In this document: in pieces, positions 1 through 64,000 of the stretch
How positions within the stretch are numbered: the first letter of the stretch is position 1
How the letters are laid out: every line of letters starts with the position of its first letter
Origin: Seison nebaliae
Taxonomy: Eukaryota
Direction of reading: 5' to 3'
Assembly (NCBI GenBank): GCA_023231475.1
Contig: JALJEE010001737.1
Location: 1 to 64,000 of the forward strand
Length of the DNA: 64,000 nucleotides
The notes under the pieces: model-generated
Seen by the model: only the letters and a program-made list of their open reading frames with translations
What the model was told of the DNA's origin: nothing
Databases searched by the model: none
Position numbers and translations under genes: made by a program

Positions 1-99
1 CATATATGACTTCTTATTATAATATATGTCACATACAAAAAAATTTTTTATTTTTTTATACGTGTCTTCCCAGCTTTTCCCGGTTTCTTTTCTCATTTC

Positions 100-1402
100 C
101 TGTTATATCATATATATTAATACAGGAAATTGTACTTGGGTGCAGGATGGGATAATAGTTTCGATAGTGAAGAGCGTGGAATGGAACATCGAGGAGTCGT
201 TTGGACGGAGATCGACATTAAAGAAGGGAATATCTCGTATCGTAACTATATCCGTGGACATTTGGGTGAAAGACGAGAATATTCGACATCATATTAGATA
301 ACCAATATTTAAGGACTTCAGGAAGTTTGCATAATGAACGGAAAGTTTGAGGCCCATTATCATTGGAGGAAGGGGAACGGTTGGCCATACTCACGTAATT
401 ACGATTAGCCTCTGAGTTCTGTAGAACGAAATCTAGTGAGGGTGGAATATGATCGGAGAGAGAAGAAGGAATAGAGTCATGTAATAGAGAACATCCCAGC
501 ACGTACCTTTTCAATGAAGAAGACACGATGTTGTGATCGATCCATGAGCGATGTCATGAAGAGATAAATGAAAAGGTGTTATGAGGAAGGAAAGCACGAT
601 ATCCGATAATTTGAAAGAGAAAGCAATACTTCCGATTTCTCGAAAACATGAAAAGTTTAAAGAATTACGTATAAAGCCTCATAATCCACCAGAAGGCCTA
701 CCGTAACCCGACGAGTTGCAAGACACAGAAGCCGTAATCTTGCGATGAGAGTTGCTTCTTAGCCATTGAGGAGGAGGATCAACCAACCAGGTCCATTAAC
801 ATAGGATTACGTCGAATTTAAGAAGGTCGTCCAACGAACAGAGGAGGTTAGAAGGACCATGGCAATTGAACGAGACGATTGATATACGAGTTCCATCCAA
901 TGATATAGGAGAAATAGTGGTGGAAGATTGAGTCCTCAGGGAGGTAGAAGAAGAAGAGAAATTAATATTATCAGTTAAAGATATTAGTCTATTTTCATTC
1001 CCGGAGAAGTCCCTTTTTAACCAGGCTTTGCCCTTCGACTTAAAAAAGAATTTTTTAATCATAACCCCGGAAGGCCTTAGTTCGGGAATAAAGGTTTCTG
1101 TCAATTGTTGTTGCTGGACGGTGGAAAATTGATTGCTCGAAAGAAACCGTTTTTAAAACCACTGGATTAATGATTCCCTTATTGTGAAGAAATTGAACCA
1201 TTGTGTCGATGAAAATGTTCTTTGCAAAGCCACGGACAATAACTGACCGTTTCTTCGGGACCATTGCCATTCCATCAATGTGTTCTGATGAATTCCCAAT
1301 AATTGGAGGAAGACCAGCTGGTTTGGTATTTCGGATGGGACGAGAAGTTGTAGAGAGAGAAGTTATTGGACCCTGAGATAATATTTTTTTAACTTCCCTC
1401 AA
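100..1402 (-). mobile_element. Degenerate non-LTR retrotransposon (LINE) fragment: ORF1 remnant plus APE-type endonuclease, with stops and frameshifts; no RT in the window
   Basis: Minus-strand translation gives ISIVSFNCHG...DVILC*WTWL...GRPSGGL, then SWIDHNIVSSSL...SLSDHIP, which are endonuclease N-terminal, IDH and SDH motifs. Upstream KRSVIVRGF resembles LINE ORF1. Confidence 0.75.
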
Positions 1403-1939
1403 CTATTCTTGAAAAATATTTTTCAAAAATATATTCAAATAATTTACGTCTCTTATCTATATTAACTTCGATTATTAATTTATTAATTATAATTGAACAA
1501 TTAATTTTATAATTATCCTAAGGTCATTTAATGTGGCTAATCTAATAATGTAAAGGAATTGCACCATGTGATCAATGTGTGATTAGTTATTTGGCAACAA
1601 TAAGTCCCAGAGACAGTCTCTCCTGTTTCTTGTAAATGTAATGATTAAGTTACATTTACAGTGTCTCACTTGTTGATCTTGGTTAATTAATTAATTATAG
1701 TTTCTCATTAGTAGTAGATAGATTAGGTAATCTTTGTTATTAATTAAACTAATAATAACAACTTTTATTATTAATAATTATAAGAAAAATTTTAAAATTA
1801 AGATTTAATACTTAAAGTTAAATTATTTCCCCATCTAGACTATTTTCAGTGGTTCGTGAAGATATTTGTCGTTTGGCCAACAGATCCATGTAGCCGCCAG
1901 TGGAGTTGCATTCTGGTCGGTGGCTATTCACCGTTTGCT

Positions 1940-2210
1940 CGGAACCGAGGATTTTTTTCACAGAATGAGTTGATGGACTTTACGAAATCGATTTCTTTGC
2001 AATCATCCAAACTACGTCTAAGCATGGGATGGAGCCATGTCGCCATCGTGTATGGTTAAATCTTTCTTTTATTCGGCTGATTAAAAACCGCCCATAACAA
2101 TTCGTTGCTACGCGTTCAAGCTCAAAAAGAGTTTTTTGAAGAAGAGGTATTACCAGATGGATAGACGGCGATTTCTAGACATCAAAGCCGGTTTGGAATC
2201 TGTAGATCGG
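1940..2210 (-). mobile_element. Decayed hAT-family transposase fragment
   Basis: Minus frame reads SPSIHLVIPLLQK...(stop)...MATWLHPMLR, resembling the hAT PT-x-x-x-V-x-P and A-T-x-L-D/H-P blocks. In-frame stops are present. Confidence 0.5.
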
Positions 2211-2366
2211 TTTTAATAAAGTGGTTAGTGACGAAATTTTATCAAAATCTAATAAAATTTATGAATGTTATATCCCTAGTCAAAACAGTGGACAAAAAAA
2301 TCTAAAAATATTACAAAATATGTCCAAAAAATTTATTTTCACGAAGATTACGTTCTATAATTCATT

Positions 2367-2625
2367 GTGAAATATATAAAGCGACAGTATGATACTTTAT
2401 ATCGTGCTCGTTTTCTTAAATCTCTCATTCATCGGCCAATTTACCAGCATGTTATGTGCTTGGTGAAAGCTTTGAGAATTTTCAGCAGTTTCCAAACTAG
2501 TATTTTTTCATTCGATATTGTAAAAAATTTTGCTAAATTTTATCGATATAATTCAACAATCAATGTTCATTTGTTGATCCATTTACCTGATTCCGTGAGG
2601 AGATTTGGAAATATATTGCGTTCAG
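2367..2625 (+). mobile_element. Decayed CACTA/EnSpm-like transposase fragment
   Basis: TINVHLLIHLPDSVRRFG matches the NxHxLxHLxxxVxxFG motif of animal CACTA-type transposases. Confidence 0.55.
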
Positions 2626-2659
2626 AAATTTTAAAGACAATCATAATACATGGTAAACT

Positions 2660-3040
2660 TGAAAAACGACTAGGAAAAGATAGAATCAGTTTTTGTATTA
2701 ATTCATTCGGTAATTTTAACCAATTTCTTTGAATAGCGGCCTTTAAATCCTCAACGGTCGAAAATTGGATGTTTTCGTCGTAAACTTGGCGACTCAACCA
2801 CGGCCGGCCACTTTATAATTTAACTCTTCCATATATTGTTTGGTGATTTTTGCAACATGTGGACGCGCATTATCTTGCTGAAAAATCAAATCTTTTTGTT
2901 CCATAAGAGAATGGGCGTCACATTGCTTGCTAAGCAATCGATATATTTTTCGGCGTCAATCGACCCTTCAAGAAAAATGATATCGGAACGACCATCGAAC
3001 AACACTGCAGCCCACACCATAACCCCCTTCCGGGATCCAT
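2660..3040 (-). mobile_element. Decayed Tc1/mariner (Tc3-like) transposase, DDE region, internally deleted and frameshifted
   Basis: GVMVWAAVLFDGRSDIIFLEGSIDAEKYIDCL; after a frameshift FQQDNARPH; then WLSRQVYDENIQFSTVEDLKAAIQRNW...LILSFPSR. Confidence 0.8.
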
Positions 3041-6000
3041 ATACGGATTTGCCGAACAAACAACATATTCGAGGAATATATCGAGAACATCATCGAAGCT
3101 TTTCACTAATAAAATTGTCCCAAATAGATATCTGGTCAGGTCATAAAAACATTAACAATTCGGTTGACTTTATGATTATTCCCGGTGGAACAATTTCTTT
3201 CGTCAATACAAATTTCTCTTTAAGAAAATTGACTATTCATTCAATTCGGATGCCACTTTCAAATTTAATTCACCTAAATTTAAGAATATGATTATTTATT
3301 CATTTATTAAATCTGATTATGTTGATGAGTAAATTGATTTCGAGATTGCATTTGAAGTATTATGAGATGAATTATTCAACAAATTTTGAATTGAATGAAG
3401 TCGCTAGGTTCAAGGAGGTCCAAAGTAGTTCGAGAATGTTTCAGGAAATTTAACACAGTATCTATACTACTACTTAATTATGAAAGCATGCGTTTTAAAT
3501 AAACTTAAAATGAGTAATTTATTTTCAAAATTCCTGTATTTTTTCGCTTTAACCCATTTCATATTTATAGCTTAAGGCGTAATAATGAAAACCGCGAAAG
3601 GTGTCTCGTGCGCCCAGTTTGAAGATCTTCCCAATGGTCGACAACCCAATTATTTTTAATTTCTAAGATTATTCAACCGGGGTGTGACTTGTTCTTGTTA
3701 GTATAAATTGAGCACGTTTTATATTCTTAACAAAAAAAAGATGGACTATTTCCAACTTTAAGATATTGTGGTTCGTCTAAGAATGGCATTTTATGTTGTT
3801 CAGAATTATTCACTACGTGTATGTAGTTTTTTAAATTTCAAAAATCCAAAATTTTATGTGCTATCCATTAGTGAACTTACCTTGATGATGCTCCCAAAAC
3901 TAAACCCTTAAAAATCTTTAATATCTATTATTTTAATAAATCAAAATATTTTTTAAATTGTTGTAGGTCATTTTAAACTTTATATTACTTTTAATTCACT
4001 TGATGACTTGGTCCGTTTTCTTTATGGTTTATCTTTAACTGGTTAATTACTGACTGGGAGAAGATATTAACGGTTTATATTTAGTTCTAAACGATAAAAA
4101 AGGATCAGGTGCATAAAAGTAACACACATATTATGAAACATATTAGAGGCGATTATCATGATAATTTTATCTGTCTGAAGATTTATAAAAGAACTTCATC
4201 AATTTTGATCTCTTGTCTAGAAACTTTTTGTTCTTCCTCGCTCTAAATCAATTAACTTGGTATAATCAATTACCAAATTGAGTCCGTAACTTTGGACAAG
4301 CGAATTGTTCTTTACAGTTACTTTGTTAATAAATTGTACAAGATAATTATCGTTGATAAATATAATTTTAGTTTAACATCTTTTGTTCTTGATGAATAAA
4401 AGCTTATTTAATTAATATGAAATTCTAATGAATTAATTTCAATACGTCACCGGTAAAGATCGTCTATTTCTTGCAAGCATACAAATTTCTTCTTTACAGA
4501 ATGTTTCTGTCTTCATTATAATGTATAAGAAAGGAAATGAGACAATAATTTCTTATTAAAATAATTTTAGGAAAATTATTAAAATTAGTTAGCTTTATTT
4601 ATCTGTGTTCTGTTCTTTATTCAAATAGAATGAAAACTAAAAAATTAGTGAGGACAAAAATTCTTATTCAAATTTTACGTAAATCTATTAATTAGACACA
4701 GTAAGTGGGAGGAGTGAACGACTTTCCGACAAAATAGTCTAAATCTCGAAATATGACGATCCATTAGCCGAAATTAATTTGATTTTCTGTGTAATCGACG
4801 GTAGAAACAGTAACTGCAATTTTCATTAAAGCTTTATTAAAGGTTTTCATTAAAGTATAAAATCATCAGAGATTTACAGATTTCTAATTTAACTATAAAT
4901 TATAAATCAAAGATGAATAACATTACTACGAGTGCTTTGTCGCCTAATATCAATGAGGAAAATATCTGTCGAATATTTTAGAACATATTTTAAAACAAAC
5001 AATTTTGGTAATTACATTAAGGTAAATGAATGTTTGCAAATTATATATATATTATATATATTAAGAATTTACGAAATGTTAAATTCATCGTCTCAGGTAA
5101 ACACCTTTCGAATATTAATTTGATTCATGTTCTTCTTGGTTAAAAAGGGAATACGTGCAAATTTTTAATTTTATGTTCATAGTGATTATTCGGGTTCAAT
5201 AGAGTTTCCAATGCATTGCATTTCTATTGTAATACGTCGTTGACTATGATCACTTTGACAATAGATGATTTTCTCACATATTTCCTTGTGATATTACACA
5301 TTTCTAGTGCCAAAATTGAAACCGATCTTATTCAATAAAACTGTTAATGAAATTTTTTTAAAGATACCAAAACCAAAAATGAGAATTCGTGATGTTAAAA
5401 GAAAAATGTCACATCGTTCAGAAAATTTGACACATCCACATGTTATGATTGAGTAATGCACATTCTGGACGAAATCTTATGCTCTGGGCAGTTGTACGAA
5501 CAATTTCATTTCTTATTTAAATACTGAAGGTTATATTATTAGAATTATAAGAGATATTAGAAGAATATTATTATCCAGTAAATTTTAAAATAAGCTATCT
5601 TGCAATAAGTTTAAAATAATGATACCTATATCTCGTAATCGAATGGAAACGAATGTTATATTTCTTATTTTTAATCTAGTTTACTTCTTTGTCTACTGAT
5701 AAAGAGAGTTTGAATTAGATTTCTCTCATTATCTTATAAGATTAATTCCTTGTTTCATTTTGCTTCCTTCTGTTCTACAAGCATGATTTAAAATGAATAA
5801 AAACGATTAGTTCTAATTTTAAGTTAGAAGGTCATTACTCTTAAAAAAATTATGTACATTTTGTTCAGTGGGGAAGCTGGTTACATCATCCTGTATATAA
5901 AGTTTTTGAAGTTGATGATGTCAGTAGACAAAAACTGATTCTTTTTAATGGATAGTAAGTGGCTTACGAATATTTATAGTAATTTTGTTATCATCAATTT

Positions 6001-9000
6001 ACTTGCCTTAATTGGAATATAAGAGAAAGTCGTCCAATAGACGACAAATCTCCCTCATCGACGATGCATAAATTTGTTGTAAGAAATAAGACAATTTAAA
6101 GGAAAATTAACATTTCCTCCAATAATGTATGTTTGATGACATCAATCAATCATCAACTTGTTCAGCGCACATATTTTTTCTTGTATGAACTTAAATTTCT
6201 ATTATGTATAATTTAAAAGTCATCAAAACTAATGAACGAGAATGTGGTGACTACATACCGTTAGTTTAGCTTGCTCGAACGACTGTGCAGCAATATAAGT
6301 GTTTTCAATGAAACAATGTTAGAGATATACTGTATAATGAATATCAAATGGACTTTCGTTCATAAGTCTTTCCCCTAACGAATTTACATTTCCAATACAA
6401 GGAGACACATATCTATTAGAGAGGTATTTCGTGTGCGAGATTGGCAGTTCGAATCTGGAAGTATGACGATTGACTGAAGAAGAACGAAGTTAGGTAAGAA
6501 AAACATTTGAAATCTATGAATTTTTTGTGAAGTTGAAAAAATAAAAGTGTCCGATTCGATTGAAAATAATGGAACGATTTGAAAAAGTGTCGCTCCTGCA
6601 TATATAGCGGTGGTACGTCTCATATGGAACATGGCTATTTCCTATGAATCGAATAGAAGTTTGCAATTTGTTTTCATCGTTATTACGCTTATTTAAGTTT
6701 GAATGCGATAAAAAAAGTTTTTTTTTAATGTGATTAACATATACTCTTTTTTCTTCACAAATAATCGATTTCTGACAAAGAAGGCGATAAAATAGTCATT
6801 GCGTTACTTTCACCATTCCAATACCATAAGAATAGTTCATTCCAACGTATCAATTTCTAGTTTGTTCGATTGTTAATTGCCGTATTGTGCATATTAGCTA
6901 TAAGCACATGCATTTCTCCCAATGTGCATCTGACAGTTTGAGAATTGATAAATTCAAATTTCTCCTCCGATCACTACACCTTGAGTGGTGAGAGGATCGG
7001 ATTATTTGACATCTTATTTCATTTCTCAAATTGGAGATTGGCCTTCATGTATACAGTCTCATATTCTTCATACAATAAAATATTACGAATTTATGGTATC
7101 TGTTCAGGCTAATATATGTTGTTATGTTTTGGTTGAAAGTTTCCTCCTTGCCATCTGTATTCTCCATGGTTAATTGTATAATTAAGATAATATGAAATAT
7201 AAGACAAAAATGAATCAAACGTCCTTCCTTTTACGTTTCTATTAGAGTAATAATATAATAAGTAGAAATATTCATTCTTTCGTATTATTAACAATTAATA
7301 TATCAATATTTTCCATATCAATAATTTCTTAATTTATACGTTTATCGTTTTCCATTTTCTCCTGAAATCATTGTCACCAGTTCGCATGCATTCTTGCGTC
7401 AAGAATTTTCACTTCTTAAATCATTTCTAATGTGATCTCCATTCTACGAATTTGATGTTTCAGCTAAATTAAATTCGGCGGAGAAACACACAATTTTTCT
7501 CCAAAAGAATTATTTTCTCACCGTTTTTTAAGAATTCTTCAACTATATTTGTTGCACGAAATAAGCGACTCCCTTTAAAGAAATCGGAAGATTATGGTGC
7601 TAATACTGTCGATAAATATTTCGTTAGCAATTTATATTTAATATGCGTCTAATTGGTTTGAGATCAAGGAGTTTGCAAATGCATGAAAGGAAAGCAGTCG
7701 AAATGTCATGAAAAATGAAATGGTTCACATAGTTTTATATTTCCAATTTTTATGAAGATACAAAAATCGCCATTAACCGATTTATTCGGAAATATTATAA
7801 TTTTCCTTCTTCCAATCATCTCCCTATTCAATTAATATCTGAAGATTTATTACTAACTTATCGTCATTTCTCTTCAGGTAAAAATGTATGTTGAGGATTC
7901 TTCATGTTACGCGAAATTAGCTTAATAAAATGATCGAATCTTATGAGGAATTATCAAGTGCCTTCCAAACTTATCATCGTTCATTCACCATTTCTGGTAT
8001 TGTGCATTTATTATTTCGAATGTAATATACATTTCCAGTATCCTATTGTCAATGGAGATCGTTCTTCTCCTCAAACAACTTTTTCTCTCTTCAATCAAAT
8101 GTAATTTTTTCTCTAATTTCTCTTCGTTGTTAATGTTCAGTTGGAAGGGACATTTCTCTCATTGTAATAACAATTTCTCATAAAATTACTTTATTAATTG
8201 GTTGGTGGATACATAAATATCTCCCGTCCTCAAGTTTATATTTAATCATTCACCAAAAAATATGTAACAAACTTTCTAGAATGAAGAAATTGTCTGAGAG
8301 ATGACTTAACCAAATAATGTCCCAATAATCTACTTATAGACACCTGAAATAATACATTTCTTCACCGATTACCAATCGAATTAAACTTGTTCAGAAATTA
8401 TAAAGAATAATTATCGTCAAATTATTGAATAATTTTGAGTTCATATTTCCAAATTGAACTAAAATTATTTATCTTTAGTCCTTCTTCCCATCTAACACCA
8501 GTTATAATGCGAAGGTCATGATAATTGTTCTATTATTATGCAGTTCGATCGGAAGACCCACATGGTTACTTAAGCTTTACTAATTGAATAGCCACGAATA
8601 CCTCAATGGGATCCGAGGACAATCACATTTCTAATAATTGGAATTATTAAATTTTTTAGCATTTTACTTATTCGAACTTAAAATTTTAAAGTTTATAGAC
8701 AATCTCCAGGTATCTCCAAGATATTACAGAGCAGTTTTAGGAAAAAATTCCTGATTAAACTACTGGCGAAGTTGTGATTTTTATGAAAATATCAACAATC
8801 TAATGGAATTTCCATTAAAATGCATCATTTCTCTTATGTACATATTTCGTCTGTTTATCAGGCATTTTCCCGCCGATTACTCAATTCTTATTTTCAAAAT
8901 TTAAATTATAGACAGCGATTATTCGTGTCCTGCACACTTTCTAAGAATTGCTGTTTTTTTTTAAATCGACGAGATGAATATCAATTTTTATAAATTTATT

Positions 9001-11633
9001 CATTTTCCAATTTTTCAAGTGATACTCGATTGAATCACTTGAAAATCCTTCAAAGACCTATTTCCTGTCTGTATAATATTCATATGGAAGTTGCTCATTA
9101 ATTTTTTTTATATAATTTTTTAAATATTTATAATTATAATTTTTTTATTTAGAAATGACAATAAGTGTGATTATGTTATTGGACAATTCTCTAATGACTC
9201 CTTAGGTACTTGTCGGTCGGATATTCTTTGGGAATCTCTGTTTCTTCCTTCTTTCATTTGCGTAATCATGTAAAGATAATTATGTTACGTAATTGAATAG
9301 TTTCGATTAATATGTACATGATATTTTATGTTTTTTCTTATTCCATATGTTCAGTTACATTCATAATATTTTCGAAGATGTTTATAAACAGATCAAATCG
9401 GGAAATTATAGTAGAATCAGTGTTCTTCTGCTTTCGTAATGAGCAATCGTAAATTTGTTGATTGAAAGATTGTCTGGAAAATTGTGATTCATTATTCCCA
9501 CTATGGAATTTTCAAAAGGAGAAGATGATTAAGAAGAAGAATGTTTCAGACAGATGACATTATAATATGCATGTCAACTACTAATGTTTCACTTTGCTAA
9601 TGTCTGAAGCAGCGATGTCTAAATATTTCACTAATCTACCTTCATTTTGGAATAACTGGATTGAAAGTTATAATTGAATGAATGAGAATAATAACCTTTG
9701 ATTTAAGAATATAATAATATTCCATTAAAATTAATCCAAAAATTAGAATCGGAAGAAATATTTTATACGAAAGAAATTGAACAATTCGTTATTGAACAAT
9801 ATATACCATCATCATAATCAATAAACAGATTACAGGAGGAGATGTCGTTTATGTCGAAGGTCAGTTCTTCGATTGTTCACTTTATAGCAATATTATCATC
9901 ATTAGAAGACTGAGGGAGGATGATGTATGTCAATATTATTTTATGAAAATTTTCGTTTATTTTTAAAATCGAATACGATTACGTAGAATGCGTATGATGA
10001 GAATTGTACCAATAAACATTAATTTCTGTTACCACAACAAAATTGGAACAGTTGAAAATTCGTTTATTTATTTTGTATATTTTATTTCGTCGTTATATCA
10101 ATGCATACAACCGCTAATTGATAATAAAAGATGATAAACGGAACTGACTATCATCAGATTATTGACAATAAAAGAAGAAAAATTCAACTAACCATCAGAT
10201 TATTTAATATGAATAATAGTTCTCATTTTTTACGATAAGAATAATTGAGAAATTATTATTTATGGCTTTTTGCCCTATGGAAAGAAATGGTTAATCGATC
10301 AAATAACCTCGTTACATATATTCCGTGCTTCTTTAACATTTCCTATAAAATTTTCTTCCAGTATTACGTTTGACGGATTATTAGTAGCATTCATGCATGG
10401 AATGGTTGTTGATAAATATATTAAAGAAGATTGCATCATTAATGAAAATTATTCTTCCCTCTGTCAAGAAAATCAATTTCGGCCATAAAGGTAAATTCAG
10501 TTAGTTACTAAGAAGAAGTGCCTTTCTCCCAATTTCTCTGCCAAACGATTCATTGAAAGAATTATGAATCGAACCTTAACCGTTAAACGAATTATTGTGT
10601 TACGTATGCGAATCTCATAGGAATCATCTTGCCTATCTCTAATTGTTCGGATACTTCTCATCCAAGTAGTGGAAGACATGTTACCGACATCCAACCTACA
10701 CTTCCGATGACTTCTCATTGAAATGAACATGTACATATAACCATCATTCATCTTTGCTTATGTGAGAAAGGAGAAATATGATGAGGATCTTTCAATACGT
10801 ACACTCGAACATTTTCTTTCAAAACAAAGCCGTATATGGGTCAATCACCCATTCTTCTTGTCTGTCAGTGATGGTGAAATTGGATGAAATATACAGTTCG
10901 ACCTATCCCAAAAAAGATACATATGACCAACATGCTTCCTAATGTTTATGGTTGACATTGAAGAAGATAAAGATTGACGTTTTGTAACAATTGGTGTGTA
11001 AATTATATTTTTCTGCAAATTATAACATTCGAATATGTTGAAAGAGAGATTTATTTAGAATTCCTCTTATATATCTCTTTGGTTGATTGTGCTAATTGTG
11101 GAAATTTAAATATACTTCTCGTTTTCTGGAACATATTTTGATTTATTAGACATTTCGGTACTGGATATTGTTATGCATATAAATCTTTTCGTGTCTTATT
11201 TGGAGGAGAGATGACCATTAGATATATTTATTTTTCTTTGATTTATTATTAAATTTTGGGATGCAACCTTAATTTATCATTCTACATGCATTAATTATGG
11301 GTTACATCTTCGTTATATTCATCAATTATATTACTGTTGTATTATAAACTTTTGTTTCAATTTGAAGTGTTCATTGTTCTCCGATATTAACAGATTCTTT
11401 TTTTCAAATTTCCCATATTGGGATTTTCGCTTAATAAAAAACCATCTGAAATCTCGTCATTCAACGATAGAACAATGCGAGAGTGCACTCGACAGCTCAT
11501 GTACATTTCGTCAAACAATTAGACTGCTATAATTTATTCAACACATCTCGCTTCTCGAACAGATAGGCAAAAGTGGAACTGATCAACAACTTTGTCCCTT
11601 CGAATTGTTGGAAGGAATTGAAGAACATCAAGA

Positions 11634-13961
11634 ATGTCGGCAACCGATCTCACAGAACATATGTCAATACCGATCGTCATCATCGCGTTTCTCGGTTGCA
11701 TTACCAATACTATATCGATAATCGTACTCACTCGTCCCTCATTAAAATTATCGACGTTAGATTTTCTTCTTTCAACTTCTCTCATCTTCATTTCCATATT
11801 AGATATGTTTATTTGACTTTCATGAGCGTGACGGATTTATGTGCTTCGTTTGCTTCTTTCCTCACTTATTCGTCGAAAGCACTCGTTTTATTGAAGAGAT
11901 CAATGGGAGAATCGGATGAACTCAACTACAATACACTCCTTCTTCTCAATGATACGACTAATCATTCATCGGAAGCAGTGCAGTATGAGAGTGTGATAAG
12001 TGATAAACTTATTAGTGTTTTTCGGAATATTTCTTGTTATTCTACTCCATTCGCTTTAACACTTCAATGTGTGTCTGTTTGGATAACATTGGCATTCACA
12101 ACAGATCGCTATATAAAAATTAGTCGGCCTTATTTGAGCAGACACTTTTGCACTCGACAACGTGCTGCACTCATTCTCAGTGTCATCTACATCATCGCCT
12201 TGTGCTATCTAATTCCTCAATTGTTCGAGTATCATATTGAGAAGATTGCTATAAAAATTAACGATAAAGAGATTGTGGAAGAGTTCGTTAGTCGAACTGA
12301 ATTCGGAAACAATAAACATTTCCAAATGTTCATGATGGCCTTCTATACGTTGTGTGTGGCCTTCATTCCATTCATTACCATTTCCATCATGAATGTCTGT
12401 CTAATGAAGATTACGTTAAAGAAACGGCAATCCATCGAATTGACCCAAATCAACTCAACACATTTTCAACAAATAATTAATCAGAATAAAGGTGACTCCA
12501 TCAAAATGAGTTGTCCAAAAATCATTTGGAAATTACCGAAAGATGTCGATTCTGAGAATTATCAATTACTTAATACAAATGAGATAGATCAAAAGAAATG
12601 GAATTCTTTATCTCGCAAAGTCTCCAACGGATTGATTCGTGTACAATCAAGTATCAATTTATTGAGAGGTGTTCTCATAAGTAAACGATTGAATCGGGCA
12701 CGAATCCGAACAAACGATCTGAATATCATGCTCATTAGTGTTATTTTTGCATTTCTCGTATTTACTTGGCCGTCAGCCTTCTCCCAAACATTTTTTACAA
12801 TATTCGATCCAAAAAAATATTTTAATCATCAAACTATTCTGTTCATGACTGATTCGGCCAACCTCTTCATGGTGATTAATTCCTTCATCAATTTCTTTCT
12901 TTATATTGCTTTTGGAAAAAGGTTTCGGAAGGAATTCTATCTGCATTTCTGTTCTTGCTGGTTAAAACGTTATTATCGCACCAAATATTCGTTTGTTTTC
13001 GATAATAATAACGACTTGAATCGACAACCGAATAATTACAGTAGATTCTTCAACAACAATAACAACAACAACAATAAAAGAAATCGTTTATTAAATGAAG
13101 ATGATATTAATGGATTATCTTCAATTAGTCGAATATTCTCTTTCTTCAAGAAGAGAGAAACGATGTCAACAACAACGAAAATGTCATCGATGCATTTGGA
13201 GACGGAAATGGAACATGAGACAACTAATTCCACACCAATATCTTCTTTATTATCTAATCGCAATTCGAAAAATAAGAATGAGAGGAGACACTCCATTTTT
13301 TCTTTATTCGTAGGAAGACTGTCATTCGATCGTACAAAGTTTCGAAATTTTTAACGAAAACATCATCTCATATTCGATTTCTTTCAGCATAGATCATAAC
13401 AATTATCGAAATAGTCGACGTCATTCCCAACACCATCAATCGACAAGTGCGCGGGAAATGTACAATATTTTGAGAAGGAAATCTCAATATTTCTCTTACT
13501 CCGATATCCTGAAATATTATGAGTTAAAAGAAAGACAATCGGATGATCATATTCGTCATAAAAAACGTCAATCGGAAGGCAATCTGCCTAAACCAGAATT
13601 TACCGGAAATCTTCATCTAACTGATATTCCCTCATTCATTAACAGTGAAACTGAAGAAAATATTCCATATGAGGATGAATTGTCCCGTAGAACCGAAATG
13701 GAAACGCTCAAGCCAACATTGAATGGGAATGAGAATATCGTGATAAATTATCAAAACGTTCCAATTAATTCAAAAAAATTGATCACCGACCACACAGAGC
13801 AGAATAACAATTTCGTCAATTTTGAAGAAGAGACTAACAACGTCCCGAAAAAATGCAGAAGAAAATTCTCAGATATTTTTATTATCAAAATCGTCGAATA
13901 TCTTTTACCCCGATGGTTATTACGTCCATCTCTATCGAATGATTGTAGTTTACAGACTTGA
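11634..13961 (+). CDS. Rhodopsin-class neuropeptide GPCR (FMRFamide/sex-peptide-receptor-like), 3 exons; introns 11756-11802 and 13339-13387
   Basis: TM1 (IPIVIIAFLGCITN) splices in frame to TYVYLTFMSVTD. TDRY motif; TM7 NSFINFFLYIAFGKRFRKEF. The second intron joins ORF 13458-13961 in frame as a long C-tail. Confidence 0.85.
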
Positions 13962-14143
13962 GAGATATGTTACTGTTTTTTTTTATTAACAACAAAAATA
14001 AATAGAGTTTATTGAAAATAATTAAGTTAATTTAGTGAATGTTCGGGAGAGAATGTTTTTCGTAAAGCAATCCAATCTTATCAGATGTATTAATAATTTT
14101 CTTGTTTCCATTGTCACAAATCATCATTGACATTAAATTAAAA

Positions 14144-17113
14144 TCATGCAATTCGTAATGAATCAAATCGATTTGTTGGAATAAATTGTTTTCCTTCATA
14201 CTCGTTCATCAATTCAGCAACAGTCGGGAAATTGACTGCTAATTCATTGTTACATTTAACACAGACAGGAAGATGGAAATGATGATGGAAACGAGAACAA
14301 TTCATCAGATATCTAGCTGTGAAAAATAACTGAACGGATTGTTCGTCGAATAACTTCACTTCTATCATCTTTCCACATTTCCAACATCTTTTCTTCCCAC
14401 TATTGAAATTGAATAATGAATGGAAAGAATCATATTTCATTATTGTTTTCTTCGAGAATAATTTCATATTCCATTCTGACAATTTCTTATCTAATTTTAC
14501 GAGATAATTCTTCATCAAATAATTTCCATTTGACGTTGTGGGATGTATACTATAATTGTTTAATTGGATTGTCAATGGTCTCCATAATATGTCCCATGAA
14601 CTGAATTCGTAGGCCACATTGAACCAAGAGAAGAAACTATTTTTCCGATATTCGATATTGTTCTCTTTTAAGACATTGATCAAATTCAATGAAAATGATA
14701 ATTGATGATCAATTGTTTTGACTGAAATCTTCTTCATTGCAAAATCGATGTCTTCCATCCATTCCTTTAGATAAATTTTGAGAAGACCAACTAAATAAGA
14801 AGAAAGTTCGATTAAATTGTCATTTGGTTCTTCATTTGAATCGTCTCCCATTAAAGTCTCATGTATGTTAAGGAGGAATGTGATGAAGATATTATGGAGT
14901 TGGAGTATCTGATTCTGTTCCACTAATTGCTCCAATAAATTATCTGTTATTTTACTCAGATTTGATGTTTGCGTATCATAACTATCGAAAATGGATTCAT
15001 ATATCGATGAACATTCGATTAAATTCTCTTCTGGAAAATCGAATACGTCAAAATTATTTTCTTCTTTCATCTCAAACTGTCGATATGGTAACTGTTCGTC
15101 CAACAACTCTATAACTGCCTTCTCTTCATTATTCGATATTTCATCATATCTCAAAATTTCGAATGGATTCAAATAATCATAATATGATAATTGTAAATGA
15201 TTCCATATATCGTTCATACTGATAATTGAAAAAAATAAATTAAATGAAATTAAGATTAATTAAAACTTTTCTCTCTGATCTTCTCCTAATCGACTTCGCA
15301 GAAAATTAGGGAATAAATTGGAGAGATGCAAATGATAAATGTCTCTAATAAATTGATTATTGAATTCGAATAATTGAGGATATTGATTTTGTAATTGCCA
15401 TACACAATCTAAAAACTAAAAAAATTGTGAAAAAAATTGAGAAGAAAGAAAATTTTTGAAAAATAAAACTTGAGTGAAAATTGGGGAATATTCTTTCGGA
15501 TTGTACACGGCCAACAATTGACACCGGTCATAAAATTTATGTCCAAATTGTATCCAATCTTTATCGATTAACTCCTAAAAATTATGAGATTAATATGAAA
15601 TAATACATTAATAAAATTTAAAACCATAAATCCATTCATTGTTCGAGAATGTGGAGAGAGGAGTATTTGTGTCAATGAAGTACATTGTGAAGTTCGATCC
15701 CATCCATCACTACAATGTACGAGTACATGACTGAAATCGTTTTCCATTTTCTTCAATGAAACAAAAAATTATTTGAAAATATTTATGAAAAAAGAAAAAA
15801 CATTCGCTACGAAATAAGCCGTCCTCAGAACCAAATCCAAATGAGTAAACCAATCTGATTCTTTGATTCCATTGAAATAATCAGTGAAAGTGAAAGAAGT
15901 CATTGAGGAAGAGAAGATCTTCTCCATTATCTTCTTTCGATTATCCGAATCAGATGTTAACGTTTGATGTATAACTAAAAGAAGATAAAATGATTTATAT
16001 ATAACAGAATTTTAACCTGTTGAGAATTCTTCGAATGATGTTCTCATTACATGAATATTATCGATTGCTGAACTTTCAAAATCGATTGCTGGAAAATCTT
16101 TACTAATCAATTTTTCTGTACCTTTACCTCTCGCCCGATTAGCAACCACGTTCAATAATGGTCTAGTATCCATAATCATCAATTTCTTAGAAACGGTTTG
16201 ATCAGTCATATTCGTTCTTATAATGTGATGTAATAAACTACAATCAGTTGTTGTCGATCCGCTAAAACCCAAAATCGGTTGAGAAGATCGACATAATGAC
16301 GTGCTATTTTCGTGAATAAATGTCGCAACAGGAAATCTGGTAGCTGAACGGAAAGAGCAACTATTTCGTATATCAAATACTGACAATTCTTTTGGTAATA
16401 ATAATAGTTTTGGATATGTCTCACAAAACTGAAATAAAAAAAATTATTTGAAAATAAATGAAAAGAAATTTACGAACGTCGTTCTTGATAACTGACCATT
16501 TGTTGTGGTGAGAGAACCGTTCATATAAATCGAGAGAATAAAGTGGAAGTTTCAGTAAATGGAGTGAAGATGAAATGCCAAAATTCTTCTGAACATTTCT
16601 AGATTGGAATGGAGTATTTTCACTTTTAGCTACATCTACAGAAAAAAAATGAAAAATTGTGAGAAAGTTAATAATTGAACTTCCGATATGGAATTTGAAA
16701 TTACCCACTCCAGATTTCTGGAAAAGAATATTCCATGATAATTTGGTTCGTAACGTGAAACTTTTATCATAATTCGTCGGAGTATCATTCACTTCCGTTG
16801 AATCGAAGAAAAAAGATAAGGGAAGAATAATCGATTGATTTGTACTGATGATCTGAATAGAGAGATATGGAATGGAATCATTGAATTTCTTAATAATCAG
16901 AGAACAATTTAATTTGTTTGGTAGTTCACCTTTTCCCACATATAACTGATATTTGTCGGAAGGTAAGATCAATTGGACAGTGTCATCAAATTGATCGTTC
17001 GCTGAAAGTTTCGATTCCAGTTTCTTTTCAGATAATTTCTTCATATTCTCTTTATTCTTCTTCTTTTCATTTGGTGCTTGATCCTTTTTGAACCGAATAC
17101 TCACATTGATCAT
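14144..17113 (-). CDS. Myotubularin-related phosphoinositide phosphatase (MTMR6/7/8-like), at least 7 exons, with an intact catalytic motif
   Basis: Spliced product contains FCETYP, LCRSSQP, DTRPLLN, IDNIHVMR, VLVHCSDGWDRTSQ, DWIQFGHKF and SPIFTQFLDCVWQL. Six GTT..AG introns restore the frame. Start codon uncertain. Confidence 0.88.
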
Positions 17114-17961
17114 TTCTTATGAATAAGTTTCTTGATAAAATTGTCCACGACTTTTTATTTACATGGAACTACCATATTTCTTTCCTTTATACCATTTGCT
17201 TAGGCGACCATTTTAAACATTATAAGTATACTCCATGTCTTCTAGATAGTCACGATTTGGAAGGAGTTCGATTACCTAACAATCAATCTCGAATGTCCTT
17301 ATTTATTACGTTCTCATTCTTAACTATTATTAACTTATTCTCAATTTCTATTTACAATAATAATGTTAATGATTTCTATAATGTTTCAATTGTCAGAGTA
17401 ATAATCGGATGTTATTGATCGGATGTTAATGCATATTGTCATTATATGATAATGTGAGTTATCCGTCACTTATTGGAAATTTGACCAAATTTAATTAAAA
17501 CTTACTATTAAAACTTTTTAGTAGATTGACTTTTATCGTTCATTTTGATTTTTTCCTACCAATAATAATAATTTACATTTAATTCAAAACATAATATCAA
17601 TGCCATCAACAATTTTCAACAGTTATCATAGAACATACAACATTAACTAAACAATCCATTTAATAGCATTCCGTGACTTTTTTGTTATATAATCGTATCT
17701 CAAATGAAATTGCTGTGAAATCTTTCAATATCTTTTGTAATTTTTTTTCATATGCATAAAAATTTCTACTGTTCAAGTTCGTTTTCCTTGAAAGATTTGA
17801 CGATTATCATAAAAGCCGTCGATTAATTTGTACTTTATCTTCCTCTCGACAATCACCCCAGAGAATAGAATGATTAGCGAAACGAAATGTCCACAAAATA
17901 TAACATTGAGAAAATATGAAGAAATATTATTTCGTCTTTTCACAAATAGATTATACTGTTT

Positions 17962-20338
17962 TCAATTCATTTGTAGTTGTTGTTCTTTCTTCAAAACTAA
18001 AGTGTTATATGTGGAAATAATTCAATTATATGTGGAAGTTTAAGAGAAAAACTTTCTATTTCATCTGCCAACAGTCTCCGGTGGCCTAATTTGTCGATAC
18101 CCATTTCTTTCAGGTCCTCTACTGTCAATTGTTTAAATAACTCGAAATCGATCTGTTTAATGGCTAAGTGTTAAATATCTTCACAAAAGAACTTTAAACT
18201 TCATGTTTTTTGAATAGAGCGCTATATTTCATTAAAGTAAGTCTTTCTAAAATTTGTTGAACGGTCCATGGTTTGACATGTCTCGTTGAAGAATGGAGAT
18301 CGCGGAGACCGTTCCACTTTCTGGAATTAGAGTGATTTCGTGATAAGGATGATAATGATTTATGTAAATTAGTTTCTTTCTTTTTCGGATGACGATCGTT
18401 TTGTAAAAGAGGCGACATTGAAGATTGGAATAAAAATTTCTCCCGATTAAAAGTCTGATTAAAATTTTTCTTCATTGACAACTTGGAGGTTAACAAGTAG
18501 GACGGGATTGAACTAGAGAACTTAAACATATGATCATTTTCTGATGGTTGTCGTTTTCGATCATTCGACGAAGATAACAAATTTTCTTGATTACGATCGT
18601 TCAACATTTTCTTAATTTCTTTCGAAACACGAAAATTATCGGAAATCTGTTTTGGTCGTGCTGTCGATGATCGTGAGAGATTTGAGATTTCCGGATCTCG
18701 ATTAGACGAATGAAGAGAAAATCTTTTTTTAAATTTGTCGACTGTATAATATTTTTCCATATCTTCCGATTTTTCTGATTTATCCTCGTTCACTTGTACA
18801 GATTTTCTACTTGGAAACATTTCTTTATTTTCTTGTTCTTCTACATTCTCCTCCAAAGCTGGAGGATTTTGTTTATTCTTCTGACTAATTTCCTGATTAT
18901 TAAATTGTTGATATTGAACACAATTGTTTGGATCAATATCATAGAATCCATTAGATTGATGAGAAGCAATAACAGGAGTGTAAATAAAAGATGAGTAATA
19001 CATATGAGAACAATGATAATCCATTTGCAATGCGAATGAACGACAAAACTCAACCATAATCTCCGTATTCGCTTCAATCGTTTTGATCCATAAACACCAT
19101 CGAGAATTATTCAGTTCCACTGTAAATTGTGGTGGTAATATGCCGACAGGTAAATGATTGACTAAATTGGACAGAACATATTGAGAGATAGAATGATAAT
19201 CACAATTCACTAAATTGATATTGATCAAATGGAAATATTGAAATTGGATACAAAGAAAATCGTCTAATTTTAAACGAGATGAAATTATTTGATCAACATT
19301 CCCTTGAATACACACGTGCAATGTTCCAAAATTTTGCAGATTATTCCAATATGGAATTTTATGACAACTGTGAGTTCTTATCGTTTCCGCCACTAAATGT
19401 GCATTGTGATTTTTCCTCAATTCTTCCACATTATTTTTCTTAGACGGTTCATCATTTGACGTCTCGACTAACAACTCATTCTTCCCAATATTATTCGCAT
19501 TATGACTGTTATCATAAATTGATATTGTTGCTCCGTTACTGAGAAACTGAATATATTCCAATACTGAAATGATGTCACACGATTTGAATGTTGTTTGTGA
19601 AATTTCTGTGTAAATCTTCAAAAATCTTCGTAAATAATTCATCTTTTTTTCATGAAGAAAATTGATAATTGGTTGGAGTCTTTCCTTCATTATCGGCTTG
19701 TAAACTTGAGATTTGAGCCATCGATGGAATTCGAGTTGAAGACTCATCGATTCCTTGTCTGGATTGTTAAGAGTGAAAATTGAATGAATAATCTGACAAA
19801 TCTGTCGTGTTAATTGAATATGGAGAACGAGAGAACGAATAGTTAAATAATAAATCTTATTATCTCCATTGGTATCATCATCAGAATTATGATTTGATTT
19901 AACGGTTTTCGGTTTGATCATCATGGTAATTTGGTTTAGTGATTTTTCAATCTCATTTCTGTTACCTTCATTGGACGAAGTACCGTCAAAGAGGATATTG
20001 AGTGAAAATTGAATTTTAATAAATTCTTTTATTTGTTTCAATAAAATTTCCATTAAATTCTCATCCTCAATTAAAGTATTATGGTGAATGCTCATCACTA
20101 TAGTTATGGGTAAGAAACATCTTAATGTTTCTCGTGCATTATTCACATCATCCAACGAACCTGAAATAGAAACAATATTCGACTTCGTTACAAATCCTCC
20201 ATCCAATTTATTATTATCAGGAAAATGGATCGAAGTTCTCGTACTCTCCATCAACTTATTTATTTGTTCGCCACCTTTCCCTATGGCATGGCTATGGTGC
20301 ATGAATGGAATGTCAACTAAAAGATGAAGGATGGACAT
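17962..20338 (-). CDS. BICC1: Bicaudal-C-like KH + SAM RNA-binding protein, 3 exons
   Basis: HSHAIGKGG...IHFPD...KSNIVSISG KH domain. The SAM domain is completed by spliced exons (KYSALFKKHE|IDFELFKQLTVEDLKEMGIDKLGHRRLL). Confidence 0.82.
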
Positions 20339-21385
20339 TTTTGGTTGATAATTGAATTTGGGTTAAATTGAACGAGTCGTTGAAATGGGAATGTATTAAA
20401 ACTTTTTTCAAATAAACAGTGAAAGAAAATTTTACATATTTATTAGTCAATTCGAGTTTCTATGCGCAACAATCTTCCGTTTCCTTATACCGTTTCCATG
20501 ACGATGAAATAATAAACTAAAATTTATTAAAATTACGTTCAACAAATATTTTCCTCCATTATCGAATATCATTGTCCTTCGATTTTTATTGATGGTGACC
20601 AGGCTGTTTAATACCTTTGAAATATTTCGTTTTTCTTTAATTAAAATCAATCAACTAAATGAAATCATGTTATATTTACCGAATTTCAGTTACAATTTTC
20701 AATTTTAATAAATTTATCGATACTATTTTGAATTTTAAAAAAATTGGAGATATGATTGATGATTGTTTTAATGTTTATAATGAGGGTGAATCGAAAGGAT
20801 TGAAAATCGAACATATTTCGTAAAAGAATTAAAGAATAAAACAGATTTTTTGAAAAAATAAGAAATTGAGAAACGATGCAAATATTTGATCGAATGTACT
20901 ATAACTTTATATATGAAATTAGATGAAAGAATAAGAGAGAATGTAATATACATAATAAATGAAGGAAATCATTTTTTTGGAATTGATGAGAACTAAAATG
21001 ACGAAACAATTCCAATTTCATCTTCTCAATTAAAAGTGGAACAACGTTCACTATTCTCGTCGAAGGAATTGGAGAATAGATGATTGAATAAATACAGATA
21101 AATTATGAACAGATGATATTGTACTCGATTCGTTTATTCGAATCTATTCGTCCATCATCATTATGATATTGTCTGGTAAACGATCACCATAACTTTGTTG
21201 TTTTTCTTAACAATCCAATCGACAATATGAGAAATTAGAAAAAAGAAATTAAATTTCTTCTAAATTAACTTTTCATTTCTTCTTCATGTAATTGAATGAT
21301 TTCATGTTCATTAAGAAATTGGAAATTCTTCTTCGATTTCATTACATTTGGAGCTATTATTCACACAAAATATATTAGAGAGATA

Positions 21386-24300
21386 TTAATTCAAGATAAA
21401 TGTTTTGGAACCGTTATTGATGGTGAGATGACCATTTTCAAACATCTTCTTCTTGTCTTTAAATGAAAGATTGATTGAGCGTTGAGTCCTTTCATTCAAC
21501 TCTTCCACATTACTATTCTTCTCAGGAACACAAACTTGATTACACAAATTTAATGCATCATCTAAACGAAAATATTCTGATGGTAATTGCACCGAATATT
21601 TGGGATTGGTAAATATTGGAGATCGTTTCATTTCTTCTTTGTTTAGACCGTCACATACGATGAGATGATGGAAATAAGAGAATTTAGTCCCTCCCGATCT
21701 CATCATCAAATCGGACAATTCTTCAATAATTTCATCCGTCATCGGAAACGGCATTCTACCAGAAGAATTATATTTCGCTGGCGATAATAAAATATCATTC
21801 GCTTTCTCTGTCGTCATTCCAATGAGAGAAGATCCGTTTGCCTTGAAGAAATAGAATTTGTATAAAATTAATAAATTTATTCAACTGTTCAATGAGAAAG
21901 TGGAGGAAATACTTCAGCGACAATGAGAGACACGAAATGAAAAAAAAAACTAAAAAATATTAGAAAGGAAATGAAGGATTGGAAGTTCAAAAAATTAATT
22001 CAATAAATAATCGAAATATCGAAAATGTGTGAGATGTGACGACGAATTTTTATTCGAATGTATTTCACTTTAAATTCCGATCGTTTATTCTCTAGAATGA
22101 AATTCGTTTCATTATTTTTCGTTAATTTCTCATTAATTTTTTCCTTTATCATCAATTTATCTTCGTCAATATTCTCTAATTGATTCGCAGATAATAATTC
22201 ATCAGATGTCATTTCTAATGGTTTTTCTGTAATTATCTTATTTGTCGGTGTGTTAATATTAGATGGATTAGATGATGGAGGATTAGATTCGACAGGTATT
22301 TTTTCAAAATTTTTCTTCTCTGTCGGTAGGGAGGCGAGGAGAAGATTTTTCATTTTCCATTTTTGATTCGATTGTTTATTGATTAGAAATGGATTATTCT
22401 TTACAAGTCCAAACTTTCTATTGACTATTGGAGAGAGTGATCCTAAAAGATTTGAATGAACAGTTCCAATAGAATTATTATTAGTATTCAATTTCTTATG
22501 TTGAATAGAATTGTGGAGTGCGGAAAATGAGAATTGTTCGAAAGGAAATTGATTCTTCTTGAAATGAGTGAAGAATGTCGAATGTAACTGCTTGTCCATG
22601 GTGAATGGTTGCTTCATCAATTTTTTATAATCCATAGAAGGAATTAAAGAGAAATAAAGTTGATCGACACCAACTTTGTCCGTGGAAGCCAATAAATGGT
22701 CGAGTAAATCGAATTTAGTTTCGAGTAATCTCTCCGAATATCGTCGAGTTAATGTGGAGGAAGTGGTTAGTTTATTTGATTTGGATGTAAGTCCTAATGA
22801 CTCCAATCGATTAATCTTTTTGTAAGGCATCAAAAGTCGCTGTTTATCATATGAGCTGATTTGATCGACATCACTCATATATGACAGACAAGAAGAATTC
22901 GAATTTCGATTACGACGTACTTTATTTCTTTTCAATGTTTGTGTATTTAGTTTCGGTGTTTGATTGAAATGTTCATTCTCTGGTTTTGAGAGAAATTCGA
23001 GAGCGATCTCACTTAATCGATTAATATCGACGAGATATTCTTGTGAATCACTTTTGTCTTTCCTCCATTCGATTGGTGTGTAAACGTAGAATAGACGGTC
23101 GTTATTATCTTGTAAGAATTGACTGAGTGTTGATAAAAATTTATTCATTTCATTCAATTTCACATTTTCGCCTTCTTTCCCCACATAAGACAAATTGTAA
23201 CATTCTCTTCTGATAGTTTCCTTCAAACTACTGCGCCGCCTTTTCCTCTTTTGATGAGTGAATTAATCAGTTAATGAATCAGAAGACAAATTGCCGTCAT
23301 GATGTATGCGGTTCAACCGATTAAAAAGAAAATACAATATCTCACATCATGACGAATGAGTATACTGAAGACAAATCGATAATAAAAATTACAAACAGAA
23401 GGAAAATTGGAATGGGGACGAAATCGACCGTAATTGGGACGGAAAAGAAAAAATAAATAATAATTATGATACTTATTGAATTAGAATTAAAGAAGAAATA
23501 ATAAGAAATTAAATGAGCACCAACTTCGAGAATTCGATCACCACGTCGCAAAGAGATATAGGGCCACCGGTAAATACTTCCTGCTTGACCGTAACAATGT
23601 TGTTGTGGATGTAGATAAACGTTCTTGTCACCAATATGAACATCTTGAATGAAAAGACCTTCATCTGATGGATCGGACTCATTCACCGAATTGTATAAAC
23701 CACCACAAACGGTAATGTGAATACTATCAGTCTTCGTTAATGGAATTAAACAATTACGGAATTTGGGAGGTGGGGGATGATGTTGCACCAACAATTTCAC
23801 AGGTCCCTCACTATTGACGATAGCTTTCACAGCATCTTCATGTGTAGCATTTCTAACATTCATCGAATTGACTTGAATTAATTGATCTCCAATTTGTAGA
23901 GTAGTTTTGGAAGCACTACCTCCTGGTGTTATTTTTGAAATGAAAACACCACGATTCTCATCAGAACCGAAAGGATGACTCCTATTATCCGCCCCACCAA
24001 CAATCGATAATCCAATCGATCCATTTATTTTATATATGAAAATTTCTTCGAAATTATTTTTGAATTTTTTCTCTTTCGTCGACGAGAAATGATTAAATGA
24101 AGTCGAATTAAGAATTGTCGGATCGATACTGGCTGATACATTCGGATTCACATTTACCGTACTTGAATCTGATGTGGTTGTCGTTGTTGTCGTTTGGGAT
24201 AATGCAAGTTTCGAATTTTTACTGTTGTTGTTTGTTGATCGTTCGATGAGGAGATCGAGAACATTTCCTGCATTTTTCAATGCTGCAACAGCCGCATAAT

Positions 24301-26695
24301 GGTCACATTTGACTAAGGAGACGCCATTAACTAAAATAATTTTATCATGAAGTTGAATTCCATGTAATGCCGCTAATCCGTCGTTAGCTAAACGACTAAC
24401 AAAAATACCGTTGTCTCCTGGTATATAGGGTGTACTACCAATACCACCAGCAATGCTAATACCTAAACCGCCAACCTTTTCTCTTCGATCTATTACAATT
24501 TTGAGTTTCAATTTCGTTTCATCTTCACTCAAATTCTCATTACTCTTATTCAATCGTTTATTGTTACTACTACTACTAGTTGAAGTGACTTGTGTTTCCT
24601 TCATTGTCGGTGACGCTAATGAGAGAGATAATGAAACTGCATCAGTTAATGTTGTTAATGTTGTTGGATTGTCGTTTTCGTTGAGAACAGGTCCCAAAAA
24701 ATGTTTCTGTTGTTCCTGATGATGATTACCAATTCGTTTGCCCTTCAAATGATGAGGAGTGTCACGTCGATGTAAACGAGATTTTGTCGTTTCATTATCA
24801 TCATTATTCAATTGTTGATTACCGTTTGATTGTTTTATCCGTTTCTTTTCATCATCAACATCATTCAAATTAATTACAACGTCATTTCCATTCTTCTCAT
24901 TTTCTTGACTCACTACACTCCAATTCCTGAAAATGACACGACGAGTCTGATCAGTATCTTCATTTTTCCCCGTTATCGATTTCTCACTTGATCCCGACGA
25001 TTTGGAGACATTATCACCGTTTTGTTGTTGTTGTTTGTTCGTTAATTCATGTTTATTTTGTTCTTCTTCGGATTGTTGAAGAAGAAATTTTGCTTTCGGA
25101 TGTTTCGCTTTCAATTCTTTTGGATGTGGAGTATTCCGACGATTGAAATTTCTCATATGTTCACTCTCTTCATCTTCATTCATTTGGGAATCGTTTCCTT
25201 CATTATCTGATGATATGAGTAATGGATCATCAGTAAATCGGACACTCTCTCTCGGTCCGTCCTCATTCTTCTCATTATTATAATTACATTCGTCCAATCG
25301 TTGACCATTATTGGTCGTTACGGATTGTTGTTGAGGAGAGTTATTATAAAAGGTATTTATTGGATATATATTATGTGCATTATTCGAAGAATTATTCGAT
25401 GAATTTGTATTTGAATTCTGCGTTTGATAAGTCGTTTGAGGCAGAAGATAACATGTGAGTACTGGCTGCATTTGTTCGTCTTCATCTTGTTGTAGATTGA
25501 TCATCGGTTTCGATTGATTCTCACTTAACCATAATGCATTTAATGCAGGAATTTGTAAGATTTCTCGTGGCAAATGTTTGAGACGATTCGATGATAAATT
25601 GAGCACTTTCAATTTCTTCAAATTTCCTATTTCTTTTGGTAATTGTCTCAATTGATTATCACGTAAATGAAGAACGGTGATACTACAACAATTGCCGATG
25701 GAATTGGGCAGATATTGAAGTTGATTACAATCGATGTTCAATGTTCTCAGAACGGTCATTTGTCCGATGGATTCCGGTAAATCTTTTAAACTATTCTCAG
25801 CCAATGCCAATTCTTCCATTTTCTTACAATTGCCCAAATCGCGAGGAAGTAATCTTAAATGATTCTGTTCCAATTTCAAACAAGACAATTCCACCATATC
25901 TGACATCGATTCAGGAAGTAATTCTAATAAGTTCTGTGACAGACACAAATCAGTCAATTGAGTTAAATTGCCAATGCCATTGAGGAGATGTGTCAAACGA
26001 TTATCAGCCAAATCCAATTGCTGGAGACATTGTAAACGAGCGAATGTCGATGGCAACATCTGTAACTGATTCGTATCGAGCCACAACTCTTGTAAATTGT
26101 TCAAATCACCAATTTCATTCGGTAACTCTTCGATGGCATTATTACCTAAATCTAAACTTTCTAATCGTTGTAAATCGGATATTGTACTCGGAATGGAAAT
26201 GAGCATATTCTCCCGTATCTCCAATGTCCTTAAAGCTGTCAATGAACCGATTTCATTCGGAAGAATTGACAACGCCGTATCATTGATATTGAGTTGTGTC
26301 AAATTTTGTAATTGCATCAATCCGATGGGAACATGTTGAAGAGGATTGGAACTCACATCGACAATTTGAAGTACAGAACATTTGCTAATTTCTTTCGGAA
26401 GTGAATCGAGTTCATTTTTTGATACATCCAATTCCAACAACAATGACAGATTTGCAATATCGCCAGTAAAATGTGTCAATTGATTGTCAGACAATCCCAA
26501 TCGTCTCAGATGAACAAGTTTGTAGAAGGAACGAGGTAATTCCTGCAACGCATTCGCATCTAATAATAAATCCTCTAAAGAATTAGTATGTCGGAGGATC
26601 TCATCGGGAATCGTTTGCAAATTGGCATGACAACGTTCAACTGTTTCCACTTGTTTGTTACATCGGATTGGGAGACATTTGAAGATGCCGGACAT
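21386..26695 (-). CDS. SCRIB: Scribble (LAP family LRR + PDZ polarity protein); exons 26695-23525 and 21841-21386
   Basis: FKCLPIRCNKQVE N-terminus, long LRR array, ALWLSENQ/LTCYLLPQ, RRDTPHHLK, three PDZ domains. GDRILE|ANGSSLIGMT joins in frame across intron 23524-21842. C-terminal LIVCDG and LSFKDKKKMFE motifs. Confidence 0.92.
22000..23247 (-). CDS. Long open frame nested in the Scribble intron on the same strand; probable alternative exon or nested gene, no recognisable domain
   Basis: About 415 stop-free codons in very AT-rich DNA. A candidate phase-0 AAG acceptor lies at 23250-23248. Confidence 0.6.
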   Translation of the reverse strand, partial: RKRRRSSLKETIRRECYNLSYVGKEGENVKLNEMNKFLSTLSQFLQDNNDRLFYVYTPIEWRKDKSDSQEYLVDINRLSEIALEFLSKPENEHFNQTPKLNTQTLKRNKVRRNRNSNSSCLSYMSDVDQISSYDKQRLLMPYKKINRLESLGLTSKSNKLTTSSTLTRRYSERLLETKFDLLDHLLASTDKVGVDQLYFSLIPSMDYKKLMKQPFTMDKQLHSTFFTHFKKNQFPFEQFSFSALHNSIQHKKLNTNNNSIGTVHSNLLGSLSPIVNRKFGLVKNNPFLINKQSNQKWKMKNLLLASLPTEKKNFEKIPVESNPPSSNPSNINTPTNKIITEKPLEMTSDELLSANQLENIDEDKLMIKEKINEKLTKNNETNFILENKRSEFKVKYIRIKIRRHISHIFDISIIY

Positions 26696-27565
26696 TATCT
26701 CTTTTTGATAGTCAGATTGTCGTATTTGATGAGAAGTAGATGTGAATCAATTCATTTCTTTCAAATCTCAATTATATTACCGCCTCACATTGATACTATG
26801 ATGGAGAAATGGACAATAAAGAAAATAAATTTTAAAGATTTTTCTTTTTTTATTGAAGGTGACAAAAATGACAATGTCTTTCCATTACATATTTTATTCA
26901 TTAAGGAAAGTAAACGAATTAGTTCGTTCGCTTCAATCGGAAAGGAAAGATATTGAGAGTAAAACAAAAAGAATAATTCTTAAATGAATCATTTTAAATG
27001 AAGTGTATGTTCTTTCGGGACATAGTTGAATGTGTAATGGACAAATGTGATTAATGGTAAATTTTGCATTTGTCAATTAATTGAATCTTCTTCTGTTTAT
27101 TCAATTTTACTTCAATTCATATTACACATAATTCGTACATATATAGAAGTGATGTGAAGAAGAGACAAAAGAAGAGAAGACAATATATTTTGGTAAGTGA
27201 AAGTTTATGGGAGAAGTTTTTGAATGAAAAGTAAATTTTATTTATTTCTAATTCTGACAACAACAACAGAAAAAGGGGAAGAAGGAGAATGAATACATTC
27301 TCGAATCTAACATGATTATCATAATAGATGATCATCGAACAACGACAAATAGAATGAGAGAAATCCAAATTATCCAGATGCTCTCACACTAATTATTGCT
27401 TTTCAATTCTCTCTATTCATATCCTTTCAATTCTTTCCTCTAACAAAATATTTATCAATAAACTACTTTTCATTTTTTTATCCATTCTCCTTCCTATTCT
27501 ACTCATCTCTCAATTCAATTATTTAGCTTAGTCTTATAAAGTGAACAAATCTCCACTCAAATTAC

Positions 27566-28003
27566 ATGTCGTCTACACTTCCAATCGTTAATACTTCGGA
27601 GATGATCGATGATCACTATGATGACGAAAGCATCAAAATCGCCACTCGACAAACATTGTCTACATCAGCATCATTAGATATTCCTTTACATGATCTCAAT
27701 GTCATCACCAATTTGGAATCGCTCAATAACAATTTGATTGACGATTTGTCCCAAAATCAGAAATCACTTTCATCTGCTCTCAATGCCTCTCTCACCACAA
27801 CGAAACAATCAACCGAATTATATGGAAGTGGCATTAGTAAGATATGTGAAGAGGCAAGAAATCGTGCCTCACAACAGAAGACATTAATTGAGAAATGTCA
27901 TGAATTAAATGAAATTTGCAAATCGACTTTGCCCAACATTTCCTCACAGATCCATCAGCTGAACCATATTTACAATTCCTTCGTTCGTCAACAACCCAAA
28001 TAA
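27566..28003 (+). CDS. BORCS6: BORC complex subunit 6 (lyspersin)-like coiled-coil protein, single exon
   Basis: VITNLE...ELYGSGISKICEE...KTLIEKCHEL...ISSQIHQL pattern resembles the BORCS6 C-terminal domain. Confidence 0.6.
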   Translation: MSSTLPIVNTSEMIDDHYDDESIKIATRQTLSTSASLDIPLHDLNVITNLESLNNNLIDDLSQNQKSLSSALNASLTTTKQSTELYGSGISKICEEARNRASQQKTLIEKCHELNEICKSTLPNISSQIHQLNHIYNSFVRQQPK

Positions 28004-28195
28004 ATTATCTTATCTTACTCCTCTCTCTCTGATTAATATCAGATTAATCTCTCAACTATCTATTCCCCTTCCATTATTTTTAATCAATAATTCTATTCTC
28101 AACATTTTGCTTTCAACACAACAAAAAATTCTCGTTGAAACATAAGAAAAAAATTATTTTGGGTAAAAGTTAAAATGTATTTGGAAAATAATTGT

Positions 28196-30022
<1,827 letters not shown>

Positions 30023-30149
30023 TCTGTCGACATCCAAAAAATTCTTTATACGATTAATTTATCTAATTGATTTTTGCTAAAAGAACTTCAGCCAAAATTT
30101 CTAATTAGTGAGAGAAAAGCCTAATCTTCTAAATTAGACTGCCGAGAGA

Positions 30150-30345
30150 CTGGTAACCGAATTTGAGATGACTTAAAACGTAGCTCATAATCTTAAGCTA
30201 AGGAGGACTAGCAGATGAGTCATTTGACGAGAAGGTTGGTGGGCCAATGAAATGGAGAATAGTGCCGCGAATTGACTGGTCAATTTACGCGCGCAATAAA
30301 TCGCATGGACGAGTATAAATCGGAACGCATCTTCAGTTTGGATCA
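30150..30345. promoter_or_regulatory. Putative divergent promoter region between NDUFS2 and ELAV
   Basis: Locally GC/CpG-enriched segment between head-to-head genes. Contains CAGATG overlapping TGAGTCA (~30212-30222), CCAAT (~30244), palindromic ATTGACTGGTCAAT (~30271-30284), TATAAA (30314) and TCAGTT (30333). Confidence 0.45.
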
Positions 30346-30587
30346 TCTTCATTTATTGCGCTAGTAAATTTAGACAAATATTAATTATTTGAAAGTCATC
30401 ACTCATTTCACTTTCTATTCCATCGTTTGTTGACTAAAGTAGCTCACTCACATTCTTCTTTCGATCGTTTCCCAAATTCCGTATCCACCTTTTCTACTCA
30501 AAATCGTTTCTTCCAGTAGTGATATATATTCACTTGATTTCATAATAAGTTACATTTACTTTCAACTATAAGAATTGGCAAGTAGCA

Positions 30588-33009
30588 ATGCAATCTTCAA
30601 ACGGTAATGTCACTTCATCCCACAAAAATGATTTCTTCGAATTTGGAGGTAATGATGGAAATATCCATCCTGGAACTAACATCAAACCACGATATCCCGA
30701 AAGTAATAACGACAATAATGCTAACAAGATCATGTCCGCTGATGAGTTTTCTATGGATGACAATCTGAGTGATAAGACTAACCTTATCGTTAATTATTTA
30801 CCTCAAAATTTTTCGCAGGACGACATGAAAAATATATTTGGAAATTTGGGCGAGTTGCGCAGTTGCAAGTTGATTCGTGATAAGACGACAAACCAGAGTC
30901 TCGGATATGGTTTCGTCAATTATATGAAACATTCAGAAGCTGAGTTTGCAATCAATTCGTTGAATGGAGTGAAAATCTACAATAAAGTCATCAAAGTTAT
31001 TTTTTGAACCTTATCAGAACTTATCAGAATTTTATAAATTAAAATTTTTAAAGGTTTCTTATGCACGACCCAGTTGCGAGTCGATTAAAGGAGCCAATCT
31101 TTATATTTGTGGAGTGCCAAAGTCATGGGACTTGAATAAATTAGACGAATATTTTGGACAAAGTGGAAAAATAATCACTAGTCGAATTCTTTATGATCAG
31201 TCAACTGGACAATCCAAAGGAGTTGCCTTTATTCGATATGACACGAAAAATGAAGCTCAAAATGCAATTGATCAATTGAACATGACAATTCCGGAAAAGA
31301 ATTCTGAACCATTGACAGTAAAATTTGCTAATACTCCAGGACAATTAGGAATACTGAATAATCAGATTAAGAATGGAAATATTCTGACAAATCCGTTGGG
31401 ACAATTGAATGGGAATTTGGCGGGGAATATTGGATTAGCTCAATATATTTCTGCTGTGGCCGCACAAACAGGACTGAATAATTATAGTACAAGTCAATTG
31501 TTGACGTTATTGCAACAACTGCAACAACAGACGCCGATAGCGAATGGTTTACAATTCAATCCGTCGATGATGGTACAGAATGCTGCCATGTTCCAACAAT
31601 TGTTCAATAATGCATCAAATCTGCAGAAGTTAGTCTTCTAAATTTGTTTAGTGATTGGTGTTTGATATGAGTGATTCAATGAGTGAAATCTGTTTGAGAA
31701 GAGTTTTTAATGTGAATAACTTATTTGACTGATAAATGTGTAAAGAGTAAAAATTCAATTAATTTTCAATACTGTCGATGTGAATCGGATGACGATTGGA
31801 TAAAACAAAAAACTTGTGATTGTTTGTTGGTTTGTGATTAAAACGAATTGATTGTGAAGATGTTTTCTTAGTTTCGATGGATTTCGTTGTTTGAATTGAA
31901 TGAGTTGTCTGAATTATTTTCTTCGATTTCCTTCCTACTTTTATCTCCTTTCCACTATCCAATTTCTTTACTTATTTTTATTCATTTTCAACAATTTCTT
32001 TCCCTCTTCATTTTCTCATATTCATGCCCAAGTAAGTCCTAATAATAATAATAATAATAATGATAATAATAATAGAAATTTAAATGATTCTAATCAATTT
32101 ATCAACAGCTCAGCCACCACACAATCACAAATATCTCCAAATGACGCTGCGTTATTGATGAACATGTTAGGTGTTAACACCAACAATAATCAGTCGAACA
32201 TCTTCTCCCAAGGCAATGGCATGCAATCGACCTCATCCCAAATCGCTTTGGCTCTCAATCAGTTGCAACAACCGATGAATCATTCTCAACAACCAGCTAC
32301 ATCTAATTTGGGTAATATTTATAGTACGGATTCAATCGATTCATTGAATATGGTAAGCAGTAGTAACAACAATCCCAATGTTAACGATCAACGTCAAGGT
32401 GCTTCATTACTAATCCAGAATTTAGGGCCAGAAGTAAGAGAAAATGATTTATGGTCACTTTTTGGACCATTTGGAGCGATACATCAGGTCTTCATTGGAA
32501 AGGACGCAAATCAGAAAGGAAAAGGTTATGGAGTAATTACCATGAATAATTATAATGAAGCTGTGGCAGCAATTCAACGATTGAATGGATCAGAATTGCA
32601 TGGCAGAGGAATTTCAGTCACATTAGCTGGTGATCAACCAATTTTTCATAATTCCACCAACTCCAATATCAATTCCACTACTATCAATAATCATGGAAAT
32701 AGTTTGGGAATAAATACGAATGTGAACACTGGTGTCAATAATGGGGTAAACAATGCCGTTCTGAATGGTGGAGCGAATAACCTCACGAACAACATGGCCA
32801 ACCCTAATCAATCAACGAGTCAAGGAAGCAAATTGAATAATTCATTATTCAAAAATATGATTCCATCACCGGTACCAACGGTCGCCTCAGCTCAACATCA
32901 TACTCCAATCTCTATGTCGCAATCGGCACAAGCTGCATTGAATAAACAGTTATTGGAAATGAACAATCTCGTTTCTAATTCAGGAAATCAATCCAGTTAT
33001 TTCATGTGA
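30588..33009 (+). CDS. ELAV: ELAV/Hu-family RNA-binding protein (3 RRMs); intron 30996-31053 and a second intron from ~31629 to ~32035
   Basis: [73 protein letters not shown]. The acceptor of the second intron is uncertain. Confidence 0.93.
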
Positions 33010-33524
33010 AGAGGATTCTCTCGACAAAAAATTTAATCGTACGAAAAACTCTATTTATTAATTCTAACAAAATGATCATCGAATAATTGCATTCTCATCT
33101 GAATTTTGCCCTTCCATTTGCTACTTAATCGTTCGTAGTCCTCTCCTATTTACTGGAAACTTGATTTGTTTCGATTTATTCAATTCAATGCTCAATTTTC
33201 GATGAGAATGTTCTTTTATTCACTTTCGCAATTCTGAAGTTTTCTACGTATCATTTTACCATAAACTTTCCCCTCCCCTAACTTGAATTCTACTTGATTA
33301 ACTTAATTTATTAATTTAATTTGTTAATTTAATTTATTCAATTAATTTATTTATTTCTTTTAATTTCAAATTGTTTCGTTCATAATGGTGATCTATTCCT
33401 CATGACTTTACTTTGTCTTTAGATGGGAAGTAATTTTTATTAATTCTTAACCGGTTAGTTGGAATATTAACGAAATATTTCCATTTTATCAAATAATTTT
33501 AATTTAATTTTAATTTTTTGATCT

Positions 33525-36500
33525 TTAAAATAAATTCACTTTTCGCTTCTCCCGAATTTGTTTCCATGCTGGCAATATTCGAAATTCTTTCTTGCTCATA
33601 TTGAACAATTCGAAGAAAGATTTGTCTTTCAAACGATATATTGAATAGAATGCTGATTGCTGTTGATGCAGTTCACGTAATTCTTCAATACTTAAATTAT
33701 CTGCGTCATTCATCTTACATTCTGTGAGCATAGATGTCAACGAACGGAAATATTGTTCATCTTTCGTCGCTTCTTCATGTAAGAGCTCATCCCAAGGTAT
33801 CATCTTCCCATTATAACACCAACTATCCTCCAACGAATAATTATGTTCTGTATTGATGAGAAAATGAAGAAAGTCGAATGAAAAATCAATTAAACTTTCA
33901 CATAATTTGATCAAAGAAAATACTAGGAATTTCCTCATCAAATTATCAGTATAATTCTCATCAAACAAGAAATTGGTCGTATTCTTTCCATCCATATTAT
34001 TCAAGAGCCAAACTCCATTTCTCTTCTCATCATTTTTATTTCGATGTATTTGAATTATCAAAATAATTATTGCTATACAATAGATTAAGAAAAGAATTAG
34101 ATGAAAAAAAAACAAAATTAAAAATAACGATAATTTCCATAAAATTCTTGAAGAAGATGTTTCTCGTATCGATAATTGACACCATTATTGTGAGTTTGAT
34201 GAGAATATAATGTTAATGATGGAAGACATCGTTTTAATTGAATGAACATTTGAGTATCAGGTAATGATGCTTTTAATTTGTCATTACTCTTCTCCAAATG
34301 AGCACCGAAGACATTGACGATATTCCGTTGAATAGATCGTCGAAAATTTTCTTCGACTGAAATAGAAATAATTTGAATTTTTAAATTTGATAAAAAAATC
34401 ATTAACTTTTCACGGAATATTGTTGGGAAAAGATGTTTTCGATCAACTGACTAGAACTGTCAATTTTAGTTGGATGTTGAATTTGAAAATTATTTTGTTC
34501 TATTTCTATTCTCAATCGATTAATGGGAACGTCATTCATTGCAAGATGTTGAACAGATTGAATGATAAATGTATTATTTTCGGAAGTAGATCGATTTCCA
34601 TCAACATCGAGAATGCTCACTTCTTGAAGGAATAATGGTGATGGTTGTTTGGAGGAAAGAATGAGTAAATGAAATAATCGAAGGAAGACTAATGGTTCTT
34701 CGCCTTGACGGATACAAATGCAATGTCGTAATTTATCCTCTTTCTTCTTTAGATATTCGTGAACGAATAAATTGTTCAATCCACATTGTTTCGTTGATAC
34801 TTGTGATCCGTTCCATAGGAAATAGAGAACTCTCCCAAAAAAATTGATTTTTCTTCCTGTTTCCGTTTTTCTTTTTGGTGTAACAGTTAAATCATTTGAT
34901 ACATTTTTACCGTTTGTAGTAGATGTAATAAGAAGAAGATTATCGGAATTGTTATCTTTCGATTGGAAGGGATTGAAATTCTTATTGATTCCTAACCGGT
35001 TAGTTGCGATATTGACGAAATATGTCCATTTGATCAGATAAGAATGATTATCGTAGAATGTTTGAAAATTGGATTGAGTAATGTCAATCTCAGTCACACA
35101 ATGATTAATATCCTTTTCAATACTCTTCGACCAATCCTCTTTAATCGTATTCAATTGATAGAGTTGTTTCGTGTCAGTTTGAATGGACATAACTCGATGA
35201 TCATCTGAATAAATTATTCGATGACCAACACCGTTGAAGACATCATATCCTTCAGCGACCACTTTCGTCCGAAAAAATGTTTCCATATTGCCACGTTCTT
35301 CATTCCAACCAGTTTGATTAGCTGTTGAATTCTTTTCGTTCACTTCAATCGGATTATTCAATTTGTAAAGATCAACTTCATCATATGAATCGAGTGCTTC
35401 AATTTGACCGACAATTTCCAATGGTAATTGTTCGTCAAGGTTCAATAAATTCTCTTTAATCTTTTCTTCTTCTGCTCGTTTCTCTTCCTCTTTTTCTTCG
35501 TCTTCCATTTTATTCGAAGTTAAATCGTTCTTTGTCTCTAAACTATCTTGAGGCCAATCTCTGAATTTTGAACGGAATAAAACTGTTTCCATATTTTCGT
35601 TTTGTTTAGCGAATAATGTCCACTTCGGTCTACCTTTCTTTGATTTGAATTCAGTATCTTCAAAACTCTTCCCAATGAACAAGGGATTGATGCGACAATT
35701 ACTATAATCATATCCACTTTCATATAATTGTTCAGCGAGAATTTCGGCACTTTTCCTCGAATCGAATCGAGAGAAACGACCGAACCACAAATAGAATTCA
35801 CTACCAAAATCGAACAAAAGTATCTTATCTGATTTCATCGCTTTATATGACGGTACATGTCCACAATATTCTTCCAACGGAATTAATTTACCATCAGTAT
35901 ATTCATAAACGATATTTGTTTCAAATATCGCAATTTCAAATTTCTCATCTTCGTCTGGTTTTCCTGCCGTATTAACACAACCATAATCTCCTCCCAATGT
36001 CTTCCAAAAGAGATTATTTCTCACATTTCCATTTTCGCTCATTCGATCGGTAACTTCATCGATTATTTGAGAATATGAACCAGAATATGATTTTATATCA
36101 TTACTACCACATTTCCCAGACGAAGGAATAATACATCCAAGATCATGAGTTCGTTGAATATAATCGAACGCTTCTTGACATCGACATTTTTCTACTCGAT
36201 TAGTAAATCGTCCTATCCACATAAATAACTGATTCTTCAACACCAGAAGAAATGCGTCACCGGAATTGAGTGAAATAGCGATCGGTTCTACTAATCGTAA
36301 ATGACAAAATCGACGACCTTTACATTGTAGTAACATTGGATGTTTATATGGTTGCAAAGAGGAAGCTGGAGTAGACATTCCATCCATCCGTTTCAATGTA
36401 ATTTCTGATAAATTTAATTTTGTTCTCAAACCAGCTCGAGCTTCCAAACATAAATGTTTGTTCATTCCATTTTTCCCTTGTTTCTTATTTTCCGTTTTAG

Positions 36501-37360
36501 CTTTCGGAATCTCTTTCACTTTTTCTTCCATTTCCAATAAATGTCTTAATGAACTAGATGTATTGTGTCGTGGTGTAGGTCGAGAAAGATTTAAACGGAA
36601 ATTAGAAATAATTTTTAGATCTTCCGGTTCAGTCGATTCGTTACTTTTCTTCTCAATGTCAGTCAGATAATTCGGTTGTTCCCTTTTCACTTTTTCATTT
36701 CCAACTTTTCTATTATTCTTCTTTTTATCATTCAAATCTTCAGAACTATCATAAAATAATTTGAATCCTGTCATCAAATCGAACGAGGTTCCTTCTAAAC
36801 CATCATTATTTGAATCACCGGAATTGCAAGAATTTAATGGACTAAATGATCTCTTCTTATCTTTCTTCAATGATGTTGAATTAACTAAAAAACATGAGAC
36901 GGTCGGAAATTTGAAGAAAACTTGTTTTCGATCTTCCCAAACTCTTCAGAATTGGTCGATATGCTTTCGTGCCGATTTCTTTCCTTTTAACATCGTCAAG
37001 TTCTTGAGCTTTCACTATTGGAACATAAAAACTTCGATTTGCTTTTCGATCTCGAATATTTTCTTTCACATCTGAATCTAAACTTTTAGTTATATTTAAA
37101 TTAATCAAAATAAATTAACATTTTGTTGACGTTTCGCCCATTTGCCATTCAACAGTTAATTTCTCGCAGTCACTTTTCGAATCGACTCGATTTTTCCATT
37201 TCTCTTGAGACTGATTAAGTAGACTAAGTTTCTCTTTAATCGATCGATTACTCTTTGGTTTCTCATTCAAATTGTCATTTTGTTTTCCTATACGATTCAT
37301 CCATCTTTCATTACCTTCACGTTCTAGAGATTGAACTCGATCAGCCAATGTTAACTTCAT
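33525..37360 (-). CDS. SVIL: Supervillin-like gelsolin-repeat protein with C-terminal villin headpiece, about 5 exons
   Basis: PYKHPMLLQCKGRR...LVEP...LNSGDAFLL, LLFDFGSEFYLWFG, ETVLFRSKFRDWP; headpiece FFELFNMSKKEFRILPAWKQIREKRKVNLF. Confidence 0.88.
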
Positions 37361-37647
37361 CGCTATGTCTTGTTAATCGTCATAAAATTAATTATTAGTT
37401 ATTTATTCTCATAAGAATTATTAAGGAATTATTTCTTCTAATAATTTATTTAAATTGTGGAGGAATGGCACTAGAATAGCTGTTGAATCGGAAGATGAGA
37501 AGAAGAGTCTAATAATCAGAAGAAATGATTTGAACTTAAGAATTTTGTAAAGAAAGTAAATGTCGATAAAAAAATTAATGAAATTAAAGAGAAAAATATG
37601 TTTTCGACACTTTACAATTTCATTTTAATTGACCAATTTATGAAGAA

Positions 37648-39423
37648 TTATTTAGTTCTCTCATATAACAAATTTATCGCTCCATCAACTTGATTTTGAG
37701 TGACGGACGATTCCCATAACGTCGTGAGAGCGACATGAGCATGTTCCAATAAATAATAATTCCAATTATCAATATAATCATCTTTATCATAAAAATGTTT
37801 AGCCAGACGATTTTCTGCCTCTTTCGAATTTAAATGATTTCTCTTCATCAATCGATTTTTCGCTTCTTCCTCTCCGATAATGGCGAGCCAAATTTCATTA
37901 ACAAATTTCTGCCAACCAGCTCGAAAAAGAACTGCTGCTTCAACGATAACGATTATCTTCTTCTTTTTTTCAAATGCTGATTTATTGAATTTCATAAATT
38001 TTCTATTTAATTCTTCAAGAATTCCTTCCCAAACTATTTCTTCCAAAATTGTCATCAACTTCTCATCGGCGAAAACGACACTTCCTAATTTCCTTCTGTC
38101 TATCTCTCCACTTTCTTCGTCAATAATTTGAACACCAAAATTTACTTTTCGCAATTCATTGTAAACTTTTGTTCCTTTCCGATAGACATCATGACCGATC
38201 TGATCACAATTCAATGTCTCCAATTCGAAGAAATCTTTCAATTTACCATCATCAAAATCATTTTCAGAATTATTTAAATATGATTGTTTCATCTTATCAG
38301 CAATCGACGATTTCCCACTCGCAATCGGTCCCGTCAATCCAATTATATATAAATTCCTATAAGTATTTGGCGTCTTTTCAACCGGCCTCAATAACTTTCC
38401 CAATAAACTTTTCCGTCGGTTGGTTGAGGAGAGACGAGCATTCGAATCGGAATAATTCGGAGATATAATTTGATTTTTGTGGAGTAGTTGAATTGAAAGT
38501 AATTTTGGGGAATTCTTTAACAATTCCTTCCTCTTCTCTATAACTTTATTTCCATTTTTCACCGTCTCTTCAGTCACTACCAAATAATCTAACTCATCAA
38601 TTTGAATAGACGGACCGTAAATATCTGTCATTCCAACAATATGTTGTCCAATCGACGGATATGTGAGAGAGACGAATTTCTTACAATTCTCAATTCGTTG
38701 AGTAGTAGTTTGAATAAATTGATATAATTTTTTCGTTTTCAAACATCGAGATTCTGGAATTCCACAAAATAATTTCGATGCATTTCCATTATCGCAAAGA
38801 TATGACGAATAATTTAATAATAACTTATGTCCACAATGTAAATGATCAAATGTTCCTCCCAAACATACTGACTTTCCCAAAGACATTTTGGGAAATTCTT
38901 CATCAATTTCATTTCCATTCGAATTAACAATTCGTTCCAGATGATACTCTGAAAATTTTTTCTTCTCATATTTCTTAAACAGTTTCTCTAATTTCTCCGA
39001 ATTCTCATTCAAAATATTCAGTGTATTCGCTGAATTGAAAATTGTATGAAATTTATTGACAGTTTCCTCGATATCCAATTTTCCATTTTGCAGGAAATTC
39101 AAATAATTATCGTCACTAAAACAAACATAATTCCCCAAAGACTCACTAGAGAATTTGTAAATGAGTTGAGAGAATTGGAAATATTTTCGATGGAGATCTT
39201 CCGAATAGTATTCGGGTAATATTTGAATATAATTCATCGATTTGTCACAAAACGAATTACCATCGATCTGGTTTTTCGATTGTTCCAAATCGATATGTCG
39301 AATGAGTTGTTGAATTTGATTATTAGTTTGAGGCAATTCTCCCACCATTCCAAAGTAGACGTTCATACTTCTTCGAAGTAATGTGAAATTTGATGAGTGT
39401 CTTATTTTATTCAAGAAATTCAT
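37648..39423 (-). CDS. COASY: Bifunctional coenzyme A synthase (PPAT + dephospho-CoA kinase); may have further 5' exons
   Basis: GGTFDHLHCGHK, DIYGPS, LVVTEET, LSST; then IIGLTGPIASGKSS, IDRRKLGSVVF, VEAAVLFRAGW. Confidence 0.92.
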   Translation of the reverse strand: MNFLNKIRHSSNFTLLRRSMNVYFGMVGELPQTNNQIQQLIRHIDLEQSKNQIDGNSFCDKSMNYIQILPEYYSEDLHRKYFQFSQLIYKFSSESLGNYVCFSDDNYLNFLQNGKLDIEETVNKFHTIFNSANTLNILNENSEKLEKLFKKYEKKKFSEYHLERIVNSNGNEIDEEFPKMSLGKSVCLGGTFDHLHCGHKLLLNYSSYLCDNGNASKLFCGIPESRCLKTKKLYQFIQTTTQRIENCKKFVSLTYPSIGQHIVGMTDIYGPSIQIDELDYLVVTEETVKNGNKVIEKRKELLKNSPKLLSIQLLHKNQIISPNYSDSNARLSSTNRRKSLLGKLLRPVEKTPNTYRNLYIIGLTGPIASGKSSIADKMKQSYLNNSENDFDDGKLKDFFELETLNCDQIGHDVYRKGTKVYNELRKVNFGVQIIDEESGEIDRRKLGSVVFADEKLMTILEEIVWEGILEELNRKFMKFNKSAFEKKKKIIVIVEAAVLFRAGWQKFVNEIWLAIIGEEEAKNRLMKRNHLNSKEAENRLAKHFYDKDDYIDNWNYYLLEHAHVALTTLWESSVTQNQVDGAINLLYERTK

Positions 39424-42283
39424 TCAAATTCTCGAATTCTTTTTATTTTGAGCCAATTTCTTGGAGAAACATTCCCTCAATATATCTTTCTTACTAAAAT
39501 TATTTAGAACGAATTGTTCGTTGTCGTTCGAAAGCTCGAAAGAGGTAAAGAACTTCAGTGAAAAGTGACACACCTTTGAGATGGAAACGTCACTATTGAT
39601 AAGAATCAGATAAATAAAAGTTTTTTTGACATATAGAAAAAGTTTTTTTTTAGGAAAAATAGATAAAGATGAATAATTTCAATAGAACCTGAAAAATTAT
39701 TGTTGTTCTTGAAGTTAATGATTCATTTTGGACCAAGAGATGATATGTAGAACAATTAAAATAAGAAATATTAACTGACAAGAAATCACTTGTTATGAAT
39801 ATTGATTAATAACAAGTAACATATATTTCCTCTAATGTTGTGATTATGAAATGTCAATTATATTATGAAATTTATGAAATTTTGACAATTATAGACACAT
39901 AGACTAATCTCACAATCCGACATTGTTCATCTACACTTACTAATGAATCAATAGTAATAACCAATAGATCATTTCCTTGATTTACATCATTTTTAATCTT
40001 TCAACATAATTTTGTTTTTGTTATACTATAATAATTTCTATTATGGACGTTGTTTATCATTTCTACAGGATAGTCTACGAACGCAGGCCCATTAACAAAT
40101 AATTCATTCTTAAACTTAACGGCTGTCTGCTCTATTCTGGCAATGAGTTTACGGCAGTGGTAATGATCCGAAATTGGAATGAACTTCTATAAGAGGAAAT
40201 TGTACATCACTCACTCACAATTGGAATAAGAACGAATTGTGTTGATTAATCGAATAAAAGGAATTTAATAAAGTCTAACACCTCACCTATCATCTAACTT
40301 ATGAATGGCTAGTTAAAGTAAAGGAATATAGAGAAAGTTCCCCGTCCTGATATTGGAGGAAAGTTTATCTTCTATTGTAGAACGTACATACTGCACTAAT
40401 ATAAATAACTCATTGTGAAAGGCATTCCATCTTTCGTAGGAAAAAAAAGAAGAAAATAATAAATTGGAATAAGAACGAAAAGATATTCATTACACATATA
40501 TACGTATTATGAATGCACAGTCATATCGAAAGATTATATGGAAATTGACAAAAGAGTTCAAAGACTTTTACTATGTGATATGGGTGTCAGCATAATGCTA
40601 TCAAAGGGCATTGAGATTACGATCTTTGACTATTTCGATGGACATGAATGACAGGAGAAATCGAATACTCATATATTTAATTGCATTGCACATATATATT
40701 CTTTTTGAATATACAGAAGGAAAGGAACATATTTCCCGAGTATCCGAAACGATGATCAAATCAATACACTTTCCTTGACAACAAAGTAAGCTAACAATGT
40801 TATCTAACAATTTTCTTTTAGACATAATTCTTAAAAGCTTTGAACAGTGAAATAAGTTACAATTCGATAAATTTAACTTTTACTTTATCCAAATAAAATT
40901 TATTATCCGTTTTCCATGATGGAAACGTTAGGACATTAAATACCAACTATCATCCGATTTATTACTTTATTACAATTGAAAATTATTCTGTTTTATGATT
41001 CTTTTTCATTAGTATCTCATCGAAAATAAAATTCAGAAATAAAGAGATTTCAATTATATCGTTGAAGTATATCAGTGACTACAATCCTAACAGGCAATAA
41101 CAACAAATAATCATATAAGCACAATTGATAGGAATTGGAGTACTAGAGATATACGTGTAAAAATAACTGCTTATGTACCGAACTGTCAAGTACATCTATC
41201 CGTATTCTCTTCTTGATCTCTTTTTTATTCGAAGATTACCAATTTGATACAAATTAACAATATGTACATGTGAACTCTTTATGTTTATTATCTCGAGATT
41301 ATAAGTTTTATATTCTCACATTCGTATCTATTAATACATTGCTTATTATCACTTGGAGTGTGTTTCAAATAAAGAAATTTTTCACATTTTTCCATGTTTC
41401 TTTTACTTTCGTGAAAATTGGTACGGTCAATAACTATTCATAATCTTATAGAATAATCATTTATATTAATAAATATTAATAATAAATAAACAAAATATCT
41501 TTCATTGGTCAGCATGTGATTTTTTCGAACTACATACAACTTGAAGATTCGATAATTCAGAGAGCGATAGTTCGGAAACAATCTCGAAAAGTATAACAAA
41601 ATTAGAACAAGATTATGAAGTTGCGTAGAAAATTTTTTAAAAGTTACTTTAAAAAAAGGACCAAAAAGCATAATACCAGTATTAAATAAACAGTAGTATA
41701 ATAATTTATTGTGGTTGTAAAATGTTTAATTTTAAGAGATTCGTCTGGAACTCAGCAATTATTCCTTTTTTCCCGTTGACACTTTACTGTCGTTTATTCT
41801 TTAAACACATATACAGTTCTATTATACTCAAAAGCTTCAATAAATATTTGATAAATATGTTAATTTTTGGAAAATAATAATCAGAAGACTTTAAATAAAC
41901 AACAATTTTAAAATTTCGATAATTTCAATAAACTAATCCGAAACAATTAAACGTCCAATATCTTCGAATTCAGGAAGCGACAAACTGACCAATTTTATAA
42001 AACAGAACGACACAATCGCTAACGTAAGAAAAATGATGACGAATTCATCGAGATTCAAAAAAATTAGTGAAAAATCAAATAATTAGTTATGAGTTAGAAT
42101 CGTTCATTTCCTTTAACGACTGTTTTTAATTTTTCCTCTTCGTAATTCAAAAGACGAAAATAATCGAGTATAGGCCAAAAGCTTCAAACATCTTCCTCTA
42201 TAGATTTTATAGATTTAATGATCTTATTAAAATCGATGAATTTATAAGTGAAACTTTTATAATTAGTTTTAACTAGTAGGTCC

Positions 42284-45270
42284 ATGGATTTTCCGGTAAC
42301 CATGGAAATGAGTGATAACATCGAGGAGAATTGGACGAATATTCCGAAACGATCTGCTACCGAATTTGACAAAATCGAGGAACCTCGTGAATTAAACGTA
42401 AAAAATGATAGATTATATACAAGTACTATAATTTCGAGAGTTGATGAGTTAACGACTCTCGTTGACCAGAAAATTCCAAAATATTTAACAAATTTTGAAG
42501 ATTTCGAACTGAATTCTGGAGATATAAAGTTTGAAAATTTTTCCGAGATTTGTTCCAAAATCGTGGTGCCTAATGAAAAAATTGCGGAACTGACTGATTA
42601 CCTTAAGTTAATAGCGAAGCATAATGTTGATTCTTCGAAATTCTCTTCTTCTTCTGATAAATATGAGCAGTGGATATATACAAATATTGAGAAAGGTTTA
42701 GATGAAATACTTCCGAAAGTCAGTTGTTGGCTCCAAAAACTTATGTGTCATGTGGCTTACGAATCTCCGTTTTCTCCAGATCGTTTTTCGATGTTATTTT
42801 CGATCCATTTGATTATTGATGGATTAGATAAACGGAAGGCAGCGCTCAAAGATGAATGGAAGAATCTTCTTCAAATTTTCATTTACAACAGATGGAAGTA
42901 TTGGTATTGTCAATTCATTAAATTATTACAAGAACGTTGTAAGCAGCGAATGAATGATAGTAACTTAACAATATATCAACCTCAAAATGAAACTGTAGTT
43001 GAACCGACAACATTCTCCACTAGTAATTTAACGAACAATTTGGATTTGAATCAAAACGAATTGACGAGTATTATTAGGGAGAGTCGTCAACTGATCGATA
43101 AGGAAAGTCAGCAAATATTTGTCGATTTTGAAAAGGAATTATATAATGACCAAAATCAGTTGATTAGTGTTATGTCAAACTTTCATGATATGTTGAAAAA
43201 TGAACCTAAGAAAAAAATAGAAAAATATGAAATTTTTATCAACAAAATGTTCTCTGGACAGTTGTGTAAATGGATTAAAAATGAACAGACTACAAACATT
43301 CCTCATCAATTTGGAATGAATAACAAAGATTTTTTCATCAACATTCTCCAATATTATCTCAACTCAATTCTTAGACAATCAAAAGTTGACAGTTGTCAAT
43401 CTTTTATTTTATCTTCGTTAATTATGATAAATTTAGATAATTTTCTTAAAGGTTCCTTACTTATATTTTAAAAATCTTTCTTATGTTTCCATATTATTCG
43501 AATGAACATTTTAAGATTTATATCAATATAATCGGAGTTCAATCGAACTCTATAATTTAGAGAAGAAGTTGGAAATCCATCGTATTGGAACAATCGATTA
43601 CTACGTAACTAAAATAACGAAAGAAAAATTATTCAATTCGAAAAGTATCATTGAAATTTCAAATAAATTATTAACGATAGACGAATTCAGGAAGGATTAT
43701 CTAATAATATTTTCAAAGCTCTTCATCGTAATCAAATTATATTTAAAATGCACAATCATTTCATTCAGTGAGAAAGGATTCAATTATTTACTGAATAACG
43801 ACAAATTTACCACGGGAATTTATATAACGGAATTCGATATGATCGTTATTCTTTTACCAAAACATATTTTATTGATCTATCTAAATAGATGACGCAAGAT
43901 TTCTTTGACGAATGGAAAAATATATTCGACAGATGGTTAACAGTGTTGAAGAAGGATCAGAAGAGTGAACTTAATAATCATGTAATAGAATATATTCAGG
44001 AATTGGAAGAATTATGCTGGAAACTACCAGTTTCCCACATTTTCTTGTAATTATTTCAAATACATAATTCTTTAGAATGTTAAAATAGAAATTTATCGAA
44101 ATTTATATTTATCCAAAAAATATGAAGTCAAAAAATTATTATTGTGCGGAATGAAATGTTCAGATATTTATCCTTCAGAAAATAAAAGTTCGAATTATTC
44201 GAAGAACATTATTTTAATGTTTAATTTTAGATTTCGATTTAATTTTCGAACACGCAATAGACTCGATAATTCTAGAACCAATTCGATCTAAATTGGAAGT
44301 AGAACTGGAGAATATTCACTCATTGAAATCAAATCGGTTGAAATGTCGTATAATTATGATCTATCTATCAATTCTCATTACTGTATTTGTTCGCGGATGG
44401 ATAGATTTGATATCAAACCTAAATTTATATTTCAGGTTATTGGGAACGAATTTTAAATATTTTTAATATCGATAAATTGCAGATCAAAAGAAACATATCA
44501 ATTTTTGGGACATTTCAATTTACTTAAACAAAAAATAAATTTTAATAATGCCATTGTAAACTATCATCCCGCTATGATTTACTTGCAAAAAATATGCGAC
44601 ATTCTGCAAAATGAATCAAATAATCCTCAAATGAATTTTCCCGACCCCCATGTTCACCAATTTTATTCTAATTCGAAAATAATGTTCTTTTTTTTAGAAG
44701 TTTAAAATCCAAAATTTTCTATTCCATCAAAATGATGATGATGACGACAATATTAGAATTCCAGTAACTACATCGGCCTCCTTACCATTGATCGCTACAG
44801 TGGAGTGTAAAGATATGTGGAAGAAGCTAAATTTATCGAAAATATGGAAAGTTGAAGATAATTGGTATCGATTGAGATCAGATCCAATTGAGGAATCTTT
44901 TTGTTTTAAAATTTGTTGTTTGGCCTTTTCAAGGAGAATAAATGCTCATAGTGAAGTGTATCCGAAGCAAAATTCAGATATCGAATCAAATCTATACGAA
45001 ACATTGAACAAACAATTCAAAGAAACACGAATTGAAAAATGTAAAAATATGTTGAATAATTTCGATAAAGATCTGAATAATGTTCGGAATAGTAAAAAAT
45101 TTTTCTTTTCGTTTTAACTATTCTTTTGGAATATTGAATACATATTTTTTGATTTACTTTTAATTGCTTGATGGAAATTATTCTCATTAATTCACACCTT
45201 TTCACAGCCATTCCGTTTTCACATACATTGTCAGATACTATGGTTTATCTCGAAACATTTCTGTAACTGA
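42284..45270 (+). CDS. Multi-exon (about 8) alpha-helical protein, possibly CCDC142-like (CATCHR-type fold)
   Basis: ORFs at 42284, 43569, 44505 and 44788 plus small exons link in frame through seven GTT..AG introns. VRGWIDLISNLNLYFRSKETYQFLGHF and NWYRLR...CC resemble CCDC142 C-terminal blocks from memory. Last exon uncertain. Confidence 0.55.
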
Positions 45271-45582
45271 TTTTAAAAATTTCATCTCCACATACGATTC
45301 CACCTCCACTCTACCTATCAACCGCGATTCCCTCGATCAATTACGCCTTTTTATTGACACAGAGGATGACAGCAACTTTTTTTCTTTTTTTTCATGTTTA
45401 GCCCGACGAGAATTTTAACGAATAAATAATAATAATAATTAATTCGTGAAAAAAGAAAAATTTTAATTTTGATAATTTATTTGAAATATAAACAAATTGG
45501 ATATGATGAAAAATATGAAACTTTCTTTAACAAATTTTTTAAGTAATTATGAGAAAATGAATGAGGATTTAAATGAGAGAAG

Positions 45583-48500
45583 TTACGAGAACATCGTTCT
45601 TTCACGTTTATGATGATATGTTGTTGGTTCAACTTTTTGTATGGAACTAGTTTGATGCTCACGTCGTTCCTTAATTTTTTGCAATCGATCGTCAGACGAA
45701 AGTAAAAAGTATTTCAAGTCGCGTACCGTTTTCGTATATTGTTGATTGTCATCATAGTAACTGTCATCTAATTGATTGACTTCATTAGATTTGTTCGGAG
45801 GAGAATTGAGTGTGGAAACATAAAACGAATTGTTGAACATATCCTTCTGATTGGATTGTTGTCGTCTCAATGAATTTTGTCGTTCATTCGTATAATTCAC
45901 CGGAGAAGAACGATTTATATTTTCATAGATATTCTTCGAAATTCCGTTAGCAGATTTCCTGTAGGATAAGGAAGAGGAACCTACGTAACCGGAAGAACTA
46001 CTGCTGATACTGGGAGATTTGATCCTTTCATCTGAGAGAATTGTCGAATCAATATCAGAAGTACGATAATTCCTTGTTCGATAAGTTTGAACTGGCGATG
46101 GTAATTTGATGGATTGTTTTTCACATTCCATAATTTCGATTTGACGTCTTTTCTCAAATCTGGCATTGTCGTCTTCAAAGCGAACTCGTCTTTCAGAACT
46201 TGTATTCAACAGATGATGAACACTATTCTTATTAGCAACGGACGAACATAAACTTCGATTCAATGATCTTATGTCATCAACTGATGGTTTTTCTGATTTG
46301 TTGTTCAAATCTTTCGATACAAAATTCAATGACATTGTGGATTGAGTATAACTTTTCCGTTGAGGAGTAGCGTATAATGCGATTGCAGCATCTGGTTTCA
46401 ATGATTTTGATAGCGATAAATTCGATTCACATAAAGTGTTTGGTAGAGATCGACGTATAATTCGATTTTGTTTCGCGAACAATTTTGAATTAGTCTTGTT
46501 ATTACCATCAGGAAACATGACTCGTTGGAATTTGGGCAACGGAGGGATTTCTAGCACTTTAGTTGATGATGGTTGTTTGGTAGATGTCAAAAGTCGAAGT
46601 TCCTTTAATAAATGTTCATTCTCTTTCTTCCTAGTGTCACATGATTGTATTTCTTTATAATTATTATTAACATGAACTTCCATCTTTCTTTTCTCATCAT
46701 CATCATCATGAGAATTTTCATGAATTTGCTTCATTGATAACTGATCATTTTTATCTTCATTTTTATTAGAGCATAATAACATATTATTTGATGGTTGATT
46801 GGTCGACTTACATTTATCATCGTCATCGTCAAAGAATGAATAAACGATACAAGTATCGTCGTTATCATTCTTCTTATTGGTGAACGAAGTCTCTTCAATT
46901 AAAGTGGAAGTCATATTAATCGAATTGTTTCTCGATTGATCGACGATAATTGTTGAATTGAGCGTGGCGTCATGTTGAATGACGGAGAAATTGTTATGAT
47001 TTTCTGGTGAATCGATTTCGGTTTGACTTGAAGAATAAATTATTACTGTATGATTGCTCGACGATTCACTTGTATTTAAAACATTCTGTTGTTGGAAATT
47101 AGTCGATTCAGTTTTTATGGAGTTCTGATAGACGTTATGGATCATTGGATATAGATAATACAACTCCTTCGGTATTATTGTCACTAACTCTGGTTTGTCG
47201 AAAAATTTATCATTAATTTGTTTCTTTATCATATCTCGTCGATTTGGTGTGTTTTCGCAAAAAGAGTTCTTGGAATTCTCACAATTATAAAAATCAGGAA
47301 TTACATTCTCTTTATCGTCAACGTGTAAAGACAACATGGGGAGATCAGGCACCAAAATCGGATCATTTCTTTTCTTTTCTTTCTTCTTCGATTCCAACAA
47401 CTGATCAATCAATGTCATCGTTTTATGATTTCCTGTTGGGATAGGTTCATTCTTATAAATATCTTCGTCATCAAATCGGTCGATTTTGAAGAAATTCCTA
47501 TTTCTCACTGGTGTCATTGCATCAGTAACATCATCTTCGTTATTAACAAATTTCTTTTTCGATTTTTCTTTTGAACAAATTTTCGATGAGCATTTATTAT
47601 TTGAATATTGAATATCGATCGTTCTCTTTTTCATAGCCTTATAATTGGAACGATGTTCATATTTGGCCAGACGTTGTAAATGATTGAATAATTTCTTCTT
47701 ATCGATTTTCACCTTAAAACGATTATGTTCGTTTAATGGAGACGAACTACTACTGGAATTGTTTTCTTCCTTATTTCGTTTCAACACTTTCATATTGGAA
47801 CTTACAATATTGTTTTCAGTCTTATTACTCTTTATACCTGATGATTTGATATTAATCGTTTCCGTTATATCGTCACTATTCTTCCGTCGAATCGGATGTA
47901 TTTTTACCGGTGTTCGAAGAGCCGCCAAACCCATATTATTCGATTTATATTTATGAGAACTTCGTCTTTTCGAAATTGAACGATGACGTATTTTTCCCAA
48001 TCTTCTTTTGTGAACTCGTTTCCTCTCAGAAATTTGGGGAGATCTTTTTGGCGGTGTTGGTGCTTTAATCGGTCTTGGTGGAATTGGTGGTGGTACTCGT
48101 TGTTGGAACTTACAATCAACAGGAGGACAATTCATATAATAATATTGACGACAATGATGTTGGTATTGTGTTGGATGGAAATGTTGAGATTGACTAGGAA
48201 AATTGTTATAACAATGACCATTATCATTCGAATTAGTTTGATGGGGATGATAAAAATTGCAGGTATTATCTACCGAATTAATCCCGCTAATACATTGGTG
48301 TGTTGCAGCGGCTGTTGCTGCTGCTGCCGCTGCTGCTGCCATACATTCTTTAAAACATGAACATGACTGATGTTGTTGTTGTTGTTGTGCCAAGAGCAAA
48401 TTAGAAAGAATTTGTTTAGATAAAATCAGTTGTTGTTCGGATGAGATAGAGGAAGTTGATGAAGAGGATGAGGGAGCGTTAGACGAAGAGGAAGACGATG

Positions 48501-48975
48501 AACATGATTTCACTTTATCATTCATCTCATACTGTTTATGTTTATTTTCTTGCTTCTTCTTCCGTCGTTTCTCACAACAACAACGTTTCGTCGAACTGTT
48601 GGAATTTGCACATTGAAATCCATCTCTCAAATGATGATTCTCCTTATCGAAGTACTTCAACTTCCTTTCACTTCTCAACACTTTCTCGTTTTGTATTAAA
48701 AATTGTTTCAACTTCTTCTTCGTGAAAGATGGAACGTGAGGAGACTCTTCAATTTGTGAATTGACATTATCCATTTCGCATTCACTGAAATTTGTGATGT
48801 TTGTTAAAGTCGAATCGATATTGGTATCGTGTATTTCTTCGAATTTTTTCGGTCTTGGAGGTACTTTTGGTAATCGTTGATTAGTCATAATATTCTCAAT
48901 ATTGCAATAATTCTCTTCTTTTCTTTGGCATCTCGAATTGGACGATCGATGAACTTTTTTTACTGACGATAACAT
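45583..48975 (-). CDS. 1130-aa uninterrupted ORF; low-complexity, predicted disordered protein of unknown family
   Basis: 3.4 kb stop-free frame with poly-S, poly-Q, poly-A and poly-D runs and proline-rich motifs. Confidence 0.8.
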   Translation of the reverse strand: MLSSVKKVHRSSNSRCQRKEENYCNIENIMTNQRLPKVPPRPKKFEEIHDTNIDSTLTNITNFSECEMDNVNSQIEESPHVPSFTKKKLKQFLIQNEKVLRSERKLKYFDKENHHLRDGFQCANSNSSTKRCCCEKRRKKKQENKHKQYEMNDKVKSCSSSSSSSNAPSSSSSTSSISSEQQLILSKQILSNLLLAQQQQQHQSCSCFKECMAAAAAAAATAAATHQCISGINSVDNTCNFYHPHQTNSNDNGHCYNNFPSQSQHFHPTQYQHHCRQYYYMNCPPVDCKFQQRVPPPIPPRPIKAPTPPKRSPQISERKRVHKRRLGKIRHRSISKRRSSHKYKSNNMGLAALRTPVKIHPIRRKNSDDITETINIKSSGIKSNKTENNIVSSNMKVLKRNKEENNSSSSSSPLNEHNRFKVKIDKKKLFNHLQRLAKYEHRSNYKAMKKRTIDIQYSNNKCSSKICSKEKSKKKFVNNEDDVTDAMTPVRNRNFFKIDRFDDEDIYKNEPIPTGNHKTMTLIDQLLESKKKEKKRNDPILVPDLPMLSLHVDDKENVIPDFYNCENSKNSFCENTPNRRDMIKKQINDKFFDKPELVTIIPKELYYLYPMIHNVYQNSIKTESTNFQQQNVLNTSESSSNHTVIIYSSSQTEIDSPENHNNFSVIQHDATLNSTIIVDQSRNNSINMTSTLIEETSFTNKKNDNDDTCIVYSFFDDDDDKCKSTNQPSNNMLLCSNKNEDKNDQLSMKQIHENSHDDDDEKRKMEVHVNNNYKEIQSCDTRKKENEHLLKELRLLTSTKQPSSTKVLEIPPLPKFQRVMFPDGNNKTNSKLFAKQNRIIRRSLPNTLCESNLSLSKSLKPDAAIALYATPQRKSYTQSTMSLNFVSKDLNNKSEKPSVDDIRSLNRSLCSSVANKNSVHHLLNTSSERRVRFEDDNARFEKRRQIEIMECEKQSIKLPSPVQTYRTRNYRTSDIDSTILSDERIKSPSISSSSSGYVGSSSLSYRKSANGISKNIYENINRSSPVNYTNERQNSLRRQQSNQKDMFNNSFYVSTLNSPPNKSNEVNQLDDSYYDDNQQYTKTVRDLKYFLLSSDDRLQKIKERREHQTSSIQKVEPTTYHHKRERTMFS

Positions 48976-51900
48976 TGCAAAGAAATGTCACCCAAAAAAT
49001 TAATATTTGCTAAAAATATAATCTGTTAATAAAATAAAAAATTGAATAATTATTTTTAAACAAAATTTTTATATATTTCAACAGTTACCAAACTGTCAAT
49101 TATATGTGAATCAAACGAGAAAATGTATCAGTTTTTAATTCTCATTCATCATTATGCTTCGTCAGCAATGATTACTTTCGTTTATTTGGAACATAATGAC
49201 TTTCGAATTAAGCTACAGACGATTAATGCATTGTCACACATCAACCACGAACTAATGTAGAATAAATGAAGTGAAATACCTAGTAGAAGGAAAATTCGTT
49301 TTATGGGAACAAAGTTCTATTCTCATGAATCAAGTATTTGTATTAGGAAACTCATCAGTAGCACATAAAATAAATAGTCATTAACAATACAATTTTGACA
49401 ACAACTGAACAGAAGAGTTTAATGAATGAAATTCACAAACTTTCCTCCTCATTTATCTAATTTCTTCCGAATAAGACACACAAGAAATTGACATTCCTTT
49501 CAATCGGAAATCACTAAGTTTTGTTAGAATAGTTCAATAAGAAAAAATTTTGGAGGGTTGACAATCGAATTGTAATTGAAACTCATCACATTCTGATTGA
49601 AAGTTTTCGGCTCAAAGACAAAAATTGAAGAGCTTCATGAAACAACGAAATTATATACCGAAAAGTGTAATTATATAATCCTCTTAAACATCAATCGATA
49701 TGTTCGGTTCTTGCCTTTAGTAAGTGGTTGTTAGAGCATTGAGGGAAATGGAGAAGAAGAATTGTAAAGGAAAGTTTGCAAAGTTTTCGGATTTTTTCTA
49801 AAAAATCATTTAAGAAATCGGTAAGGAACAAGAAGCAGATGATAGTGGGAGAATTGCATTCTCTCTTCTTTCTTTAATTGTCACGGCAATAGTGACAACA
49901 AAGAACAATTCAGTATGTGATGACGGCAGTAGAAAATAATTGGCTAATTAATAATGATTAAAAATGAGAGGAGAACTACAAAATGTTGAGGTGAATCGCT
50001 TGACAATTGAAACATATTCATTTGGTTAATTGATCGATATCGGAAATTGGAAGCTGTCAATTTCATTTAACTTTCGACAATTGATGAGCCCATCTTCAAT
50101 TCTATTCTACTTACGAGTTGTAGAAATAAAAATAAAAGGCACTTACTTCCAATTTCTAATAGTACTGTCTAGAATTGAATAAATTATATGATAAAGAAAA
50201 GGATGAAGGAAGATCAAATCCATCTTTCAATCTAATCAGATCATATAAAAAAGACTCTGTGTTTACTTTCATCATAGATTCCATGGCAATCGAATGAAGT
50301 GAATAGGAGACAAAAGAGATGAGTTCCATATTAGAATAAATCGGATAAACTCAACTGTTTATATTTGATGGCAACTAACTTCATTGACATCGATAAACAT
50401 TAAAGAATGAATGAGAATTAATGGAAAAATAATGATAATTTATTTCCTTTGCGAACTGAAGAAAATCTGAGGAATTTATAGAAATTTATGAATCTCTCCA
50501 ACTTAACTTCTCCTATAATATATACTTTCTTGCAACAATCGTGATATTGTAGTGACAACAGTTCAATTTGTATATATTATGCTACGCCTTAATATTTCTC
50601 TATTTTTCTTTCATTCGGCTCAGTGACAAGTGTGTGCAGTAAACGAACTTGACGAAGTGACACACAATAACAACAGATGTTGAATAGATCACTAGGATTA
50701 CAACATCAATAATGCAATAAGCCTCTATGTCAACAACACATGAAAAAGTAATTTCATATTAAATATGTTACTTAAAATATGGAGGAGAGATCCATCGATT
50801 GGGATTCGATGGGATTCATTGTAAACAAATCTGGATAGCCAACGGTCATTTACATTCATATGTTTCCAATAGAAACCGATTTATTTTTTATGTGATACAG
50901 ATAAATTTCTTAATGAAATTGTCATGAATCTATTAACCTCTCACGTCAAACATATATTTCCATAAATTATTTTATTTTGTTCGATAAATAATTTTATTAA
51001 AATTTTCCGTCATATCTACCATATAATAAAGTTTTATAAAAATATCTTTAATCTGCTTCATCTAGTCAATGATATTCATTATCGTACACTTTCCTCCATT
51101 ACCAAATGAAGAGTGTAGATACATATGAATAAATCGTATTACATATTCGTTAATGGAGGAAACTACTTGAGGAATCGTCGAGCAAATTTCGTTATCTGCT
51201 AAAATTTAATTAAGTGGTTGTCAAATAGATTTGGTGAATAGAACGAGAAGACAATGCAGCATATGTCGTTAAACATCATCACCTTTCCGTTGGTGGACGA
51301 AAAGGTTTTGAAGAGGAAATTTAGGGATTTCATGCAAAAGAAAGGAAGATATGAAATGGGAAAATAATGTCGTTCACTTCAAGTGAACGAGACGAAAGAA
51401 TAAAGTACTAAAAATATTGAGAGGAGTGTCGACGATTGCCGAAAGGAAGTGTCGTAAACGTCCGAAAATGACGGAAACGTTGAAGTCGAAAATCTTCGTT
51501 GTCATGTACATGAAGGGAAGGGAAGTGATGTTCACTTTTTCCTCAAAAAAAGTTTTATGGATTTATTTTAAATGAACGTTATTAATTCCTCCCCAACTCA
51601 TATGTCGGCGAATTATACGAGAAATATTTCCTCTAATCAGTTGAATGCAAGAGAAATGGAATAAAGAGAAAAATGTGAGAAAGAGATTCGCTAAATTTGA
51701 ATGAAATCAATAAAATTAATTATTTAAAAGAAAAAAACCTGCACAGATCCATTAAAAGGTATGTTGTAATAAATCCGCTAATAAATGACATATAAGAGAG
51801 GAATCTGTCCTCTACATCTGGTGTAATTAATTTGAATCGATTATTTTCTATGAGATTTGACTTTTTTTTAGCACATTTACTTTTCAATTAAATATTCAAC

Positions 51901-54900
51901 AGAATGAAAGTTGCCAAATGCATATTTGCAGAAAGGGGAAGACATCTGAACATATTCCATTTGTAAATGGAATGTGGTAAAGACAAACAATATATCCGCT
52001 TTCATCATTTCTGTTACGCACTTCTCGTACTCTATGAAGTCTAATGAAAACCGCAAAATGAATGGTTAACATTCATCACCTTCACTGTTTCATTGTTACC
52101 GAAAAGCATTTGTTCTTTTCTTAATTATTAATACTTCAATTAATTTCTGAATTTTCCAATCGAAATATGAGGAATTGGTTTATAGAGAAATGAGATTATA
52201 AATGAAGAATCTTAAAGGAAAAGAAAAACGTTTCCTGTCATTTCACCATGTCCCAATGGAAACCTTCATTCGATTCGTATAACAAACACCTTTACTAGTA
52301 ATTATAGGCAATGAATTAGCAGTTTCCGTCACTTCACAAACATGAAATACCCATCGCTTTTCTTCTGTTTGACTTGCACAGTATCATCTTGGTAAATATC
52401 TGAAGTGGAACAAATAAGGAAATTAAATGCGAGAAATTTTCCTTCGGCATCTTCTTATACAAGAAAGAAGGTATTAAAATAATACGGACAACAACTATGA
52501 AAGATAGATGAGCAGAACTGTGAGGAGATAAAGCACCTGATACCGAATCAGATGCGTAAATGAGTCGATCGCCGCCTTCTTCGATGAAACAAGAGAATAA
52601 GATCGGATCAGTCAAATAATCGTAAATCGTCATATCAAATATCGTTTTTCATTTTTTTTAACACCATCACTGATTTGAGGTGAGAAGACATTAAATATTC
52701 TGCTTTTCATATTTCGTCAACTATTTTATGAAGGAAACGTGACATAAGTTCGGGTCCAAAAAATGGGTGTTCCTATGTGATCTCAGATCGTAGAATCAAT
52801 TATCTGGAACGATTTCTTCATTGGAAAGATGAGCTACTTAATCGATACTTTCATGAAAAATGTAATAAGAGAAAAATGAGGAAATCGTAATAAAATCGAA
52901 AATGATGGTCATGACAACCAAACGAAGAAAAATCGTTTTTCATATATTTTGACACTTTAATAAGAGTGTCGAATAGTCGAAACGAGACAATGAACTTGAC
53001 ACCTTGTTCCATTTTTTAACGTCTACAACATGTAATTTCGTTGGAATTCTGAATTAGTATAAAACTTGCAAACTATTCACCAATTGGTGTACACCATAAT
53101 GGACAACCAGTTAGAAGAATGGATAAGTGTTAATAGGAAAGATTAAATGATAAAGAAAGAACGTAGTTTACTATTAAACTCGTTCGTGTAATGGCGATAG
53201 TTTGAATAGTAAACGAAATTAATTAGGATATATATGTATATGTATCGCTCGTAAGAAGAATTTGAGAGATATTCATATTGATATGGACTCCAAAAATATC
53301 TGTTAATTCGACAAATACTTAGTGGGTATCGTCGATCATTCTATGTTTTCGTGTGTTCTTCGGGCGAATGAGAAAACTATTGTTTTGTGGTTACATATTG
53401 GACATGTCCATGGTCCATTTCTTAAATAAATTAACATTCCATTATCAATGAGGTAAAGAAAGAAATAGTTTGTTTAACCGTAATTTTCATAGATAAACTC
53501 CTTCGAGATTTATCTTATCCCTAAGTAGATAACGAGCTTTCTGTATACAAAACACACCATAAAGGAGAATGTTTGTCAAAGTTATTTGCCTACGAGATAT
53601 TTGAGTAGTTAAGGATGGAATGTTTGATAAGAAGCCGAAAATATTTGTATACAATTCGCTTCGTCACTTTTGTGATGTGTAATTATCCGTAGCAAGAAAC
53701 TAATTTTGGAAGAACGATTCTCAGTAATAGAATACGAAATACTTTGAGTCTAATTTACCTAGTCCTATTTCGGATAAACTCTTCCCAAAACATCCATTTT
53801 TTGTCTCTAGGCTAACCACTACAGAAATACATTGTTTGTTGGCATCAAACGTTGAAATGGGAATGAGAGAACGTTCTGGTAGGATTATCGGATTGTGAAA
53901 CAATTGAATCAATCATCTATGAAAATAAAGCCGAAAATTAATGAAAATGGGAATGACTTACAAGTATACCTATTCTTCTCGATTATATTAGAGCATTCAT
54001 GTAGAAAACGACGAGTTAATTTCTCCAATTAATATGTCGTCTACTAAACATTGGTTCTTCCTCTACTTATTAATTAAAATATATTCAATCTTCTTCCGAG
54101 AAATGAATAGAAAATCTTCGGAAAATGACCGACTAAAAACTGAATTAACTTTTAAGTTCTCTAGTGCTCGTAAAACTGAAAATGGTTCAATTGACAATGT
54201 CTTGTTTATCACTTCATCTTTCTCAACCTATAATAATTATCCTTGTGTTAACGACATGTCGAATTCTTTAAAGGAATTGATTAATTCCACACACTAAAAT
54301 TTATCTTATTATGGCGAACAAGAATATAAATTGACCGGCCTAATTTTTTTACATTGACATTAACGTGGTTCCCGATAATAAATACTCTTAAAAAAATTTC
54401 ACTACTAATAAAAGTTGTAATTCAAATTTAAAAAGTTGAATAGAAATTCAATCTGAAGATTTCTCCATTTTAGATATTATGAATTATAATTCCCAAATTA
54501 ATATTACAAATTTTAAAACCGTTCAATTAATTTCTTTTAAATTGTTGTTAATTTAAAAATAAATAAAATAAAAATTTTTAAATGTATTCTGAATTTATCT
54601 TGTACCTAACTTTAAACTAACTTTTAATTCTAATTAATCAAAACGTAAATTAAGTATTATCATATCTAGAAATCTGTTTATTTTCTATTTTTGAGAAAAT
54701 AGGGAATCAAAAATGTTCTATTATTATTCTCTTGTGACGAGAATATAAAATGAAAATATTCGTATTATAATATTTTTGATTGAATGAAAAAGATTCGTTT
54801 CTAAAATGACTATTAAATATCTTTAATTGAATATTATCACAATTGGAATTTGAAGCTGTTTATTGCAGACGAGACTCCATTTATATTGAAATTAATCGAT

Positions 54901-54977
54901 GTGTAACTCAACCAGAATCTCGGAATCCAATTTCTAGTCTTCCTATAATTTCGGGAAATTTCACATAGTTGAAAGCG

Positions 54978-57900
54978 ATGAATAAAATAATATCCTCTCG
55001 CTTTCGTTCATCCTCCAAAATAATTCGGAGATATGAACCGAGTTATTTTTATATTTCCAATCATCAACTTCACACAAACAACGATAAACGAACTTTCTTC
55101 CAACATGTTACCCTTCATCTTGATTGCGTTAATTATGGATGAAATACTTCTAGGAACTTCTCTGCCGAAATCTCAATAAAGAATCCCGAAGAGGAATGGG
55201 AGGTGGATCATTCTTCTTCCGACTATTGAAACTTCGTTACTTATTGTTTGGGGGAGCAGTCGGTGGTGGTGTGGCTATAAATAATGTTAATTTTATTAAA
55301 TTCTGTAACTAAACTCAGAAATTTGTAAAACTCATTGAAAAATTTTAGAAATATGAGGAATTAATGGCAAGTTTACCAGATTTCTCATGGGTCAACAATT
55401 TCGTTGCTGATCGACGAGATATGTTATCGTCATTCCAATTACCAAAAGATAAATTATCAGAAACAAATGTTTTTCTTTCGTTTAAGAATCTCTTCTATAA
55501 AATCTCTTTTGAAAGGAATGGATAACTGGATTATGGAAACAATTAATAGAAACAGCTTCTTCAACTGATTCAAATGGTTCGTTATTTTCATTATTTCACT
55601 GCTAATTCTAAAAGAAATGGATGAATTTTAAAACTTAAGAAAACAACAAAAAAATCTAAGAAATTTGCACGTTTCTAAAATCATTTTCATTTTCAGTTTT
55701 CTATTTTCTAGATGATATTTATGCGGCGGATGAGGTTCGATTATTTTAGATGAATTAAAAATCTCCTAATAAGAAATGAAAGATGATAGGAAAACCGTTA
55801 GATTTCCGTCGAGATGAAGAAATTGAGAAGAATTCGAAGAAAAAAGCAAAATTAGCAAATAAAACTACGGACGAAAACGAAGGACTCCAACAACAATTTT
55901 ATCGAACTCAAATGAAATATCAAAAACAGATCGATCAGTTAGAAAAAGAGAAAAATGAATTAAGGAAACAATTGTTGTTGTTGAAAATGAAAGTGAATCA
56001 GCAGAATCGTGACACTAAACGATTAGACAAACGATTAAAAGTTTTTCCAAAATCTCTATAAATTCAAATTAATTTTCCGAAAGAAATCTTTGATAGAAAT
56101 GTACAGTGATGTATTGAGTTTATTGGAAGATTATCATTTTAATTATAATGTGAACGATACATTACCGAAAGTGGTGGTAATTGGTGATCAGAGTTCGGGG
56201 AAGACAAGTGTTTTAGAAATGGTAGCAAGAGCTCGTATATTTCCAAGAGGTGCTGGTGAGATGATGACACGATCACCAGTCCAAGTGACGTTAAATGAAG
56301 GACCATATCACATCGCTGAATTTAATGATTCGACAAGACAATATGATTTGACAGATGAATCTGATTTGAAATTATTAAGAGATGAGATCGAATATCGGAT
56401 GAAAAAGAATATTGAAGAAGGTGGAACGATTAGTAGAAAAGTCATTTCATTGAAAGTTAAAGGACCAGGACTTAATCGAATAGTTCTAGTCGATTTACCA
56501 GGAATTATTAGTTCGGAAACTGTTGGAATGGCAGAGAATACAAAAAATGACATTTCGTCTTTGGCATTGGAATATATGAGTAATCCGAATGCAATCATTC
56601 TCTGTATTCAAGATGGATCGATTGATGCTGAACGAAGTAACGTGACTGATATGATCAGTAAAGTCGATCCATTAGGTAAAAGAACGATTTTTGTTCTGAC
56701 TAAAATCGATTTAGCTGAGAAACAATTAGAAATGAAAGGCAATAGAATTAAACAGATAATGAATGGACAATTATTTCATATGAAAGCATTGGGATATTTC
56801 GCTGTTGTTACTGGTGGTGTCACATCTAATACAATTGCTGATATTCAAAAATATGAACGAGAATATTTCGAAAATTCAAGTTTGGTACGTGCCGGACGTC
56901 TCTTACCTCAACAAACGACCACTCGAAATTTATCGATGGCTGTCAGTGATTGTTTCTGGCGAATGGTACGTGAATCAGTCGTTCAGGAATATGATTCACT
57001 TCGTGCATTAAAATGCAACTTAAATATTCAATGGAAGAATTCGTTTCCTGGTTTGAGAATTCTGGATCGAGAGAAATTGTTCGATAAGGCGAAAGATGAA
57101 ATTTTAGATGAATTGAGTAATTTGAACATTTCTCGAGAGGAATGGGAAGCGAGATTGATTCAATTCATTTGGCAGGAAATCGGTCAGACGATTGTCGAAG
57201 ATATTCTTCTCAAATCTACTCAAGTTGATTCGATTATGTTCGATTTTTTCTTTTTTCTTTTATTCAATTCCATCATTTCTTTTCAGGGATTTCAATACGA
57301 ATATCGATATCGCTCTCAATAAATTATGTCTCGATGTTTTACCTAAATTAAGTATCGATTGTGGAAAACGATTAATTCTAAATACTTATGGTGCTCGTCT
57401 ACTTGGAAATATTTATTGTTTCTTTAAATTAATTTTATTTAATATTAATTTATTTATTTTGATAGTTGATTTTCTGGAATCATCTGATGATAATCCATTC
57501 AACTTCAATAATGTAGTCAAAGACGATATGGGAGTTTTAGTCAAATTGGAAGTGATGAAACAATTGGCAGAAGTACATCAATGGAATAAGAAAGCTATTG
57601 ACACATTAGTTGGAAATATTAAAATTTTTCAAACTCTAATTCATTCTCTCTTTTATTAGACCATAATCATCGAAAGTGCTTTACATGATAATAATCCCAA
57701 TTCAGAGAAACAACGACGTGATTCGAAAAACGCAATGAATACTGTCCTCAAAGATTCACTCGAAATGACGACAAACGAATTACAAGATCTAATCGGACCC
57801 GGTAAATACGAACGATGGTATCAATGGAAATCTTCATCATCAACACAAAATATTAATAGGAAGATCATGACTCATCTACAAGAATTCATTAACAAGACGA

Positions 57901-58523
57901 TTGTTCATCGAAGCCAAAGTAAAAAGTTCCTTCCATTATATCAAAAAGATTTGGAAGTGAGTGATACGATTTCCATCGCTAAACAATTACATTGTACTGA
58001 AGAAGAAGTTTTTTAATTGAAATTTCATGAAAAAACAAATTTTTAATGAATTTCAGGTGAAGAGAATGTGGAATTTAATGTACAAGAAATATCTGGTAGA
58101 ATATTTATTGAAAGATGTTCAAGACAGAAATAATAATGATGTTTAATTTGAATATGATTTGAATTTGAATAATTGTCTAATTATAGATTTCGAAGAATGA
58201 CATCGAATTCTTCTTTACTTTTCAACGAACATTGGAATATGTATCGAGGTCATTGAGACAACAGATAGTGAACAATGAAGTGACGATGTTGGAGAACGAG
58301 GTGGAAAAAATTTTGGAGAGTATTTGGCAAAATGAAGTATCAAAAAAGAAATTATTTATTGGGAAACGAGTAGAATTGGCAGAAGAAATACGTTAGTGTT
58401 TCCTGAGTTTAAAGTAAAAAATTTATTTTTTGAAATTGCAAAAAAATTTTAGAAAAAATTGGACAAATTCTTATTCGTTTGGAAGAGTTTATTAAAGAAT
58501 TGAAAGAAAACGAATATAATTAA
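54978..58523 (+). CDS. OPA1: Mitochondrial dynamin-like GTPase OPA1, about 13 exons
   Basis: [91 protein letters not shown]. Some small N-terminal exons are uncertain. Confidence 0.95.
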
Positions 58524-59529
58524 TTCTCCTTCAATTTCTTCTTCTACTACCAGTTTATTTTCCACTTTTCAATAAACCGGCTAATGCAACAACCACTTTG
58601 ATAGGAGGACATCCACATTCTCCCATTTCCATTATATTTCATTCATATTTCATCTAATGTATTCCAACTGGTATTAATCGTTTTCTATTTCGATTTCATG
58701 TCGAACTAGAATACAACAATTTTACAATAACATTAGAACAACATTGACATCTGTAGAGGAACAATTTTGCAAAATGAGATTACAAGTCCCATTTGGAATG
58801 AAATGAAAAAGAAAGGAGAAATTGGAATATGTGAGAATGACATGAAATTTGAAGAAAAATTATTTTGATTTTTTATGTTCGTGATTGGTGATGAGAAAAT
58901 GCAATTGAAATAAAAGCTTCTTTACATAATAAGAATTTTTAATCAGTTTTCTATTACTTGCTCAACGGAGTTTTAACATGTTCGGTCTAAACTGAAAGAA
59001 ATGATGTTGAATGAGAATGAGATGGACATGGAATAAATGTATTTGAAATGATGATGATTAAATAATATAGGTCGTTGAAGAGAACCAAACAATTATAACA
59101 ATACAACTTTCATTTGATGTTGAGTCGCATAAATTTAATTTCCACAATTTTCTTTTTGATTAATGAGAGAGGGAGAGAGGAGGAGAAATGTATTATGACA
59201 AAGTCGAACCATTGAAAGGATTTGATCAAACTTTATATAATTTTAAATAATAAAAAAATTATTTTGACTGAGTAAGAATTGATCTATTTGATGTGTGTAT
59301 GAGAAAGTTTGTATATATGTTTGAAGATATGAGAAGTAAATTAACGATGTATGCGCAATGAAACTATCCCAACTATTAGAGATGGCTCATGATTGATGAA
59401 TCGATGTCCAATTTCTTTCTCTTTCCTCATTTGCTCAGATACTCTTTCTCATCGACCAGATTACAATTACTAACTTCTTCCAACTCTCCCAGTGAACTCA
59501 ACAGTAAAATTTCATATTACACGTCATCG

Positions 59530-62223
59530 ATGAAGAACGAAGATGATGGGAAAATCGACTGTACTAAAGCAAAGAAACCACGAATAGTACAAGTTAAATT
59601 TATTTCTTTGTCATTCTTCATTTAAAATTGTGAAATTCAATGAATTTAATTCATTTCAAATAAAAATGACAATGGAAAAATGTTGTGAGTTAATTTGATT
59701 GAGCAGTTTTGAAAATAAATCAGCAAATTAAGTGGCAAATTTAGTGTTTTTATAATTATAAAGGGGATGTGTTTAGTGATATCGTAAAAAAATATTTCCT
59801 TTGAATTTTCATTAATTCTTTTTCTTGCAATTGATCAAAGAATTCTCTCGTTACTAAGGAAACATCTTTCATAATGTTAAATGATAAGAAGTCGGAGAAG
59901 AGTGTGGAAGGAGGAAAGACGAAGGAGAATAATCTCGTAAATTTTTTATTTTAATCATCGTTCTAAATCGCTCGTGGAAGAAGAAAGCATATGTTAATTC
60001 ACATAAATTGCATAAAATCCATCTGTTCTCAAATCATGAACTGTAATATAAATTACAATTGTTTTCGTTCATGGAAAATTTCTCGAAGAAGAAATTTGGA
60101 TTTTTTTATCGCACTTTAACGTGATTTAAAATTATTTTACTTACATAACAACAGTTTTCTTTCAACCTTCACTTTGCTTTAGTGAAAAGAATCTTATTAA
60201 CTTCACTCATCAATTGGAAATTGGAAATTTAACGTGAAATCAGTTTGATCATGTCTCCATTTCAGGTAAAATCGACAAATGTCGTTTTTCAAAAAACAGG
60301 AATTTCACGTAATCAACGAGGTCGTTCATTCGGAAGCAAATTTCGTGGTTGTACAATTTGGTTGACAGGTTTCAATTAATGAAATTTTTTTACTCTTTTA
60401 ATTATTTTATCAGGTCTCTCATCATCGGGTAAAACGACGGTATCTTTCAATATTGAAAAGATTTTAATTCAACATGGAATTCCTTCTTATTCGTTAGATG
60501 GTGATAATCTTCGATTTGGTTTATGTAAAGATCTCGGATTTACATCGGATGATCGAGCAGAAAATATTCGACGAGTTGGTGAAGTGTCAAAATTATTCGC
60601 TGACAGTGGAGTGATATGTCTCGTTTCATTAATTTCTCCATATCGTCATGATCGTGATGCAGCAAGAAAGATTCATAAAGCATCAAATTTGCCATTCTTT
60701 GAAATTTATGTAAATGCTCCATTAGCCGTTTGTGAGAATCGTGATGTGAAAGGTCTCTATCAAAGAGCGAGAAGTGGAATTATCAAAAATTTTACAGGAA
60801 TCGATTCTGCTTATGAACCATCATTGGATCCGGAAATCGAATTGAAAACCGATCAACTTTCAATCAATGAATGTGTAGAACGTGTTTTGATGGAATTGAA
60901 TATAAATGGTATCGTTCCCAATCAAGTCGTCAATCGAAATATTGAATTAATTGCAAATGTGGATGTGCAAAATTCTTTAAAAATCGAATCAGGAAAATTG
61001 AATAAAATCGATTTGAATGAAATTGATTTGCAATGGGTTCAAGTACTCTCTGAAGGATGGGCGACACCATTAACTGGATTTATGAGAGAAGCTGAATATT
61101 TACAGTCTCTTCATTTCAATTGTTTATGTGATGGTGAGATGACAAATCAATCGATACCAATTGTCTTGTCGATCGATGATGAGAAAAAAGAGGAATTGAA
61201 AGGAGCAAATTCTGTCAGTTTATATTATGAAAATCGATTAGTAGCTGTGTTGAAGACGATTGAAATATATCCACATCGACGTCAAGAACGTATTTGTCGT
61301 CAATTTGGTATGTCATCTCATAATCATCCCTACGTGAAACATATTGTGAGTAGTGGAGGAGATTGGTTAATTGGTGGAGATTTAGAAGTTTATGAAAGAA
61401 TTAAATGGAATGACGGTCTAGATAAATATCGATTAACTCCAAATGAACTTAAAGAGAAATTTCGAGAAATGAAAGCTGATACCGTTTTCGCTTTCCAATT
61501 AAGGAATCCCATTCATAATGGACATGCATTACTCATGCATGAAACTCGACAACAATTATTAGGAAAAGGATATAAAAATCCTGTTCTTTTATTACATCCT
61601 CTCGGTTTATTATTTTAATTTTTATTTAAATCAAATTATTAATATTATATATAGGGGGAAAAACTAAATCTGATGACGTTCCATTATCAGTTCGTATGAA
61701 ACAACATGCTGCTATTCTTGAAGAGAAAGTACTCAATCCGGAACATACCGTTCTTGCCATATTTCCTTCACCTATGATGTATGCTGGTCCTACAGAAGTT
61801 GGAAAAATTATTTAAAATTTTTTATTTTTCCATTTAATTCATTATCAGGTTCAATGGCATGCTAAAGCACGGTTAAATGCAGGTGCCGAATATTATATAG
61901 TAGGACGAGATCCAGCTGGTCTTCCTCATCCTGAAACTGGGGAAGACGCTTACGAAGCAACTCATGGTGGAAAAGTGTTGACAATGGCACCAGGTCTATG
62001 TAAATTGAAAATTCTTCCATTCAAAGTAGCCGCATATGACAAAATTGTGAAGAAGATGAGTTTCTTCGATATTACGAGAAAGAGCGATTTCATCTCGATC
62101 TCTGGTACGAAAATGCGTGCAATGGCACGAAAAGGGGAAAATCCGCCACCCGGCTTCATGGCCGAAAAGGCTTGGAAAGTATTATGTGATTATTATGGAG
62201 CACTTCCAACTCCGAAAGGATAA
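59530..62223 (+). CDS. PAPSS: Bifunctional PAPS synthase (APS kinase + ATP sulfurylase), 5 exons; introns 59593-60265, 60369-60413, 61605-61654, 61798-61848
   Basis: [71 protein letters not shown]. Confidence 0.96.
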
Positions 62224-62416
62224 ATCGTCCATTAATTACTCCAAAATATTCTCTATCACTTTCTCATTAAATTAATCTGAAATTGAATTAATCCTCATTT
62301 AATTTAAGAATCACAATAATTTCATCTTGATTCCAAATAAAGATATTTAATTAAATTATTTTCCTCTTTCAATTCAAATAGAAATTAATAATAAATTTTT
62401 ATTATAATAAAAATTC

Positions 62417-64000
62417 TTATAAAATTTTCTTTAAACGTTCTTCCTCTTGAACGAATTTGGTGAGTAATGATCGATCATTACGATTAAGGTTTTGCACTTT
62501 CAACAATTTATTCAACGTGTCGTCTTTCTTCATTTTTGTTAGAATAATTTCACTTTGAATTCTATCCGATTTCCTTGATAATAATTGTTCATCACAATTG
62601 TACTTTCGAATAACGTTATTTATCTCATTATTCATCAATCTTCAAACAGAGAACGGTTGAGAAGAGTCATGAATAATTAAAAAGGCATAACGTTTCTTTC
62701 ATCAACAATTCATTTTGCACTTCATTAAATTGTTTCGACACTAATTTATGTTTCTTCGTTAAATCTTTCAGAGATAAATAAACATCGAGTTCTCGTCTTT
62801 GACCCCGTTTTACCACTTGCTAAAAGAAACTGGTTCATCGTATTTCCAGGAAATAGGACTAACATCATATCGATTCTTAAATTCCAAATTTTGTTGACGA
62901 TCCATATTTCTCTGATGTTGTACTGATTTCGCCAAATGGATTTTCTCATTATTTCTTCTACTGCTAATCATTTGGTTATACGCTTCCTCACTTCTCAAAC
63001 GTTTCCGCTCGTTGTGGATCTATTTCGTCTGTAAATTTATATTCGGCTCACAAACACAGAATAAACGTTAAGAAATTCTTGTGATTGGGTTCGACGAATG
63101 TCTTGATTAATCATATCGGATGATTCTCTCAGTCCTCTTTGTCGTTGCCAAGTGGAAGAAATATTATTCTTCGCGTCGATCTGTTTACGTTCCACTGATG
63201 AAAGAGAATAATTTATATATCAATTTAAATTATTCAAAATCTGCAACATTCTCTTTGTTTCATTGTATTATTGTTGAACTTACCGTTATGATCGGCAGAT
63301 AACAATCTTTTCTTTTGAATATGTTGAGAAATAAATTTGTTGGTCGATCTAAAAATTAATTATCAAATTGGGGGCGATTAGATAGTTTCGATAGAAAAAT
63401 TTTACTTCATATTTTTCTCGAAATTCCCTTCGTCTAATAAATCTTCTTTTATGAGTTTTTTCTGAGATTCATCAATCTTTCTGAGAAAAAATCGATTGAT
63501 TTTAATATTGAAAAAGAAATTGAAAGAATCTTAAAGAATGATAACTTCTTTTCGAATTCTGCTGTAATTTCCTTCTCCAACTGTTTCTTCCGTCGTAAAA
63601 GTTCACAATTCTTCACTTCTTGTTTCAATGATGAGATTATCGTCTTGAAAAAATTATGAAAATTTCTAATAAATTAGAATTGGAGGAAACATCTTGTTTC
63701 TCTATTTTCTGTTTATATTCGGCTTCCAACAAATTCCTTTGACTTTCTGCCAATTTCATTTCGTTCAATTTATTCGAGTAATTCATTTCTATCAACGTTT
63801 CATTATTCTGATTGGTGTTATCTGATGAAAATTAGATTTCCGGATTCAATAAACGAAACTTATTTGTTTAGTTTTAATTACTTGCATTCGTCCTTCTTTC
63901 AATCGCTTCTCTGTATTCTAAGCGAGAATTAAAAGAAATATCAAATATAACGACAAATTTAACTTTATTTTGTTCTTTGTAAAATTCATCTTTCAATTCC
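62417..64000 (-). CDS. 3' part of a multi-exon charged coiled-coil protein; 5' end lies beyond the window
   Basis: Series of short E/K/Q-rich open frames separated by ~40-60 nt GT..AG introns (e.g. EAEYKQKIEKQD|TIISSLKQEVK). The full model was not resolved. Confidence 0.6.

Follow-up and report, generated by a model that had tools for sequence, protein, structure and literature searches.

Metazoan U2-type introns have GTRAGT donors, in which position +3 is read by nucleotide 6 of U1 snRNA and positions +5/+6 by U1 and the U6 ACAGA box; a T at +3 is normally uncommon. To our knowledge, the +3 purine and the U1 5' end are nearly fixed across animals. The larvacean tunicates Oikopleura and Fritillaria are animals with a reshaped splicing code, in which the terminal dinucleotides have changed. 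The closest described system lies outside animals: according to the available part of the report of Roy and Bowser (bioRxiv 10.1101/2022.06.08.495308), Entamoeba has donors of the form GUUUGU(U), its U1 has co-evolved (ACAAAC) and its U6 ACAGA has not changed. In most lineages whose donors are atypical, U1 is reported to be standard.

Seison nebaliae is a tiny seisonid rotifer living on crustaceans. RNA-seq for the species is described in the accessible part of its genome paper (PMC8351084). Here, a 64-kb stretch of its genome (the window) was analyzed. Nearly all predicted introns of the window start with GTT, whereas animals usually have GTA or GTG. The sequence comparisons described below give good support to the proposal that the rule for reading donors has changed in Seison.

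Introns of the window and their donors

Three NCBI Seison nebaliae proteins match the window at 100%. Their exact, unique mapping defined 28 introns, 27 with GTT (p=1.8e-6, with the intronic P(T|T) of 0.56 as background). All 28 have GT...AG termini and their removal restores conserved protein; sliding is possible for none of them, and an alternative in-frame GT within 18 nt exists in only 6/28. Non-Seison NDUFS2 homologues, aligned with no weight on +3, placed 8/9 introns identically (7 GTT, 1 GTA). A gene finder that ignores donor position +3 (+3-blind) predicted 28 further introns, 22 of them GTT before curation, compared with 42% GTT among spurious control calls (p=9e-5). With +3 set to A, C or G, the finder still recovered 27-28 of 28 donors, and after gene-left-out training 24/25 calls were GTT and 24/28 introns were recovered. 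Curation was done by hand: a single GTC call gave way to another intron, a further intron with GTT was included, and the finder calls at 32032 (GTA), 45586 (GTA), 23520 (GTG) and 22068 (GTG) were dropped as doubtful. All donor counts refer to introns predicted from DNA in this one window (Table 1).

Table 1. Predicted introns of the window, by gene
Gene	Position	Strand	Introns and donors	Basis
GPCR (7tm_1)	11756..13387	+	11756-11802, 13339-13387; both GTT	+3-blind finder, open frame, Pfam
Myotubularin, SNEBB_002903	14144..17113	-	7 introns of 42-54 nt; donors 16680, 16477, 16016, 15801, 15624, 15469, 15266; all GTT	876/876 residues of P0241 mapped
BicC-like	18153..18199 (intron)	-	47 nt, GTT, inside SAM domain; downstream exon begins at SAM_1 position 29	Hand-placed from frame
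Unnamed	21206..21411	-	21411-21354, 21269-21206; both GTT	+3-blind finder only
NDUFS2, SNEBB_002907	28196..30022	-	9 introns of 45-65 nt; GTT donors 29972, 29794, 29630, 29368, 28672, 28527, 28398, 28284; single CAG|GTA donor 28968	Unique exact mapping of P0002; 8/9 also from non-Seison homologues
ELAV-like, first intron	30996..31053	+	GTT	+3-blind finder, frame; RRM matches
Supervillin-like	33525..37360	-	Donors 37119, 36893, 34406, 34128; all GTT	+3-blind finder; single open frame, 1211 codons; gelsolin and VHP matches
Unnamed	42302..45117	+	7 predicted introns; donors 43392 (frame-neutral, least sure), 43452, 43845, 44030, 44188, 44436, 44652; all GTT	+3-blind frame chain, resting on frame; same result at three penalties; 2/7 donors already among the 53
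OPA1, SNEBB_002913	54978..58523	+	12 introns, all GTT	Unique exact mapping of P0122
PAPSS	59593..61848	+	60369-60413, 61605-61654, 61798-61848; all GTT	Finder, frame; exons tile ATP-sulfurylase profile (1-54, 56-101, 102-211)
PAPSS, likely fourth intron	59593-60265	+	673 nt, GTT	Placed by eye, uncounted
Coiled-coil-like, window end	62322..63999	-	10 predicted introns: 9 GTT, 1 GTA (63405-63349)	+3-blind finder; 63095 (GTC) call hand-replaced by 63066-63020 (GTT), joining two predicted genes in one frame

In the curated set 51/53 donors are GTT. A sequence-only reading of the same DNA had claimed that GTT dominates across the window, which both the NCBI models and the curated set bear out. It had also named background intronic T content as the level at which the claim would fail; at the scale of the window +3T is not at this background, even by the strictest measure (51/53 against P(T|T)=0.56, p about 3e-11). 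A purine occupies +3 in 2/53 donors and C in 0/53. The donor rule of the window is AN|GTT, with A at exon position -2 in 43/53 donors. Exon position -1, remarked on earlier as often A or T, is at background (A20 C8 G12 T13, n=53). The same reading saw no consensus at +4 to +6, which is correct for +4 and +6 (T in 21/53 and 24/53 donors, background) and does not hold at +5, where G is weakly enriched (9/53, or 17%, vs 6%, p=0.005). Both GTA donors of the curated set, in NDUFS2 and in the coiled-coil-like gene, keep -2A, one of them with a full exonic CAG. G at +5 does not compensate for a missing -2A, its share being 7/43 in donors with -2A and 2/10 in those without.

The introns are short (median 49 nt in the curated set). 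Their acceptors have T28 C14 A11 G0 at -3 and 68% T at -6 (n=53), an A peak lies 18-24 nt upstream of the acceptor, and a CTAAY branch-like motif occurs 8 times vs 4.1 in shuffled sequence (p about 0.06). By sequence the window introns are classified as U2-type (major) GT-AG introns, although they fail the standard donor consensus AG|GTRAGT that is complementary to U1. An assignment to the U12 type was rejected, as RTATCC donors and CCTTRAY branch sites were each found in 0/53. The z-scores of potential splice sites in coding DNA (A.GTT z=-2.1, A.GTA z=-3.1) are uninformative on avoidance, being confounded by general GTA depletion.

The gene-by-gene counts of the earlier reading were compared with these introns. 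Its NDUFS2 donors (8/9 GTT) are those of the mapped NCBI model, including the GTA at 28968, and its roughly 12 GTT introns in OPA1 are 12/12. The pairs in the GPCR gene (2/2) and the four in the supervillin-like gene (4/4) were recovered by the +3-blind finder, and the GTA donor thought possible at 62.4-64 kb was found. Myotubularin is all-GTT as claimed, with seven introns by mapping and not six. Other counts stood in part: three of four in PAPSS, the fourth being placed only by eye; the first of two in the ELAV-like gene, the second having several possible donors and acceptors and being left out of the counts; and one of two in the BicC-like gene, where the second is not fixed. The Scribble donor (1/1 in that reading) is likewise not fixed. 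The seven GTT introns of a gene called CCDC142-like reappeared (7/7), while the name found no Pfam match. As for the broader claim of a re-specified spliceosome, the part concerning a changed donor rule is well supported: +3T lies far above each of the backgrounds tried, and in bdelloids the orthologous introns carry GTA. That reading included neither the strong -2A nor the precedent of Entamoeba, nor the fact that bdelloids have a partial GTT class.

Shared intron positions in bdelloid OPA1

For comparison, 34 bdelloid OPA1 loci from metagenome contigs were used; as these represent one gene only, the independent units are positions and not introns. Bdelloids resemble Seison in their short introns (median 52 nt), T-rich acceptors and a sizeable GTT class, which makes up about one third of the distinct introns (68/202; 7/24 positions are mostly GTT). 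They differ in that GTA is the majority (63%), often without +5G, and in having no -2A bias (37%). Their GTT donors nearly always carry +5G (GTTTGT, GTTAGT, GTTCGT), in 64/68 cases vs 6/27 Seison GTT donors, suggesting that +3T needs compensation in bdelloids and not in Seison.

The Seison OPA1 introns at 55286, 56041, 57238, 57609, 58141 and 58392 share codon and phase with bdelloid introns. At 5/6 of these positions the bdelloid donor is GTA and the Seison donor GTT, suggesting that old introns were changed in place. The non-rotifer locus L002 is also GTT at one shared position, so the GTA-to-GTT direction, on the quick tree used for OPA1, has outgroup support at two positions only. The other 6/12 Seison OPA1 introns have no firm counterpart in the bdelloid loci.

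Candidate readers of the +3 base

Our tentative preference is that the major spliceosome may now read U instead of a purine at +3, probably owing to a U-to-A change at nucleotide 6 of U1 snRNA. Such a change would have its parallel in Entamoeba and would have acted on donors that were already lenient. Introns this short would be found by intron definition, the T-rich acceptor fixing a narrow window within which A-N|G-U-U could be enough to mark the donor. In a bdelloid-like ancestor, GTA donors would have been lenient and GTT donors dependent on +5G. A variant U1 (6A) could first have served the GTT class, freeing it from +5G, and then permitted the in-place drift of old introns from GTA to GTT. 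The -2A would probably be read by U5 loop 1 and/or U1 U10, and proteins may stabilize the very short donor duplex.

In favour of a changed reader, canonical U1 in a fixed register did not separate true donors from 192 nearby GTs (AUC 0.555, p=0.11), while its scores are higher for bdelloid donors (mean 13.5 vs 10.0 for Seison). The U1 6A change alone, however, leaves the loss of -1G and of most +5G unaccounted for, and the standard U1 of most lineages with atypical donors counts against it. Of the two strongest U1 pairs outside GT, -1G is unused (10/48 vs 8.9 expected) and +5G is weak (17%). The 6A U1 gave an AUC of 0.74, a circular value. With free-register folding neither separated donors from decoys (AUC 0.44 canonical, 0.53 6A). 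An Entamoeba-type 5A6A U1 (AUC 0.79) was set aside, as the comparison is one of T-rich introns with exonic decoys and +4T is below intron background. No Rfam match was found in the window, nor in the 20/41 related loci searched.

A less probable reading, though one to be taken seriously, is that a standard U1, or one that does almost nothing, leaves the choice of donor to a later step, made by U5 loop 1 (-2A) together with the U6 ACAGA box or Prp8, the U6 base facing +3 pairing with U by G-U wobble or after a G-to-A change. An unchanged U6 would not by itself exclude GTA; +3A is tolerated by unchanged U6 in other eukaryotes. A U6 change, for its part, would affect all introns at once. The loss of -1G and the weak U1 pairing fit such a late choice. 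In the available part of 10.1101/2025.06.06.658024, the U6 ACAGA pairs with +3 to +6 and U5 loop 1 with the exon end. As a rule, however, U6 pairing depends on +5G and +6T, and Seison has these weakly or not at all. Yeast +3 faces U6 G50, and +3C over-pairs and blocks step two (PMC11331412, in the portion available), which would fit T being allowed and C absent in Seison.

It is also possible, if unlikely, that all snRNAs are standard and that A-N|G-U-U is recognized by proteins, such as U1-C, LUC7, a factor binding U or an altered Prp8, while a U-pseudouridine contact at +3 is tolerated. Predicted donor duplexes of only about -2 kcal/mol with either U1 agree with this. So do precedents from the accessible parts of three reports: donor classes are biased by LUC7 paralogues (PMC11842720), pairs of U with pseudouridine make a contribution in humans (PMC4856993) and a U1-less spliceosome exists (PMC10158995). 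Tolerance of +3U, however, leaves the near-exclusion of +3A and +3G unexplained.

It is very improbable that the reader is unchanged and that donors free beyond GT were filled with T at +3 by AT-rich, TpA-avoiding mutation. Coding DNA is poor in GTA (z=-7.7), T makes up 49% of intron interiors and the base after a T is again T in 56% of cases, yet the excess at +3 over that rate largely refutes the idea in the window. Positions +4 and +6 to +8 of the same introns are only 40-51% T, A freely follows +3T, and -2A would not survive free drift. An artefact of gene prediction or assembly is equally improbable. A trained predictor, if one made the NCBI models, could amplify a bias, and the non-NCBI part of the donor set was hand-curated, but the same donors were fixed by non-Seison homologues, and most of the mapped introns were recovered by the gene-left-out +3-blind finder. 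Counted from acceptors, GTT makes up 65% at a distance of 42-56 nt and 37% at 75-110 nt upstream. Positions 14000-28800 are spanned unbroken by contigs of three DNA runs with 0-4 differences (possibly the window's own source); as DNA contigs without intron joints, they bear on the assembly and not on splicing.

Standard U1 in a +1 shifted register, as at rare human GUUAAGU donors, would put U at +3 (PMC4856993, available part) but is scarcely credible here, with -1A 20/53, +4R 21/53, +5A 17/53, +6G 3/53 and +7T 27/53 all at background (AUC 0.56). Least credible is that most introns arose when a single introner-like element ending in GTT spread in a burst, which the OPA1 introns lacking a firm bdelloid match would allow: the best pairwise similarity among the 53 introns scores 19 (shuffled range 14-19), there is no 4-nt target duplication, and six positions are common to bdelloids.

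Seison beside known donor systems

We consider it fairly probable that Seison is an intron-rich animal whose donor code was rewritten genome-wide to AN|GUU, with old GTA introns converted in place and -1G and most +5G dropped, the means being a change in U1 or U6 snRNA or a spliceosome that hardly relies on base pairing with U1; the bdelloid GTT+5G class would be an intermediate. No report of a +3T donor switch for Seison or any animal was found in the literature searched. Such a switch raises the questions of how a whole donor set and its reader co-evolve and of what minimal signal defines a cut site, for which bdelloids offer a partial state for comparison. In practice, gene prediction that expects GTRAGT and snRNA searches that expect ACUUAC would go wrong in the Seison lineage.

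Human shifted or bulged U1 registers likewise have U at +3, but in the available part of PMC4856993 they are rare and need a downstream shifted consensus (+6G), which is absent in Seison. In Entamoeba, as in Seison, U replaces the +3 purine in U2-type GT-AG introns, at genome scale in the former and in 51/53 donors of one window in the latter. The published +3U consensus that we found is that of an intron-poor protist with a strict donor of 6-7 nt (88-90% GUUUGU in the accessible text). Seison, in contrast, is an animal with many short introns (9, 12 and 7 in three genes), whose donors show a strong -2A and a weak +5G but neither +4U nor +6U. Unlike the larvaceans, it has kept GT-AG and changed +3.

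GTT donors among the predicted introns

Exact mapping of three NCBI Seison nebaliae proteins onto the window gave 28 introns (tier A): 9 in NDUFS2 (SNEBB_002907), 12 in OPA1 (SNEBB_002913) and 7 in myotubularin (SNEBB_002903), one exon of each in the window having been matched to its protein at 100% identity. They measure 42-65 nt, plus one of 135 nt. The sequence-only reading had proposed that almost all introns here start with GTT, and 27/28 of these donors do (p=1.8e-6 vs 0.56, the frequency of T after T within introns and the strictest background); the lone GTA lies at 28968. Sliding of donor and acceptor was possible in none of the 28, and another in-frame GT was found within 18 nt in 6 of them.

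Because the NCBI models could carry predictor bias, non-Seison homologues were aligned by a spliced aligner without any +3 term. Ten NDUFS2 homologues gave the same sites for 8/9 introns (seven by all ten, one by six), the first intron being outside the homologous part. OPA1 homologues placed 4/12 introns alike by 6/6 and another two by 5/6, all GTT. Their poorly conserved stretches yielded scattered extra calls, some non-GTT; one at 57391 (GTG) was made by 4/6 homologues with a flank identity of 0-1 of 8.

A small gene finder scoring GT, with +3 to +6 unscored, provided tier B. It found all 28 tier A introns and made 28 new calls, which before curation were 22 GTT, 3 GTA, 2 GTG and 1 GTC (p=9e-5 for 22/28 vs 0.42, as 42% of its 162 spurious calls in antisense and intergenic DNA were GTT). 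With each gene left out of training, 24/28 introns were recovered and 24/25 calls were GTT, and with +3 replaced by A, C or G the finder still recovered 27-28 of 28 donors. In curation for the logo, four doubtful non-GTT calls were left out, one BicC intron was put in by hand and one GTC call was swapped for a GTT intron by which two frames become continuous, giving 24/25 GTT in tier B and 51/53 with tier A. A genome-wide +3 T frequency no higher than background intronic T had been set as the refuting outcome; within the window T at +3 is well above it (51/53 vs 0.56, p=3e-11), and composition bias fails as its source. A second +3-blind method (chain) predicted seven donors in the gene at 42.3-45.1 kb, all GTT. 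Judged from the DNA sequence of this one window, the GTT donor shift among predicted introns is real and strong. The second ELAV intron has multiple possible ends.

Across the 53 curated introns, base counts were A43 C3 G0 T7 at -2, A20 C8 G12 T13 at -1, T51 A2 at +3 and A18 C11 G3 T21 at +4. The lack of consensus at +4 to +6 noted earlier stands for +6, which is at background, and is qualified at +5, where G is weakly enriched at 17% (9/53) vs 6% background (p=0.005). The preference for A at -2 was absent from that first reading; corrected for codon position in the 48/53 introns with full frame, it amounts to 40/48 observed vs 17.7 expected (p=5e-11), -1G being 10/48 vs 8.9 expected. The pattern A./GTT (slash, exon-intron boundary) marks 41/53 true donors vs 18/192 unused GTs nearby. 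From these counts the donor rule in the window is therefore AN/GTT. The acceptors are rich in T, their -3 position being T, C or A, and 11/53 end in AAG (often TGAAAG or TTGAAG), compared with a lower 6% in the bdelloid set. For a branch motif there is no more than a hint. A U12 type is not supported, the U12 donor and U12 branch motif having no occurrence in the 53 introns, and both an introner origin and a shifted U1 register failed their tests.

Genes of the window

The window (31% G+C) belongs to a seisonid rotifer. Pfam backed the families first recognized by eye, namely NDUFS2, OPA1, myotubularin, GPCR, PAPSS, ELAV (RRM), Scribble (LRR+PDZ), supervillin (gelsolin+VHP) and BicC (KH+SAM); the label "CCDC142-like" found no Pfam support. 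The long frame after the Scribble break opens with residues possibly completing the third PDZ, and the two may be one gene. Frames at 800-3300 are broken and have no corresponding Pfam family. Contigs from three DNA runs span 14000-28800 unbroken with 0-4 differences and are possibly the source of the window itself; short low-depth contigs in the same runs, about 85-93% identical to coding parts of this interval, may come from another, diverged strain or from a relative.

Features of the window besides the mapped genes
Feature	Position	Strand	Remarks
Likely first PAPSS intron, 673 nt, GTT donor	59593-60265	+	Far longer than others; following exon itself begins GTAAAA
Candidate donor, perfect canonical CAA/GTAAGT	32032	+	Directly before asparagine-repeat stretch, start of last ELAV exon region
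Putative single gene across Scribble break	23200-23530 and 22000-23262	-	Third PDZ domain stops at ILE/V
CoA synthase-like bifunctional gene	37648-39423	-	CTP_transf_like + CoaE (Pfam); intronless, neighbours intron-rich
Single-exon frame, 1134 codons	45583-48987	-	Low-complexity tracts; no Pfam family
Broken frame, possible Tc1/mariner transposase	2567-3151	-	Likeness by eye
Broken frame, possible retroelement endonuclease start	796-1402	-	Likeness by eye

Donors of bdelloid and other relatives

A scan with an Adineta OPA1 protein yielded 41 metagenome loci; at 34 of them bdelloid proteins were the best match (81-98% identity), and eight of the 34, placed in a quick tree, all fell inside the bdelloid clade (SH-aLRT 100). 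The search turned up neither monogonont nor acanthocephalan DNA. The Seison OPA1 branch of that tree is very long, at 2.4 changes per column against about 0.1 on the tips of bdelloids, as would suit a fast-evolving lineage.

Introns were taken as well anchored with at least 5/8 identical residues, gapless, on each side. The 202 distinct bdelloid introns of this kind, which represent 24 positions of one gene, are 63% GTA and 34% GTT, and 7/24 positions are mostly GTT. Of the GTT donors 64/68 carry +5G, and 70/127 GTA donors do not. Each bdelloid donor position (L001-L041) belongs stably to one of two classes. In the GTTNGT class the exon ends in A in 46/68 cases; the other class is GTA, frequently GTAAAA or GTAAAT with +5G missing.

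Six Seison OPA1 introns lie at the same codon and phase as in bdelloids (a seventh in only one of two alignments). All six are GTT in Seison; five are GTA-type in bdelloids, with no T among 5, 10, 11, 9 and 9 sequences, and the sixth is GTT there in 6/6. At two of the shared positions the donor of the non-rotifer locus L002 is GTAAGT, and at a third it is GTTTGT; the 11 anchored donors from four animal loci outside the rotifers comprised 10 GTR and 1 GTT. The comparison with related taxa, which the sequence-only reading had called for, thus finds old introns that differ at +3 in place. The direction, as these sequences indicate, is most likely a GTA-to-GTT change on the Seison line.

Possible readers of the donor and known systems

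Scored in fixed register, standard U1 gave no separation between true donors and decoys (AUC 0.555, p=0.11), and 6A U1 separated them by construction (AUC 0.74). Free-register folding failed for both (AUC 0.44 standard, 0.53 6A), so pairing with either form of U1 is by itself too weak.

We tentatively favour a change of U1 snRNA nucleotide 6 in the Seison line, which would alter the reader of +3, as the cause of AN/GTT donors, because this is how Entamoeba is documented to have solved it, with U6 unchanged (10.1101/2022.06.08.495308), because bdelloids would offer the mirror image, with an apparently standard U1 and GTT donors compensated by +5G, and because U1 variants would offer a gradual route. 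Such variants occur alongside standard U1 in Physarum (10.1101/2022.06.08.495308), and variant genes next to the standard form could lead stepwise to a switched donor code. Reading of the donor at the U5/U6/Prp8 stage would fit -2A without -1G, and the missing +3C (10.1101/2025.06.06.658024, PMC11331412), and seems rather unlikely to us; reading by protein, the snRNAs being standard, is somewhat less likely still (PMC10158995, PMC11842720, PMC4856993).

No description of a donor consensus in Seison or of a GTT-dominant animal was found in the literature searched, in which subscription journals are thinly covered. The Seison genome paper (PMC8351084) has "intron" twice, "splic" once and "snRNA" never in the text available, with no match for any of six terms in two supplements; PMC11347168 and PMC10639083 leave Seison unnamed in their main text, and their supplements could carry species-level rotifer donor tables. 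The shift seen in this one window affects the U2-type donor code of an animal and appears not to have been described before. The bdelloid GTTTGT form is the same as the Entamoeba donor. Like the Entamoeba transformation, the Seison shift works at +3, yet it falls outside that strict-motif system.
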